Positions 1-64,000 of a stretch of DNA of 64,000 bases are shown piece by piece. Each line of letters opens with the position of its first letter. Position 1 is the stretch's first letter. The DNA lies in contig CAWKDB010000010.1 in NCBI GenBank assembly GCA_963848295.1, positions 3,616,001 to 3,680,000 on the forward strand, given 5' to 3'. This DNA is from an uncultured delta proteobacterium (lineage in GTDB: Bacteria; Myxococcota_A; Polyangia; Haliangiales; Haliangiaceae). Both the position numbers and the translations under genes were made by a program. The notes below the pieces were generated by a model. That model searched no databases. It saw only the letters and a program-made list of their open reading frames with translations, and had not been told where the DNA came from.

Positions 1-210
1 GATGCCGGTGGCAAGCCGGTGTGGACCGTCGCGAACACCGACTTCAAGACCGTCGGCGCGTTCCGCCTGCCCGGCAAGACGCGGTTCCAATCGCCGAGCG
101 ACAAACAAGATCTCGTCGTCGAGTGGGGCCAGCGCGAGGTCAACGTCGACCTGCCCGACGCCAAGTTCGTGCTCGACGCGCCCGCCGGGCTGCCGATCTG
201 CGGCTCCTAG
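1..210 (+). CDS. 3' end of a protein truncated by the window edge (possibly a LolA/LolB-like or DUF4292-like envelope protein)
   Basis: Frame 1 is open from base 1 (DAGGKPVWTVANTDF...PICGS) to TAG at 208-210 with GC3-rich codons. The family is a guess. Confidence 0.6.
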   Translation, partial: DAGGKPVWTVANTDFKTVGAFRLPGKTRFQSPSDKQDLVVEWGQREVNVDLPDAKFVLDAPAGLPICGS

Positions 211-211
211 C

Positions 212-550
212 GGGGACGGTGTTCAACTTGTCAACCGGCCTGCCACCAAAGCTCAGAGATCTCAACTCCTTAACGGGGGACGGTGTTCACTTTGTCAACC
301 GCCGCACCCGGTCCGGTGGCGGGGGACGGAGGAGCTTCTGTCAACCGGCGCTGGATCGCGATCGCATTGCTCGGGCAACTCACCGCCTATGTCGACGTCG
401 CAGTTTGCGATGCCGTCACCCGGGACTCCGTGCCGGTGCGCCGTGATGCCAGCATCAAGAGTTGACAGAGATTCCTCCGTCCCCGGAACAAGTCACCGAG
501 ATCCGTGGGCTCACCGGCCGAGCTCGGTTGACAAAAGTTCCTCCGTCCCC
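212..550. repeat. Cluster of five 25-bp REP-like repeats (family B): forward at 212-236, 276-300, 322-346; reverse at 460-484, 526-550
   Basis: Consensus GGGGACGG(TGTTCACTT/AGGAACTTT)TGTCAACC with an imperfect palindromic core GACGGAG-loop-CTCTGTC; fills the gap between two convergent genes. Confidence 0.9.
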
Positions 551-552
551 GA

Positions 553-1173
553 TTACTGCGGCACGCAGCAGTAATTGGTGTCGCCGCCCCTCGTTCCGGC
601 CGGCGTGCAGACGAAGCCGCTGCTCGGGTCCAACGGCGGATCGGTGCTGCCGCAGCTGTAGCCAACGCCGACGCCGGCGCACGCGACGGTGGGATCGACC
701 GCGCACGTCTGAATCGGCTCCGCGGTGTTGCAGCAGTACTCGTTCGCGCCGCCGTTGGCCTGCGCAGCGCTACACGCGATCGTCGGATCGGCGTCGCTCG
801 GCCCGGTCGGTAGCGTGTCCTGGCCGGCGCAGCTGAACCCGACGGCAGCTCCGATGCAGCCCGCGATGTTCGGATCGGGCACGCAGTCGGTGTCGTACTG
901 CGAGATCGGAATGCAGCAGTACAGCGCCGAGCCGTTGGCTCCGGGCGTTCCGTTCGAGCACACCAGGTTCGGGTCGCGTTGCGTGTCGGCGTCCGTGCCG
1001 TCGGGTCGATCGTCGGAGCAGTTGTACGAGATCGATCCTTGATCGCAGCCCGGCAGGTTCTCGATCACGCCGCAGGTACTCGGCGGCCCGTACGCCGGGT
1101 TCATGAAGTTGTCGGTCGTGACCTCTTGGCAGGCCGCGACGAGCCACGCGAGCAGGACGAGTGAGCTGCGCAT
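553..1173 (-). CDS. Cys-rich lipoprotein with three repeated six-Cys modules
   Basis: Lipobox LVAA-C; three units each ending in YCC; ATG at 1173 overlaps the TAA of the TonB receptor (TAATG coupling). Confidence 0.8.
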   Translation of the reverse strand: MRSSLVLLAWLVAACQEVTTDNFMNPAYGPPSTCGVIENLPGCDQGSISYNCSDDRPDGTDADTQRDPNLVCSNGTPGANGSALYCCIPISQYDTDCVPDPNIAGCIGAAVGFSCAGQDTLPTGPSDADPTIACSAAQANGGANEYCCNTAEPIQTCAVDPTVACAGVGVGYSCGSTDPPLDPSSGFVCTPAGTRGGDTNYCCVPQ

Positions 1174-3509
1174 TAGTGCCACCTGATCGTGAAGTTGCCG
1201 AGGAGCTCGCGGGGAACGCCGGGCGTGAAGCTGATGCCCTCTTGCGGGTTCGGGCCTTCGCCGGGGAGTCGCGAGCTCACCGCGAACTGACCCTCGCGAT
1301 AAACCGCGTCACCGATGTTGATGATGTATGCCGCCAGCTCGTAACGCTTGTAGCGGAGGCCGAGCTGACCGTTGAACACGGTGAACCCGGTCGCGGTCAG
1401 CGAGTTGTCGACCTCGGCAGGTCGATCGGACATCGCGCGCACGTTGAGCGATCCGATCAACGTCATGTGCGGTGCGATCGGGTAGAGCGCGCCGATCTCG
1501 GCGCTCAGCGTGTGAACCGGAGCGAGCGCGACGTACGTGGTCCCGGCCGCGATGTCGGCCGCATCGGTGTAGCGCGAGTGCGCGTAGGTGTACGTGCCCT
1601 CGGCGTAGATGATGTTCTTGTACTGATAGCGCGCGGTGATCTCGGCACCGTAGCGGCGCGTGGGGCCCGAGGGATCGGTCGAGGCCGTGTCGCCGTCGAT
1701 CGATTCCTCGGACGTCAGGTCGAGCAAGAATGCGAGCGCCGAGACCGCGAGACCGCGGAGCGGCTTGACCGTCGTTCCGAGCTCGCCGCCGGTCGCGCGT
1801 GCGATCAGCGTGGTCGCCGAGCCGACGACCACGGTACGCACGTCGTTCGAGTGAAAGCCCTGGCCGAAGTTCGCGAACAGCTCGACGTGCGACTCCGGGC
1901 TCACCACGAGCGCGGCTTTCGGCGAGAGCTGCGTCGCACCCCGGTAGCCGGACGGCTTGACGACCGCGGTCGGCGACAGGTTGTTGACGTCGGCGTCGAT
2001 CCGGTCGGCTCGCCCGCCGAGCATCACGCGCAGCCATCTGAGCGGCCGGTAGTCTTCTTGTAGGTACGCGCCGGACTCGGTCTCGTTGATGCCGGAGTCT
2101 TCGATCGGGCCGGGGATTCCGGGCAGACCGTCGAGTCGCATCCGGTCCTCGGTGCGGTGGAGCTGCGATTCCACGATGTCGTTCCGGACCTGGATGCCGA
2201 ACGTCGACTTCAGCGGACGGTCGAACGGCGTGTAGTCCTGGTGGATGCGGACGTCGAGCCCCTGCTCGAACCGCGCGTCATCCTGCTCGACCTGGGAGCC
2301 GTAGCGGATGCCCTCTGGCTGGAACGGCGCTGCGATCCCGTCGTTGGGAAACAACTGGAAGTTCGAGTGCAGCGAATACGCGATCGCTTCGAGGTCGCCG
2401 TGCGGGATCGGCTTGAAGTAGCGCGTCTGCAACATGTAGCGGCCGCTGTCGCCGCCCTGGCTCGGATCGACCGAGTCGAACCGATTGATACACCTGGCGC
2501 CCGCGTAGGCCCCGGGCACCGGGGTGCCATCGCCCTCGCCGCACACCGCGCGCGCGGGAAGCACGCCCGACATGTTCCACGTCCCGCTGTACGACATGCC
2601 TTCGAGCGACAGCGAGCTGCCGTCCTCGAACGATCGCGTCGCCTTCACCAGCGTGCTGAGCCGGTTGTAGTTCTCCGGGTGGATGAACGGGCCATCTTCA
2701 TCGAAGATCTCGACCGCGGTCACCATCCGCCACTTCGGGCCGAGGTCCGGCGACTCGACGATGACCGCGCGTTTGTGCCCGTCCTGACCGAGCTCGACCT
2801 TTGCGAGGCTGTCGTCGACGTGATCGGCGGTGCGAAAGTTCATCGACCCGGCAGTCGCGAAGTCGCCGACGAGCGGCGAGTACGGACCCTTGGTCGCCTC
2901 GATACTCTCGACCGTCTCCGGGATGATGAAGTGCAGATCGAGGTAGCCCTGGCCGTGGCCGTGGCTGACCGCGTTGATCGGCACGCCGTCGATGAACCCG
3001 GCGAGATCCGTGCCGTGATCGAGGTCGAAGCCGCGCAAGAAGTACTGCTGCGCCTTGCCGCCACCGGCGTGTTGCACCGTGAACAGGCCGGGGACTTCTT
3101 GCGTGAGATCTTCGGCGCGAATGTGCGGGCGGAGCGAGAGCTGGCGCCGATCGACGACGTTGTCGGAGGCGGCGAGCGGATCGGGATCGATCAAGGACGC
3201 GGGGCGATCGACGTGGCCGCTCATCTGAATGATCTCGTTGCCGATCTGATCGGAGAGTCGGGGCAGGGCGACGGGCCCCGAGCCCGAGCCCGAGCCATCG
3301 GTCTGCGACGAGCCGCTCCCCGATCCCGTGTCGGGCGTCGCAGGGGTCGCGCTTCCCGTGACCGAGCCGCTCCCGGCAGCGGAGCCGCTCGCTGGAGCAT
3401 CGCTGCCGGCCTCTGGCGAGCCGGCGTCGGGTGGAGCTTGAGCAAATGATCGATAGGAAGCTGCGAGCACCAGCGTGGCGCTGGCGACCGCCGAGAGAGG
3501 AATCTTCAT
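1173..3509 (-). CDS. TonB-dependent outer-membrane receptor, probably for metal uptake
   Basis: Signal peptide MKIPLSAV...SFA, Ser/Gly linker, plug motifs QHAGGGKAQQYFLRGFDLDHGTD and SHGHGQGYLD, beta-barrel with C-terminal FTIRWH. Confidence 0.92.
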   Translation of the reverse strand: MKIPLSAVASATLVLAASYRSFAQAPPDAGSPEAGSDAPASGSAAGSGSVTGSATPATPDTGSGSGSSQTDGSGSGSGPVALPRLSDQIGNEIIQMSGHVDRPASLIDPDPLAASDNVVDRRQLSLRPHIRAEDLTQEVPGLFTVQHAGGGKAQQYFLRGFDLDHGTDLAGFIDGVPINAVSHGHGQGYLDLHFIIPETVESIEATKGPYSPLVGDFATAGSMNFRTADHVDDSLAKVELGQDGHKRAVIVESPDLGPKWRMVTAVEIFDEDGPFIHPENYNRLSTLVKATRSFEDGSSLSLEGMSYSGTWNMSGVLPARAVCGEGDGTPVPGAYAGARCINRFDSVDPSQGGDSGRYMLQTRYFKPIPHGDLEAIAYSLHSNFQLFPNDGIAAPFQPEGIRYGSQVEQDDARFEQGLDVRIHQDYTPFDRPLKSTFGIQVRNDIVESQLHRTEDRMRLDGLPGIPGPIEDSGINETESGAYLQEDYRPLRWLRVMLGGRADRIDADVNNLSPTAVVKPSGYRGATQLSPKAALVVSPESHVELFANFGQGFHSNDVRTVVVGSATTLIARATGGELGTTVKPLRGLAVSALAFLLDLTSEESIDGDTASTDPSGPTRRYGAEITARYQYKNIIYAEGTYTYAHSRYTDAADIAAGTTYVALAPVHTLSAEIGALYPIAPHMTLIGSLNVRAMSDRPAEVDNSLTATGFTVFNGQLGLRYKRYELAAYIINIGDAVYREGQFAVSSRLPGEGPNPQEGISFTPGVPRELLGNFTIRWH

Positions 3510-3626
3510 TGATTGTCCGGGCGAAAGAGGTTCGTCACGCACAGCGAGCGCGCTGACCGCACACGCCGGATCAGGCGGCGGCTCTTCAGGCCGATCCGCA
3601 GCCGGCGTTGCTCGTCCTATGAAAGC

Positions 3627-4088
3627 TCAGCAGGACGAGCTGCGCGGCGGACCGCGCGCGGCGGCGGTCGGCGTCGAGATCGAGGTCAGCGAAGCGAGCG
3701 ACTGCACCGAGAACCGGAGCTCGGGCGGATCGATCGGCAACGGCTGGTGAAGCGGTGGCGGCGCGGGCACGGCCGCGACGCCGTGGTGCGCGAGGCTGCC
3801 AGCACCGTGCTGGAGCGCGGCCCGTAGGCGCGCGCGGCTATCGATTCCGCGTGGCGCGACCGCAGCTGGATCGAACCCGTCGATATGGGTATGGCAGTGA
3901 GCGACCGAGCTGTGACAGTGACCCTCGTCGAGGATCATCGCACCGCTCGCGTCGTGATGGTGTGGCGCGAGGTGGTCGTGGATCGCGACGTGCGCCCATG
4001 GCATCACTTCGAAGCCGAGCAGCCACAGCATGCACGCCAACAGCGCATGCCGTGCCCGCCGGTTAGCCGCGCGCGCCGCGCTAGTCAC
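3627..4088 (-). CDS. His-rich leader protein with C-terminal RGPP motif (DUF2946/CruR-like candidate arrest peptide)
   Basis: N-terminal hydrophobic segment, HVAIHDHLAPHHH...HCHSSVAHCHTH, Pro-rich spacer and ARGPP just before the stop; lies directly upstream of the TonB receptor. Confidence 0.75.
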   Translation of the reverse strand: MTSAARAANRRARHALLACMLWLLGFEVMPWAHVAIHDHLAPHHHDASGAMILDEGHCHSSVAHCHTHIDGFDPAAVAPRGIDSRARLRAALQHGAGSLAHHGVAAVPAPPPLHQPLPIDPPELRFSVQSLASLTSISTPTAAARGPPRSSSC

Positions 4089-4205
4089 GCCGACTCGATA
4101 ACACAGGTGTCGACCCTCACGCCGGAGGTACGACGCTCGATCGCCTCCGGATCGGATCGAATCCCCCGCAAGTCGGAGCGGTTAGCCCCCCCCGGAACGA
4201 GTTGG

Positions 4206-4628
4206 TCAGCCCTTCGCCAGCTCGTGTAGCACCGCCTCGAGCTCGGCAGGTCTCACCGGCTTCGTGAGGTACGCATCGATCGCCTCGCGCGCGCAGAACC
4301 CATCCGGTTCGTCGACTGCCGACAACACCACGACCGCGAGCATCACGCCGCACACCTTCGCGCGTTCGCGGAACCGCGTCCCGAGCCCGGTGCGCTCGTC
4401 GCTGCGCGTATACCACTCGTAGATCACCACGTCGGGGACGTAGGTGTCGATCGCGCAGAGCGCCGCGCTCGTCGTGCTCACCGCGTGGCAGTCGTGGCCG
4501 AGCAAGCTCAACATGTGGCGCATCACTTCGCGCGAGCCCTCGTGATCCTCGAGCATCAGGATGCGATGGCGAACCGGCGCGTCGCCGCTCGCGGAGCTGC
4601 GCCGCGGCTTGGGCAGGTCTTGAGTCAT
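4206..4628 (-). CDS. Single-domain response regulator receiver (atypical)
   Basis: ILMLEDH...PDVVIYEW...VVVLSA...AYLTKPV is a CheY-like pattern; the phosphoacceptor position reads E. Confidence 0.8.
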   Translation of the reverse strand: MTQDLPKPRRSSASGDAPVRHRILMLEDHEGSREVMRHMLSLLGHDCHAVSTTSAALCAIDTYVPDVVIYEWYTRSDERTGLGTRFRERAKVCGVMLAVVVLSAVDEPDGFCAREAIDAYLTKPVRPAELEAVLHELAKG

Positions 4629-4705
4629 GATTCCCCTCGTCCCCGACGAAATGGTACCTCACAAGTTGGTGTTTCTGTGCCGTTATCGGTTCGACCGTCC
4701 AGTTC

Positions 4706-5002
4706 GTGCGGCTCGATCCCTATCGCGTGGTCCGCTGGGTGGGCGGACGCGTCGCCGAGCGCCGGCGCGCGTACGGCTTGACGCAGGAGCAACTCGCGGA
4801 GCGGCTGGACGTCTCGATCAAGTATCTGCAACGCCTCGAGGCGGGTGACGAGAATCTGACGATCCGCTCGGTGGTCGGCATCGCGAACGCGCTCGACGTC
4901 CACCCGAGTTATTTGCTGAGATCCCCGCGCACGGTCGCGCGGCGTGCGCCGGGCCGTCCCAAGAAAGCGCGAGCTCGCCGCGGCCCGAAACCGGCGACCT
5001 AG
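4706..5002 (+). CDS. XRE-family helix-turn-helix regulator
   Basis: RRRAYGLTQEQLAERLDVSIKYLQRLEAGDENLT; basic C-terminal tail with PGRPKK. Confidence 0.88.
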   Translation: MRLDPYRVVRWVGGRVAERRRAYGLTQEQLAERLDVSIKYLQRLEAGDENLTIRSVVGIANALDVHPSYLLRSPRTVARRAPGRPKKARARRGPKPAT

Positions 5003-5004
5003 AG

Positions 5005-6117
5005 CTATGGCGAGATCACGCGGACGTGGTTGAACGGGCTGCCGTCGCCGACGTTGCCATCTGCGACGACGATGCGCGTGCCATCCGAAGACACATCGAG
5101 GCCTTCGACGCCGTCGAACTGCGCTTGCATCGGATCGTCCGAGTCCATCCAGCCCATCGTCCCCGAGCCAGCGATCGTCTGCACCGAGGCGCCCGCGCCG
5201 AGGATGAGCTTGCGCACGTCGTGGCCGCCGCCCTCGCTGATGTACAGCGCGCCTAGCGCGTCGGTCGTCAGCCCTTTGGGTTCGTCGAACGACGCGATCG
5301 CCAGGCTGCCATCGGCGGTGCCGGGAACGCCCGGCATGCCCGCGATGTCGGTGACGACTCCCGCGAGCGTGACGTTGCGGATCAGATGATTCTCCGCGTC
5401 CGACACCGCGAGGTCGCCGGTCTGGAGCAGCGCGATGTCCCACGGCTGGTCGAACTGCGCGGCGCTGCCGGTGCCGACCGCGTAACCGGGCACGTCCATC
5501 ATGCCAGCGAGCACGGTCACCGTCGGGGGCGACTGCGACGGGTCGAGCAACTCGATCACGTGGTGCTCGTAGTCCGCGAGCGCGATCTGGCCGTTGCCGA
5601 GCAGCGCCATTCCGCGCGGTCGGCCGATATCGCGCACGATCACGGTCGCGGTTCCGGTCGATGGATCGACCTGCCAGATCGTCCCGCTGTTGATCGAGAG
5701 GTTGCCTTGGTCGTCGCCGTCGGTCTCGACCCACAGCGTGCCTGTGCTCGAGAGCTGCAAGCCGAACGGACGGACGAAGTCCGGACGCGATACGAGCGTG
5801 GTCACCGTCCCGTCGGTCTCGACCTTGCGCAGCAAGCCGTCGTCGAAGTCGGCGACGTAGGCCACCCCGCTCGGACCGAGCGCGACGTTGACGGGGTTCG
5901 AGAACAGCCCGTAGTCGCGCGGACCATTCGCGGTGCCGGCGACGTCGCACCCGGACAGCGTCGCGACCTTGAGCGACAGCGCGGGCAGCGTGCACGACAA
6001 CGCCGCATCGCCACCGCCGTCGCCCGCGTGACCGTCGCCGATCCCGCCGTCGGTCGTCGCATGACTCGAGCCACAAGCGGTCAACACCAGGCTAACGAGA
6101 GCGCACTGATTCGACAT
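5005..6117 (-). CDS. NHL-repeat (beta-propeller) lipoprotein
   Basis: Lipobox VLTA-C; repeats FSNPVNVAL, FDQPWDIAL, FDEPKGLT, FDGVEGLD; TATGAT lies 7 nt upstream of ATG 6117. Confidence 0.85.
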   Translation of the reverse strand: MSNQCALVSLVLTACGSSHATTDGGIGDGHAGDGGGDAALSCTLPALSLKVATLSGCDVAGTANGPRDYGLFSNPVNVALGPSGVAYVADFDDGLLRKVETDGTVTTLVSRPDFVRPFGLQLSSTGTLWVETDGDDQGNLSINSGTIWQVDPSTGTATVIVRDIGRPRGMALLGNGQIALADYEHHVIELLDPSQSPPTVTVLAGMMDVPGYAVGTGSAAQFDQPWDIALLQTGDLAVSDAENHLIRNVTLAGVVTDIAGMPGVPGTADGSLAIASFDEPKGLTTDALGALYISEGGGHDVRKLILGAGASVQTIAGSGTMGWMDSDDPMQAQFDGVEGLDVSSDGTRIVVADGNVGDGSPFNHVRVISP

Positions 6118-6176
6118 AAGGGCGATCATAGGAGTGCGCGTCGTTGGTCGCAACGTGCGCACAGCGCGTCCGACGC

Positions 6177-7445
6177 TCACGGCGTGATTCCGTCACGTGC
6201 GAGCTCGCTCGCTGTCGCTTCGCTCGCGTGAGCGGGTGTGGCGTACCAGCCCGGATCGCCATCGCCGGTGAGCCGTTCGCGGATCTTGACGAGGGTGAAC
6301 ATGCCACCCATGTCGATCGCGCCGAACGGCCCTTTACCGCCGACCATCGCGATCGAGCCCTTCGGGATGTCCATCGCCATCGCGCCGCCGATCCCGGCCG
6401 ACCCGAATACCATCGCACCCGGAACGACGCGATCGAGCTTCGCATCGAGACCGCGCGTGTCGGCGCCGATCATGTTCGCGGCGTCGTGACCCATCTGGTT
6501 CATCGTGTGATGGGTCATGTGGCAGTGGATCGGCCAATCGCCGGGCGCGCGCGCCTCGAATTCGATCACACGCACCGCGCCGGTCGGGACGAGCACGGTG
6601 GTTTCGGGAAACCGCGCCGACGCCGGCACCGCGCCACCGTCGGTGGCGACGACCTCGAACGCGTGGCCGTGCAAATGGATCGGATGGTGGTCCATCGGTC
6701 CGAGGTTGCCAAACCGGATCCGCACGAGGTCGCCGAGCTCGGCGACGAGCGGCTCGGTCGCGGGAAACGCCTTGCCGTTGAACGTCAGCACGTTGAAGTC
6801 GTTCATCGCGAGCGGATCCGGGCGGTGGGCACCGATCGGGATCTTCCACTCGTGTGCGAACAACGCGTAGTCGCGCACGCGGCGGGATTCGCCACCGCGC
6901 GGATGGACGACGATCATGCCCATCACACCGAGCGCGATCTGGGTCATGTCGTCGACGTGCGGGTGATACATGTACGTGCCCGCGCGCGCGAACGTGAGCT
7001 CGTACTTGAACGTCGCGCCCGGCGCGATCGGCGGTTGAGTCAAGCCGGCGACACCGTCCATCCCGTTCGGCACCGCCACGCCATGCCAGTGCACGGAAGT
7101 GGCCTCGGGCAGCTTGTTCGTGACGTAGATCCGGACGCGATCGCCTTCGTCGACCTCGATCAGCGGGCCCGGAGTCGTGCCGTTGTAGCCCCACGCGGCG
7201 ATCTCGAGACCGGGCGCGATCTCGTGCCGGACCGGCTCGGCGGTGAGGTGAAACACCTTGGCATCGCCGACGCGCTTCGCGGCGAGCGTCGAGCCGTTGG
7301 GTACGGTCACGCCGGTGCTGCGGGCCTCGTGCGCGCGGGGGCTCGCAGCCTTATCGGCTGGCGCGGCGGCGGCGACACGCCGAGCGGCGAGCGCGGCACC
7401 GGCGGCGAGCGTGGACGACAACATCGTGCGGCGGCTGACGGTCAT
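6177..7445 (-). CDS. Multicopper oxidase (two cupredoxin domains, Tat-exported)
   Basis: SRRTML twin-arginine signal; SVHWHG, YMYHPH, HPIHLHGH and HCHMTHHTM copper motifs; Met-rich tail. Confidence 0.93.
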   Translation of the reverse strand: MTVSRRTMLSSTLAAGAALAARRVAAAAPADKAASPRAHEARSTGVTVPNGSTLAAKRVGDAKVFHLTAEPVRHEIAPGLEIAAWGYNGTTPGPLIEVDEGDRVRIYVTNKLPEATSVHWHGVAVPNGMDGVAGLTQPPIAPGATFKYELTFARAGTYMYHPHVDDMTQIALGVMGMIVVHPRGGESRRVRDYALFAHEWKIPIGAHRPDPLAMNDFNVLTFNGKAFPATEPLVAELGDLVRIRFGNLGPMDHHPIHLHGHAFEVVATDGGAVPASARFPETTVLVPTGAVRVIEFEARAPGDWPIHCHMTHHTMNQMGHDAANMIGADTRGLDAKLDRVVPGAMVFGSAGIGGAMAMDIPKGSIAMVGGKGPFGAIDMGGMFTLVKIRERLTGDGDPGWYATPAHASEATASELARDGITP

Positions 7446-8767
7446 GGCGCCTCGGGGGCAGATGGTTCGAGCATCGCGCCGCGACCGAGCGCGGTTGCCT
7501 CGGAGCTGGCGTTCCAGTAGCGGCGGACCGCGTCGAGATAGTCGCGCGAGGCGTCGACGAGGCCCTGGCGCGCGAGGATCAGCTGGAACGGATCGGCATC
7601 CATCGCGTTGTAGTGAAGCAAGGTCTCGTCGACGATCTGCTGGCGCAGCGGCAGCACGATGTCGCGCAGGTGGCGGGCCTCGGCGTACGCGGCGAGCGCG
7701 GCGATGCGGACCGCGCGGGCGCGCGCGCGGAGCTCGACGGCGACCGCTTCGGTCTCGTGCTCGGCGTGGTGCAGCTCGGCGGCGGCACGCGCGCGCGGGC
7801 CTTGGCGTTGATCGAACAGCGGCAGGCCGAGGCGGATCGCCGGGCCGAGCTCGGCTCCAGCGTCGCGGTCGATCACCGACGCGCCGACGCCGAGCTCGGG
7901 CACGAACGCTCGCATCCGCTCGACGCCGAGCGTGTTCGCGGCGGCCTCGGCGTGGGCGCGTTCGGCGACGAGCTGGAGGCTCGCCGCGACCGCGGTGGTC
8001 TCGAGCGCGTCGAGCTGCGGCGGCTCGAGCGGGAGCTCGCGCAGCGTGCCGGTCGCGGTCCACTTTGTCCGGTCGCCGGACAACCCGAGCAAGGCGTTCA
8101 GCGCTTCGCGCCGCAGCTCGATCGCCGCTTCGGCGCGGCCGAGCGCGATCCGAGCGTATTCGCGCGCATCGCGATCGCGCGCTTGTGCGAGGTCGGTCGT
8201 GTTGCCGGCGGCGTGCATGCGCTCGCGCAGCGTCGCGGCGGCATCCGCGGCGTCGAACGCGGTGCGCCGGAGCTCGAGCTCCTGCTGCGCCGCGAGCAGG
8301 TCGTGCCACGCGATCTCGACGCGCGCCGCGAGCTGGACCGCCGCGGCTTCGGCGGTCGCGCGAGCGGCCGCGATGTCGGCGTGCGCGGCGGCGCGGCGGC
8401 GGGGCATCTCGATCAGGCCCAAGACCGGCTGGATCGCGTCGAGCTCGTACTCGTGATCGTGGGCGCCGAACCGCAGCTGGACGTCGACCGCGGTCGGACC
8501 GAGCACGGTCGCGGCCGCGAGCTCGCTACCGGCGATGCCGAGCTCGTCGAGCGCCGCGGCGAGCCGGGGGCTGGCCGCGAGCGCGATCCGCACCGCCGCG
8601 GTTTCATCGACGGGCTTGGCGAGCAGCACATCGATCTCGGACGCGGGCACTCGCGGCGCGCCGAGGTCGCGCTCGAGGTCCGAGTCGATCGGCGCGCGCA
8701 GCTCGCGAGCGCTCGGGACGCAGCCGAGCCACAGCGCGCACGCGACCGTCGCGGCGCGGGTCGTCAT
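7442..8767 (-). CDS. TolC-family outer-membrane lipoprotein (copper-resistance type)
   Basis: Lipobox WLG-C, long Ala-rich helices, LGLPLFDQRQG and LLHYNAM motifs; ATGA overlap with the oxidase gene. Confidence 0.87.
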   Translation of the reverse strand: MTTRAATVACALWLGCVPSARELRAPIDSDLERDLGAPRVPASEIDVLLAKPVDETAAVRIALAASPRLAAALDELGIAGSELAAATVLGPTAVDVQLRFGAHDHEYELDAIQPVLGLIEMPRRRAAAHADIAAARATAEAAAVQLAARVEIAWHDLLAAQQELELRRTAFDAADAAATLRERMHAAGNTTDLAQARDRDAREYARIALGRAEAAIELRREALNALLGLSGDRTKWTATGTLRELPLEPPQLDALETTAVAASLQLVAERAHAEAAANTLGVERMRAFVPELGVGASVIDRDAGAELGPAIRLGLPLFDQRQGPRARAAAELHHAEHETEAVAVELRARARAVRIAALAAYAEARHLRDIVLPLRQQIVDETLLHYNAMDADPFQLILARQGLVDASRDYLDAVRRYWNASSEATALGRGAMLEPSAPEAP

Positions 8768-8994
8768 GAACCCGGCTTGCCGGTTCCAGGCATGCCGGGC
8801 ATGTGATGGTGCTCCGGCTCGGGCGTGGTGCGCAGCGCCGGAACGTCCGGATACGTCACGACGTGCTCGCGCAGCGACGGTGGCGGTCCGGCGAGTCGAC
8901 CGGCGGCGGCGTGCGGGCTCGCTGGATTCGGCGCGGCGAGCTCGGGCGCCGACACCGCGCAACCGACGAGCGCTAGCAACATCACCGCGCGCAT
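8764..8994 (-). CDS. Small lipoprotein with His/Met tail
   Basis: MRAVMLLALVG-C...EHHHMPGMPG; coupled to both neighbouring genes by overlapping start/stop codons. Confidence 0.75.
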   Translation of the reverse strand: MRAVMLLALVGCAVSAPELAAPNPASPHAAAGRLAGPPPSLREHVVTYPDVPALRTTPEPEHHHMPGMPGTGKPGS

Positions 8995-9419
8995 CACATC
9001 GCCATCTTGCACGTGCCACTCGCGAGGTGAGACGCGTGCATCTTCACCTCGCTCTGGATCGCCGCGACATCTTCGGGCGTGCCCGCGACGAACGAGATCG
9101 TGACGCGATGATCGCCAGCGCGCGCCGTCGCAGTCGCGGTCGGAGTCTCGATCATGTCGACGAAGCGCGTTCCGCCGGGGTGACGATCGTGGAGCGCCGT
9201 GGCGAACGCCTGCGCACGCGCGAGCACCTGCGCGACGTCGCCTGTGGTCACGAACACGAGCTCGACGCCATCCGGCGGGGTCTCGACGGTGACCGATGTA
9301 CCGGGCACGCTCACTGGACACGTCGGATCGTCGAGTGGCGCGGCCGCAGGTTCGTGGGTGGCGGGCGGCGAGCCTCCGCACGCGGCGATCAGCGCGACTG
9401 CGGCAAGCCGATACGACAT
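8994..9419 (-). CDS. Lipoprotein of unknown function in the copper operon
   Basis: Lipobox LIAA-C; C-terminal MHASHLASGTCKMAM. Confidence 0.75.
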   Translation of the reverse strand: MSYRLAAVALIAACGGSPPATHEPAAAPLDDPTCPVSVPGTSVTVETPPDGVELVFVTTGDVAQVLARAQAFATALHDRHPGGTRFVDMIETPTATATARAGDHRVTISFVAGTPEDVAAIQSEVKMHASHLASGTCKMAM

Positions 9420-9435
9420 GGCGCTTGTATATCAC

Positions 9436-10002
9436 TCACGCGCGGACAGTTCTCCCGGCGGTGACCCATCCCGTGATCCCACCGGCGATCAGGCCGACGA
9501 CGACCCCGGCGGCGCCGCCGAGTCCGGTCGTGCCGCAGCCGAGCAAGCCGGTGAGCGCTGCGCTCGCGATCGCCGCGGCGCCGAACGTGCGCGGGCGCGG
9601 ATCGTGAACGGCGAATTGCCCGACGAACGCGCCGACCAACGAGCTCGTGCCGAAGCACACGATCATGCACAGCCACGTCGGGTTCGATGCGCAGGTCTCG
9701 CACGCCGGCCCGAGCGTGCCGTGACTCGCGGCGAACACGAGCGCGGGCGCGACGAGCGGCGGCAGGCCGGCGATCACACCGGCGAGCGCGCCGCGTCGGG
9801 CGGCACCGCCGCGCCAACCGAGCGCCGCGAGCGTCGCACCTAGCACGGCGACGAGCGGCCAGGTCGCGCTCGACGTGCGATGCAACGCGAATGCGATCAC
9901 GGCGAGCGCCGCGGCGATCGCGAGCCCGCGGACGGCAGAGCGGACGTGCGCGCGTTCGTACGCGGACCGCGCGCGGGAGAGAGCGAGCTCAGAGCGTGCC
10001 AT
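9436..10002 (-). CDS. Multi-pass membrane protein, probable anti-sigma factor
   Basis: About six hydrophobic segments with CETC and LCMIVC; overlaps the stop of the ECF sigma gene. Confidence 0.7.
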   Translation of the reverse strand: MARSELALSRARSAYERAHVRSAVRGLAIAAALAVIAFALHRTSSATWPLVAVLGATLAALGWRGGAARRGALAGVIAGLPPLVAPALVFAASHGTLGPACETCASNPTWLCMIVCFGTSSLVGAFVGQFAVHDPRPRTFGAAAIASAALTGLLGCGTTGLGGAAGVVVGLIAGGITGWVTAGRTVRA

Positions 10003-10579
10003 GGCGTGACCTCCACGACGTGCGAAGTCGCGCGAGCGCGCGTTCGAGTCGCTTGCGAAACGTGGCGGGCGCGAGCGAGCGGCGCAGCTCGTCGTCGTCG
10101 CCGATCACCGCGAAGATGATCTCGCGATCGTGCGGCGCGAGCGTGTCGAGAGTAGCCAACGCCGCGCGCACGAGCTCGTGTTCTTCGGCGAGCGCCGCGC
10201 CATCGATGGCCGGGACCTGCGCCCGGTCGGCAGCGCCGCCGAAGGGCAGCGCGGTTGGATCGACCGAGCCGGCGTCGACCGCGGCTGCGAGCTGTTCGCC
10301 GCGGCGCTGCGTGCGCCGCCGCGCCGTGCGCGCTTGCCACGTCGCGATCGCGAACGCCCAGGTCAGCGCATCGCGCTCGCGGTCGAAGCGATCGAGCTGA
10401 CCGAACAACCGGACGACCGTCTCCTGCGCGCAGTCCTCGGCGAGGCTCCCGTCGCCGACGAGTCGCGTCGAGTATGCGACGAGCAGCGGCCACAGCGCAT
10501 GAAATAGCGGATCGATCGCAGCGCGGTCGCCATCGGCGGCCGCGATGAGCAAGCGCTGTAGCTCGGCGCGATCGATCAC
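9989..10579 (-). CDS. ECF sigma-70 factor carrying a 19-aa in-frame repeat insertion
   Basis: LAEDCAQET and TWAFAIA (region 2); TFRKRLERALARLR (region 4); the insert VDPTALPFGGAADRAQVPA lies between them. Confidence 0.88.
   Translation of the reverse strand: MIDRAELQRLLIAAADGDRAAIDPLFHALWPLLVAYSTRLVGDGSLAEDCAQETVVRLFGQLDRFDRERDALTWAFAIATWQARTARRRTQRRGEQLAAAVDAGSVDPTALPFGGAADRAQVPAIDGAALAEEHELVRAALATLDTLAPHDREIIFAVIGDDDELRRSLAPATFRKRLERALARLRTSWRSRHGTL
10204..10264. repeat. Family A 57-bp double-hairpin intragenic element, copy 1
   Basis: cgatggccgggacctgcgcccggtcggcagcgccgccgaagggcagcgcggttggatcgac; ATCGA repeated at 57-nt offset (10202 and 10259). Confidence 0.92.
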
Positions 10580-10588
10580 GTCACGGTA

Positions 10589-10735
10589 TCAGTGATGGTT
10601 GCACAGCGGGCAGTGCGCGCAATCCGGGCAATTCGGGCAACACGACCCCGAGCACGGCGTGCTGCGCTTTGCCGCATACGCGGCGACCGGGACGAGCAAG
10701 AAGGCAGCGACGGCGATTCGACGGATGTGCTTCAC
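10589..10735 (-). CDS. 48-aa secreted Cys/His-rich metallothionein-like peptide (absent from the ORF track)
   Basis: GTG start; MKHIRRIAVAAFLLVPVAAYA-AKRSTPCSGSCCPNCPDCAHCPLCNHH*; fills the gap between copZ and the sigma gene on the same strand. Confidence 0.8.
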   Translation of the reverse strand: MKHIRRIAVAAFLLVPVAAYAAKRSTPCSGSCCPNCPDCAHCPLCNHH

Positions 10736-10771
10736 ATCCGATATAGGCGCGAGCCAGGCGATCCGTGACCG

Positions 10772-10972
10772 CTAGCTCGCGGTGGCCGCATATCCGGCCG
10801 CTTCGACCGCCGCGACCAGCTGTGCCGGGTCGGCCTCGCCGGTGACGGTCGCGCGGTGCTCCGCGAGGTCGACCTCGACCGCCGAGACGCCGGAGACCGC
10901 GCGCAGGGCTCGGTCGACGTGGCGCACGCAGTTGTTGCAGGTCATTCCCTCGATGCGCAACGTGGTAGTCAC
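10772..10972 (-). CDS. copZ: Heavy-metal-associated (HMA) copper chaperone
   Basis: 66 aa, IEGMTCNNC motif, ends AVEAAGY. Confidence 0.9.
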   Translation of the reverse strand: MTTTLRIEGMTCNNCVRHVDRALRAVSGVSAVEVDLAEHRATVTGEADPAQLVAAVEAAGYAATAS

Positions 10973-10992
10973 CTAAGGGACCGTAGCACCAC

Positions 10993-13158
10993 GTGGCAGA
11001 CGCGACGATCGATCTTCCAGTCTTGGGCATGACGTGCGCGGCGTGCGTGCGTCGGGTCGAACGCGCGGTCGCGGCGCTGCCCGGCGTCACGCGCGCCGAG
11101 GTCAACTTGCCGTTGTCGCGCGCGCGGGTCGAGCTCGACGCCGCGCAGGTCACGCCGCGCGCGCTCGCCGATGCGATCCGAGACGCCGGCTATGAGGTCC
11201 CGGCCGACGCGCTCGACGTCGCGGGCGAGCCGCGCGACGCCGGCGCGAAGCTCGCCGCGGTCGAGCGGGCCGAACGCGAAGAAGTCTCGACGCTGCGCCG
11301 CGATGCGGCGATCGCGCTCGCGCTCACCGTCCCGCTGTTCGCGATCGCGATGGTGTTGTCGCCGAGTCGCGCGACCGTCACCGCCGAGCTCGTGCTCGGG
11401 ACGATCGTCGTGCTCGGGCCGGGCCGCCGGTACTTTCGCGGCGGACTGGCGGCGGTGCGCCACGCGAGCCCGGACATGAACACGCTGATCGCGCTCGGCG
11501 CCGGTGCCGCGTGGGCGTCGTCGGTCGTCTTCGCGGCGCGCTGGCTCGCGGATCCGATCGGCGGACCGCCGCCGCTGTACTTCGAAGCGGGCGCCGCGAT
11601 CGTCGCGTTCGTGATGGTCGGCAAGCTGCTCGAAGCGCGCGCCCGCGCCTCGCTCTCGAGTGCGGTGCGCGGGCTCGTCACGCTCGCTCCGGCACGCGCG
11701 CGCAAGACATCGGGAGCCGAGGTCGATGCCGCGACGCTCGAGCCCGGTGACGAGATCTCGATCCGGCCGGGCGAGCGCCTGCCCGCCGATGGCACGGTGG
11801 TCTCCGGCACCTCGGCGATCGACGAGGCGATGCTCACCGGCGAGAGCTTGCCGGTCGACAAGACCGAAGGCTCTCCCGCGTACGCCGGCACGCTCAATTA
11901 TCACGGCGCCCTGGTCGTGCGGGTCGCGCGCGCCGGCGCGGCCACCGCGCTCGCCCGGATCGCGCGCGCGGTAGAGGATGCACAGGGTCGCAAGGCGCCG
12001 ATCGCGCGGCTCGCCGATCGCGTGTCCGCGTACTTCGTCCCGGCCGTGCTCGCGATCGCGGCGCTGACGTTCGCGGGCTGGATGATCGGCGGCGCGACCG
12101 CCGGCACCGCGCTCGGTCGGATGATCGCGGTGCTCGTGATCGCCTGCCCGTGCGCGCTCGGGCTCGCGACGCCCGCCGCGGTCGCGGTCGCGACGTCGCG
12201 CGGCGCCCAGCTCGGCGTGTTGTTCAAGGGCGGCGATACGCTCGAGACCGCGAGTCGCGTCACCGTCGCGTGCCTCGACAAGACCGGCACGTTGACCGCC
12301 GGCAAGCCCGCGCTCGTCGGCGAGCCCGATCGCGACATGCTGCGGCTCGTCGCGTCGGCGGAACAAGCGAGCGAGCATCCGATCGCGCGTGCGATCGCGA
12401 TCGGAGCGACCGATCGCGGGCTCGTGCTCGAAGCGCCGGCGCAAGCGACGATCGAGCCGGGCGCCGGGATCTCGGCGACCGTCGCCGGCCACACGGTGCG
12501 AGTCGGCACGCTCGCGTTCGTCGGAGGAGCACCGCTCGCCGCCGCCGAGGCGCTCGCCGCGCAAGGCCGGACCGTGTCTTACGTGACCATCGATGGCGCG
12601 CCGGCGGGGTTCGTCGCGGTCGCCGATCCGCCGTCGGCCACGGCGCGCGACGCGATCGCAGCGCTGCGCACGCACGGGATCGAGCCGGTGATCGTCACCG
12701 GCGATGGCGCTGGCGCGGCGCAGTGGATCGCGAGCGAGCTCGGAGTCACGCGCGTCCACGCGAACGTGCAGCCGATCGGCAAAGCGAAGATCGTCGAAGC
12801 CGAGCGCGCGGCTGGCGCGGTGGTTGCCATGGTCGGCGATGGGATCAACGATGCGCCGGCACTCGCTGCCGCTGATCTCGGCATCGCGATCGGCTCGGGC
12901 GTCGATGTCGCCGCGGCAGCGGCAGATGTCACGCTGCTCGGCGGTGGCATCGCGGCATTGCCCATCGCTTTCGGGCTCGCGCGCCAGGCGCTGCACGTGA
13001 TCCGCCGTAACTTGGCCGCGGCGTTCGCGTACAACGTCGTGTGCATCCCGATCGCGGCCGCGGGCTTGCTGTCACCGGTCGTCGCAGGTGCGGCGATGTC
13101 GGTATCGAGTCTGTCGGTGCTCGCCTCGTCGCTGCGGTTGCGAAGCTGGCGACCGTAG
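10993..13158 (+). CDS. copA: Copper-translocating P1B-type ATPase
   Basis: N-terminal GMTCAAC, TGES, CPCALGLATP, DKTGT, SEHP, GDGIND, YN and MSVSS motifs. Confidence 0.95.
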   Translation: MADATIDLPVLGMTCAACVRRVERAVAALPGVTRAEVNLPLSRARVELDAAQVTPRALADAIRDAGYEVPADALDVAGEPRDAGAKLAAVERAEREEVSTLRRDAAIALALTVPLFAIAMVLSPSRATVTAELVLGTIVVLGPGRRYFRGGLAAVRHASPDMNTLIALGAGAAWASSVVFAARWLADPIGGPPPLYFEAGAAIVAFVMVGKLLEARARASLSSAVRGLVTLAPARARKTSGAEVDAATLEPGDEISIRPGERLPADGTVVSGTSAIDEAMLTGESLPVDKTEGSPAYAGTLNYHGALVVRVARAGAATALARIARAVEDAQGRKAPIARLADRVSAYFVPAVLAIAALTFAGWMIGGATAGTALGRMIAVLVIACPCALGLATPAAVAVATSRGAQLGVLFKGGDTLETASRVTVACLDKTGTLTAGKPALVGEPDRDMLRLVASAEQASEHPIARAIAIGATDRGLVLEAPAQATIEPGAGISATVAGHTVRVGTLAFVGGAPLAAAEALAAQGRTVSYVTIDGAPAGFVAVADPPSATARDAIAALRTHGIEPVIVTGDGAGAAQWIASELGVTRVHANVQPIGKAKIVEAERAAGAVVAMVGDGINDAPALAAADLGIAIGSGVDVAAAAADVTLLGGGIAALPIAFGLARQALHVIRRNLAAAFAYNVVCIPIAAAGLLSPVVAGAAMSVSSLSVLASSLRLRSWRP

Positions 13159-13182
13159 AGCGGGACGCGTAAGATGGTAGCA

Positions 13183-14322
13183 ATGCGGCGACTGGTCGTC
13201 GGTGCGGTGCTCGCGGGATGCAGCTTCACGGCTCCGCAGAGCCCGGCGCCGATCGCCGATGCACCGCCCGGCAGTCCCGATGCCGCGATCGACGCGCAAC
13301 AGCTGCAAGACGGCACGAACATCCCCGCGGACTGGTGGGATCCGGCCTGGACCCACCGCCGGCTGATCACGATCGACAACACGAGCGTCGCGACGTCGCT
13401 CACCGCGTTTCCCGTGCTGATCTCGCTGACCTCCGCGGGGTTCGACTATGCCGACACCCACGACAGCGGCGCCGACCTTCGGTTCATCGCGAGCGACCAT
13501 ACGACGGTGCTGGCGTACGACGTCGACACGTTCAACGGCGGCGGCACCTCGACGTTCTGGGTCGCGGTCGACATCCCGGCGTCGCCGAGCCCGAAGCCGA
13601 CGCTATGGCTGTACTACGACAACGCCGCCGCACCGCGCGCGACCGATGCGGCGACCGTGTGGTCGACCGAGGTCAGCGTCCATCACTTGACCGACTTCAC
13701 CGACGCGAGCGGCAACGGCCACGACGGCGCTGCCGCGTCGATGACCTCGACCCCGACCGCGGTCGGAGGCGAGATCGGCGGCGCGCGGTCGTGGGACGGC
13801 GTCAACGATCAAGTCCTGCTGCCGGCGTCGACCGCGTACGACTTCACGACGGCGATGTCGATGTCGCTGTGGACCCAAGTGAACGCATTTACCGCCGATC
13901 AGTGGGACTGCTTCATTTGCAAAGCGGACGGCGCCTGGCGAGTCCATCGCGGCAGCACGACCTCGCACGCCGACTTCGGGACGACCCAGGCGTCGGGCAA
14001 CGACAACCTCGACACCACCTCGAACGTCACCGGCGGAGCTTGGCATCACATCGCGGTCGAATACGACGGGACGAACAAGTCGATCTACTTCGACGGCGCG
14101 CTCGAGGCTTCGGAGGCGGCGATGACGATCCAGGTCACGAGCGACCCGGTCGATTTCGGCGAGAACACCGGCTCCGCCGACATGCGGTTTCTCACCGGCC
14201 TGATGGACGAGATCCGGATCTCGTCGAAGAAGCACGGCGCGGCGTGGTTCGCGGCCGAGTATCAGACCGTCGCCGACTCGACGTTCGCGACGCTCGGCGA
14301 CGATCAGGTCCTACCGCAGTGA
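13183..14322 (+). CDS. DUF2341-like plus LamG/concanavalin-like domain lipoprotein
   Basis: Lipobox VLAG-C; WWDPAWTHRR...GADLRF...LWLYYDN; WHHIAVEYDG...IYFDG...GLMDEIRIS. Confidence 0.85.
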   Translation: MRRLVVGAVLAGCSFTAPQSPAPIADAPPGSPDAAIDAQQLQDGTNIPADWWDPAWTHRRLITIDNTSVATSLTAFPVLISLTSAGFDYADTHDSGADLRFIASDHTTVLAYDVDTFNGGGTSTFWVAVDIPASPSPKPTLWLYYDNAAAPRATDAATVWSTEVSVHHLTDFTDASGNGHDGAAASMTSTPTAVGGEIGGARSWDGVNDQVLLPASTAYDFTTAMSMSLWTQVNAFTADQWDCFICKADGAWRVHRGSTTSHADFGTTQASGNDNLDTTSNVTGGAWHHIAVEYDGTNKSIYFDGALEASEAAMTIQVTSDPVDFGENTGSADMRFLTGLMDEIRISSKKHGAAWFAAEYQTVADSTFATLGDDQVLPQ

Positions 14323-16554
14323 CTACTGGCGCGGATCGTCACGACCGCCGCCGTTGCGATTGCGGTTGCCGCCGTAGCGATCCCACACGTTGACCGGTCC
14401 GCTCGGTGCCGTTGGCGTCGGGCCCGGGCCGATCGCGGGATGCGGGTTGTACGGCGTGGCCTTGCCGGGGATCTGCGCTTGGAACTCTCGCGGATCGCCG
14501 GACTCGGGTTGGACCAGCAAGCGCAGCGCGCCGCCGTGCTCGCTCAGCTGCGTGTACTCGTCGGTCGCGAGCTTCGCGAAGGCCGCGGCATCGGCGACCT
14601 CGCGACCGTCGATCGCGAGCACGACGTACTGCTCGGCGAGGCCGAGCTCCTGCAGCGGGCCGCGCTCGAGCCCGACGATGATCGCGCCGTGGTCGAGCTT
14701 CTGCGAACGCCACGCGAGCTCGGGGAACATCGTGACGACGGTCGCACCGAGCGCGTGCTCGGTAGCGGCGAAGCTCGCGATCAGCTGTTGCGCGGCGGCC
14801 GCGGGGAGCTCGACCTGCGCGAACGCGACGAACCGCCGGCCCTCGCGCGAGTCGTACGCTTCCCAGTAGCGCGCGCTGGGCGTGAGCCCCTTGAGCGCTT
14901 GCGCGACCGCGTGGCGGCCATCGCGGACCCCGCGGCGGGCTTGCGTGCTCTGTGGATCGCGTGCGAGCTCGGCGAGCGCGGCTTCGCGCGCCGGCATGTA
15001 GCTCGGCGGCACCGCGGCTTGCCACGCCTTGTCTTCGATCTGCCTGCCGAGCTCGAACGCGATCGCTTCGACCGCGGCCTCGCTCGCTTCGTCCTCGGCG
15101 TCGGCCTGGCTCGCGGAGATCGTCGAGACGCCGACGCACGTCGTCCCGCGGCACGAGCTCGTGCCGGGCGTGACCGTCGCTGGAATCCACGCTGGACGCG
15201 CTTCGCCTGCGCTGCGCGCGGCGACCGCACCGACGCCGAAAGGTCCGGGATCCGCGGGCGCGCGCGACTTGAGATACGCGACGACGCCGAACGCCGCGGC
15301 GACCGCCGCGATCGCCAGCAGGATGAACGGCAGCAGATTCGAGCGCGCATCCTCGGTCATCGGCCGCGGTGCCATCGTGATCCGCGGCAGGGACACGCGT
15401 TCGATCCGGCGCGCGCGCAGCTCGGCGATCGTCGCGGCGAGCGCATCGTCGATCGCCGGCTTCGGCAGCGCCGCGACCACCGTCATCACCGCTTCGCCCG
15501 CCGCGCACTGCATGACCGCCTTGCATTGTGGACAGTGGAGCTCGGGTGCGGTCGCGAACTTCAGCACCGCGTGGTGTTCGACGACCTCGATCAGCTGCGC
15601 GCTCGTCGTCGCGCACGAGGGACACGTGTACGGCAGCTCGAAGCTCGCGACCTGGACCTTCGCCCCGAGGTCGTCGCGGGTGCACAGCTTCTCGACGAAC
15701 TGCGGCGGCGCGCCGACGATGTACATCTGGTCGATCAGCGGCGTGACCTGATGGACGAGGTCGCGCCACTCGGCGGCACCGACCGGCTCGACCCGGCCGA
15801 TCGCGGCGGCGTCGATGATCACCGTGCCTTCGAGGCCTTCGGCGAGCTTCGTCCGCGGGAACGTCGAGTTGAGATCGCCGGCGAGCCTCAAGTACGTGAC
15901 CCGGCCCTCGATCATCTTGTCGACGCGCAGCTTGCCGCCGACCGCCGCGACTCGATAATCGAGCTTCGCCGCGAGGAACGCGGTGACGTCGGGTTGCAGC
16001 TCGAAGTAGCCCTGCGCCGCGATGTACGAGAAGAACGTCGCGCCGTCTTCGTCGAAGTACATGCTCTCTTTGCACGACAAGCACGGGCGCTCGTACAGCT
16101 TCATCGCCTTGATCGCTTCGATGTCGCGATCGGTCTGGAGCAACACGCGATGCTCGGAGTTGCAGTAGTCGCAGCGAAACGGTGCGTAGAACGAGAACAC
16201 GTTCGCCGCGCCCGCGAACCCTGCGACCATGTTCAGTTGGTCGACGATCTTCGGCGAGCACTCGATCAAGATGATCGACCGCGTGTGCTGGCCGGCGAGC
16301 GCGATGAAGTCGTTCCATTCGCGGATCCCGAAGGACGAGATCTTGTTGACGCCGCCGAGATCGAGGACGAGCGTCTCGCATTGCACCTGCGATGCGAGCT
16401 TCTTGCCGTCGAAGCTCTCCTCGACCGCGCCGGTCAGTTTCAGGCACGTGATCGCGGCATCGGCGAACTTGTCGATCGCGAGCTTCGGGATCGGATTTGG
16501 CTCGGAGCCGACGCGGGTCTTCGATGTGCGAACTGGCGGTGGAACGGTCGTCAT
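14323..16554 (-). CDS. Membrane protein: two STAS-like/zinc-ribbon repeats, one TM helix, extracytoplasmic domain with PDZ-like C-terminus
   Basis: LVLDLGGVNKISSFGIREW and VIIDAAAIGRVEPVGAAEW; CDYC..CLSC and CPSC..CPQC; TM LLPFILLAIAAVAAAFGVVAYL; LGLAEQYVVLAIDGREV. Confidence 0.75.
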   Translation of the reverse strand: MTTVPPPVRTSKTRVGSEPNPIPKLAIDKFADAAITCLKLTGAVEESFDGKKLASQVQCETLVLDLGGVNKISSFGIREWNDFIALAGQHTRSIILIECSPKIVDQLNMVAGFAGAANVFSFYAPFRCDYCNSEHRVLLQTDRDIEAIKAMKLYERPCLSCKESMYFDEDGATFFSYIAAQGYFELQPDVTAFLAAKLDYRVAAVGGKLRVDKMIEGRVTYLRLAGDLNSTFPRTKLAEGLEGTVIIDAAAIGRVEPVGAAEWRDLVHQVTPLIDQMYIVGAPPQFVEKLCTRDDLGAKVQVASFELPYTCPSCATTSAQLIEVVEHHAVLKFATAPELHCPQCKAVMQCAAGEAVMTVVAALPKPAIDDALAATIAELRARRIERVSLPRITMAPRPMTEDARSNLLPFILLAIAAVAAAFGVVAYLKSRAPADPGPFGVGAVAARSAGEARPAWIPATVTPGTSSCRGTTCVGVSTISASQADAEDEASEAAVEAIAFELGRQIEDKAWQAAVPPSYMPAREAALAELARDPQSTQARRGVRDGRHAVAQALKGLTPSARYWEAYDSREGRRFVAFAQVELPAAAAQQLIASFAATEHALGATVVTMFPELAWRSQKLDHGAIIVGLERGPLQELGLAEQYVVLAIDGREVADAAAFAKLATDEYTQLSEHGGALRLLVQPESGDPREFQAQIPGKATPYNPHPAIGPGPTPTAPSGPVNVWDRYGGNRNRNGGGRDDPRQ

Positions 16555-17498
16555 GCGGCGCTCCACACGTGTAGCGATTTAGCAGATGTCCGCAGCTCGC
16601 GCTGGTTGAGATCGAGCTCGACGAGCGCGGTGACCTCGGTGTAGCGCCCGCGCGCGATGTCGAAGAACAGCGCCGACGACGCGTTGTGGCACAGCGTGAG
16701 CCCGAGGCCGGCGCCGCCGTGGCTGCGATCGAGCTCGCCGCCGGCGAGGCCGCGGGTCAGCGCGTCGAGGATCCGCACCCGCTCGAGCCCACCGAACGGG
16801 TCGCGGACTTGCAGCGCGAGCCGGGTGCCGTCGGTGCCGAGCTTCACGGTCGGCCGCTCGGGCTCGGTCAGCATGATCGCCGCTTTGCGATCGCCGGCGT
16901 ACTTCGGTCTACCTCGGCCATCGACCGGCGCATCGTACATCGCGTTCATCAGCAGCTCGTGGGCGAGCTCGCCGACGAGCTCGACCGAGCGCTTCGGCAG
17001 CTGCAAGCCGGCGAGCCGGTCTTGAATCTTCGCGACCGCGGCATCGCGATCGGCGGTCGAGCGCGGCGCGAGCTCGAGCGGCGAGTAACCCCAGTCGAGA
17101 AACGCCGACAGCGGCGGCGCGGTCGGGTCGAGCAGCCGGCGCGCGACCATCAGGATCTCCCACGTGCGCGGCGGCGATTCGAAGTCGCGGCGGGCGAGCA
17201 CGTGGTCGATCCGGCCTTCGGTCATATGGCGGAGGCACCGGCGCAGCGGCTCGGCGGTCCACAGCACGCCGCGGAGCTTGGTGTGCGCGCGCACCTGGTC
17301 CGCGATGAAGTCGGCGTCGAACGCATCGCCGCACAGCACGTTCGCGGTGCGCAGCAGCGCCGGCACCTCCGACGGTTGCTCGACGTACTCGGCGGTCGCG
17401 CCGGCGGCGACGAACAAGCGCGCGATCTTGCGACCGACGAGCTTGTTGCGCTCGAGGATGACGGCGTGCAGACCCCCCAAACGCCTACAAAATACCAT
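16551..17498 (-). CDS. Degenerate receiver plus GHKL (RsbW/SpoIIAB-like) ATPase domain protein
   Basis: HELLMNAMYDA (N box), VRDPFGG (G1), GGAGLGL (G2); overlaps the start of the STAS gene. Exact start uncertain. Confidence 0.78.
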   Translation of the reverse strand: MVFCRRLGGLHAVILERNKLVGRKIARLFVAAGATAEYVEQPSEVPALLRTANVLCGDAFDADFIADQVRAHTKLRGVLWTAEPLRRCLRHMTEGRIDHVLARRDFESPPRTWEILMVARRLLDPTAPPLSAFLDWGYSPLELAPRSTADRDAAVAKIQDRLAGLQLPKRSVELVGELAHELLMNAMYDAPVDGRGRPKYAGDRKAAIMLTEPERPTVKLGTDGTRLALQVRDPFGGLERVRILDALTRGLAGGELDRSHGGAGLGLTLCHNASSALFFDIARGRYTEVTALVELDLNQRELRTSAKSLHVWSAA

Positions 17499-17546
17499 GG
17501 CGAGGGCCCTCGCTTGCGCTAGAGACCCGCGTGCTACGGTTTCGGG

Positions 17547-18704
17547 GTGAGGTGTGCGACACCGATGGCCGGGACCTGCGCCCGGCCAGCAGCACTGCCG
17601 AAGGGCAGTGCGGTTGGATCGATCGTCGCGCTGTTCGTCGGTGTGGCAACAGCGGCGGCGGACCCGGCGGGCGATCTCGTCCAGACCGTGCGGACGACGA
17701 GGTCGCGCGCCGCGCTATCGCAATTCCTCGTCGCGCGCGGCGAGAAGCTCGCGAAGGCGCACGACTACGCCCACGCGATCCCGATCTACGAGGCGCTCGC
17801 GCTCGCCCGCGGGCCGGCGAGCCCCGAGCAGAAGCAGCTCGCGCAGCTGTGGGCGGACGCGAAGCAGACGACCGACGCGGCCGACGCTTGGAGTGCGTTC
17901 GCGGCGGCGACCGCGGATCCCGACGAACGCGCGCGGGCTCAGGTCGAAGCGAAACGGCTCGCCGCCGCACCCGATCCCTACGCGGACAAGCTCGCGCTCG
18001 TCGGCGACGATGCCGACGCGAAGCGCGTGTTCGAGCTCGGCCGCACCGCGTTCCGCGCGAAGCACTTCGGCGATGCGCTCGTGTACTTCCATCTCGGCAG
18101 CGCGCTCGCACCCGATCTTCCCGGATTCTTGCGCGAGCTCGGCGCGACCTACGAGCAACTCGGCGCTTCGCCGCAGCGCCGCGAGTTCTACCGGCGCTAC
18201 CTCGTGCAACGGCCGTTCGGCGCGAACGCCGACGCGGTGCGCGCGGAGCTCGCGAAGGACAAGGACGCGCTCGGCACGCTGCTCGTGTCGTCGAGCCTGC
18301 CGTGCACCGAGATGTGGCTCAACGCCGAGCGGATCGTCGGCAAGCTGCCCGACAAGGGCCTGATCGTCGCGCCCGGCTCGTACAAGGGCCTGTGCTTCAA
18401 CCCGAAGTTCGAGATCGCGCTGTTCGAGTACGCGACGGTCGAGGCCGGCAAGTCGACGACGATGCAGTTCCAATGGGCGGTCGTCGTCAACCAGCTCGAG
18501 CACCCGCTCGGGCGGATCGCGCTCGAGAATCCCAAGGCAGCGGGCACGATGATCGATCTCGGGATCACGTCACCCGAGGTCGGTGTGGCGGTAGCGCCCG
18601 ATCGCCGGCGGCTCAAGATGGTGCTGAAAGACGATTCCGGGGTGCGCACCGAAGAGCGAATGGTGCAGATCGAGCCCGGACAGCGCTTGGTGGTTAAGTG
18701 GTAA
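17547..18704 (+). CDS. Secreted TPR-containing protein with PEGA-like C-terminal region; repeat inserted in its signal peptide
   Basis: TPR-like helices (AKRVFELGRTAFRAKHFGDALVYF, ELGATYEQLG...YRRYL); extended -10 TGCTACGGT 6 nt before GTG. Confidence 0.78.
   Translation: MRCATPMAGTCARPAALPKGSAVGSIVALFVGVATAAADPAGDLVQTVRTTRSRAALSQFLVARGEKLAKAHDYAHAIPIYEALALARGPASPEQKQLAQLWADAKQTTDAADAWSAFAAATADPDERARAQVEAKRLAAAPDPYADKLALVGDDADAKRVFELGRTAFRAKHFGDALVYFHLGSALAPDLPGFLRELGATYEQLGASPQRREFYRRYLVQRPFGANADAVRAELAKDKDALGTLLVSSSLPCTEMWLNAERIVGKLPDKGLIVAPGSYKGLCFNPKFEIALFEYATVEAGKSTTMQFQWAVVVNQLEHPLGRIALENPKAAGTMIDLGITSPEVGVAVAPDRRRLKMVLKDDSGVRTEERMVQIEPGQRLVVKW
17563..17623. repeat. Family A 57-bp double-hairpin intragenic element, copy 2
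   Basis: cgat-ggccgggacctgcgcccggccagcagcactgccgaagggcagtgcggttggat-cgat; both stems are perfect. Confidence 0.93.
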
Positions 18705-18716
18705 GGTCCCGGCCGC

Positions 18717-19913
<1,197 letters not shown>

Positions 19914-19939
19914 CCCGGATCCGGTACAGTAACCAAGTC

Positions 19940-20503
19940 ATGCCACCACCCCCGCGCACCCCGCAGCAGCTGGCGCTCCGCCACTACGCGATCCTTGCGG
20001 GGTGCGTGGTCGCGCTCAACGCCGCGTTCTTCGCGCTGTCGGATTGGTATTACGCCGGGGACGCCGGCATCAAGGTCCGCGTCGAGTGGCTCGCGTTCAC
20101 GGTGACGCTGTTCGTCGTCGCCAAGGCCGCCCAGCTCAAGCCGCGCGAGGTCGGCCACGGGCTCGCCGCCACGCTCGGGGTCACGCTGTTCGCGCTCGGG
20201 TTCGCGGCGATTCGACACGGCGTGACGCCGGTGCTGTGTGCGACGCTGCTCATCCTCGGGGCGCTGCTCGTGGTGCTGGCGTATTACGCGTGGTCCGGGT
20301 CGCGCGCCGCGTGGTCGTTCTTGATCTCGATCTGCGCGGTCGTCGCGCTGTGCTTGTTCTTTGGCGCGCCGAAAGTCCGGGGTCAGCTCGGCATCGGGTT
20401 GTGGACCGCGATGATCTTCCCGGGGCTATTCGTGATCGCCACGGTCGCGCTCGTCGTGATCCGCCGTCAGTTCGGCGCGAAGCCGACGTTCGCGGCCCCG
20501 TAG
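19940..20503 (+). CDS. Multi-pass membrane protein of unknown function
   Basis: About six hydrophobic segments; consistent codon usage. Confidence 0.75.
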   Translation: MPPPPRTPQQLALRHYAILAGCVVALNAAFFALSDWYYAGDAGIKVRVEWLAFTVTLFVVAKAAQLKPREVGHGLAATLGVTLFALGFAAIRHGVTPVLCATLLILGALLVVLAYYAWSGSRAAWSFLISICAVVALCLFFGAPKVRGQLGIGLWTAMIFPGLFVIATVALVVIRRQFGAKPTFAAP

Positions 20504-20592
20504 CTCGAGCGAGGGGATAGTCGGCGATCGCGCTTGCCGACCTGTCGGTCGTCCGCTAAAACGGCGATACCATCACTATCACGGAGGTCGCC

Positions 20593-21225
20593 ATGTCACT
20601 GCAGCTCGGAGACGAAGCACCGGATTTCACCGCGGAGACGACCGAGGGTCCGATCCACTTCCATCAGTTCCTCGGCACCGGCTGGGGCGTGCTGTTCTCG
20701 CACCCGAAGGACTTCACGCCGGTGTGCACGACCGAGCTCGGTCGCGTGTCGGCGCTCAAGCCCGAGTTCGACAAGCGCAACGTCAAGGTCGTCGGCCTGT
20801 CGGTCGATCCGCTCGGTTCGCATAAAGAATGGGCGAACGACATCAAGGAGACCCAGGGCACGGCGCTGAACTTTCCGCTGATCGCCGATGCCGACAAGAA
20901 GGTCGCGAACCTGTACGGGATGATCCACCCCAAGGCGAGCGACACGGCCACGGTCCGCTCGGTGTTCATCATCGGCCCGGACAAGAAGCTCAAGCTCAGC
21001 CTGACCTACCCCGCGAGCACGGGCCGCAACTTCGACGAGATCCTGCGCGTGATCGATTCACTCCAGCTGACCGCGAAGCACAAGGTCGCGACGCCGTCGG
21101 ACTGGAAGCAGGGCCAAGACGTCATCATCGTGCCGTCGGTCAACGACAACGACGCGAAGGCGCTGTTCCCGAACGGGTGGAAGACGGTCAAGCCGTACCT
21201 GCGCCTCGTCGCGCAGCCGAAGTAG
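20593..21225 (+). CDS. 1-Cys peroxiredoxin (Prx6 family)
   Basis: FSHPKDFTPVCTTELG and YPASTGRNFDEILRVIDSLQL; GGAGG RBS upstream. Confidence 0.95.
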   Translation: MSLQLGDEAPDFTAETTEGPIHFHQFLGTGWGVLFSHPKDFTPVCTTELGRVSALKPEFDKRNVKVVGLSVDPLGSHKEWANDIKETQGTALNFPLIADADKKVANLYGMIHPKASDTATVRSVFIIGPDKKLKLSLTYPASTGRNFDEILRVIDSLQLTAKHKVATPSDWKQGQDVIIVPSVNDNDAKALFPNGWKTVKPYLRLVAQPK

Positions 21226-21915
21226 TCACGCACGCAGCGCGATCGCGCGAGCCGCGAACCGCGGCTTGTAGTCGCGCTCGATGCACTCGGCCAGGATCGC
21301 CGCGTACTCGCGCGGCGGGGCGAGGCCCCACGCTCGCTCGAGCGACGTGATCGCACCGGCGTCCGCGGCGACGACCGGGTTCGCGACGCCGTAGCTCGCT
21401 CGGACGCCGCGAACCAACGCCGGCAGCTCGTCGCCGATCGCAACCGGGTCGGCGCCGCTCGCGATCAAGTAGTCGAGCAGGTCCCAACCGAACTCGCGAT
21501 GGCGGACTTCGTCGACGAGGATGCGATCGAGGGCGGTGCGTGCGATCGGCTCGGTGCACTCCGCGCGAAGGTGCGCGAACAGCGGCACGGCGACGGTCTC
21601 GCCCAGGCAGAACACGCGAAGGCACGTGCGCAGGAGGTCGACTTCGAGCGCCGCCGACGACCGCGTGAGCCCGAGTTGGTCGCGCGTGATCGCCGGGGGC
21701 TCACTACCGCCGGCGGCGACATAGACGTCGTGGCTCGAGCGCGAGTGGACGAGCTCGTCGCCGACGATCGCGAGCCCGGCGTCGATCAGATCGGGCGGCG
21801 CGCCGATCTGGATCAGCCACAGCGTGAGGTGTTGCGTGATCGCGGCCGACGTGTACTCGGCGCCGATCCGTGCGTGCCATTCGGCGCGGACGCGAGCGAG
21901 CTCTACTCCGGGCAC
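21226..21915 (-). CDS. Ferritin-like di-iron domain protein
   Basis: AEYTSA, DELVH, LGETVA, DEVRH; GTG at 21915 overlaps the end of the upstream gene. Confidence 0.8.
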   Translation of the reverse strand: MPGVELARVRAEWHARIGAEYTSAAITQHLTLWLIQIGAPPDLIDAGLAIVGDELVHSRSSHDVYVAAGGSEPPAITRDQLGLTRSSAALEVDLLRTCLRVFCLGETVAVPLFAHLRAECTEPIARTALDRILVDEVRHREFGWDLLDYLIASGADPVAIGDELPALVRGVRASYGVANPVVAADAGAITSLERAWGLAPPREYAAILAECIERDYKPRFAARAIALRA

Positions 21916-22415
21916 GGCACTTCGTGCGGCGGCGGCGGGTTGCACATCGCGCGCGGCGGGCAGGGCGAGGGCTCGCGCAGCACGATGCATCGATCACCGC
22001 TCGCCATGACCTTGATCGGCTTGTCGAACGAGAGCCCCGCCGGGCACGCGTAGTCGATCGATCGCTGCGGGTTATCGGCGAGCGCGATGCACTTGTCGCC
22101 TTGTTTCTGCACGGTCCACTGCTGACCGGGTGAATGATTCTGGCCGGGCGGCGGCGGGTTGCGATGCACGACCGGCGGCGGCGTGGTGTCGGCTTGCGGC
22201 GGCGGTGGGTTCCAGTGGATGTTTGGGTCCGACGGCGGTCCGGGCGCCGCGTCGACCGGCGCGGGCGGATTGCTCGTCGGCCGATTGCTTGTCATCGGCT
22301 CCGCTGGCGACGGTGTTGGCGCCGGCGCCGGTCCGGGCGGTTGCGAGCCACCGCATGCGGCGAGCGTGATGATGAACGGCGTGGCGAAGTTGCAACGTGG
22401 CGTACGCGCGGACAT
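21903..22415 (-). CDS. Pro/Cys-rich lipoprotein (paralog 1)
   Basis: FATPFIITLAA-C; ends CPPRAMCNPPPPHEVPCPE. Confidence 0.8.
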   Translation of the reverse strand: MSARTPRCNFATPFIITLAACGGSQPPGPAPAPTPSPAEPMTSNRPTSNPPAPVDAAPGPPSDPNIHWNPPPPQADTTPPPVVHRNPPPPGQNHSPGQQWTVQKQGDKCIALADNPQRSIDYACPAGLSFDKPIKVMASGDRCIVLREPSPCPPRAMCNPPPPHEVPCPE

Positions 22416-22430
22416 CCGCGCAGCATAGCC

Positions 22431-22862
22431 CTACTGCGGGCACGGCACGGCGATCGGCGACGGGGGGTTGCACGATCGCCCGGTCCGGCAGGGGAATCGT
22501 TCGAACACGATTTCGCAGCGTGCGGGCAGGCGAATGACGACGATCGGATAGACCAGCTGGCTGTTGGCCGGGCACGGATACGGGTTCGGCGACCCTGCGC
22601 CGCACGGCACATCCGGCGAACACTCGGCCTCCGCGGTGGCGCTGCAACCGTCGGGCGTGCGGTCGACCGACCAGCGATTCGCTTCGATGCCGGTCGGCGG
22701 CGCTGCATCGATCGCAATCGGCGGCGGCGCCGCGGAGGTGGCGATCGGTGGCGGCGCCGCGGAGGTCGAGCTGTTCGCCGCAGGCGTGGGCGCGCCGCTG
22801 CACGCCGCGAGCGTCACGATGAACGGCGCGGCGAACTGGCGACGCGGCGCGCGGGCTGGCAT
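22431..22862 (-). CDS. Pro/Cys-rich lipoprotein (paralog 2)
   Basis: FAAPFIVTLAA-C; ends CRTGRSCNPPSPIAVPCPQ. Confidence 0.8.
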   Translation of the reverse strand: MPARAPRRQFAAPFIVTLAACSGAPTPAANSSTSAAPPPIATSAAPPPIAIDAAPPTGIEANRWSVDRTPDGCSATAEAECSPDVPCGAGSPNPYPCPANSQLVYPIVVIRLPARCEIVFERFPCRTGRSCNPPSPIAVPCPQ

Positions 22863-22871
22863 CGCCGCAGC

Positions 22872-23495
22872 TTACGGCACGCCGAGGATCTTGTGGAGCT
22901 GGAGCGACAGCCGCCAGCGCGGGCGCTCGTGGACCAGCTGCATCGTGCGAGCGAGATGCTCGGCGTAGCGCGCGTCCATGCACGGCTGCGCGAAGTAGTG
23001 ATCGCACGCGTAGCGCTCGGCGTAGCGATCGAGCGCGGCGGCATCGACGGTGTCGTCGATCACGACCTTGAGCTCGCTCGGCGCGATCCGCGACTCGAGC
23101 GCGAGCGATGCGGGATGGAACTGCGGCTTCGGCGAGATCGTCAGCCAATCGACGTGTCCGGCGACCGGACGCGTGCCGTTCGACTCCATGTGGGTCCGGA
23201 AACCGGACAGGCGCAGCGCATAGGATAAGTCGGCGTCCCATTGCAGCGTCGGCTCGCCACCGGTGACCACGACCATCCGCGCGCGATGGCGGTCGAGCGC
23301 GACGAGGCGCGCGACGATCTCGTCGGCGGTGAACCGCTCGGCGCCTTCGGGCGCGAAGTCGGTATCGCACCACGTGCACGCGAGGTTGCACGCCGCGAAG
23401 CGCAAGAAGACGCAGGGCCGGCCCGCGTGCGCCCCTTCGCCTTGCAGCGTCGGGCCGAACATCTCCTTGACGAGGTAGCGGCGGGGCTCGGACAT
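22872..23495 (-). CDS. queE: 7-carboxy-7-deazaguanine synthase (radical SAM)
   Basis: EMFGPTLQGEG, FLRFAACNLACTWCDT, VVTGGEP, ESNG, ISPK, WRLSLQLHKILG. Confidence 0.93.
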   Translation of the reverse strand: MSEPRRYLVKEMFGPTLQGEGAHAGRPCVFLRFAACNLACTWCDTDFAPEGAERFTADEIVARLVALDRHRARMVVVTGGEPTLQWDADLSYALRLSGFRTHMESNGTRPVAGHVDWLTISPKPQFHPASLALESRIAPSELKVVIDDTVDAAALDRYAERYACDHYFAQPCMDARYAEHLARTMQLVHERPRWRLSLQLHKILGVP

Positions 23496-23516
23496 GGGCC
23501 GAGGCGATGCTATAGC

Positions 23517-24464
23517 GTGGACGTGGGTCGCCGCGCACTCCTCGTCATCGCTGTCGCGAGCGCGTGCGGCCAGTCGGCGCCGTCGAACGTCGAACCGGCG
23601 CCGGCGAGCCAGGCTGCACCCATCGCGAAGCCCGAGCCGACCGGCTGGACGTGCGAGCAGCAGCCGTTCGCAGCCGAGACCCCGGTGCCGGAGGCCTCCG
23701 ACGCGGGCTGGCTGACGATCGACGGCAAGTTGCAGATGCTCGTGATCGGCGACTCCGGCAATGACGGCGCGTACGGCTTGCTCGATCCCGAGACCGGCGC
23801 GACCGGTGAGCAGGGCAAGATGCCGCTCGGCGGCCCGGGCGACGACATCGAGGGCGTCTCGGTCCACGGCGATCGGATCTACGGCCTGACCTCGGCGGGC
23901 TGGATGCGCGTGTGGAAGCGTGCGGCCGCCGGCTTCGAGCTGGTCGACGGGCCTTACGCGATCGGCCCGGTGACGCTATCGAAGAAGAAGAAGGACAACG
24001 AAGCCGAGCTCGCGGGCGACGGCATGGTGTGCGACCAGAAACACTCCAACTGCGGTCGCAACTACGAGGGCCTGTGCCTCGCCGCGCATCCGACGAACGA
24101 CTGCGTCGGATTTGCGGCCGCGAAGGCCGATGGCCGCCTGTACTGCCTCGTCGAGAAAGACGGCAAGCTCGCGGTCGATCACGCGCGGGCGATCGCGATC
24201 ACGCGGCCGGGCTCGCTCGCCGACTGCACGTTCTCCGAGGACGACACGCTGTGGGCCGGCAGTAACATGTTCGATCTCGCGCACGTCTACCGCGTCACCG
24301 GCTGGGCCGATCCGGCCACGGCGAGGGTCGAGATGATCGGCCCGATGGGGATGGGCTTCCCCGAGGCGCTCGCGGTCCGCGGCGACACGTTCTGGCGGCT
24401 GTCCGACACCGGTTCCACGCCGAGCCTGATGTCGAAATTTCGTTGCACGCCCGGCAGGCGCTAA
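23517..24464 (+). CDS. Lipoprotein, probable beta-propeller
   Basis: RRALLVIAVASA-C; PEASD, IGDSGN, DDIEG, NYEGL motifs. Start is 23517 or 23523. Confidence 0.72.
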   Translation: MDVGRRALLVIAVASACGQSAPSNVEPAPASQAAPIAKPEPTGWTCEQQPFAAETPVPEASDAGWLTIDGKLQMLVIGDSGNDGAYGLLDPETGATGEQGKMPLGGPGDDIEGVSVHGDRIYGLTSAGWMRVWKRAAAGFELVDGPYAIGPVTLSKKKKDNEAELAGDGMVCDQKHSNCGRNYEGLCLAAHPTNDCVGFAAAKADGRLYCLVEKDGKLAVDHARAIAITRPGSLADCTFSEDDTLWAGSNMFDLAHVYRVTGWADPATARVEMIGPMGMGFPEALAVRGDTFWRLSDTGSTPSLMSKFRCTPGRR

Positions 24465-24473
24465 GCTGGTCCG

Positions 24474-24950
24474 GTGCAGTGCCCTTACTGCAGTGGCGAC
24501 TCCAGCGTGACCGAGACCCGGGTCACGGCGGATGGCCTGCGCCGCCGTCGCGTGTGCACCGTGTGCAAGCGCCGGTTCACGACGTACGAGCGGCTCGGTG
24601 CGCCCGGGCTCAAGGTGCAAAAGCGCGATGGCGCGGTCGAGCCGTTCGACGGCGACAAGCTGTTCCAGTCGCTGCGCCGCGTGTCCGCCCACCGGACGAA
24701 CGTCACGGACGAAGATCTCCGGCGGATCGCGCGCGACATCGAGGCGACGCTGCTCGACAACGGCCGCAAGTCGGTCGCGTGGAGCGACCTCGTCACGCTC
24801 GCGCTCGATCGGCTCGGCAATATCGATGGCGTCGCCGCGCGACGGCTCGCCGCGAACTACACCGACGAGTCCGGCGCGGTCCGCTTCGAACGGTCCGAAG
24901 CGCCGACCGAGTCGCCACAGCTCGGCCTGCCGCTCGCCGACGACGAGTAG
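24474..24950 (+). CDS. nrdR: Transcriptional repressor NrdR
   Basis: MQCPYC...RRRRVCTVCKRRFTTYER followed by an ATP cone (VQKRDGAVEPFD). Confidence 0.9.
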   Translation: MQCPYCSGDSSVTETRVTADGLRRRRVCTVCKRRFTTYERLGAPGLKVQKRDGAVEPFDGDKLFQSLRRVSAHRTNVTDEDLRRIARDIEATLLDNGRKSVAWSDLVTLALDRLGNIDGVAARRLAANYTDESGAVRFERSEAPTESPQLGLPLADDE

Positions 24951-24986
24951 TGAACGCGGCGCCGCGATCGAGTACGGTCTCGGCCG

Positions 24987-25781
24987 ATGGAAACGCCGAC
25001 CGCCGAGAGCCAGCGCGTCTTTGCCCCCGGGATCCTGCGCGATCGCGTCGCGATCGTCACCGGCGGCGGCTCGGGCATCGGGCTCGCGACCGCCGCGGAG
25101 CTCGGCCGGCTCGGCGCGAAGCTCGCGATCTGCGGTCGCACGCAAGCCAAGCTCGACACCGCGAAGCAAGAGCTCGGCGCCGATTGCCTCGCGCTGCCGT
25201 GCGATATCCGCGAGCCCGCGCAGGTCGAAGCGTTCGTCGGCGAAGTGCTCGCGCGGTTCGGCCGCATCGATATTCTGATCAACAACGCGGGCGGTCAGTT
25301 TCCGTCGCCGGCGCAGCTGATCTCGCCGAATGGATTTCTCGCGGTCGTGAAGAACAACCTCGTCGGCACGTTCCACATGTGTCGCGAGGTCGCGAACCGC
25401 TGGATGATCGCGCACGGCGGCCGGATCATCAACGTCACGGCGAACACGTACCGGGGCTTCCCCGGCATGGCGCACACCGGCGCGGCGCGCGCGGGCGTCG
25501 AGAACCTGACGATGACGCTCGCCGTCGAGTGGGCGCAGTTCGGGATCCTCGTCAACGCGGTCGCCCCCGGCATCATCAAGTCGAGCGGCACGGCGCAGTA
25601 TCCGCCGCAGCTGCTCGAGCGCGGCGTGACCGAGACCCCGCTCAAGCGCACCGGCACGGTCGAAGAGGTCGCGGCCTCGATCGTGTTCCTGGCGTCGCCG
25701 GCGGCGAGCTTCATCTCGGGTGCGACGCTGCGCATCGACGGTGCGCAAGCGCTGTGGGGCCACACCTGGGAGATCCCGTAA
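24987..25781 (+). CDS. SDR oxidoreductase (trans-2-enoyl/2,4-dienoyl-CoA reductase-like)
   Basis: TGGGSGIG, NNAGGQF, HTGAARAGV. Confidence 0.9.
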   Translation: METPTAESQRVFAPGILRDRVAIVTGGGSGIGLATAAELGRLGAKLAICGRTQAKLDTAKQELGADCLALPCDIREPAQVEAFVGEVLARFGRIDILINNAGGQFPSPAQLISPNGFLAVVKNNLVGTFHMCREVANRWMIAHGGRIINVTANTYRGFPGMAHTGAARAGVENLTMTLAVEWAQFGILVNAVAPGIIKSSGTAQYPPQLLERGVTETPLKRTGTVEEVAASIVFLASPAASFISGATLRIDGAQALWGHTWEIP

Positions 25782-26548
25782 TGGACCTCGGGCTGGCCGG
25801 CAAGGCATGCCTCGTCGCGGGTGCGAGTCGCGGCATCGGCCGATCGATCGCGCTCGCGCTCGCACGCGAAGGAGCCGACGTGCTCGCGGTGGCGCGCGGC
25901 GCCGGCGATCTCGAGACGATCAGCGGCGAGCTCGCGGCCGCCGGCGGTCGCCACGCGACGGTCGTCGCCGATGTCGCGACGAGCGATGGCGCCGAGGTCG
26001 CGATCGCAACGGTGGTCGAGGCGTTCGGCCGGCTCGATGCGGTCGTGTGCAACGTCGGCAAGTCGTTCGCGCGCGAGGCGGCGGCGATGGACGACGCCGA
26101 TCTGACGAAGTCGCTCGACGCGAATCTATGGTCGGCGGTGCGCGTCGCGCAGCGCGCGGTACCGCACCTGACCGCAGCCGGCGGTGGCTCGATCACGCTG
26201 ATCTCGTCGGTCTACGGTCGCGAAGCCGGCGGTGCGCCTGGCTACAACATCGCGAAGGCCGCGGTGATCGCGATGGCCAAGGCGATGGCGCGCGACTACG
26301 CGAAGCACGGCATCCGGGTCAACAGCGTCGCGCCGGGCTCGATCGTGTTCCCGGGCAGCGGTTGGGATCGCCGGCAGCAGGCCGACCCGGCGGTGATCGC
26401 CGACATGATCCGCCGCGAGCTGCCGTTCGGTCGGTTCGGCGCGCCCGAGGAGGTCGCCGATGCGGTCGCGTTCGTCGCGTCGCCCCGCGCGCGCTGGATC
26501 AGCGGCGCGTGCCTCGTCGTCGACGGCGCGCAGTCTCGTAGTTTCTAG
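25781..26548 (+). CDS. SDR oxidoreductase (FabG-like)
   Basis: GASRGIG, YNIAK, VNSVAPG; TAATG coupling to the previous gene. Confidence 0.9.
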   Translation: MDLGLAGKACLVAGASRGIGRSIALALAREGADVLAVARGAGDLETISGELAAAGGRHATVVADVATSDGAEVAIATVVEAFGRLDAVVCNVGKSFAREAAAMDDADLTKSLDANLWSAVRVAQRAVPHLTAAGGGSITLISSVYGREAGGAPGYNIAKAAVIAMAKAMARDYAKHGIRVNSVAPGSIVFPGSGWDRRQQADPAVIADMIRRELPFGRFGAPEEVADAVAFVASPRARWISGACLVVDGAQSRSF

Positions 26549-26583
26549 GAATTGCCGACGGCCACCGCCGGTTTGGAGTGCCG

Positions 26584-29241
26584 ATGAACAAGAGGGTCGT
26601 CGCAGGGGTCATTGCGGTTGTCGCGGGGTGCATCGTGTTTCTGCTGTGGCATCGCCGCGGCCCATCGATCATCGCACCGCTACCCGCCGCCGCCGTCGCG
26701 CGGCCGGCGCTGCCGCCCGCCGCGGCGAACGCGCCCGAGGCGAAGGCCCGCGCGGACGTGACGGTGCGCGACGACCGTGGGCCGATCGCCGGAGCGATCG
26801 TGCGATTCGCGCCGGTTGGCGGCGAGGTCGTGGTCGCGCGCACCGGCGCGGACGGCGTCGCGCACGCCGACGACCTGGTCGCCGGGACCTGGAAGATCAG
26901 CGCGTCGGCACCCGGCCACGAGCCCGCGGCGCTCGCGCCTCGAGCGATCGCTCCCGCCGAGACCGCGGCGCTCGCGCTGACGTTGGCGATCGGCGGCCGT
27001 ACGCTCGCCGGGACCGTGATCGACGCGACCGGCGGTCCGATCTCCGGCGCGCGGATCGACGCGGCGCACGTCGGCGCCGGCGCGAAGCTCGCCGACGCGG
27101 TCTCGAGCGCGCTGACCGGCGGCGACGGCAAGTATCAGCTGACGGTCGCGGAAGGGCAGGCGGTCGTCGCCGCGAGCTCGCCCGACTATGCGCCGCAAGC
27201 GCGCTACGTCCAGATCGGACCGCCGGGCGCGACCGCAGATTTCGCGCTCGTGCCCGGTGGCGTCGTCGAAGGTGTCGTGCGCGACGAGCATTCGCGCGAG
27301 CCCGTGCCTGGCGCCGAGGTCGAGGCGGCGCGCGATGCGCCGACGATGATGCTCGGTGAAGCGTCACATCACCGCGTGGTGGCGACGGCGGACGGCCGTT
27401 TCCGCGTCACCGGGTTGCGGCCGGGCGCGTACGTGTTGAACGCGAAGCTCGGACCGCGGAGGTCGCGCGAGCCGACGCGCGTCGGCTTGGGCGTCGCCGA
27501 GCAAGCGGGTGGTGTCGAGATCCTCGTCGGCGTCGGACCGGCGATCCGCGGCGTCGCGGTCGACGAAGCGGGCGTCGCTCAGGCGGGCGTCGAGATCCAG
27601 ACGTTCGAAGCCGATGCGAGCGCGAAGACCGATGGCCAGGGCGCGTTCGCGCTGGAAGGCCTGCCGCCCGGCCAGTACGGGCTGTTCGGCGCGCGCGCCG
27701 ATCTCGTTCCGGTCAGCCCGGTCGCGGTCCAGCTCGGTGGCAAGGACGTCGACGGCGTGCGCGTGATCCTGCGCAGTGGGGTGAAGGTCGTCGGCCGGGT
27801 CGAGCCGCGTGAGGTGTGCGACGTGGCGATCCGCGTCGGCGAGATGATGGGGCCCCAGCTCTACACGAAGGTCGATCCGGTGACGACCGGCGACGACGGT
27901 GTGTTCGCGCTCGGCCCGGTCGCGCCGGGCGACGGCAAGATCACGGCGCATTGCGCGAACGGCGACCTCGGCGAGCAGGCCGTACACGTCGCGAACGCGA
28001 TGGGCGAGATCGTCGTCACGGTCTCGTCGAGCGCGTCGATCGCAGGCCACCTCGTCGATGGAACGGGCGAGCCGATCGCCGGCGCCACCGTGATCGCGAA
28101 CCCGCGCGTCGCGAGCGATGAAGCGACGATCGTGAACGGGATGATCACGAGCGGCGTCCAGGCGCATGTCGACGATACCGGCGCGTTCGAGCTCACCGGC
28201 TTGGCGGCCGGCACGTATCGACTCGGCGCACTCGACGCCGGGCGGCCGCTGCCTCCGTCGGGCAAACCCCTCGAGGTCACGGTCGCTGCGAACGAGCACA
28301 AGACCGGGATCATCGTCGCGGCCGATCGCGCGAACGGCGTGATCGAAGGGGTCGTCACGAGCGCCGATGGCAGACCACTCGCCGATGCGTGGGTCTCGGT
28401 CCATCAAGAGCTCGACGACATGATCGCGGGCTTGCTCGGTGAGCAAGGTGAGGGCGAGGGCGATCACGAGTCGCGATCGATCACCGTCAACAACAGCGAC
28501 GGTGGTGGCGGTCTCGGCGATGTCGCGCCGGTGCTCACCGATGCGACCGGCCACTTCAAGCTCGTCGGCTTGCCGCGCGTGCCGTGGACGGTGACCGCCG
28601 AGGCGCAAGCTGGCGGGCTCCGCGGACGTCAGCTCGAGGTCACGCCCGACGCGCAGGTGACGATCCACGTGCTCGGCGTCACCGAGCTCCGCGGCATCGC
28701 GCACGGAGCGAGCGGACCGGCGACGCTATGTACCGTCACGTTGACCGGCCCGACGCACGCGCAACAGAGCTTCGCGAACCCGGATGGCTCGTTCTCGTTT
28801 CCGCGCGTCGACCCCGGCGCCTACACCGTTCACGTCGAGTCCGATCTCGGCAACGGCGATGCGACCGCGCAGGTCGTCGCCGGTCAGACCGCGAGCGTCG
28901 ACATCACGCTTGCCGCGAACGCGATCGTGATCGGCACGGTTGTCGACAGCAGTGGCCAGCTGGTCGCCGGCGTTCCGATCGCGATCGTGCCGGCATCACC
29001 CGACGGTCGGATCAGCGTTTCGCTATCCGGGCCACCGCCGACGACCGGACCCGATGGCCGGTTCCGGGTCGAGACCAAGGCGGGGCCGAGCGCGCTCGTC
29101 GCGATGGTGAGGCCCAAGCCGGTCGTGAAGAACAACCTGCCGCTGCAAGCCGGCCAGACCTACGATGTCGGCAACGTCGTCGTCGATGCACCGACGGCGC
29201 AGGGCTCGGGGCAACCACCGCCGCGCCCGCCGGGTAGTTAG
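26584..29241 (+). CDS. Membrane-anchored protein with tandem carboxypeptidase-regulatory-like (beta-sandwich) repeats
   Basis: N-terminal TM; repeated GxVxDxxGxPxAGA...TxxDGxFxxxGLxPGxY units. Confidence 0.85.
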   Translation: MNKRVVAGVIAVVAGCIVFLLWHRRGPSIIAPLPAAAVARPALPPAAANAPEAKARADVTVRDDRGPIAGAIVRFAPVGGEVVVARTGADGVAHADDLVAGTWKISASAPGHEPAALAPRAIAPAETAALALTLAIGGRTLAGTVIDATGGPISGARIDAAHVGAGAKLADAVSSALTGGDGKYQLTVAEGQAVVAASSPDYAPQARYVQIGPPGATADFALVPGGVVEGVVRDEHSREPVPGAEVEAARDAPTMMLGEASHHRVVATADGRFRVTGLRPGAYVLNAKLGPRRSREPTRVGLGVAEQAGGVEILVGVGPAIRGVAVDEAGVAQAGVEIQTFEADASAKTDGQGAFALEGLPPGQYGLFGARADLVPVSPVAVQLGGKDVDGVRVILRSGVKVVGRVEPREVCDVAIRVGEMMGPQLYTKVDPVTTGDDGVFALGPVAPGDGKITAHCANGDLGEQAVHVANAMGEIVVTVSSSASIAGHLVDGTGEPIAGATVIANPRVASDEATIVNGMITSGVQAHVDDTGAFELTGLAAGTYRLGALDAGRPLPPSGKPLEVTVAANEHKTGIIVAADRANGVIEGVVTSADGRPLADAWVSVHQELDDMIAGLLGEQGEGEGDHESRSITVNNSDGGGGLGDVAPVLTDATGHFKLVGLPRVPWTVTAEAQAGGLRGRQLEVTPDAQVTIHVLGVTELRGIAHGASGPATLCTVTLTGPTHAQQSFANPDGSFSFPRVDPGAYTVHVESDLGNGDATAQVVAGQTASVDITLAANAIVIGTVVDSSGQLVAGVPIAIVPASPDGRISVSLSGPPPTTGPDGRFRVETKAGPSALVAMVRPKPVVKNNLPLQAGQTYDVGNVVVDAPTAQGSGQPPPRPPGS

Positions 29242-29906
29242 CTCGCCGCCGACGCGAGCAGGGTCCACGCGAGCTGCTGATGCTTCATCAGGCGCTCGGT
29301 CGCGGCGTCGAGGGAGGTACGCTCGTTTGCAGCAAGCGTCTTTTCGATCTGCGCGTACAGCGCGTTGAGGCGAAGGTTCTCGGCGACGCGCCGGGGCTGC
29401 TCGACCGGCGCGCTCGGCTTGGCGACCGGCATGAACGGGCGCTGGATCAGCGCGACCTCGTCTTGGGTCAGGCCCGAGGTCAGCATCCAGTCCATCAGCG
29501 GGCCTTGCTTGACGTCGGCGAGCCGGATGAAGTCGTTCTGCTCGGCGACGCGCTTGACGAGCGCGTGGGCTCCCGACGCATCGATCATCGTGGCCGCCGC
29601 GCACAGGTGGCCGTCGCGATCGCGCCACACGTTCGCGATGCCCGTGGTGAACGTGTTGCTCGGAAAGCTGCCGCGCCGCACGTACGCTTCGAACGCGGCG
29701 ATGTTGCGCGCACGTGCCGTCGTCAGCGCGGCGCGGATGTGGTCGCGATCGAGCACGAGCTCGGGCTCGCGTTGGCTCGGTTCGGTCGCGACAACCCCGG
29801 CAGGCGGCTGAGCGAAGCGATGGGGCGGAGCGAACGACCGGTCCGCGTGCGAGACCGACGACAACGAGCCGAGGACAACCGCGCAGGCCAGGGTGAATCG
29901 CAGCAT
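29238..29906 (-). CDS. Secreted protein of unknown function
   Basis: Signal peptide; GSFPSN, WRDRDGHLCAAATMI, SGLTQDEVALIQRP. Confidence 0.75.
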   Translation of the reverse strand: MLRFTLACAVVLGSLSSVSHADRSFAPPHRFAQPPAGVVATEPSQREPELVLDRDHIRAALTTARARNIAAFEAYVRRGSFPSNTFTTGIANVWRDRDGHLCAAATMIDASGAHALVKRVAEQNDFIRLADVKQGPLMDWMLTSGLTQDEVALIQRPFMPVAKPSAPVEQPRRVAENLRLNALYAQIEKTLAANERTSLDAATERLMKHQQLAWTLLASAAS

Positions 29907-29952
29907 GCGAATTGAAACGCCCGACCTGCGCCCGCGGTCTATCCGCCAAGGG

Positions 29953-30080
29953 AGGGACGGTGTTCACTTTGACAACCAACTAAGACGCTCGGTTGACAAA
30001 GTGAACACCGTCCCCAGCTAAGCGCGCTGAATCGTTGATGACACCGCGGGCGCTTGGTTGACAGAGTGAACACCGTCCCC
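29953..30080. repeat. Family B repeats: forward 29953-29977; reverse 29991-30015 and 30056-30080
   Basis: (A/G)GGGACGGTGTTCACT(T/C)TG(A/T)CAACC; the first two form an inverted pair; the third lies in the citrate synthase 3' end. Confidence 0.92.
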
Positions 30081-31148
30081 GATGTAGGCGGAGGCGGGGC
30101 GGATGAGCTTGCCGACGCGGCGTTGCTCGATGACGTGGGCCGACCAGCCGGCGATCCGGCCGACGGCGAAGGTCGCGGAGAATTGTTCGCGCGAGAGGCC
30201 GACGGCGTCGAGCAACACCGCGGTGTAGAACTCGACGTTCGCGGCGAGCGGGCGATCTGGTTTGCGTTCGCGCAGGATCTTCGCCGCTGCAGCTTCGACG
30301 CCGCGCGCGAGAGCGAGCCGATCGCCGGCGAGGCTGCGGACCGCCGTCTCGAGCACGGCGGCGCGTGGATCACGCACTCGATAGATGCGATGCCCCATGC
30401 CCATGATGCGATGGCCGGCGGCGAGCTCGGCGAGCAACCACGCCTCGGCGTGCTCGGCCGAGCCGACCGCATCGAGCATGTCGAGCACCGGCCCGGGCGC
30501 GCCGCCATGGAGCGGGCCCTTGAGCGCGCCGACCGCCGCAACGACGGCGGAGATCAGGTCGCTCGCGGTCGAGGTCACGACCCGCGCGGTGAAGGTCGAG
30601 GCGTTCATGCCGTGGTCGATCACGGTGACGAGATACGCGTCGAGAGCGCGCGCGGCATCGCGAGTCGGCGTGGTGCCTATCGTCATCCGGAGGTAGTCGG
30701 TCGCGTGATCCAGAGCAGGATCCGGTGCTATCGGGCGCTGGCCGGTGCGCGTGCGATGCCACGCGGCGACGAACACGGGCGCTGCGCCGATCGCGGCGAT
30801 CGCATCGCGCACGTCATCGCCGACCGAGCGTAGGTGAGCGAGTGCGGCGCGCAGCGCGTCCATCGCGAGCGGCGCGGCGAGCGCATCGCCGAGCTGGTCG
30901 AGCATGGTGAACGCGGCGACCCGCGCGATGCCGAGCGCATCCGGCAACGTCGCCGGATCGACATTGGCGCCACCGGCGGCGAGCACGCGCGCCGCCGCGT
31001 CGGCGAACGAGCCGGTCGTCGCGAGTTGTTCGACATCGATGCCGGCGATCACGAGCCGGCCGCGTTCGCCATCGACGTCCGAGATCGCAGTGTGTGCCGC
31101 AACGACGCCTTCGAGCCCGGAGCTAGACGCTGTGGTCGGTTCGGTCAT
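30018..31148 (-). CDS. Citrate/2-methylcitrate synthase family protein
   Basis: GLEGVVAA, DHGMNASTF, GPLHGGA, GMGHRIYRVRDPR, NVEFY, IRP; GGAGG RBS. Confidence 0.93.
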   Translation of the reverse strand: MTEPTTASSSGLEGVVAAHTAISDVDGERGRLVIAGIDVEQLATTGSFADAAARVLAAGGANVDPATLPDALGIARVAAFTMLDQLGDALAAPLAMDALRAALAHLRSVGDDVRDAIAAIGAAPVFVAAWHRTRTGQRPIAPDPALDHATDYLRMTIGTTPTRDAARALDAYLVTVIDHGMNASTFTARVVTSTASDLISAVVAAVGALKGPLHGGAPGPVLDMLDAVGSAEHAEAWLLAELAAGHRIMGMGHRIYRVRDPRAAVLETAVRSLAGDRLALARGVEAAAAKILRERKPDRPLAANVEFYTAVLLDAVGLSREQFSATFAVGRIAGWSAHVIEQRRVGKLIRPASAYIGDGVHSVNQAPAVSSTIQRA

Positions 31149-31183
31149 GATCGCCTCCTACCCGCGATGTACGGCTTGAGCTA

Positions 31184-31213
31184 ACGTTGATCAACGTAGA
31201 ATCGACAATCAAC
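31184..31213. promoter_or_regulatory. Candidate operator: perfect palindrome ACGTTGATCAACGT plus two further ATC(A/G)AC half-sites
   Basis: Palindrome at 31184-31197, ATCGAC at 31201 and ATCAAC at 31208, in an AT-rich patch upstream of citrate synthase. Confidence 0.6.
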
Positions 31214-31269
31214 CTTTGGCCCGATCCACAGCCGATCGACCGTCGTCGGAACCCGGGCTACCCTCGGGC

Positions 31270-31629
31270 GTGGGGCTGTTTCTCATCACCTCGCTCGCCG
31301 CGTGGCGGGCGGCCCAGACCGCCGGTGAGTACAGGCCGGCGTCGCTGGCGACCGAAGGCTTCATCCATCTGTCGACCGATCGCCAGTGGCTGCGCACCGC
31401 GAACCGGTTCTTCCGAGGCCAGCACGGGCTGGTCTTGCTGTCGATCCGCCGCGACGCGCTGACCGCGCCGCTCCAGTTCGAGCCCGCCGACGGCGACGAG
31501 TTCCCGCACTTGTACGGCGTCCTCGATCTCGACGCGGTCGTCCAGGTGTGCGCGCTGCCGGTCGCGGACGACGGCGAGATCGGTATCCCACCTGCGCTCG
31601 CACCATGGCGGCACTACTTCACCCGGTGA
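31270..31629 (+). CDS. DUF952 family protein
   Basis: SLATEGFIHLST...FPHLYG. Confidence 0.85.
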   Translation: MGLFLITSLAAWRAAQTAGEYRPASLATEGFIHLSTDRQWLRTANRFFRGQHGLVLLSIRRDALTAPLQFEPADGDEFPHLYGVLDLDAVVQVCALPVADDGEIGIPPALAPWRHYFTR

Positions 31630-31749
31630 TTTCCACGGTGGTCGCGACGTCACGGTCGCAGTTTTTCGAGGCTCGACCGAAGCCACTGCGCGATTCGGGC
31701 GCGGCTTCGACTACTTGGCCCGGGCACGCGGGTTGCTCTAGTCCCGTGC

Positions 31750-32583
31750 ATGCGCAGCGTGGGACTCGTCGCCGTCGTCATGATCACCGCCGGGAGTGCG
31801 TTCGCCGATCCGGCGGGGCCGCCCGGGCTCGCGCAAACCATCCCGCCGCCGCCAGCCCCGGTCGCCACTGGACCGCTCGACGATATGGCGCACGCCGCCG
31901 GCTCGGAGCGCGGCTTGTTGTTCGACACCGCGATGACCGTACCCGCGGGTAGCGTCGACCTCGGTGGCCGCTGCTGCTTCGATGCGGGTGCGGTCGATGC
32001 CGCCGCCGGCCTGACCTCGACGACCGAGCTGTCCGCTGAAGTGGGCGTCATCGGCGACGCCACCACGTTCGCGGTCGGGCTCAAGCAAGTGATCGTGCAC
32101 GGCGCGCGCTGGCGCATCGCGATCGAAGGCAGCGCGCGTCAGATCAACCCATTTGCGGTCGCACAGCCTGCGATCGGCGGCGAGCCCATCGGCGGCGAGC
32201 CCAATGGCGATGGATTCGACTATCGGGCCCCGAGCACGAATCTGCTCGGCATCGGTGGCGTCGCCACCGCTTGCATCGACGATGGCTGCCGCGTGCTCGT
32301 CACGGGCGGAGCGCAGGCGCTGGTCCAGCTCGGCACCGGCGAGGTCACGCCACTCGTGTGGGCCGACATCGAGGCCGGCGCACCGAGGCTGCGCGCGATC
32401 GCCGAGGTCGCGAATATCGGCGACACCGGGATGGGCGGCTCCGGCGGCTCGATCTATGTCGTCGCGGGGCGCGGCGGTTGGCGTCGGCTGATGTTCGAAG
32501 CCGGCGCGGCGTTCCTACCCGGCGACTACGCTGGTGCGAGCACGCAGACGATGCCGTACGTCGGCGTCATCGCGCGCCCCTAG
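31750..32583 (+). CDS. Secreted/outer-membrane protein of unknown function
   Basis: Signal peptide, Pro-rich linker, alternating beta-strand pattern. Confidence 0.7.
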   Translation: MRSVGLVAVVMITAGSAFADPAGPPGLAQTIPPPPAPVATGPLDDMAHAAGSERGLLFDTAMTVPAGSVDLGGRCCFDAGAVDAAAGLTSTTELSAEVGVIGDATTFAVGLKQVIVHGARWRIAIEGSARQINPFAVAQPAIGGEPIGGEPNGDGFDYRAPSTNLLGIGGVATACIDDGCRVLVTGGAQALVQLGTGEVTPLVWADIEAGAPRLRAIAEVANIGDTGMGGSGGSIYVVAGRGGWRRLMFEAGAAFLPGDYAGASTQTMPYVGVIARP

Positions 32584-32601
32584 CACGCGCTATAAAACGG
32601 G

Positions 32602-33852
32602 ATGGCCAAGGCCTTCGCCGAGTCCGTTGGCAAAGGGCTGATCGACGCGAAAGCCGCGGCGAAGTTCCTGTCGGTGCAACCGCGCACGCTCTACGCCTAC
32701 GTCAGTCGCGGGCTCGTGCGCAGCGTCGCGGGCGCGCGCGGCCGACCTCGGTTGTACGCGACCGCGGATCTCGAACGGCTCAAGGCGCGGCGCGATGCGC
32801 GCGCCGGTCACGCGCCGGTCGCCGCGGGTGCGCTGCGCTGGGGTGAGCCGGTGCTCGACTCTGCGATCACCGCGATCACGCCACGAGGCCCGGCCTATCG
32901 TGGCCGACTCGCGACCGAGCTCGCCGCGAACGGCACGCGGTTCGAGAATGTCGCGGAGCTGCTGTGGTCCGGATATCTCCCGGTCGAGCCGATCGTCTGG
33001 CCGCACGGAGCGGTGCCGGTCGCGGCGCTCGCGAAGCTGGTGACCGATGGCGCGCGTCCGCTCGACGTCATGCCGCTGGTCGTGCAGGTCGCGGCGCTCG
33101 GCGATTCGGGTCGCGGCGATCGCCGGCCCGACGCGATCATCTCGCGCGGTCGCCAGCTCATCCCGCTGCTCGCCGCCGCGCTCGCGCCCGATTTCTCCGC
33201 CGCCGCGGTGACGCGCGCGCTCGGGGCAGGACGGATCGGCGCGATCGCCGCGCGTGCACTCGGCCTGGATGACGCGGCCGCCGACGCGATCGACGTCGCA
33301 CTCGTCGTCCTCGCCGACCACGAGCTCAACGCCTCGAGCTTCGCGGCGCGGATCGCGGCGTCGACCGAAGCCGATCCATATGCGTGCGTCGCTGCGGCCC
33401 TCGCGACGGTCTCCGGTCCGAAGCACGGCAGTGCCGCCGAAGACATCGCGCGGCTCGCCGACGAGATCGGCGGTCCCGAGCACGTCACCGCGGCGGTGCG
33501 TTCGCTGCGCAGGATCGGGCGGATGCCGGTCGGCTTCGGTCATCCGCTCTATCCCGACGGTGATCCACGCGCGATCCCGTTGCTCGCGGCGGCGCGGAGC
33601 TCGAGCCATCGCCGGGCGCGCACGCTCGTCGCACTCGCCGATGGGTTCGCCGCCGTTGGCGACCATCCGAGCGTCGATGTCGGGCTCGCGGCGTTCGTCG
33701 CGTCGCTCGACGCGTCGCCGGCCGCCGGATCGGGGCTGTTCGCGGTCGCGCGCAGCGCCGGATGGCTCGCCCATGCACTCGAGCAACGCGCCGCCGGCTA
33801 CTTGCTGCGGCCGCGCGCCCGCTACACCGGAGTGCCGGTCCCGCCGCGCTAG
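32602..33852 (+). CDS. HTH (MerR/excisionase-like) - citrate synthase fusion protein
   Basis: AAAKFLSVQPRTLYAYVSRGLV followed by ADHELNASSF, GPKHG, GFGHPLYPDGDPR, LLRPRARY. Confidence 0.9.
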   Translation: MAKAFAESVGKGLIDAKAAAKFLSVQPRTLYAYVSRGLVRSVAGARGRPRLYATADLERLKARRDARAGHAPVAAGALRWGEPVLDSAITAITPRGPAYRGRLATELAANGTRFENVAELLWSGYLPVEPIVWPHGAVPVAALAKLVTDGARPLDVMPLVVQVAALGDSGRGDRRPDAIISRGRQLIPLLAAALAPDFSAAAVTRALGAGRIGAIAARALGLDDAAADAIDVALVVLADHELNASSFAARIAASTEADPYACVAAALATVSGPKHGSAAEDIARLADEIGGPEHVTAAVRSLRRIGRMPVGFGHPLYPDGDPRAIPLLAAARSSSHRRARTLVALADGFAAVGDHPSVDVGLAAFVASLDASPAAGSGLFAVARSAGWLAHALEQRAAGYLLRPRARYTGVPVPPR

Positions 33853-33928
33853 GCGTCGTCGCGCACGCGAGAAACTCAGTTCCACCCACTCGCGCCGGCT
33901 TCCCGCGAGGTAGTGTCCGCGGTCGAGG

Positions 33929-34828
33929 ATGGTGGCTCGCGTCATCGCGCTCGTGGTCGTCATCGCCGCCGCCGCGGTCGCGCGCGCGGAGCCGGCGAGC
34001 TCGCCGAAGCATCCGGGGCTGTCGCTCGCGGGTGGCCACGCGAAGGTGGCATGCGTGACCTGCCACGATCGCGGCAACGACAAGCCGCCGTCGAAAGGGT
34101 CGACGTGCGCGAGCTGTCACACCGACGCGCACCACGGCGAGTTCGCCGCCCGCAACAACGGCGAGTGCGCGGGCTGCCACACGGTCGACGGCTTTGCGCC
34201 GACGACGTTCGGCGTGGTCCAGCACGCCTCGACCGGCTACGTGCTCGACGGCCAGCATGCGGCGACGCCGTGCACCGGCTGTCATCCCGGCCCGAAGCCG
34301 CGGCTCGGCTGGCAGCTCGGCGGCACCGCGTGTCTCGACTGTCATCAGAACCCGCACGGCACGCAGTTCGCGAACGAGATGACGACCGACGGTTGCGCGC
34401 ACTGCCACGTGGCCTACAGCTGGCACCAACTGAAAGTCGAACACTCGACCTGGCCGCTGCTCGGCGCGCATGCGCGCACGGCATGCGAAGGCTGTCACGG
34501 CGCGCAACCGAGAGGCGCGCCGGCCGCGGCGTATCGCGGCATCCCGCGCACGTGCGAAGGCTGTCACGAGGACATCCACGCCGCGCAGTTTCGCCAGACG
34601 CCGCCGGTGAAGACCTGCGACGGCTGCCACTTGACCGAGACGTGGACGATCGCGAAGTTCGATCACGACAAGACGCGCTATCCACTCGAGGGAGCGCACG
34701 TCGGGCTCGCATGCGCGCAGTGCCATCCGACCGCGACGCTGCGCGATGGCCAGCAAGCGGTGCGCTGGCGGCTCGGCTACGTCGAGTGCAAGGCTTGCCA
34801 CGCCGATCCTCACGCAGGTGCCAAGTGA
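33929..34828 (+). CDS. Secreted multiheme c-type cytochrome (11 CxxCH)
   Basis: Signal peptide; 11 CxxCH motifs counted; repeated FDHxxTxYPLxGxH units. Confidence 0.93.
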   Translation: MVARVIALVVVIAAAAVARAEPASSPKHPGLSLAGGHAKVACVTCHDRGNDKPPSKGSTCASCHTDAHHGEFAARNNGECAGCHTVDGFAPTTFGVVQHASTGYVLDGQHAATPCTGCHPGPKPRLGWQLGGTACLDCHQNPHGTQFANEMTTDGCAHCHVAYSWHQLKVEHSTWPLLGAHARTACEGCHGAQPRGAPAAAYRGIPRTCEGCHEDIHAAQFRQTPPVKTCDGCHLTETWTIAKFDHDKTRYPLEGAHVGLACAQCHPTATLRDGQQAVRWRLGYVECKACHADPHAGAK

Positions 34829-35715
34829 CGCGCGCGCTCGTCGTGCTCGTGTTGTCGGTCGGCGTCGCGACGGCGGCGCCCGGCGTGGCGCACGACGGCG
34901 TCACCGGCGATCTCGATTGCAGCGCGTGCCACACCGCCGCGAGCTGGAAGTTGTCCGCGACCGCGGGCGCCAGCGGCTTCGATCATGATCGCACCGGCTT
35001 CCCGTTGCGAGGCGCGCATGTCCAGACGTCCTGCGCGGGTTGCCACGACAGCGCGAAGCTTCCATCGACGGCCGGGGCTCGCCCCCGGACGGCAGCGTCG
35101 CCGGATGGCGATGCGGTTCCATCGACGTGCGACGGCTGTCATCGCGATCCGCACCTCGGGCGGATGACTGGCCAGTGCTACGAGTGCCACACCGCGGTCG
35201 CGTGGTCCGACGTCGACGCGCTCGAGCAACATCGCCGCACCCGCATGCCGCTGACCGGCAAGCATGCCGTGATCGATTGCGTCGCGTGTCACAAGAATCA
35301 AGCGGCGCGGCAGTACAGCGACACCCCGGTCGACTGCTTCGCGTGCCACCAAGCCGACTATCGCGCCGCGACGACTCACCCGAACCACGATGGCACCGAT
35401 CCGAAGGGCGACGGCAAGCCGTACCCGCGCGCCTGCGCGATGTGCCACAACCCGATCGGCTGGTCGCCGGCGTTCAGCTCGCCGAGCTTCACCGCGCAGA
35501 TCGCGCGCGCCGAGCACGAGTCGTCGTTCTCGCTGACCACCGGCAGTCACCGCACGGTCGAGTGCAGCGGCTGTCACATCGATCGCCGCCGCCCGCGCGC
35601 GGTGCGCTGCGACGGTTGTCACGACGAGAATTCGCTGCGCGGCCAGCACCGCAGTCGGGTCACGACCGAAGCGACGAGCTGCTTGCATTGTCATCCGCGA
35701 GGCGCGAGGCGATGA
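34825..35715 (+). CDS. Secreted multiheme c-type cytochrome (10 CxxCH)
   Basis: GTG overlaps the previous TGA; signal peptide; 10 CxxCH motifs counted. Confidence 0.92.
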   Translation: MTRALVVLVLSVGVATAAPGVAHDGVTGDLDCSACHTAASWKLSATAGASGFDHDRTGFPLRGAHVQTSCAGCHDSAKLPSTAGARPRTAASPDGDAVPSTCDGCHRDPHLGRMTGQCYECHTAVAWSDVDALEQHRRTRMPLTGKHAVIDCVACHKNQAARQYSDTPVDCFACHQADYRAATTHPNHDGTDPKGDGKPYPRACAMCHNPIGWSPAFSSPSFTAQIARAEHESSFSLTTGSHRTVECSGCHIDRRRPRAVRCDGCHDENSLRGQHRSRVTTEATSCLHCHPRGARR

Positions 35716-37331
35716 ATCGGCTCGTGCTCGTCGCGGCGGTCGTCGCCGGCTCTGCGCAGCCCGCGCGCGCCGACCGGCTCGCGGTCAGCGTCGTCGAGAT
35801 CGCGGGCGCCAACGCGTACTTGTCGCCCGGTCGCGCGGCCGGGCTCGGTCCGGGCTCGCATGTCGAGCTCCACGGCCGTGACTTCGTCGTGATCGGAGCG
35901 ACCGAGAAGTTCGCGGTGATCGATCGCGCGGGCTCGCCGCTCGCGATCGGCGAAGCCGGGATCGCGAACGCCACGCCGTCGCGGCTCGACCGTGACGAGA
36001 AGCTGCCGGCGCCGAAGCCGCTCGAAGCGTTTCGCGATCAATGGCCGACCGCCGAGCTCCCGGCCGCGACCCAGCACGTTGCGGCCGTGGCACTCGGTGC
36101 TGGCGCCGCCGCAGGCCGGTCGCGGCTGACGATAACGAGCACGCTGTCCGGCGGCCTCGACAGCGCCGGTACGAATGGCGAGCTCGAGACCCGCGCGATC
36201 GGATCGTTCGCGCTGTCATCGCAACAACCGCTCGGCGCGGACGTCGACGCCGCTTTTCGCTTGTTCGGCGACGGTTGGAACGCGCACGAGCGCACGCCGC
36301 TGTTCGTCAACGCCGCGCAGCTGCGGTGGGGAGACCCGGCAGATCCGAATGTGCTCGTGGGTCGCTTGCGCTATGCCGCGACGTCGCTCGGCATGCTCGA
36401 CGGCGGCCGAGCCATGCTGCACGTCGGCGACCTCGAGCTCGCCGCGTTCGGGGGCGTGTTACCGGATCCGGTGAGCGGTCATCCCGACACCGACGCATCC
36501 GAGTTCGGCGCCGAGCTCGTGTGGGATCGCGCGAGGTCGGCGTGGCAGCCGCGCGTCGCGTTGACCGCGCACGGCACGACGTGGGACGGCGCGATCGACG
36601 AGCGCGTCGTCTCGGTCGCCGCGAGCGCGCATCACGACGCGGTGCTGCTCGATGCGTGGGCCGACGCGCAGATGTTCTCGGCAGACAATCCGTGGAACGC
36701 GCCGACGATCGACCTGACCGGCGCCGGCGCGACCGCGGAGTGGCGCCACCTCGGCAGTCACCTCGGCATCGATCTGACATTCTTGCGGCCGCAACGCTCG
36801 CTCCGTCTCGCCGCCGCGTTGCCCGCGGACTGGCTGTGCGCGCGCGCGCCACAACCGGGCAACATCGCCGAGTCGTGCCTCGGCGAAGACTATTGGCTCG
36901 CGGCGACGGCCTCGGCCGGCAAGAGCGGTCATGGTTGGTCGGTCGACGCGGTCGGGTCGATCGGCGAGACCCGAGGCGTCGCGAGCGGCTACGACACCTC
37001 GGGCTACGTGCGCGCCGAGCTCGGCCCGCGCGTCGTGCGGTTCGTGCTCGCGCCGGCCGGAGGTCACGATAACTTCGGAGCGTGGGTCGCGACCGACATC
37101 GGCGTCGCCACCGCGCCGTCGCGCCAGCTCGACCTCGCGGTGACCTATCGGCCGGAGCGGCTCGACTACGTCGCCGCCGCGGGCGCGACGTTCGTCCAAG
37201 CGCTCGTCACCGAGCTTCACTGGTCGGTCACGCCATCGTTCGACGTCGCGGTCTCCGCGGTCGGCAGCATCGGTGGTGATCTGAACGTGCTCGATCTGAT
37301 CACGACGCTCGCGTGGAGGCCGCTGCGATGA
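35712..37331 (+). CDS. Probable outer-membrane beta-barrel protein in the cytochrome operon
   Basis: ATGA coupling; signal peptide; many amphipathic beta-strands; C-terminal TTLAWRPLR. Confidence 0.72.
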   Translation: MNRLVLVAAVVAGSAQPARADRLAVSVVEIAGANAYLSPGRAAGLGPGSHVELHGRDFVVIGATEKFAVIDRAGSPLAIGEAGIANATPSRLDRDEKLPAPKPLEAFRDQWPTAELPAATQHVAAVALGAGAAAGRSRLTITSTLSGGLDSAGTNGELETRAIGSFALSSQQPLGADVDAAFRLFGDGWNAHERTPLFVNAAQLRWGDPADPNVLVGRLRYAATSLGMLDGGRAMLHVGDLELAAFGGVLPDPVSGHPDTDASEFGAELVWDRARSAWQPRVALTAHGTTWDGAIDERVVSVAASAHHDAVLLDAWADAQMFSADNPWNAPTIDLTGAGATAEWRHLGSHLGIDLTFLRPQRSLRLAAALPADWLCARAPQPGNIAESCLGEDYWLAATASAGKSGHGWSVDAVGSIGETRGVASGYDTSGYVRAELGPRVVRFVLAPAGGHDNFGAWVATDIGVATAPSRQLDLAVTYRPERLDYVAAAGATFVQALVTELHWSVTPSFDVAVSAVGSIGGDLNVLDLITTLAWRPLR

Positions 37332-37771
37332 GGCGGAGCTTGATCCTCGTCGCGCTCGCCGCGTGCACCGAGCCACACGGCACGGACCACGTCTCGCTCG
37401 CGTCCGACGCTTGCGTGACCTGCCACGTTGCGTCCGTGCCGAACGCGCTCGTCCATCCCGAGACGATGTTCCCGATCGCGGCGCAGAGCTCGCCGCACCT
37501 CGACGTCGACTGCGACGACTGCCACGACTTCTGCCGCGGCTACGGCCTGCTCGGCCTTCACGTCGATTGCACGAACGAGTGCCACCTGCGCAACGACCCG
37601 TCGAACGCGTGCCTCGAGTATCCGGCGTCGATGGGCACCAAGCCGTGCGGAGCGATCGACTCGACCCACACCGATGGCATGCACGACGATCCGGTGACCG
37701 GCGCGCCGTACGCGTGGGACACCGTGGACCACGACTTCTGCGTGGAGTGCCACCCAGCCGGCCTGCGTTAG
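37328..37771 (+). CDS. Lipoprotein c-type cytochrome (3 CxxCH plus one CxxxCH)
   Basis: MRRSLILVALAA-C; CVTCH, CDDCH, CTNECH, CVECH. Confidence 0.82.
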   Translation: MRRSLILVALAACTEPHGTDHVSLASDACVTCHVASVPNALVHPETMFPIAAQSSPHLDVDCDDCHDFCRGYGLLGLHVDCTNECHLRNDPSNACLEYPASMGTKPCGAIDSTHTDGMHDDPVTGAPYAWDTVDHDFCVECHPAGLR

Positions 37772-37775
37772 CGCG

Positions 37776-38168
37776 CTACGCCTGGATGCCGTTGGGCGCG
37801 GCGGGATCGAACGTGGCCTTCGACACCGGCAAGCCGCGGAGCACCAGCGTCAGCACCGTGCCGCCACCGGCGACGTACGCCTTGGGCAAGAACAAGTAGT
37901 AGTTCTTGACGCCGTCTTCCGGTGCCGGTCCATGGGCTTGCGTGCCGGAGCTGCCGGTCAGCATGCGGACCTTTTCCCCGGGGGCGAGCACGAACCCGGG
38001 GTCGATGATGCCGAGCAAGGACTTCTTGCTCGAGCCTTTACGACCCACGGTCATCCCGCAGCCGCGCGTATTGAATGGAGCCTTGCCGACGTTCTCGAGG
38101 ATCACCCACTCGCTGTTGAGCGCCTCTGCGGTTTCGGCGGCCTTGATCTCGACGAAGCGGATCGCCAT
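37776..38168 (-). CDS. Lamin-tail-domain-like small protein
   Basis: LNSEWVILENVG...FVLAPGEKVRMLTG. Confidence 0.72.
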   Translation of the reverse strand: MAIRFVEIKAAETAEALNSEWVILENVGKAPFNTRGCGMTVGRKGSSKKSLLGIIDPGFVLAPGEKVRMLTGSSGTQAHGPAPEDGVKNYYLFLPKAYVAGGGTVLTLVLRGLPVSKATFDPAAPNGIQA

Positions 38169-38232
38169 AAGCGCGCGCAGCATACACCGCCCTTCCGTTG
38201 CATTCGGGCCTAAAGCATCGATAATGCGGGCG

Positions 38233-38637
38233 ATGGCCAAAGAGGTGATCCGCGTCGTCGCCGCCGTGATCGAGCACGACGGCCGCTACCTGATCACCCA
38301 GCGAAACGCGAACGCGGTGTTGCCGATGCTTTGGGAGTTCCCGGGCGGCCGCGTCGAGCGCGACGAATCAGAGACGACCGCGCTGTCGCGCGAAGTCCGG
38401 TTGCGCATCGGCGTCGACGTCATCGTCGGCGCGAAGCTCGGCGAGCACCTGCACGACTACACGACCTACCAGGTCCAGCTCACGATGTACAAGTGTCAGC
38501 TCCAAGCCGAGGCGCGGCCGTATCCCGCTGCGGTCGCGGATCTGCGCTGGGTGACCTCGCGCGAGTTCCTCGACTACGACTTCCCGCCGGCTGACGAGAA
38601 GACGATGTCGAAGCTCTTGGGCCTCGTAAGGAACTAG
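38233..38637 (+). CDS. MutT/NUDIX nucleoside triphosphate pyrophosphohydrolase
   Basis: IRVVAAVI...WEFPGGRVERDESETTALSREV...FPPAD. Confidence 0.9.
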   Translation: MAKEVIRVVAAVIEHDGRYLITQRNANAVLPMLWEFPGGRVERDESETTALSREVRLRIGVDVIVGAKLGEHLHDYTTYQVQLTMYKCQLQAEARPYPAAVADLRWVTSREFLDYDFPPADEKTMSKLLGLVRN

Positions 38638-38650
38638 ATTCGAGAGGCAG

Positions 38651-39451
38651 TTGCGGATACGCAGTCTCGCGCTCACGACCGAGCTCGCGTTGGCCGCTAC
38701 GCGCGGGCGCATCACCGACCGCGGTGACTACATCGTCGTCGAGAGTCCCGACGACCCGGGCTACTACTACGGCAACCTGCTCGTGCTGCCGGCGGCGCCG
38801 CAGGTCGGCGAGGTCGCGTACTGGACGCGGCGGTTCGGAGAAGAGCTCGGTCACAATCCGCTGATCCGTCACGTGACATTGCAATGGGACGACATCACCG
38901 GCGATGTCGGCGCCGGCGACGAGCTCGTCGCCGCCGGGTTCCAGCTCGAGGTCAATCAGGTCATGGTCGCCGAGGTGGTGACCGCGCCGCCGGCGGAGCT
39001 GCCGACGCGCGAGCTCGAACCGGACGACGTGCTCGCCACCGTCGATCTCGCGTGGGCGATCGGCGATCGCCACGACGAGGCGTATCGCAGCTTCTTGCAT
39101 CGCCGCGCCGAGTGGCATCGCACGCTCGTCGCTCGCGGCAGCGCACGATTCTGGGGCGCCTTCGACGGCGCACACTTGGTCGCGAGCCTCGGCCTGGTCG
39201 AGCTGCTCGAGCTCGCGCGCTATCAAGACGTCCAGACCGCGACGGCCTATCGCGGCCGCGGCTTGGCGGGCGCGCTGCTCGCGATCGCGGCTCGTGCGAG
39301 CCCGGCCGAGCGCCGTGTGATCGTCGCCGAGCCGGACAGCACCGCCGCACGGGTCTACGAGCGCGTCGGGTTTCGCACGGTCGAGCGCAGCGCGTCAGCG
39401 TGTCACTACCCGCCCGGGGTCAGCGCACGATCTTCGCGATCACGATGGTGA
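38651..39451 (+). CDS. GNAT family N-acetyltransferase
   Basis: YYYGNLL; DVQTATAYRGRGLA; ARVYERVGF. Confidence 0.85.
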   Translation: MRIRSLALTTELALAATRGRITDRGDYIVVESPDDPGYYYGNLLVLPAAPQVGEVAYWTRRFGEELGHNPLIRHVTLQWDDITGDVGAGDELVAAGFQLEVNQVMVAEVVTAPPAELPTRELEPDDVLATVDLAWAIGDRHDEAYRSFLHRRAEWHRTLVARGSARFWGAFDGAHLVASLGLVELLELARYQDVQTATAYRGRGLAGALLAIAARASPAERRVIVAEPDSTAARVYERVGFRTVERSASACHYPPGVSARSSRSRW

Positions 39452-41324
39452 CGCCGAGCGCGACGAGCAACGCGACGACAAACAGCACCGCGAGGATCCA
39501 CGGCGGGATCGCCTTGGCCGGTTGCGCCGCAGCGGCCGCCCAATCGATCGCGTGCGGATATTGGTCGCCGACCGGCGACATCAGATTCGCCGCCGCCTTC
39601 GGATCGCTGGCCGGGACCTGCGCCCGGCCAGCAGCGCTGCCGAATGGCAGCGCGGTTGGATCGATGCTGGGCTCGAACACAGGTGCGCGCTGCGGTGGCG
39701 GGGTATTGCTCGGCGCGAGATCGCTCGACCACGGCCGACCGCCGGCCATGACCGGGTAGGGTGACGCCGGGCCGGGCGGATACGAGCCGGGTGGCTGCGA
39801 CGGTCCCGCGCGCTGCGGCGCCCCGTCGTCCGGGGGGCGCGCGACCGGTTGACTCGCGGTCTGCGCGCGAGCCGGGTCGACGATCTCGCCGCCGATCTGA
39901 GTCGGCGCGAGCGCCGGCTCTTGCTGGGTCTTGCGCTGGACCGCGGGGCGCGGGCCGCTCGGTCGATCGAGGCGCACCTGGGGACCGGTCGGCGGCGCCG
40001 GCAATGGCGCGGGGCCGCCGGTGATCGAGCCGGTCGGCACGCGCATCGGCTGGGGGGTGTGGCGCGCGGCGTGGGCCGCGTCGAGCTCGCGCACCTTGTC
40101 GAGCGGGTTGGCCTCGATCCGCGTGCGGTCGGCGGGGATCTCGTCTTCGTCGTCGGGGTTCCCGATGCCGGCCACGACCTCCTCGAGCGACGCACTGCCG
40201 ACCGAGATCTCCATGACGTCGCTGCTCTCGAGATCGAGCGACTCCTCTTTGTCGCCGCCGAGGTTCACGGTCTCGGCCTTCTTGTCGTCGTCACTCCAGC
40301 GGATGCCGGTGTCGACCGAAACCTCGCGGCCCGAGATCAGCTCGCGCATCCGCTCGCCGTGCTCTTCGATCTCTTGCTTGAAGTACTGATCGAAGAACCG
40401 CGACAGCTCCGCCGGACCCGAACCTTTGCCGCGATGGTGCAGGTACCCGAGCATCGCGTCGCCGAACGCCTCTGCGGTCGGATAGCGCTCGTCCTTGTCC
40501 TTCGCGACGGCCTTGAGCACGATCTCGTCGATCGCCGGATCGAGCTCGTGGTTGATCGCCGACGGTGCCGGTACCGCGCATTCGATCACGGCTTGATAGG
40601 TCTCGTATGCCGACCCTCGCTTGAACAAGCGCTTGCCGGTGAGCAGCTCGTGCACGATCACGCCGAGCGCGAACACGTCGGTGCGGCGATCGACGTTGGT
40701 CGCGATGCATTGCTCGGGCGACATGTACGCGAACTTGCCTTTGATCGTGCCGGCCTTCGTCTTGGTCTCGCGCAGCTCGGCGCGGGCGATGCCGAAGTCG
40801 ACGACCTTGACGATCCCCTCGAAGCTGATCACGAGGTTCTGCGGCGAGATATCGCGATGCACCATGATCAGAGGCTTGCCGTTCGCGGTCCGCTCGTGCG
40901 TGTAGTGCAGCCCGGCCGCCGCTTGGGCCGCGATGTTGAGGATGAGCTGGGTCGGCAAGCGGCCACCCGCGAGCCGCTCGTTCGTGCGCCGCACGATCAT
41001 CGCCAGCGACAGGCCGGCGAGAAACTCCATGACCATGTAATAGCGGTTCTCGTGCTCGCCGAGCTCGAACGTCTGGACGATGTTCGAGTGGTCGAGCATC
41101 GCCGCGAGCCGGGCCTCGTCGAGAAACATCGACACGAAGTCGGCGTCGTCGGCGAGGTGGTCGTGCAGGCACTTGACGACGACGTACTTCTCGAACCCCG
41201 CCGTGCCGCCGATGCGCGCGAGATAGATCTCGGCCGTACCACCGAGCGCGAGTAGCGCCAGGATCTCGTACTTGCCTAGTCGCTTGCCGAGCAGCGACCC
41301 GGCCCCGGCCGGAATCCCGGACAT
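39420..41324 (-). CDS. Ser/Thr protein kinase with C-terminal membrane anchor and in-frame repeat insertion
   Basis: LALGGTAEIY, HRDISPQN, DFGIA, YMSPEQ; Pro-rich linker containing IDPTALPFGSAAGRAQVPA; C-terminal TM. Confidence 0.93.
   Translation of the reverse strand: MSGIPAGAGSLLGKRLGKYEILALLALGGTAEIYLARIGGTAGFEKYVVVKCLHDHLADDADFVSMFLDEARLAAMLDHSNIVQTFELGEHENRYYMVMEFLAGLSLAMIVRRTNERLAGGRLPTQLILNIAAQAAAGLHYTHERTANGKPLIMVHRDISPQNLVISFEGIVKVVDFGIARAELRETKTKAGTIKGKFAYMSPEQCIATNVDRRTDVFALGVIVHELLTGKRLFKRGSAYETYQAVIECAVPAPSAINHELDPAIDEIVLKAVAKDKDERYPTAEAFGDAMLGYLHHRGKGSGPAELSRFFDQYFKQEIEEHGERMRELISGREVSVDTGIRWSDDDKKAETVNLGGDKEESLDLESSDVMEISVGSASLEEVVAGIGNPDDEDEIPADRTRIEANPLDKVRELDAAHAARHTPQPMRVPTGSITGGPAPLPAPPTGPQVRLDRPSGPRPAVQRKTQQEPALAPTQIGGEIVDPARAQTASQPVARPPDDGAPQRAGPSQPPGSYPPGPASPYPVMAGGRPWSSDLAPSNTPPPQRAPVFEPSIDPTALPFGSAAGRAQVPASDPKAAANLMSPVGDQYPHAIDWAAAAAQPAKAIPPWILAVLFVVALLVALGVTIVIAKIVR
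39605..39665. repeat. Family A 57-bp double-hairpin intragenic element, copy 3
   Basis: cgctggccgggacctgcgcccggccagcagcgctgccgaatggcagcgcggttggatcgat; GGATCG(C/A)T repeated at 57-nt offset (39601 and 39658). Confidence 0.93.
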
Positions 41325-41360
41325 CAGGGCAGATCATACCCCGAAGCGGCGCGCGCGGGC

Positions 41361-42146
41361 CTAAACCGTGGTCGTGGTCGACGACGTTGACGTGAACGGC
41401 GACGTGGACTTGATCGGCGCAGCCCGCCTGGCGGGTACTGCGAACACGCTAATCGGGCCGCCGCGAAGATACCCGACACCGAGCATCCAGGTGAGCGGCG
41501 CGGCGATCGCGACGCGTTCGTATCCTCTTGGATAGAGGCTAGTGCGCCACCGCGGCGCGGACCAGCCGTAGAACTGGGCGCCGCTCGAGAACGGATCGAC
41601 ACGGCCGCGGTAGAGCCCGGCGGTGTTGCGATGCTCGCCATGCTTGCGCCAGTTGTTGAGCACGTAGCTGAGCGTATGGTTCGCTTGCGTCGGCGTGCCG
41701 AGGATCTCGACGTGGTACCGGTCGGCAAAGACGCGCCCATGGCGACCGAGCTCGCGATTGAGCTGCTTGGCTGCGGAGATCTTGAAGCTCTGCATGCCGC
41801 GCGCGAGCGAGTCCTTGTTATCGGCCTCGCAGATCATGTGGATGTGCGTGCGCTGCACGCTGAAGTGCACGATGCGGAAGCCAAGCTGGCTGAACGCGGT
41901 CACGACAAGCGCGCGGCGGATCGCGCGATAGGCCTTGTCCGTGCGCAGCCCTGCCGCAGCCGCGACGACGCGCAACGTGATGTGGAGCGGCTTGCTCGGA
42001 TCGAGCGCGGCACGTCGCGCATGGGTGACACCAGCGCGCAGCCCCTTCGGCTTGCGCCCGGCGCCCGGTCGTTTGCCGCCGCGGCGCTGCCCGTTCTTGT
42101 CGAACCTCGGAAACGCCATCTGACGATTACGCAAAGGTAACCCCAT
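41361..42146 (-). mobile_element. Y1 HUH transposase-like nuclease (IS200/RAYT-like) with basic N-terminal extension
   Basis: PLHITLR, SVQRTHIHMI (HUH), GRVFADRYH, YVLNN (catalytic Tyr); RGGKRPGAGRKP extension. The start may be 42119. Confidence 0.85.
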
Positions 42147-42575
42147 GAATCATATGCTACATCCCGTCGACAATCATGTCAATTGATTCGGCATATATAT
42201 GAGGTGGCAATCCAAGGGGGCTTGACGGCTGCGTCCCTGCCTGCGGACGATGACGCTCGCGCGGACAGCCGCTCGCGCTGTCGATCGAGGTCCTCGCTAT
42301 CGATCGTTCGCGGCTGACCTCGCTCACCTGGATGGCTGCGCCGCGATCGATCGGGATGAGCGCGCGGCGATCGAGTTAGCGGCGCACCCGTCCACATCGC
42401 CGCACAGGCTCTGCTACCAGCTTTTGTTCGGGGACGGAAAGCGGCGCGCCCTCTGCCCTTCGTCGACCTTCAAATCGATCCCATGGAACCAACGATCGTG
42501 GCGTCAGCCCACCAACAGGCTCGGCACGGTCTAAGGTGAGACTGCGCGTCACATCGACGATCACGCCAAGCGCAC

Positions 42576-42995
42576 GTGCGCGCGGCGATGCAGCAGGCGT
42601 ACGCGCTCGACGACGCCGACAAGGCGAAGGACAAGATCGAAAGGCTCGCGCGGTCGCTCGACGAGAAGCACCCGAGCGCGGTGGGGTCGCTGCGCGAGGG
42701 TCTCGACGAGACGCTGATGGTGATGAGGCTCGGCGTCGGCGCGATGCTGCGCAAGTCGCTCACGACGACGAACCCGATCGAGAGCACCTTCTCGACAGCA
42801 CGCCGCGTGTCGCGACGCGTGACGCGCTGGCCGAGCGGCACGATAGTGCTGCGCTGGGCGCTCGCGGGGACGATGGAGGCCGAGAAGACGTGGTGGCGGC
42901 TGATGGGCAAGGCCAACATCCCGAAGCTCGTGTCGATGCTGCGCCGGCTCGACCTTACGCGTGTGGTGACGTCGCCAGCGAAACGGGCGGCGTAG
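42576..42995 (+). pseudogene. IS256-family (mutator) transposase C-terminal fragment
   Basis: SLREGLDETL...LRKSLTTTNPIES...VTRW; N-terminal catalytic portion absent. Confidence 0.82.
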
Positions 42996-43007
42996 TACAA
43001 CGCGCTC

Positions 43008-44225
43008 ATGCCAGACTTCGTCGCGACGCGAGACCTCCGCATCAACGCGAGCGAGACACCAGACGAGACCGCGAGCTTGGTAAGCGACGGGCTCGCGCTT
43101 CGCGGACTCCCGGAGCTCGAACTCGTCGGCGTGCCGCTCGCGCACGCCAGCGATGGCGCAGTCATCATCAACCACATCGCGGAGTACACTGCGAATCGCG
43201 CGCGCGTTTCCCCAGGCGAACGCGTGGGAGTCGGAGGCCCGCAGCTCCCGGGCGCGCTCGTCGCCCGATTGGTCGCGAGCGAGAACTCGCCTCGCAAGGG
43301 AATCGGCCGGTTCTTCGGCGGCGGGACGCCCGGCCGCCTCCGTATCGAGGAGCCGATCGATGGCATGAAGCCGCTGGCAACGTTGCTGTCGACCGTTCAG
43401 TTGTGGCGCGCGGAGGCGGCGTTCCAGGCCGATGACGACGATCGTGGGGTCACGACGTTACGTGCGGCCATCGACCTGTTCCCGGGGGACCCAGCGCGGC
43501 GCGAAGGACCGAATTTCGGAATCAAGCACAACTGGGAGAATCATCTCGCCTACGCGATGCTCTGCTCTCGCGTCGATGGTGACGAAGCGATCGAATGCTG
43601 GCAGCGAGCCGCCGCTCGGTGCGCGCGATTCGAGGTGGACAAACTCGGCGATACCGTAGCGGATCTCAACCGCCTCGACCGGGACGCTGTGCTCATGCGC
43701 GCTCGGTTGATCGTCGAGACCAATGCGAAGGTGAAGAAGCAGAACGACATCAACGAGCGTCTCGTCACCGCGCCGTCGCCGATCTGGTGTCCAGCCCATG
43801 ACGATACACACACGGCTCGAGCGGCGCGCAAAATGGCGGTAGTGACGCGCGGACGAGTCTACAGCGGCGAGCCGCTGCTTCGCGATCCAGCTCTCCTCGG
43901 GGCCGCAATCGAACTCGTGCTCGCGCACCGCGGGCGGCCGGCCGCACTCCTGTTCGCTACCGCGGACACCGTCGAGCACTGGGAAGGTGGCGCAGACGCG
44001 GCTCCGCTCGTCGACGCAGGCGTCGCATATGGTACGGGCGATCGCATATTGTCGTTCGGGCTTGCATACGTCGCGCGGCTCGTTGCCGGAGAGATGACGG
44101 CCGCCGAGGTGCGTGTCCTATGCGGTCTCAACGGTGATCCGAGCACGCGTGAGTCTGCACTCGCGAAACTGGCCGCCCTCGAAAAGGCCGAGTTCGAGGA
44201 TCAAGTCGCGGCGATCACCGGGTAG
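43008..44225 (+). CDS. Hypothetical protein, probably horizontally acquired
   Basis: 405-aa ORF with visibly more A/T-ending codons than its neighbours; adjacent to the IS remnant. Confidence 0.65.
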   Translation: MPDFVATRDLRINASETPDETASLVSDGLALRGLPELELVGVPLAHASDGAVIINHIAEYTANRARVSPGERVGVGGPQLPGALVARLVASENSPRKGIGRFFGGGTPGRLRIEEPIDGMKPLATLLSTVQLWRAEAAFQADDDDRGVTTLRAAIDLFPGDPARREGPNFGIKHNWENHLAYAMLCSRVDGDEAIECWQRAAARCARFEVDKLGDTVADLNRLDRDAVLMRARLIVETNAKVKKQNDINERLVTAPSPIWCPAHDDTHTARAARKMAVVTRGRVYSGEPLLRDPALLGAAIELVLAHRGRPAALLFATADTVEHWEGGADAAPLVDAGVAYGTGDRILSFGLAYVARLVAGEMTAAEVRVLCGLNGDPSTRESALAKLAALEKAEFEDQVAAITG

Positions 44226-44535
44226 TCGTTGCTACCTTCCAGGCCCGTGTTACGCGATCCGTGAAGGCGCCGCAGGCACCGAGATCAACAACGCGCGGGA
44301 CACTCTCTGAGATGCTGCTGTCGCCGTCAAAGGCCACGATGTCGACCGCGACCACGACTACGATTGGCGACGGGGCCATCATTCTACAGCTTCCGGAGCT
44401 GATACGTCGTCACAGTGAATGACCGCACCCGCGTCCGTTCTTCGGTGACTGTGGGCTTGCCGTACCGATTGGTGTGCGCACGACTGATCTCGTGGCCGCG
44501 CAACGCCGCCGCTGCCAACCCGTCGATTCGTACGC

Positions 44536-45093
44536 CTACAGCTCCATGATCTCTTTCTCTTTGGCCTTCGCGATGTCCTCGATCGACGCGATGTACTTGT
44601 CGGTGAGCTCCTGGATCTTCTTCTCACCGTTCTTGCGCTCGTCTTCGGTGATCTCCTTGTCTTTCTCGGCATCCTTGATCATGTCCATCGCGTCGCGCCG
44701 CGCCGACCGCACGGCGACGCGCGCTTCCTCGGTCTGCTTGCCGACGGTCTTCGCGAGATCGCGACGGCGCTCCTGGGTCAGCGGCGGAATCGGCAGCCGG
44801 ACGAGCTCGCTATCGGACACCGGGTTGATCCCGAGGTCGCTCGCGCGAATCGCCTTGTCGATGATCGGCAGCATCGACTTCTCCCACGGCTTGACCGTGA
44901 TCAGCCGCGCGTCGACGACCTGCACCGTCGCGACCTGATTCACCGGCGTCGGTGTGCCGTAATAGTCGACCTTGATGCCGTCGAGCATCGACGTGTTCGC
45001 GCGGCCCGTGCGGATCTTCATCAGATCGCGTTTGAATGAATCGACCGCTTTCTTCATGCCGTCTTCGGAGTCCGTGGTGATTTCGTCGATCAT
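44536..45093 (-). CDS. frr: Ribosome recycling factor
   Basis: IRTGRAN, VDYYG, PPLTQERR, KEKEIMEL. Confidence 0.97.
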   Translation of the reverse strand: MIDEITTDSEDGMKKAVDSFKRDLMKIRTGRANTSMLDGIKVDYYGTPTPVNQVATVQVVDARLITVKPWEKSMLPIIDKAIRASDLGINPVSDSELVRLPIPPLTQERRRDLAKTVGKQTEEARVAVRSARRDAMDMIKDAEKDKEITEDERKNGEKKIQELTDKYIASIEDIAKAKEKEIMEL

Positions 45094-45100
45094 GGTCCCT

Positions 45101-45850
45101 CTACTTTAGATCGAAGCGTGTCTGCTGGTTGTCCTTGACGATCGTCGTGCCGACCGGTTCGCCGCACACGACGCGTTGAATGTTGCCGTGGGTCGTCATG
45201 TCGAACACGACGATGCCGAGCTCGTTGTCTCGACACAGCGCGAACGCGGTCGCGTCCATGACCCCGAGGTCTTGCTTGAGCGCGTCGGTGAACGTGACGG
45301 TCTTGTAGCGGCGGGCGTCGCCATGCTTGCGCGGATCTTTGTCGTAGACGCCATCGACCTTCGTCGCCTTCAGCAGGATCTCCGCGCCGATCTCCATCGC
45401 GCGCAGGGCGGCCGCGGTATCGGTGGTGAAGAACGGATTGCCGGTGCCTGCGCCGAAGATCACGATCCGGCCCTTTTCGAGGTGGCGGATCGCGCGGCGG
45501 CGAATGTACGGCTCGGCGAGCTGCGACATCGGAATCGCGGACTGCACGCGGGTGACGACGCCGTGCTTCTCGATCGCTTCTTGCAACGAGACGGCGTTCA
45601 TCACGGTCGCGAGCATGCCGACGTAATCCGCCGACGCTCGATCCATGCCCTTGGCCGATTCCGACACCCCGCGGAAGATGTTGCCGCCGCCGACGACGAC
45701 CGCGAGCTCGACTCCGAGCCGCGCGATATCCGCAATCTCGCCGGCAATTTGCGACAGGATCTGTGGATGGATCCCGTAGCCCTGGTCGCCCATCAGCGCC
45801 TCGCCCGAGATCTTGAGCAGGGCGCGTTTGTAGGCGGGCTTGGCTGTCAT
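45101..45850 (-). CDS. pyrH: UMP kinase
   Basis: [34 protein letters not shown]. Confidence 0.97.
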
Positions 45851-45914
45851 GGCCGCAGGACTCTACCCGAAACCTGTTCGAGCGGAGGCGGCGTCGACGC
45901 GATAGAATGAGGCC

Positions 45915-47057
45915 ATGACGCGGCTCTCTGCGGTCGTCGCGTGCGTGGTGGCGCTCGGCGGAGTCGCTCGCGCCGATGGCATCGGCTCGTCGTGCCCGGG
46001 GCTGACGCCGCTCCCGTGGCCGGGCACGACCGCGGTTCCGGTCAACGCGAAGTTGTGGTTGTTCGGCGAAGTCGCTGCGAGCTTCACGCTGACCGACGTT
46101 TCGGGCGCCAAGACCGAGGTGCGCGCGCAATCGTTCATCAGCGACCCGCTCGTTCCGGTGACGCGCGCGACCGTCTCGCTTCGACCGAACACGAAGTATC
46201 ACGCGGTGCTCGGGCACATGACGACCGATTTTGTCACCGGCACGAGCGAGCTGTCGACGCCGCCGCCCGCGCCGACCGGCGTTGCCGTCGATCTCACGGT
46301 CGCTCCGGCGCACCGCGACGAAGTTCCGCTCGCCGGGCTGTGGATCACCGGACAATTCGCGCCGATCACGCCGATCGCGCATGTCGTGGTCCGCGCCGGC
46401 GGGACGCGGGTCGAGCTATATGTTCCGGTCGCCGAGCTCAAGCAGCTCGTTGCCGGGCTCGATCTCCCGGTCGGGCCGGCGACGGTCGAAGTCGAGAGCG
46501 TCGATCTCGCCGGCAACACCAGCGAGCCGGTGATCGTCAAGGTCGTGATCGCGGTCGATCCCGCACTCGACGACACGTTCTGCTATGGCCCGCGCCGGAT
46601 GTGCGGGATCGGACCGACGATGTACATCGCTGGCGTCGCGGTGCTCGTCGCGTTGGCGTTGGTGATGCTGTTGGTCGCCGCGTTGCGGCGGCTCGCGCGG
46701 ATGAAGGATTTCGGCGACTCGCTGTCGCTCCTCGCCGCCGAGGCCGCGCTGCGCTCGCAGCTGTCGATCGTGCTCGTGACCGTGACGGCCGAGATCATGG
46801 CGGCGATCACCGCGAGCGTGCTCGATCACGAGCTGATCGGCGCGGCGATCGCGTCGTTCGCGGCGATCGATATCATCACCTCGATCGCCGGTCGCACGAT
46901 GCTGCGCATGCTCGAGCGCCACGATGCGGTCGCGGAGCTGCGCGGCCACTATCTCGTCGTCGTCACCGGTCGATCCGAGCGCGCGATCAGCTTGTCGCGC
47001 CGCGCGCGGCACCGCGCGAATCGCGCCGACTTGCCGACGTCGAGGCTCAACCGCTAG
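45915..47057 (+). CDS. Membrane protein with exported Ig-like N-terminal region
   Basis: Signal peptide, VDLAGNTS motif, three C-terminal TM segments; TAGAAT 6 nt before ATG. Confidence 0.72.
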   Translation: MTRLSAVVACVVALGGVARADGIGSSCPGLTPLPWPGTTAVPVNAKLWLFGEVAASFTLTDVSGAKTEVRAQSFISDPLVPVTRATVSLRPNTKYHAVLGHMTTDFVTGTSELSTPPPAPTGVAVDLTVAPAHRDEVPLAGLWITGQFAPITPIAHVVVRAGGTRVELYVPVAELKQLVAGLDLPVGPATVEVESVDLAGNTSEPVIVKVVIAVDPALDDTFCYGPRRMCGIGPTMYIAGVAVLVALALVMLLVAALRRLARMKDFGDSLSLLAAEAALRSQLSIVLVTVTAEIMAAITASVLDHELIGAAIASFAAIDIITSIAGRTMLRMLERHDAVAELRGHYLVVVTGRSERAISLSRRARHRANRADLPTSRLNR

Positions 47058-47179
47058 CTCACGCCGCGCATCGCGCCCTCGCGCGCTATCGCAGAGTCTC
47101 GCCCTCGCGGCTGCGCGCGCTGGAGCGGTGCTCGACGGGTCCCTGCGCGCGGCGCGCGGTGGGCGGTGCGGGACCACGG

Positions 47180-47424
47180 GGCTTGAGACCGGACCGGAGG
47201 TAATTCCGCATGGGATGGCGGGGCTGGCTTGAGACCGGACCGGCTTGAGACCGGACCGGAGGTAATTCCGCATGGGATGGGGCTTGAGACCGGACCGGAG
47301 GTAATTCCGCATGGGATGAGACCGGAGCGGAAGTAAGTCCGCATGATGCGGCCGAGACCGGCCGAGACCAGACCGGAGTAATTGCGTCGGGATCGGGACC
47401 GGGGGGCGAGACCGAACCGGAGGT
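47180..47424 (+). repeat. Tandem array (family C, left): about 39-bp unit GGCTTGAGACCGGACCGGAGGTAATTCCGCATGGGATG
   Basis: Full copies at 47180, 47242 and 47281; partial at 47226; degenerate copies near 47317, 47363 and 47407. Confidence 0.92.
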
Positions 47425-47514
47425 GTCCGGCCGGATCTCGGCCAGATTCGGACATCTCGGACAAGCGCGCTCCAAAAATCATGGGGTTGGGATGGTGCAG
47501 TTCTTGCGAACGTC

Positions 47515-48414
47515 ATGCGCGTGACGCGACCTCGCCAAGTCCTTCGCAACCAGTTCCACTTGATCACTCGGCGTTGTGCGAACCGGTGGTTCTTGCTGCG
47601 GCCCGATGCCGCGACGAACAACGCATACGCCTACTGCCTCGCGGTCGCTGCGCAGCGCTGCGGGATGGAGGTGGTCCATACGGTCGCGGAGTCGAATCAC
47701 CACCATACGACGATCTACGACCGCGACGGTCGCTATCCCGAGTTCCTCACGTACTTTCATAGCCTGGTCGCTCGTAGCCAGAACGCGCTGCGCGGGCGGT
47801 GGGAGAACTTCTGGGCCGCGGAGGAGCCGTGCGTGACCCGGCTGCTCGATCGGGAGACCGTGATCGCCAAAGTCGTCTATGCCATCACCAATCCGGTCAA
47901 AGATGGTCTCGTCGCGCGCGTCCACCACTGGCCGGGCGTGAACACGTACACAAATCTCGTGTCGGGGCGGGGCCTGCGGGCAACGCGACCCCGTCACTTC
48001 TTTCGTGATCCGGGTGCGCTGCCCGACGAGATCGAGCTCCGCATGACGATTCCTGCCGAGCTCGGCCCGGCCGACGCGTTCATCGCCGAAGTATGCGCGG
48101 GCGTCGAGCGTGTCGAGCGCGAGGCTGCGGAGGAGCGGCGTAACACCGGTGCGTCGGTCTGCGGGCGCCGTCGAATCCTGGAGCAACGCTGGGACGAGGC
48201 GCCCTCTTCTGTCGCGCCCCGGCGCAGTCTACGTCCGCGCTTCGCGGGCCGGACCGAGTCACGCACAGAGGCGCTTGGCAAGTACCACTCGTTTCTTGCC
48301 GCGTACCGCTTCGCGCTCGCGGTTTGGAGGACGCGAGTCGCCTCGCCGTTTCCATCCGGCACCTATTGGCTCTCGCGCTTCGCCGGCGTGGCTACAGAAC
48401 CCGTTCCGCTTTGA
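47515..48414 (+). mobile_element. REP-associated tyrosine transposase (RAYT)-like HUH nuclease
   Basis: FHLITRRC, ESNHHH (HUH), ENFW, YAITNPVKDGLV...WPG; extra C-terminal domain ending FPSGTYWL. Confidence 0.88.
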
Positions 48415-48556
48415 GCACCTCCGCCACGGCCGAGCTCGACGTCGCTATTAACGCTCGAGCGACAGCCGTGCGTCGCCGCTGCATGGCCAACCGTCGCGGC
48501 GTCGGTGACGCCGTGGGCCAGAGCGCGATCGCGGGAGGACGCGACGCGCGAGATTC

Positions 48557-48878
48557 GACCACCGGTCGGGTCCGTTATCGACCGCCGGGTGGTTGCCGGC
48601 TGCACGATAGGACCTCCGGTCGGGCCCGTGAGGGGCCGGCCTACTACGCTGGCGGCGCGCTTGTCACGACGTGGCAGCGCGAGGACTTACGCTGCACGAT
48701 AGGACCTCCGGTCGGGTCCGTCCCCGGGTCCGTCCCCCAGCGCGAGGACTTACGCTGCACGATAGGACCTCCGGTCGGGTCCGTCCCGGGTCCGTCCCCT
48801 TACGCTGCACGATAGGACCTCCGGTCGGGTCCGTCCCGGGTCGGGTCCGTCCCAGGACCTCCGGTCGGGTCCGTCCCC
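48557..48878 (-). repeat. Tandem array (family C, right): unit on + is TACGCTGCACGATAGGACCTCCGGTCGGGTCCGTCCC
   Basis: Copies near 48599, 48688, 48751 and 48801; truncated at 48854; degenerate at 48557; extra GGGTCCGTCCC sub-repeats. Confidence 0.92.
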
Positions 48879-48900
48879 GATCAGGATCCATCGCAACCTC

Positions 48901-50202
48901 CTACTCGACGCGCGTCCCGATGCGATCCCAGTCGGGCGCACCGTCGTGCCAGCTCCACCAGATCGCGACGACGCGGCCGAGGACGTCGGCGCGACTGACC
49001 GGACCGGTGATTCGGCTATCGAGCGAGTTGTGACGGTTGTCGCCCACGACGAACAACTGATCCGCCCCGACGGTCCACGGTCCGCCGCCACGCGGCCCTC
49101 CGGTGATCACCGTCGTGTAGCTGCGCGCGCCGAGATGCTCGCGGAGCTCGACGCCCGTCACGTGCTCGACCGGCCCATCCTCGAGGGTGTCGGTATAGGT
49201 GAACGCCTTCGCCATCTCCTCGGTCGGTAGGGGTACGCCGTCGATCGCGATTCCCGCGTCGGACTCGGTGATCGTCTGACCGGCGACCCCGAGGACGCGC
49301 TTGGCATACTCGCGATCCTCGCGACGGTAGACCACGACGTCACCTGGTGCGATCGCGCCTGCGAGCGCACCCTTGGCGGCGAACACGTGGTCGCCTTGCA
49401 CGAGGGTCGGCACCATCGACGTCGACGGCATGCGAAAGGCTTCGAGCAGTGTTTGGCGCAGCGCTACTAGCGCGGTGGCTTGCTCGGTGCCGTCCGGGAA
49501 GCTCGCGACAAGCGTGCCGGCGTCGTTGCGGAACCTCGCGTTGCCGAGCGCCGGGGTCGTCGCGCTCTGCGCCTTGATTGCCGCGACCACGGCAGCCGCG
49601 GCGCCCGCGAAGCCAGCGCCGCCGACCTTGATCTCGTACGCGTCGCCGAGCTCGATCTCGACGTCGATCGGTTTGGCCGTGGTCCCGAGCCGCTCGACGG
49701 CACAACTATCGCGGTGACATCGTGCGGCGAGCTCGGTAGCCGCGACCCGCCCAGCGTCGGCCTGCGTTGGATCGACCTTGTACTGGACCGCTATGCCACC
49801 TGGACGATCGCGCAGTACGAGCCCGAGCGCGGTCAGGGCGGCGAGCTTGTCGCGACCGATCACGCACGTCACGGAGGCGACCGAGATGGCACCGTCGATC
49901 TCACCGGCGATGCGCAACGGCTCGCCGACCGCGACGCGAATGCTCGCGAGCTTGTCGAGCTCGATCCCGCAGTCCGAGAGCGACTCGCCGAATATCGGCC
50001 GCACGATTGGCTCGAGCTCGGCAAGCACGGCGCGCACCTTCGGTTGCGAGGCCGAGAGCCGCGCATACGCGCGTGGCTTGGCGCCGACTGCGCCGAGCAA
50101 TTGCGCGGCATCCGCCGCGACCTGCGCCGGGCTCGATGCGTGATCTGCGGCCGGCTTCCCGCTGCATGCCGCAATCGCGAGCGCCAGCGCGGCCGTGCGC
50201 AT
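48901..50202 (-). CDS. lepB: Signal peptidase I (S26) with large N-terminal lipoprotein domain
   Basis: AIAA-C lipobox; PSTSMVPTL (Ser), YAKRVLG (Lys), GDNRHNSLDSR; coupled to the proS stop. Confidence 0.85.
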   Translation of the reverse strand: MRTAALALAIAACSGKPAADHASSPAQVAADAAQLLGAVGAKPRAYARLSASQPKVRAVLAELEPIVRPIFGESLSDCGIELDKLASIRVAVGEPLRIAGEIDGAISVASVTCVIGRDKLAALTALGLVLRDRPGGIAVQYKVDPTQADAGRVAATELAARCHRDSCAVERLGTTAKPIDVEIELGDAYEIKVGGAGFAGAAAAVVAAIKAQSATTPALGNARFRNDAGTLVASFPDGTEQATALVALRQTLLEAFRMPSTSMVPTLVQGDHVFAAKGALAGAIAPGDVVVYRREDREYAKRVLGVAGQTITESDAGIAIDGVPLPTEEMAKAFTYTDTLEDGPVEHVTGVELREHLGARSYTTVITGGPRGGGPWTVGADQLFVVGDNRHNSLDSRITGPVSRADVLGRVVAIWWSWHDGAPDWDRIGTRVE

Positions 50203-51734
50203 CAGTACGACTTGGCCCACACGACCCGCTTCGCGCTCGGCTTGCCGGTGAACGGGCACGTGCCGGGCTCGCCGTCGCCGAGCGGGATGCAGCGCACGGT
50301 GACCTTGAGGTCGTCTTTGATCTGTTGCTCGAGCTCGGTCTCGCCGCTGAAGTGGGTCATCGCGAAGCCGGCGTGGATCGGCGTCGGATCGTTGTCTTTG
50401 TGTTTCTTCGGCTCGGCGAAGAATGCATAGAACTCGTCCTTCGTATCGATCGTCTTGGTGTGCTCCGTGCGATACGCGAGCGCGCGCGCGTACAGCGCAT
50501 CCTGCATGTCGCCCAAGATCGCGCCGATCGTGGCGACGAGCTCGCCGCGCCCGATCGACGCCTTCTCTTTGGGACCCTTGTCGCGCCGGCCCATGAACAC
50601 CGAGTCTTTGTCGATGTCGCGCGGTCCGATCTCGAGGCGCAGCGGCACGCCCTTCTTGATCCACTGCCACGACTTCACGCCGCCGCCGAGATCGCGCTTG
50701 TCGACCTCGATGCGCACCGGCGCTCCCGCGAACGATTGCGCGCGCAGCTCGGCCGCGAGCTTGTCGCAATATTCGAACACGCGAGCGCGATCCTCGGGCT
50801 TCTGAGCGACCGGCAAGATCACCGCATGCGACGGCGCGAGCTTCGGTGGGCACACCATCCCGTCGTCATCGGCGTGCGTCATGATCATGCCGCCGACGAG
50901 CCGCGTCGACACGCCCCACGAGGTCGTCCACGCGTAGGTCGGCACGTTCTTGTCGTCGGTGAACTGGATCCCGGAGGCCTTCGAGAAGTTCTGGCCGAGG
51001 AAGTGCGACGTGCCTGCTTGCAGCGCCTTGCGATCTTGCATCATCGCTTCGATGCAGAACGTCTGGACCGCACCGGGGAAACGCTCGCCCGCGGTCTTCT
51101 CGCCCTGGATCACCGGCATCGCCATGTATTGCTCGGCGAACTCGGCGTAGACGCCGAGCATGCGCATCGTCTCCTCGATGGCTTCGCCCGAGCTCGCGTG
51201 CGCGGTGTGGCCCTCTTGCCAGAGGAACTCGGTCGTGCGCAGGAACAGCCGGGTCCGCATCTCCCAGCGCACGACGTTCGCCCATTGATTGATCAGCAGC
51301 GGCAAGTCGCGATAGCTCTGCACCCACTTCGCGAACGACGCGCCGATGATCGTCTCCGATGTCGGCCGAACGACGAGTGGCTCCTCGAGCTCGCCGGTCG
51401 GCACGAGCTTGCCGTCCTTGAGCTCGAGCCGATGGTGGGTGACGACCGCGCACTCTTTCGCGAAGCCCTCGACGTGAGCCGCTTCTTTTTCGAGAAACGA
51501 CACCGGGATGAACAGCGGAAAGTACGCGTTCTGGTGCCCGGTCGCCTTGAACATACCGTCGAGCACACGCTGGATGTTTTCCCACAGCGCATAGCCCCAC
51601 GGCTTGATCACCATGCAGCCGCGGACGTCCGAGTTTTCGGCGAGGTCGGCGGCCTTGATGACCTCTTGGTACCAATCCTGGTAGTTGTCCGACCTGGTGG
51701 GTGTGATCGCGGTCTGGGGCTTGCCGTTCGACAT
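50202..51734 (-). CDS. proS: Prolyl-tRNA synthetase, archaeal/eukaryote-like type
   Basis: HVEGFAKE, RPTSET, NQWANVVRWE, FLWQEGHT, QAGTSH, TSWGVSTR; C-terminal ...AKSY. Confidence 0.96.
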   Translation of the reverse strand: MSNGKPQTAITPTRSDNYQDWYQEVIKAADLAENSDVRGCMVIKPWGYALWENIQRVLDGMFKATGHQNAYFPLFIPVSFLEKEAAHVEGFAKECAVVTHHRLELKDGKLVPTGELEEPLVVRPTSETIIGASFAKWVQSYRDLPLLINQWANVVRWEMRTRLFLRTTEFLWQEGHTAHASSGEAIEETMRMLGVYAEFAEQYMAMPVIQGEKTAGERFPGAVQTFCIEAMMQDRKALQAGTSHFLGQNFSKASGIQFTDDKNVPTYAWTTSWGVSTRLVGGMIMTHADDDGMVCPPKLAPSHAVILPVAQKPEDRARVFEYCDKLAAELRAQSFAGAPVRIEVDKRDLGGGVKSWQWIKKGVPLRLEIGPRDIDKDSVFMGRRDKGPKEKASIGRGELVATIGAILGDMQDALYARALAYRTEHTKTIDTKDEFYAFFAEPKKHKDNDPTPIHAGFAMTHFSGETELEQQIKDDLKVTVRCIPLGDGEPGTCPFTGKPSAKRVVWAKSY

Positions 51735-51763
51735 CGCGAGCGTGCATAGCACTGACGGCCGCG

Positions 51764-53698
51764 TTAAGGGCAGCGATCGGGAATCGTCTGCACGCCGCCG
51801 TCGCCTTTGTTCGCGAGATCGATGTCGAAGAACCATTGCTCGTCGGACAACCACGCGATGCGCGCGACGACATCGCGCGGCGTGCCGGTCGCGAGCGCTT
51901 GCTGCCACACGCCGGCGAACCGGCAGCGCGGGTGATGGATCAACTTCTTGTCGCACGAGTCGCTCGTGACGATGCGCGCGCTGACCTCGCGTGCGCCGAC
52001 CTCGACATGGACGCGGCACGGCAAGTCGACCGGCACGTTGCGCGGCACGTCGGCCGGATGCTTCGACCGCGACGGCGAGCGAAACTCGTATTCGCGATCC
52101 TGGCCATCCATCGTCAGATCGACGTGGCCGTCGGGGAACACCGGATCGAACTCGAAGCTCGTGAGCTGCGCGTCGGGCAGCAGCGTGCGCGCGAGTGCTT
52201 CGGCCTTGCTCAAGTACGCGATCGGATCGAAGTGCTTCGCGTCGTAATCGGCCGGTAGCGTCGCGGTGTCGCTCGCGGGTGGCGGCGTCGTCGGCGCGGT
52301 CGGTGGGGCAGACTGGCCGCCGAGGAATACGTTGTTGCCGATCGTGACGTTCTTGCCTATCACGACGCTCGGATCGGGGGCTGGCGTAGGCGACTTCGGC
52401 GCGGGCGCATGCGCCGGCGGCGCCGGTGGCGGCGTCGCAGGGGTCGGATCCGGCGTTGGCGTAGGCGTAGGCGATTTCGGGCTCGGGCTCGGATCGGGGG
52501 CTCCGCTCGGCGGTGCGGGCGCGACCGGCTCGTCGGCTTTCGCGACCTGGCTCGCGGTCGGCGCGTTATCGCCACGGCGAGTGACGAACGCTCCGATCCC
52601 GATCGCGAGCGCGACGACCGCGAGCGCGACGTAGATCCAGATGCGGCTGCGGGTCGACGTCGTCTTCGGCGCTACCGCGGCCGAACGATATCCGGGCGGC
52701 GTCTGCTGCGGCGTCGGCACGCGCTGCGTGACCACCCCGGTTCGCGTCGACAGCGTGATCCATTGCTCGGGCGGAATGCTCTGCGCCGCCGCGTTCATCG
52801 CGGTCGCCATCGCAGCTGCAGATTGGAAGCGCTGGTCCGGCTGCTTCGCCATCGCCTGCAAGATCACGCTCTCGAGCGCCGGCGGCAGATCCGGCCGGAC
52901 GACGCGCGGCGACGGCGGCGCGTGCTCGAGGTGGGCGCGCATGAGGTCGAACATCGTCGCGCCCGAGAATGGCTGCTCTCCGGTGACCGCTTCGAACAAC
53001 ACGACGCCGGCCGAATAGAGATCGGCGCGGGCATCGACGTTGCCCGAGCCGGTGATCTGCTCCGGCGCCATATAGGCTGGCGTGCCGAGCAGCGCGCCGG
53101 TTCGCGTCCGCGGCGACACGCCCTCGCGCAGCCCGGGCGCGAGCTTCGCGATGCCGAAGTCGAGCACCTTCGCGTGGCCCTCGCCGGTGACGAGCACGTT
53201 GTCGGGCTTGAGATCGCGATGGACGATGCCGATCGCGTGCGCGGCCGCCAGAGCCGACAGGATCTCGCCCATCACCTGCACGACGCCGCCGAGCGGCGCC
53301 CCGCCGCCGCGCACGAGCGACGACAGCGTCTGGCCCGGGATGAACTCCATCACGATGTAAGGCCGGCCGTCGGGCAGCCGCGCGAGATCGAGCACGCCGA
53401 CGATGTGCTCGTGTCGGATCAAGTTGACCGAGCGCGCCTCCGCGAAGAATCGGTCGAGCAGCTCGGCGCTGCGCGCGCACTCTTCCGACAACAGCTTGAT
53501 CGCGACGCGACTGCCGATCGCGGGATGAACCGCGAGATAGACGCGGCCCATGCCGCCTTCGCCGAGCAAGCGGGCGAGCCGGTAGCGATCGATCGTCGAA
53601 CCGAGCAGCGGATCGGTCGCCTCCGCCAGCGCGATGCCATCGGCAGGACACCAGCCCGGAGCGGCCGCGCTCTGTCCGCACTCGGGGCAGACGTGCAT
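51764..53698 (-). CDS. Transmembrane Ser/Thr protein kinase
   Basis: N-terminal CPECG..CPADG; GEGGMG, HRDLKPDN, DFG, YMAPEQ; TM, Pro-rich linker and extracellular domain. Confidence 0.93.
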   Translation of the reverse strand: MHVCPECGQSAAAPGWCPADGIALAEATDPLLGSTIDRYRLARLLGEGGMGRVYLAVHPAIGSRVAIKLLSEECARSAELLDRFFAEARSVNLIRHEHIVGVLDLARLPDGRPYIVMEFIPGQTLSSLVRGGGAPLGGVVQVMGEILSALAAAHAIGIVHRDLKPDNVLVTGEGHAKVLDFGIAKLAPGLREGVSPRTRTGALLGTPAYMAPEQITGSGNVDARADLYSAGVVLFEAVTGEQPFSGATMFDLMRAHLEHAPPSPRVVRPDLPPALESVILQAMAKQPDQRFQSAAAMATAMNAAAQSIPPEQWITLSTRTGVVTQRVPTPQQTPPGYRSAAVAPKTTSTRSRIWIYVALAVVALAIGIGAFVTRRGDNAPTASQVAKADEPVAPAPPSGAPDPSPSPKSPTPTPTPDPTPATPPPAPPAHAPAPKSPTPAPDPSVVIGKNVTIGNNVFLGGQSAPPTAPTTPPPASDTATLPADYDAKHFDPIAYLSKAEALARTLLPDAQLTSFEFDPVFPDGHVDLTMDGQDREYEFRSPSRSKHPADVPRNVPVDLPCRVHVEVGAREVSARIVTSDSCDKKLIHHPRCRFAGVWQQALATGTPRDVVARIAWLSDEQWFFDIDLANKGDGGVQTIPDRCP

Positions 53699-53788
53699 CG
53701 GCCCGACGGTAACACGCCCCTCGCACGCGACGCCGAAAAGCAAGCGCGCCCGCAGGTCCGAGCGCGCGTCGAGTCGACTTAGCTCAGC

Positions 53789-54478
53789 TCAGGCTGGCGT
53801 CATGCTCGCACCGCCGCCACCGTGCGTGCCGCCGCCGGCTTGCGCCGCGACTTCGGCGGCGAAGTCGGTCTTCTTCTTCTCGAGGCCTTCGCCGAGCTCG
53901 AACCGGACGAAGCGGCGGATCTTGATGTTCTCGCCGATCTTCGAGATCAGCTCGTGCTGGAGCTGCTCGATCGTCTTGTCCGGGTTCTTCACGAAGCTCT
54001 GCTCGAGGAGGCAGATCTCTTTGATCCACTTCGTGATCTGGCCATCGACCATCTTCGCGACGACCGGCTCCGGCTTGCCGCTCTCTTTGGCCTTCGCGAG
54101 CAACACGTCGCGCTCGCGGGCGATGACGTCTTCGCTGACCTCGTCCTTGCGGACGAAGAGCGGCGTCATCGCGGCGATCTGCATCGCGACGTCGCGCGTG
54201 AACGCCTGGAAGTCATCGTTGCGCGCGACGAAGTCGGTCTCGCAGTTGATCTCGACGAGCACGCCGATGCGGCCGCCGCCGTGGATGTACGAGACGACGA
54301 GACCCTCGGTCGCTTCGCGGCCGGCCTTCTTCGCCGCCTTCGCAAGGCCCTTCGTGCGCAGGTAGTCGATCGCCTTCTCCATGTCGCCGGCGCATTCGAC
54401 CAGCGCCTTCTTGCAATCAGACATGCCGGCGCCGGTGCGCTCGCGCAGCTCCTTGATCATGTTCGCAGTGATTTCCAC
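53789..54478 (-). CDS. tsf: Elongation factor Ts (short form)
   Basis: [37 protein letters not shown]; about 229 aa. Confidence 0.96.
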
Positions 54479-54483
54479 GGTCG

Positions 54484-55347
<864 letters not shown>

Positions 55348-55496
55348 TTGTCACTCCACCGTTGGTTGCCACCTGCACCGTCGTCGATCGCCGGAAACCA
55401 CGAAGGGCCACGGCCGGAGATCTCGGATGCAGTGAGAATTTCCTGGTTGATCCAGGAGCGAGGCGGTCTACCACGCGCTCGCGCACAGCGGCAAGG

Positions 55497-55522
55497 GAGC
55501 TGGCGGGCTCCGGCCCGCCGGT
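55497..55522. terminator. GC-rich hairpin, possible terminator, adjoining a family B repeat
   Basis: AGCTGGCGGGC-TCCG-GCCCGCCGGTT stem-loop; no clear U-tract. Confidence 0.4.
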
Positions 55523-55609
55523 TGTCAAAGTGAACACCGTCCCCAGGTAAGACTCAGTTATTATTGGTGTCCGTCGCCGGCTTCGGTTGACAAGTAGAAC
55601 ACCGTCCCC
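55520..55609 (-). repeat. Family B doublet: 55585-55609 and 55520-55544
   Basis: GGGGACGGTGTTCTACTTGTCAACC and GGGGACGGTGTTCACTTTGACAACC on the minus strand; 65-nt period. Confidence 0.92.
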
Positions 55610-56162
55610 CGTGGGCTTCAGTGGCGAGGGCCTTGGCCTCATCTTCGAGTTGGCCATGGCCGTGGGTCTCGCGCTCGTAGGCGGCGAGCGCTGCGAGCGG
55701 GTCGCCGACGCCGGTACGCAGTGCGGTGCGGGCGGCGTCGAGCAGCGAGATCTCTCGCGCGAGGGTCGGCGGTTTCGGAGCGGGCTGCAGGCGCGGCGCC
55801 GGTGGAGCAGGCGCGGTCGGCGCAGCGGTCGGCGCCGGCGCGACAACGCGTGGAGCGGGCGCGGGTACGGGCGCGGGCGCGGGTGCGGGCACGACGGGAG
55901 AAGAATGCGCAGGCGCCGATACGGGCGTGCTCGGCGAGGCGCGGACGGCGAGCGCGACGCCGATCGACGCGGTGCCGGCGACCGCCGCGACGATCATGAC
56001 TTTGACGATGCCGAGCGACGCCTTGACCGCGACGGCGGCACCCGCGCCACCCGCGGTCGTCGCGGCGATCCCCGTTCGCATGCGCGCGATCGTCGCCGGA
56101 TCGGGGGCGAGGCCTTTGCGAGCAGCGTCGAGCAGGGCCTGCACGGTGGGCTCGAACGTCAT
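55554..56162 (-). CDS. Probable membrane-bound anti-sigma factor; C-terminus encoded by repeat sequence
   Basis: TM segment, Pro-rich linker, [15 protein letters not shown]...AALAAY; ATGA-type overlap with the sigma gene. Confidence 0.72.
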
Positions 56163-56686
56163 CGGGGGCTCCTAGCCTGCACGGCGGCGGCGAATGCTTC
56201 GCGGGCGAGGCGCAGCCGCGAGTACGCGGTGTTGAGGTTGAGATCGAGCATGCGCGCGACCTCCGGGATCGAGAGCTGCTCGAGCTCGACGAGCGCGAAC
56301 ACGACGCGCTTATCTTCGGTCATTCCGTCGAGGATCTCGGCGACGGTCGCCGCGGCCTGCGCGCGCGACAGCGCCGCGAACGTGTCGGCGCCGCCGGCCG
56401 GTTCGACCTCGAGCGGCTCGGTACGGCGAACGTCGTCGCGCCGGTGGCGCGCGAGCGCCGTGCGGCGGGTGATCTCGAACAGCCACGTCGTGATCGCGGC
56501 GCGGCCTTCGAACTGGGCCAACCGGCGGTGGACGACGACGAACACGTCTTGCACGACATCCTCCAACGCGGCGACCGGGACGCCGAACGTGCGCGCGATC
56601 CGCCACACGAACGCGACGTGCGCCGTGTAGACCTCATCGAAAGTGAGCGCGGGCTCCCCCATGTCGGCGCGCGCGGGTTGGGCCAT
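56159..56686 (-). CDS. ECF sigma-70 factor
   Basis: FVWRIAR...LEDVVQDVFVVV...TWLFEI; LSIPEVARMLDLNLNTAYSRLRLAR. Start is 56662 or 56686. Confidence 0.9.
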   Translation of the reverse strand: MAQPARADMGEPALTFDEVYTAHVAFVWRIARTFGVPVAALEDVVQDVFVVVHRRLAQFEGRAAITTWLFEITRRTALARHRRDDVRRTEPLEVEPAGGADTFAALSRAQAAATVAEILDGMTEDKRVVFALVELEQLSIPEVARMLDLNLNTAYSRLRLAREAFAAAVQARSPR

Positions 56687-56736
56687 CTCCGGCGTTCGTG
56701 TCGCGAGCGCCGCCGATCCGTCACGCCGACCGACGG

Positions 56737-57654
56737 CTACCATGCGAGCTCGACCCCGAGCGCCGCCCGAGCCGCCACCGGCGACGGCTGGTAGACCTCG
56801 GTCCCGTCGGCGAGCTGGAATCGCGCCCGTTCGAGCGCGGCGAGCGCCTCCACCGAGCCGACGATCGCGACGTTGCCGGTGGCGTGCCAAACGCCGGCGA
56901 CTCCCGCGCCGGTGCCGAGCCACGGGCTCGAGCCCTTGCGCTGGCCGATCGCCGACATGCCGGTGCCCTGCATCGATCCAAGCTCGGTCACCGCCCACAC
57001 GCGCAGCGGCAGCCCGGTCCATTGCCAACCGAGCCGCGCGGTCGCCGCGACGTACGCGATAGAGACTCAATCGACGACACCGTCGAGTTGCTCTGAGCCA
57101 TCGAGCCAGCGCGCGCCGCCGAGCTCGGCGAACCCGTTCTTGCGATGCAGGCTCGCGACGAGCTCGCCGCCGAACCCGACGCCGGGCACGACGCCGACCG
57201 TGCCGAGCGTCGACACGCGCGCGCCGAACGTCCAGGCGCGGCGATGCGGATGCGGAGACGCCGCGGCAGGCACGGCGACGAGATCATCGGCGACCTCGGC
57301 GGGAGGGACGACCGCGACCTCGGGCGGGCGCTTGTCGACCGCGACGCGCGCGACGATCACCGCGATCGCCTCGGCGATCTCTCCGCACGTCGCCGCGCGC
57401 AGCCGGCGGATCTCACCGGACGGCAGCGCGAGCTCGGCGGTGTAGCCGTTCGCGGTGCGCTCGATCGCGGCGGTCACCTCATCGAGGTCGATCGTATCGA
57501 GCGATTCACCGCGCCGGCGCTCGATCCGATGGCGCTCGCCGGCGGCGTCGGGACACCCTGCGGGAGCGTCCCAGCGCATCGGCTCGGCGGTGGCGCGTGA
57601 CGAGAGTGTGAGCGCGACGACGGTCACCGCCAGGCGCGCGCGCGTGGTCGCCAT
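56737..57654 (-). pseudogene. Secreted/outer-membrane protein gene interrupted by one in-frame TGA at 57067-57069
   Basis: The same frame continues ...GVVD*VSIAYVAATARLGWQW...ARAALGVELAW; 306 codons in total. Confidence 0.72.
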
Positions 57655-57735
57655 CCGGTGATGACACGCGTTGACGGCGTGGGTTGCAAGCGAGAAATTG
57701 TGACGGATTTGCGGCGCTCGTCGCACCCACGGACC

Positions 57736-59088
57736 ATGCGCACCACAATCACGTTCATCGTCGCGCTCGCCGCGATCGCCGGATGTCAGCACGACGTGAC
57801 GCTAAGCGTCGCGTCGATCACGAAGAAGATCCCCGAGACCCGGGACCTCGATCTGCTGTTCGTGATCGACGACTCGGGGTCGACCAGCGACAAGCAGGTC
57901 GCGTTTGCGAATAACTTCTCGACGTTCGTCACCGCGCTCGATGCGTTCCCCGCCGGCCGGCCGAACCTCCACATCGGCGTCGTGTCGACCTCGATCGCGA
58001 TCGGCAGCGACGACGACGCGACGTTCGGGCAGGCGTGTACGGCGAGCCCCGGCGAGGACGGCCTCTTGCAGAACACCGCGCGCGTCAGCGGCTGCGCCGC
58101 GCCGAACGGCCAGTTCATCAGCGACATCGCGCTCGCGGACGGCACGCGCGTGACGAACTACACCGGCACCCTCGCCGATACGCTCGCGTGCATCGGCGAG
58201 CTCGGCGAGGCAGGATGCGGCTTCGAGTCGCCGCTCGAGGCGATCAAGCGTGCTCTCGACGGCACACATCCGGAGAACGCTGGGTTCCTCCGCGACGACG
58301 CCGACCTCGGCATCGTGATCCTCACCGACGAGGACGATTGCTCCGCCGATCCATCCTTGTTCGGCCTGTCGGCCCACGACGGCGGGCCGGCGGACATGCG
58401 CTGCGCGATCTACGGCTACACCTGCGACCGGTCGATCGATCCGGCGCTGCCCGGAGCGTACGCGAGCTGCACGCCGACGCTCGGCGGTTATCTGCGCGAT
58501 CCGAGCTCGTATAGCGACTATCTCGCGACGCTCAAGGACCCGTCGCAGACCGTCGTCGCGGTGATCGGCGGCGACGTCACGAGCGGCATCCAGACCGGAT
58601 CGCTCACGATCGACGGTATCACTCAGTCGCTCGCGGTCGAGCCCTCGTGCACCGCGACGATCAACGGCAACCCCGCGGTCGCGCGCCCGGGCATCCGGCT
58701 CGGCGCATTCGCCGACTTGTTCGGCGACCACGGAATCTACGCGACCGTGTGTCAGTCCGACTACAGCGGCGCACTCACCTCGATCGGCGACAAGCTGTTC
58801 ACGATGATGAGCCCATGCCTCGAAGGCGAGGTCTCGACCGTCGACGTCGACGTGACGAACCCTGGCCTCCAGCCGGCGTGCACGGTGACCGAGGACGGCG
58901 TGAAGCTGCCGGCCTGCGCGATGCTCGATGATACGACGCCGGCTCCGAACAGCGCGCAGCCGTGCTGGTGGCTCGAGTCGGATCTCGCGAGCTGCGCCGG
59001 CACAGCGACCGGGCTCAGCCTGCAGATCGAGCGCGAAGCCGGGGCGCCGCCCGACGGGATGCTCACCGTCACCTGCGCGACGCCGTGA
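57736..59088 (+). CDS. vWA-like domain lipoprotein
   Basis: AIAG-C lipobox; DLLFVIDDSGS (MIDAS-like), GFLRDDADL, LTDEDDCS. Confidence 0.85.
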   Translation: MRTTITFIVALAAIAGCQHDVTLSVASITKKIPETRDLDLLFVIDDSGSTSDKQVAFANNFSTFVTALDAFPAGRPNLHIGVVSTSIAIGSDDDATFGQACTASPGEDGLLQNTARVSGCAAPNGQFISDIALADGTRVTNYTGTLADTLACIGELGEAGCGFESPLEAIKRALDGTHPENAGFLRDDADLGIVILTDEDDCSADPSLFGLSAHDGGPADMRCAIYGYTCDRSIDPALPGAYASCTPTLGGYLRDPSSYSDYLATLKDPSQTVVAVIGGDVTSGIQTGSLTIDGITQSLAVEPSCTATINGNPAVARPGIRLGAFADLFGDHGIYATVCQSDYSGALTSIGDKLFTMMSPCLEGEVSTVDVDVTNPGLQPACTVTEDGVKLPACAMLDDTTPAPNSAQPCWWLESDLASCAGTATGLSLQIEREAGAPPDGMLTVTCATP

Positions 59089-59112
59089 CCCGCGCTCGGG
59101 TATCGTGCGCGC

Positions 59113-61752
59113 ATGCGCGCCGCCTTCGTCCTGACCGTCGCGGTCGCGTGCGCGCCGGCGGTCGCGCCGGATCCGGTCGCGCCACGTCCGGTCACGAGTG
59201 ATCCGCCGCCGCCGGGCCTGCGCTTGCCACGCGACGTCGTGCCGGTTCGCTACGCGCTCGAGCTGACGATCGCGCCGGACAGCACGCGCGCCGCCGGCGC
59301 GGTCGCGATCGCCGCGACCGTCGTGAAGCCGGCGCGAGTCGTCTGGCTGAACGCGAGCGAGCTCGACATCACGCACGCCACGCTCGCCGGCCACGCGGTC
59401 CGCGTGATCCACGGCGCCGACGTGATCGGGCTCGTCGCCGACACCGAGCTCCCGGTCGGGCCGCTCGCGGTCGCCGTGGCGTTCACCGCAAAGATCGATC
59501 ACGAACGCAGCCGCGGCATCTACGCCGAAGCCGAAGGCGGCGCGACCTACGCCTACACGTACTTCGAGCCCCTCGACGCGCGGCGTGCGTTTCCGTGCTT
59601 CGACGAGCCTGCGTTCAAGGTGCCCTGGCAGATCACGTTGCACGTCGCGCGCGATCACGTCGCGCTCGGCAACGCGCCGGTCGTCCGCGAGGTCGACGAG
59701 CCGAACGGGATGAAGCGAGTCGAGCTCGCCGAGTCTGAGCCGCTGCCGAGCTATCTCGTCGCGTTCGTCGTCGGGCCGTTCGACGTGGTCGACGGCGGGA
59801 AGACCGGCCGGGCCGGAACGCCGATTCGCTTCATCGTGCCGAAGGGCCGCGCGGGCGAGCTCGGCTGGGCAGAGCGCACGACGCCGCCGATCGTCGCCGC
59901 GCTCGAGGATTACTTCGCGATGCCCTATCCGTACCGCAAGCTCGATGTCGCGATCGTGCCGCGCTACTGGGGCACGATGGAGCATCCCGGGATCGTCGCG
60001 ATGGGCCAGTCGCTCGCGCTGATCCGGCCCGAGCAGGCGACGTTCGAACGCCGGCTCGGCTACACCGATATCCTCGCGCACGAGCTCGCGCACTACTGGT
60101 TCGGCGACTACGTGACGCTCGCGTGGTGGGACGACACGTGGCTCAACGAAGCGCTCGGCGAATGGATGGACATGACCATCACGGACTCGGTCGAGCCGAG
60201 CTGGCGCTATCGCGATCGCCGCGTCGAGCTCGCGAACCGCGCGATGCTCGCGGACGAGACGACGACGGCGCGGGCGATGCGCCGGCCGGTGATGACCCGC
60301 GAGGCGGTCGAACGCTCGTTCGACGCCGACATCACCTACTACAAGGGCGCCTCGGTGATCCGGATGTTCGAGGCGTTCGTCGGCCGCGAGGCATGGCGGA
60401 CGTTCATCTCGCATTATCTCGCCGCGCACGCGTGGGGCAATGCGACCGGCGACCAGTTCTTCGCGCAGATGGCGACCGATCTCGGCGCGCAAATCGCGAC
60501 CGCGTTCCAGACGTTCGTGACCCAGCCCGGTGTGCCGGCGATCAGCGTTGTCGTGAAGTGCGCGGGCCACGGCGCCACGATCGCCTTGCACCAGCAGCAA
60601 TCGCTGCCCGCGGGCGCGCCGGCGACGGAGCGGCAATGGCACGTGCCGGTGTGCGTGCGCGCCGGCGACGGCGCGTTCAGCACGCGCACGTGCGTCGAGC
60701 TCGACGCGGCCGGAGTCGAGCTGCCGGTCCAGGCTTGCCCGACCTGGGTGATCGCGAACGATGGCAACGGCTACTATCGCTCGTCGGTCGATCCCGCGAT
60801 CGCGGCGGCGCTGCTCGATCCGACGTCGCGCGTCGCCAAGGCTGCGAGACCGACCGCGGCCGAGCTCACGATGTTGATCGCCGACCTGCGCGCGATGGTC
60901 GAGCGCGACGAGCTCCCGATCGACAAGCTGCTCGCGCTCGCACCGACGATCGCGGGAGCCAGCGATCCGCATGTCGCGAGCTGGGCCGAGCACGCGATCG
61001 AGCCTCGGGCGGCTTGGCTCGACGAGCCGCTGTACCAAGCATCACGGCGCTGGCGGCTCCGGGCGTTCGGCAAGACCGCGCGTGCTCTCGGTTGGCGACG
61101 CGCGAGCACCGACGACGATCTGCGCGAGCAGCTGCGGCGCGTGATCGTGCCGTTCGTCGCGTCGGTCGATCCGTCGCTCGCGAATGAGGCCGGTGCGCTC
61201 GCCGATCGCTGGATCGCGTCGCACGACGGTGTCGCCGACGATCTCGTCGATGGCGCGCTCGCGGTGGCGGCCGAGCACGGCGATGCGGCGCGGTTCGAGC
61301 GCTATCTGGCCGCAGCCCGAGCGGCGCGCACTCACGAGGACCGCCAGCGCATCCTGACCGCGCTCGCGTCGTTCCGCGACCCGGCCCTCGTCGACCGCGC
61401 GCTCGCGCTCACGCTCGATCACGCGTTCGATCTGCGCGATGCGTATCCGATCATCACGTCCGCGGTCGGCATCCGCGAGAATCGCGACCGGGTCATCGCG
61501 TTCCTGACGCGACACCTCGACGAGCTACTCGCCGGGCTTCGCTCCGACGAGGCGAGCTGGCTGCTCGGCACGGTCGCCGAGGCGAGCTGCGATCGCGACC
61601 ACCACGATCGCCTGAGCGCGTGGCTCGTGCCGCGCGCGGCGAGGATCGACGGCGCCGCCGCGACGGTCGCTCGCGGCCTCGAGCGTGGCGAGACCTGCAT
61701 CGCCGCGCTCGCCCGCGAGCTCCCCGGTCTGCGCCGAGCGTTCACGCCGTAA
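59113..61752 (+). CDS. M1 family aminopeptidase (lipoprotein) with ERAP1-like C-terminus
   Basis: ARRAFPCFDEP, GTMEH, HELAHYWFG...WLNE, YYKG. Confidence 0.94.
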   Translation: MRAAFVLTVAVACAPAVAPDPVAPRPVTSDPPPPGLRLPRDVVPVRYALELTIAPDSTRAAGAVAIAATVVKPARVVWLNASELDITHATLAGHAVRVIHGADVIGLVADTELPVGPLAVAVAFTAKIDHERSRGIYAEAEGGATYAYTYFEPLDARRAFPCFDEPAFKVPWQITLHVARDHVALGNAPVVREVDEPNGMKRVELAESEPLPSYLVAFVVGPFDVVDGGKTGRAGTPIRFIVPKGRAGELGWAERTTPPIVAALEDYFAMPYPYRKLDVAIVPRYWGTMEHPGIVAMGQSLALIRPEQATFERRLGYTDILAHELAHYWFGDYVTLAWWDDTWLNEALGEWMDMTITDSVEPSWRYRDRRVELANRAMLADETTTARAMRRPVMTREAVERSFDADITYYKGASVIRMFEAFVGREAWRTFISHYLAAHAWGNATGDQFFAQMATDLGAQIATAFQTFVTQPGVPAISVVVKCAGHGATIALHQQQSLPAGAPATERQWHVPVCVRAGDGAFSTRTCVELDAAGVELPVQACPTWVIANDGNGYYRSSVDPAIAAALLDPTSRVAKAARPTAAELTMLIADLRAMVERDELPIDKLLALAPTIAGASDPHVASWAEHAIEPRAAWLDEPLYQASRRWRLRAFGKTARALGWRRASTDDDLREQLRRVIVPFVASVDPSLANEAGALADRWIASHDGVADDLVDGALAVAAEHGDAARFERYLAAARAARTHEDRQRILTALASFRDPALVDRALALTLDHAFDLRDAYPIITSAVGIRENRDRVIAFLTRHLDELLAGLRSDEASWLLGTVAEASCDRDHHDRLSAWLVPRAARIDGAAATVARGLERGETCIAALARELPGLRRAFTP

Positions 61753-61829
61753 AACTGCGACACGTGCGACGGCTGCGACAAGCAAACGTCGTCGTAGATC
61801 GGTTCGTCCGCGCGTGCTAACGAACCCGC

Positions 61830-63947
61830 ATGCGCATCGCTGCATCGCTGTTGTTTCTCGCCGCTGCTTGCGGTTCGAGCAAGCCGACCTCGACCACGCC
61901 GGGACCCACGCCCGAGCCAAGGCCGGCCGATACCGGTGGCTCGATCGCGAAGGGCGCGCCAGACGCCCTGGTGCAACCCGCGAAGCCGGTGACGAACAAG
62001 TCGCTGTCCGCGGTCGGACTCGATCCCGACGCGCTCGATCGCACCGCCGATCCTTGCGACGACTTCTATCAGTTCGCGTGCGGCGGTTGGGTCGCGAAGA
62101 CCGAGATCCCGGCGGACAAGCCGCTCGCGATGCGCAGCTTCGTCTCGATCGCCGATCGCAACCTCGACTACGAGCACGGCATCCTGGAGCAGGCGCGGAC
62201 GAACCCCGGCCAGGACAAGCTGCTCCAGCAACTCGGCGCGTTCTACGGCTCGTGCATGGACGAGGCGACGATCGCGAAGCAGGGGCTCAGGCCGATCCAG
62301 CCGATGCTCGCTACGATCGCGAGAGTCAAAGATGCGAAGTCGCTGTCCGCGGCGGTCGCCGCCCTGCATACCGACGGCATCGACGCGCTGTTCAATCTCT
62401 CGCAGACTCAAGACCCGGGCGATGCGCGCAGCGTGATCGCAGGGATCGACCAGGGCGGCATCGGTCTACCCGATCGCGACTACTTCCTCAAAGACGACAA
62501 GAAGATGGTCGAGGTCCGCGCGGCGTATCAAGACTACGTCGCGAAGTTGCTCGCCGAATCAGGCGACAGGACATCGGCCAAGGACGCGGCGGACGTGATC
62601 GCGCTCGAGACCGAGATCGCGAAGGTGTCGAAGGACAAGGTCGCGCGTCGCGATCCGAAGGGGACGTACAACAAGATCGACCGCGACGGCGTCGCGAAAG
62701 CGATGAGCCACTTCGATTGGAACGGCTTCTGGAAGACGCTGAACCTCGCGACGGTCAAGGACGTCACGGTGACCTCGCCCGAGTTCCTCGCGGGGGTCGA
62801 CGCGCTGATCGTCAGCACGAAGCCGGCGGTGTGGCGCAACTACCTGACCGCGACCGTCTTGCGCGCGACCGCGCCGTTCCTGACGAAGAAGCTCGACGAT
62901 CTGCGCTTCGCGTTCCGCTCGAAGCTGACCGGCCAGCAAGCGCAAGAGCCGCGCTGGAAGCGCTGTACCGAGTGGACCGACGGCGACCTCGGCGATCTGC
63001 TCGGTCAGGTGTTCGTGCGCGACAAGTTCGGCGGCGCGAGCAAGTCGGCGGCTGAAGATGAGGTCCACGCGATCGTCGCGTCGATGACCGCGAACCTCGC
63101 GGCGCTGCCGTGGATGGATCCGGCGACACGCAAGAAGGCGCTCGAGAAGCTCGACGTCATGACGTATCAGATCGGCTTCCCGAAGAAGTGGCGCAGCTAC
63201 GACTTCAAGGTCGATCCGAAGCAGTTCGCGCATAATGACCTCGTGGCGAGCCGCGCCGAGCACGCGCGCCAGCTCGCGAAGATCGGCAAGCCGGTCGACA
63301 AGGACGATTGGCAGATGTCGGCGCCGACGGTGAACGCGTATTACGATCCGCAGCTCAACGGCATGGTGTTTCCGGCCGGCATCCTGCAACCGCCGTTCTA
63401 CAGCGTCGAGTCGTCGACTCCGGTGAACCTGGGCGCGATGGGCATGGTCGTCGGCCACGAGCTCACGCACGGCTTCGACGATCAGGGTGCGCAGTACGAC
63501 GCGAACGGCAACCTGGCGAACTGGTGGCTGGCCGAGACCGAGAAGCTGTTCAAGCAGCGCACCCAGTGCGTCATCGATCAATACAGCGAGTATCCCGTGC
63601 CGGGCGGCGGCAAGGTCAACGGCCACAACACGCTCGGCGAGAACATCGCCGACATCGGCGGCTTGAAGCTCGCGTTCACCGCGTATCGCGCGCTGCGCTC
63701 GAGCGCGCCCGACACCGTCGTGGCCGACGGCTTCACCGAGGATCAGCAGTTCTTCCTCAGCTTCGGCCAGGCATGGTGCGCGAAGCTGCGGCCGGACTAC
63801 GAGCAGATGCTCGCGACCGTCGACGTTCACTCGCCGGCTCGCTGGCGGGTCAACGGTGGTCTGAGCGCGACGCCGGCCTTCGCCAAGGCGTTCCGCTGCA
63901 AAGCCGGCTCGAAGATGGCGCCCGCGAACGCGTGCGTCGTCTGGTAG
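61830..63947 (+). CDS. M13 family (neprilysin/PepO-like) metallopeptidase lipoprotein
   Basis: PCDDFYQFACG, VNAYY, HELTHGFD, GENIAD, HSP. Confidence 0.95.
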   Translation: MRIAASLLFLAAACGSSKPTSTTPGPTPEPRPADTGGSIAKGAPDALVQPAKPVTNKSLSAVGLDPDALDRTADPCDDFYQFACGGWVAKTEIPADKPLAMRSFVSIADRNLDYEHGILEQARTNPGQDKLLQQLGAFYGSCMDEATIAKQGLRPIQPMLATIARVKDAKSLSAAVAALHTDGIDALFNLSQTQDPGDARSVIAGIDQGGIGLPDRDYFLKDDKKMVEVRAAYQDYVAKLLAESGDRTSAKDAADVIALETEIAKVSKDKVARRDPKGTYNKIDRDGVAKAMSHFDWNGFWKTLNLATVKDVTVTSPEFLAGVDALIVSTKPAVWRNYLTATVLRATAPFLTKKLDDLRFAFRSKLTGQQAQEPRWKRCTEWTDGDLGDLLGQVFVRDKFGGASKSAAEDEVHAIVASMTANLAALPWMDPATRKKALEKLDVMTYQIGFPKKWRSYDFKVDPKQFAHNDLVASRAEHARQLAKIGKPVDKDDWQMSAPTVNAYYDPQLNGMVFPAGILQPPFYSVESSTPVNLGAMGMVVGHELTHGFDDQGAQYDANGNLANWWLAETEKLFKQRTQCVIDQYSEYPVPGGGKVNGHNTLGENIADIGGLKLAFTAYRALRSSAPDTVVADGFTEDQQFFLSFGQAWCAKLRPDYEQMLATVDVHSPARWRVNGGLSATPAFAKAFRCKAGSKMAPANACVVW

Positions 63948-64000
63948 TCAGCTCGACGTCGCGGCGAGCACGATCGGATCGGCGAGCTTGATCGCGGCGA

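Follow-up and report, generated by a model that had tools for sequence, protein, structure and literature searches.

Copies of a 57-nt element in the window

The window, by which we mean the whole 64,000-nucleotide stretch of DNA that was analyzed, contains four copies of a 57-nt element, each located within a gene, as well as two genes encoding Y1-type HUH proteins (Table 1). Three of the copies had been reported in a preliminary description of this DNA and were confirmed in place, inside open reading frames, with pairwise identities of 55 to 57 of 61 bases. Each of these three has a CGAT-like word at both ends with a spacing of 57 nt, both of the proposed stems are present, and translation of the copies gave the peptides that had been listed. 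In stem 2, the replacement of A-T by G-C that was previously ascribed to copy 3 was seen there and in copy 1 too. Copy 4, which had not been recorded, is more diverged than the other three.

Table 1. Features of the 57-nt element, its host genes and the HUH genes in the window
Feature	Position	Strand	Remarks
Copy 1, element proper, 57 nt	10205..10261	+	predicted ends at TC|GA
Copy 1, hairpin 1	10207..10229	+	mismatches in copy 1; family stem compensatory at 8/10 pairs
Copy 1, GCAG tag, foot of hairpin 2	10230..10233	+	REP GTAG-like; candidate guide
Copy 1, hairpin 2	10233..10252	+	stem 8 bp, loop 4 nt
Copy 1 host gene, ECF sigma factor	9989..10579	-	insert in linker after region 2
Copy 2	17564..17620	+	same strand as host; within N-terminal signal-peptide-like region
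Copy 2 host gene, predicted secreted protein	17547..18704	+	without Pfam or NCBIfam family
Copy 4	35067..35123 (match 35066-35126)	+	in frame, between heme-binding motifs; G104 allele empty
Copy 4 host gene, multiheme cytochrome c	34825..35715	+
Copy 3	39606..39662	+	strand opposite to host; Pro-rich C-terminal region; G104 allele empty
Copy 3 host gene, Ser/Thr protein kinase	39420..41324	-
Y1 HUH transposase, multicopy family	41361..42146	-	own GCAG-tagged long-hairpin leader; element not at its ends
Second Y1-like HUH gene, 5 genome copies	47515..48414	+	own inverted terminal repeat arrays; unrelated to 57-nt element

Copy 1, read from the opposite strand, forms a 19-aa insert in an ECF sigma factor. 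Alignment with orthologs, which had been suggested as a search for clean 19-aa gaps, revealed that five orthologs of this sigma factor lack exactly 19 aa, and one contig of run X3, one of three sequencing runs that contain relatives only, likewise skips 57 nt at the copy 1 site. The host of copy 2 had been labeled a TPR protein, but it gave no Pfam match at 1e-4 and no NCBIfam match at 0.01, and the label was not retained. The ATG of the element itself could act as an alternative start for this gene.

Copy number and precise 57-nt gain or loss

In genome G000, the main family comprises 160 copies at 137 loci and a sister subfamily adds 34 copies at 19 loci, for a total of about 190 copies, in agreement with the earlier expectation of many copies genome-wide. 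The family is well beyond chance, as the genome yielded 160 matches at E ≤ 1e-3, whereas its reversed sequence yielded 0 even at E ≤ 1. Of the 137 loci, 95 lie inside a predicted CDS, 30 are intergenic and 12 are partial; EF-G, RecG, a UvrD-like helicase, sigma factors and kinases are among the proteins occupied. Copies are single or in direct tandem, inverted doublets were not found, and a search of viral contigs gave 0 matches. Both orientations occur within genes, with the element opposite to the gene at 62 of the 95 genic loci (p = 0.004); stop and Trp codons were not significant as causes of this bias (p = 0.22 and 0.12, respectively). IS200/IS605 elements show replication-strand bias. 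The 57-nt element differs from them in this respect, the two skew arms of contig C10, each with copies in both orientations, carrying 27 vs. 26 and 20 vs. 14 loci.

Within a single genus, probably of the Kofleriaceae, 62 of 91 genomes contain the family, and among the genomes searched the 57-nt unit is restricted to that genus. In a relative with ∼90% identity (G104), all four window sites are empty, each shorter by exactly 57 nt. In the reciprocal comparison, 28 of the 45 G104 copies with a traceable ortholog are empty in G000, 21 of them lacking precisely 57 nt in one gap (an ortholog could not be traced for 13 of 58 copies, and one weak match was spurious). Thus, orthologous sites gain or lose the 57 nt of the element precisely. 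The many copies and clean empty alleles bear out its earlier description as a minimal mobile element, and they also speak to the concern that further copies and empty sites might not exist. Another concern raised, that the peptide might simply be conserved as protein, is answered by conservation at the level of DNA and structure across several reading frames. Because most copies differ between two genomes only about 10% apart, the element represents a measurable source of new protein sequence.

Of the insertions found in G104 only, 23 of 29 fall within genes predicted on the empty allele, and the period of tandem arrays is 54, 57 or 60 nt in 31 of 38. The element survives in frame in genes, with codon-multiple lengths across lineages. 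The claim that it was selected to be protein compatible holds in this sense, these lengths being enriched across lineages, but not with regard to the openness of all six reading frames. Although the three copies first noted are stop-free in six frames, only 68 of the 160 family members are, vs. 21.6% of shuffled sequences, and six-frame openness does not appear to be a selected trait because frame use simply mirrors the codon phase of TCGA in genes (p = 0.96).

Hairpins, tag and cut site

The element consists, in order, of hairpin 1, a GCAG or GTAG tag, hairpin 2 and a tail. In the structure model 90.9% of cells are paired, compared to 26 to 51% in slid controls, and two-sided changes occur at 11 of 18 pairs, showing that two covarying hairpins flank the GYAG tag. 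Among 146 full-length main-family copies, the tag is GCAG in 83 and TCAG in 31, and 20 carry the hairpin 1 core GGCTTGCC; the sister subfamily has GTAG. The subfamilies differ jointly in tag, first base and target, GCAG being found with TCGAY and GTAG with GACAAG. Tag base 2 covaries with the first base of the element, the first to be paired, where A stands in 69 of 72 GTAG copies and in 0 of 70 GCAG copies. A second covariation links stem base 26 to target base 61 (p = 4e-5). The covariation of tag and first base would also be expected from an ordinary hairpin foot.

In 100 single copies the core of the flanking word is close to invariant (left, C 96 and G 95; right, C 88 and G 97), and deviations from the word are not common to left and right. 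The flanking repeat had been taken for a direct repeat bounding the insertion, but it is not a 4-bp target duplication, because agreement between the left and right words does not exceed chance; a 2-bp duplication of CG would be compatible with the near-invariant core and would count against the REP-type reading given below. Position 7/64 showed a left/right identity in G000 (p = 0.002), which did not recur in G104. The crossover falls inside the common CGA core; the 28 filled/empty pairs kept for this comparison, a set without arrays, partial copies or poorly aligned flanks, bracket the cut only to between positions 0 and 4. The moving unit is therefore set by filled and empty alleles and its cut is bracketed, whereas most REP- or RPE-like families have no defined unit or target. 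Integron attC and retron origins were dropped because the motifs that they require are missing from the ends.

Several features recall REPs and REPINs as outlined in the literature, including a short GC-rich stem with the tetranucleotide GYAG on its 5′ side (PMC8266576, PMC3116915, PMC6006769) and a high copy number, lineage restriction and fast turnover without an own transposase. Table 1 of PMC3116915 lists Pseudomonas fluorescens REP cores that contain GGCTTGCC, so that the hairpin 1 core of a minority of copies equals a Pseudomonas REP core. In Marinomonas REPs, as described in PMC8266576, the tag specifies C|A through its T2 and G4, and cleavage is redirected when the tag is altered. Applied to GCAG, this scheme gives C|G, which is the invariant core here. 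In the GTAG subfamily the A after the predicted cut fits the REP rule, but the base before it is mostly G (51 of 72) where the rule predicts C; the right flank following GA reads C 52, A 50, A 50 and G 44 of 70.

These data suggest that the 57-nt unit is probably a REP-type single-strand element, non-autonomous and moved between TCGA-like sites by a HUH (Y1) transposase encoded elsewhere in the genome. Such an element would insert precisely at TCGA-like sites, mostly in genes, adding 19 codons in frame. The folded strand may be bound at the tag and hairpin 2, with a predicted pairing between tag base 2 and the base on the 3′ side of the cut; this pairing would select one cut alike at the element 5′ end, the 3′ end and the target, namely C|G for GCAG. 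The unit would leave as a circle of single-stranded DNA and enter its new site without duplicating it. In this GC-rich genome, about 87% of which is coding, genes hold most of the targets, and therefore only stop-poor variants of 3n length would persist there. Tandem arrays likely arise later by slippage between two end words; one array junction includes bases from beyond the element end, consistent with slippage. The two natural subfamilies, with their differing tags and targets, make guide-directed targeting testable by short oligonucleotides.

Candidate movers, alternative mechanisms and known repeats

The two HUH genes near the copies had been proposed as movers. Both end in unrelated repeats of their own, and copies of the element flank neither them nor the other HUH loci scanned; hence they do not appear to be the movers, and their nearness to the copies is best read as coincidence. 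The gene at 41361..42146 is a weak candidate for acting in trans. G000 contains 20 Y1 genes or fragments, the nearest of which lies 1.7 kb from a copy. Element ends were found at none of the HUH loci in four partly overlapping scans of 40, 31, 30 and 57 loci, which cover part of the Y1 loci: in the first only 9 were HUH loci (Y1 loci of G000), the second comprised the Y2 locus of G000 and 30 Y1 loci (30 of 55 matches) in five genomes rich in the element, the third the NF047646 loci and the fourth further Y1 and Y2 loci. Weak hairpin-1-like matches near two Y1 genes (L247 and L252) are chance matches inside neighboring coding sequence. Distant RAYT-like matches occur in 89 of the 91 genomes, in which, as incomplete assemblies, no protein reached the RAYT cutoff (NF047646). 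A single-copy Y1 gene at 3806.7 kb of contig C10 was rejected as mover, its relatives being present in 66 of 91 genomes and not tracking the element. Half-element searches of G000 revealed no autonomous parent with both ends around a gene, and the flanks of Y1 genes differ from the element.

ORF clustering around 247 element loci recovered nothing but large host families (kinases and sigma-54 regulators, for example), with no recurrent small neighbor gene, nuclease or recombinase. Tblastn with six G000 transposases gave no match in 141 further loci and three partial matches in 203 loci. These results also bear on an alternative that we consider unlikely, in which a small circle is excised and conservative recombination takes place over a short common core (TCGAY or GACAAG), carried out by a tyrosine or serine recombinase or another small nuclease rather than an HUH enzyme. 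The target does resemble the element 5′ end (GTAG-type right flank), a 4-bp duplication is absent and no HUH locus among those scanned is linked, but the 247 loci lack a recurrent nuclease or recombinase neighbor, recombinase-type binding arms are absent, and the compensatory stem changes indicate a single-stranded substrate. Nor is the target a plain copy of the 5′ end, because GCAG copies starting GCAA have the flank GA, not GC.

More doubtful is a 55-nt MITE mobilized by a DDE transposase that duplicates the CG of T^CGA. Beyond the 4- to 5-nt palindromic site the consensus has no terminal inverted repeats, the two stems lie inside the element and are asymmetric, the target of the GTAG subfamily is non-palindromic, and no longer parent with these ends emerged from the half-element searches. 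These features are difficult to reconcile with such a MITE, even though the CG is nearly invariant on both sides, as a 2-bp CG duplication would allow, the TCGA target is palindromic and strand bias is absent. It is improbable, too, that the element spreads via RNA, with a structured transcript being reverse transcribed, or that it is cut out of the mRNA in the manner of a mini-intron so that the peptide is never made. Both hairpins would fold equally well in RNA, most copies lie in transcribed genes and the orientation bias would fit; however, genic copies occur in both orientations, an insert that is spliced out would have no need of 3n length and an open frame, and Rfam gave 0 matches in the window. 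Least probable of all is mobilization by a Y2 HUH transposase, with the element as a minimal rolling-circle derivative of the IS91 type, since, despite the missing 4-bp duplication, the tetranucleotide-like target, the tandem arrays and one IS91-like locus in G000, the distribution of Y2 does not track the element (Y2 is in 27 of 91 genomes but in only 6 of 23 with at least 20 element matches, and is most numerous in G101, which has no element), no element lies at the Y2 loci scanned and the array junction fits slippage.

Returning to the REP-type element moved by a Y1 transposase, we tentatively suggest a broader reading: that it may have turned into a self-targeting, codon-length protein-insertion cassette in which one tag base sets the cut, retargeted once in nature (GCAG to TCGA, GTAG to GACAAG), placing loops of 17 to 20 residues in hundreds of proteins across the genus and moved in trans by an unlinked Y1 transposase. 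Should the enzyme be identified, an insert of 57 nt that keeps the frame and causes no duplication would offer a compact tool for adding loops to proteins.

IS608 uses a four-base guide rule, which does not fit the 57-nt element. The element also differs from IS200/IS605 in having no parent that shares its ends in G000. The likeness to IS608, as presented in PMC8266576 and PMC5934647, lies in the lack of a 4-bp target duplication, the hairpin ends and a target apparently tied to an internal guide. REPs are described as mainly intergenic, in contrast to the genic majority here, and REPINs as inverted doublets of one REP rather than two unlike hairpins in fixed order; the element further differs from REPs in its sharp ends and defined target, and a flanked RAYT was not found at the loci scanned.

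A literature search of main texts, with few subscription papers, found no published description of this element. The earlier remark that it was not recognized as a described family stands to that extent, but in-frame palindrome insertion is itself already known from Rickettsia RPEs and intragenic REPs. RPEs, as portrayed in PMC10969869 and PMC3733652, are likewise palindromic DNA placed in frame in unrelated genes and giving a recurrent peptide, although at about 150 bp vs. 57 nt. The element, unlike RPEs, resides in a large free-living GC-rich genome, is read in both orientations and several frames, and has a target and boundaries fixed by empty alleles; RPEs are set apart here by description, not by sequence. 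The terms "Myxococc", "Haliangium" and "delta" are absent from the main text of PMC3733652. That text (Di Nocera et al. 2013) reports intragenic GTAG/CGTC REPs in Opitutus terrae, Thioalkalivibrio and others, with most REPs there being intergenic in contrast to the present family. Where those repeats enter ORFs they add 20 to 30 aa, and the genes hit include helicases and repair genes, as do RecG and the UvrD-like helicase here.

Insertion polymorphism and distribution of the element

The preliminary description reported three near-identical copies of the 57-nt double-hairpin element in the window, stop-free in all six frames. Both statements hold for those three copies, with pairwise identities of 55–57/61 bases, and we found a fourth, more diverged copy (44–47/61 bases identical). 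In G104, a genome of the same genus that is ~90% identical to the genome carrying the window (G000) and contains 144 model matches, the sites of all four copies are empty, each shorter by 57 nt. Five orthologues of the sigma factor lack exactly these 19 residues, and copy 1 is therefore a gain; a contig of X3, the read set of a relative, likewise skips 57 nt at 10210–10268. These comparisons thus exclude both an assembly artefact and conservation at the protein level, which the preliminary description had named as possible refutations.

Copies of the element in the window and parts of its 61-mer, the latter numbered from the first C
Feature	Position	Description
Copy 1	10204–10264	Host ECF sigma factor
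Copy 2	17563–17623	Host protein without family assignment; copy within its signal-peptide-like N-terminus
Copy 3	39605–39665	Host Ser/Thr kinase
Copy 4	35066–35126	Host multiheme cytochrome c
Hairpin 1	61-mer 4–26	Lengthened by G2:C28
Tag	61-mer 27–30	GCAG in 83/146 copies, TCAG in 31/146
Hairpin 2	61-mer 30–49	
Tail	3′ of hairpin 2	Ends in ATC

We compared 58 of the 144 G104 copies with G000, where 28 sites were empty, 10 shared, 6 partial, 1 spurious and 13 without a traceable orthologue; a single gap of exactly 57 nt accounted for 21 of the 28. In a non-circular test of location, gene prediction on the empty G000 alleles placed 23 of 29 G104-only sites inside a gene. Twenty of these insertions are open throughout, and three contain a stop in an automatic frame call that is doubtful. 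Two shortened G104 copies (L162 and L163) are orthologous to window positions ~45.0 kb and ~31.1 kb, both empty in the window.

The covariance model matched 62/91 genomes of the genus (a tally that includes two genomes flagged unpublished, G010 and G057, with no claim depending on either singly) and gave two single weak matches among 142 genomes from other genera of the class. Exact-pattern matches fell in Kofleriaceae or unclassified Deltaproteobacteria records, plus one MAG titled Acidobacteriota, and viral contigs showed no match. The family is real, recently active and restricted to the genus.

Location within genes

At E ≤ 1e-3, an iterated profile search of the 7.8-Mb genome identified 160 main-family copies, against 0 matches at E ≤ 1 when the genome was reversed. 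These copies form 137 loci, which by our dicodon-based gene predictions divide into 95 within a CDS, 12 across a CDS end and 30 intergenic. Because 2408/3000 random genomic 61-mers lie inside a CDS, genes are mildly avoided (p = 0.003), not sought, whereas ordinary REPs avoid genes far more strongly. The sister GTAG-tagged subfamily contributes a further 34 copies, which form 19 loci; 13 loci are in predicted genes, 12 of these 13 on the gene's strand.

Among the hosts are EF-G and RecG, each above its NCBIfam cut-off, and, from BLAST to paralogues with names assigned by reading the sequences, a UvrD-like helicase, an acyl-CoA dehydrogenase, PlsX, a histidine kinase and a sigma-54 activator. 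Net gaps relative to paralogues are mostly 15–24 residues and often exactly 19. In the window, the TPR label proposed for the copy 2 host was not confirmed; the empty allele favors a start at 17547, with an ATG inside the element a possible alternative. In the sigma factor's AlphaFold model, a single low-confidence segment (residues 103–124) coincides with the insert; because the alignment is gapped there, this suggests a flexible loop only weakly. Tandem arrays of 5–6 units inside G000 ORFs (C10:73704–74051, C2:158770–159058, C11:700844–701132 and C10:2727949–2728237) create repeat regions of 95–115 residues, and unit number at shared sites differs between G000 and G104.

The codon phases of the end-word T in genic loci (75:18:2) match those of all TCGA in genes (71866:16043:2047; chi-square p = 0.96), so that target availability accounts for frame use without further selection. 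Openness in six frames is enriched in the family but is no rule: 68/160 copies are stop-free, and the corresponding share is 21.6% among shuffles and 18.7% among genomic 61-mers drawn at random. All 111 genic copies have a length divisible by three and 9/49 others do not, although this comparison is partly circular. Tandem period, an alignment-free measure of unit length, is 54, 57 or 60 in 31/38 arrays from 18 relatives (kin that are not independent) and 57 in 9/10 G000 arrays. Genic loci lie opposite to the gene's strand in 62/95 cases (p = 0.004), and the same orientation predominates in G104, at 15 vs. 2 for the main phase; other lineages apparently favor the gene's strand.

Structure, target and probable chemistry

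Stem cells are paired in 90.9% of cases, with two-sided changes at 11/18 pairs (45 copies). No shuffle matched the covariation score, and slid controls were 26–51% paired, a lenient control since the structure was drawn from the same sequences. The flanking repeat had been taken as a direct repeat bounding each copy; it is not a 4-bp duplication, because left and right end words agree at chance level (100 single copies) and the two sides do not share their deviations (2/40, 0/4, 0/5 and 5/23). Empty alleles agree with the left flank up to and including position 0 and with the right flank from position 4 onward, which places the crossover within the CGA core. In lineages with an NCAA start, N is A in 69/72 GTAG copies and in 0/70 GCAG copies (G in 69), and the preceding base is variable. 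We infer that the element begins with the paired base N, placing the junction between C and G of TCGA in the main family and after the first G of GACAAG in the GTAG family. GTAG-type empty alleles read GACAAG or a near variant; several of these sites have gained 57 nt and others 54–60. Covariation also links stem base 26 to the target base three positions past the cut (p = 4e-5).

As there is no duplication, there are no terminal inverted repeats and the stems are compensated, the best-fitting reading, somewhat likelier than not, is that single strands would be cut and rejoined by REP-type chemistry; we infer each enzymatic step. Corneloup et al. (PMC8266576) report that TnpA-REP cleaves single strands on the 5′ or 3′ side of hairpins bearing a GTAG tag; in the Marinomonas case, tag bases T2 and G4 select a cut between C and A, and an altered tag moves the cut. 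Applied to GCAG, this scheme gives a cut between C and G, the invariant core of the main family; for the GTAG subfamily the fit is limited to the second base of the cut dinucleotide. The hairpin 1 core GGCTTGCC (20/146 copies) also occurs among the P. fluorescens REP cores in Table 1 of PMC3116915.

The element resembles REPs in build and probable chemistry and RPEs, the Rickettsia palindromic elements, in effect, but belongs to neither. Unlike REPs, it is not mainly extragenic and lacks inverted doublets, and no RAYT flanked by it was found at the loci scanned; unlike RPEs, it differs in size and does not come from Rickettsia. Palindromes inserted in frame within genes are already described from Rickettsia (PMC10969869) and, as REPs, from O. 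terrae and others (PMC3733652). No description of the 57-nt family was found in the main texts searched. The family is unusual in lying mostly in genes, in having a unit length of whole codons and in a change of target linked to the tag.

Candidate movers and neighboring features

Two HUH genes in the window had been proposed as movers. Both are real, but neither is flanked by the element, and they score 36 and 31 bits against the RAYT model (cut-off 80). The first (41361–42146, minus strand) is one of a multicopy family whose own long-hairpin leader bears a GCAG word at its foot, and could at best weakly be proposed as a mover acting in trans. The second (47515–48414) has its own inverted terminal repeats, like the TIRYT genes of PMC3733652 and PMC6006769. 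In G000 the nearest element lies at least 1.7 kb from each of 20 Y1 genes or fragments, scans of HUH loci from relatives found none, and neither one single-copy Y1 gene nor the Y2 transposases track the element across genomes.

The Y1 leader (42131–42520, upstream of 41361–42146) is a separate, Y1-linked element: a structured stretch of ~180–300 nt found at 11 genome places, not all of which have an intact transposase gene. Beside the leader in the window lies a fragment (42576–42995) of a transposase of the Mutator (IS256) family. The TIRYT-like 47515–48414 gene has five genome copies with similar ends, and mutually inverted short-repeat arrays lie on its two sides (47178–47350 and 48529–48885). 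Elsewhere in G000, a Y1-like ORF (C10:653184–653747) from which the HUH motif and catalytic tyrosine region have been lost is possibly a decayed or domesticated copy. At L224 (C10:52819–54550), two oppositely oriented fragments of IS91-like Y2 transposases lie inside an integrated region, adjoining an excisionase-like gene. Finally, a conserved 33-nt intergenic word including TTGACA (window 269–304, 525–557, 29990–30087 and 55516–55616), with two pairs spaced 65 nt, lies between divergent or tandem genes, has 64 short BLAST matches across the genome and resembles a box of the promoter or operator type.
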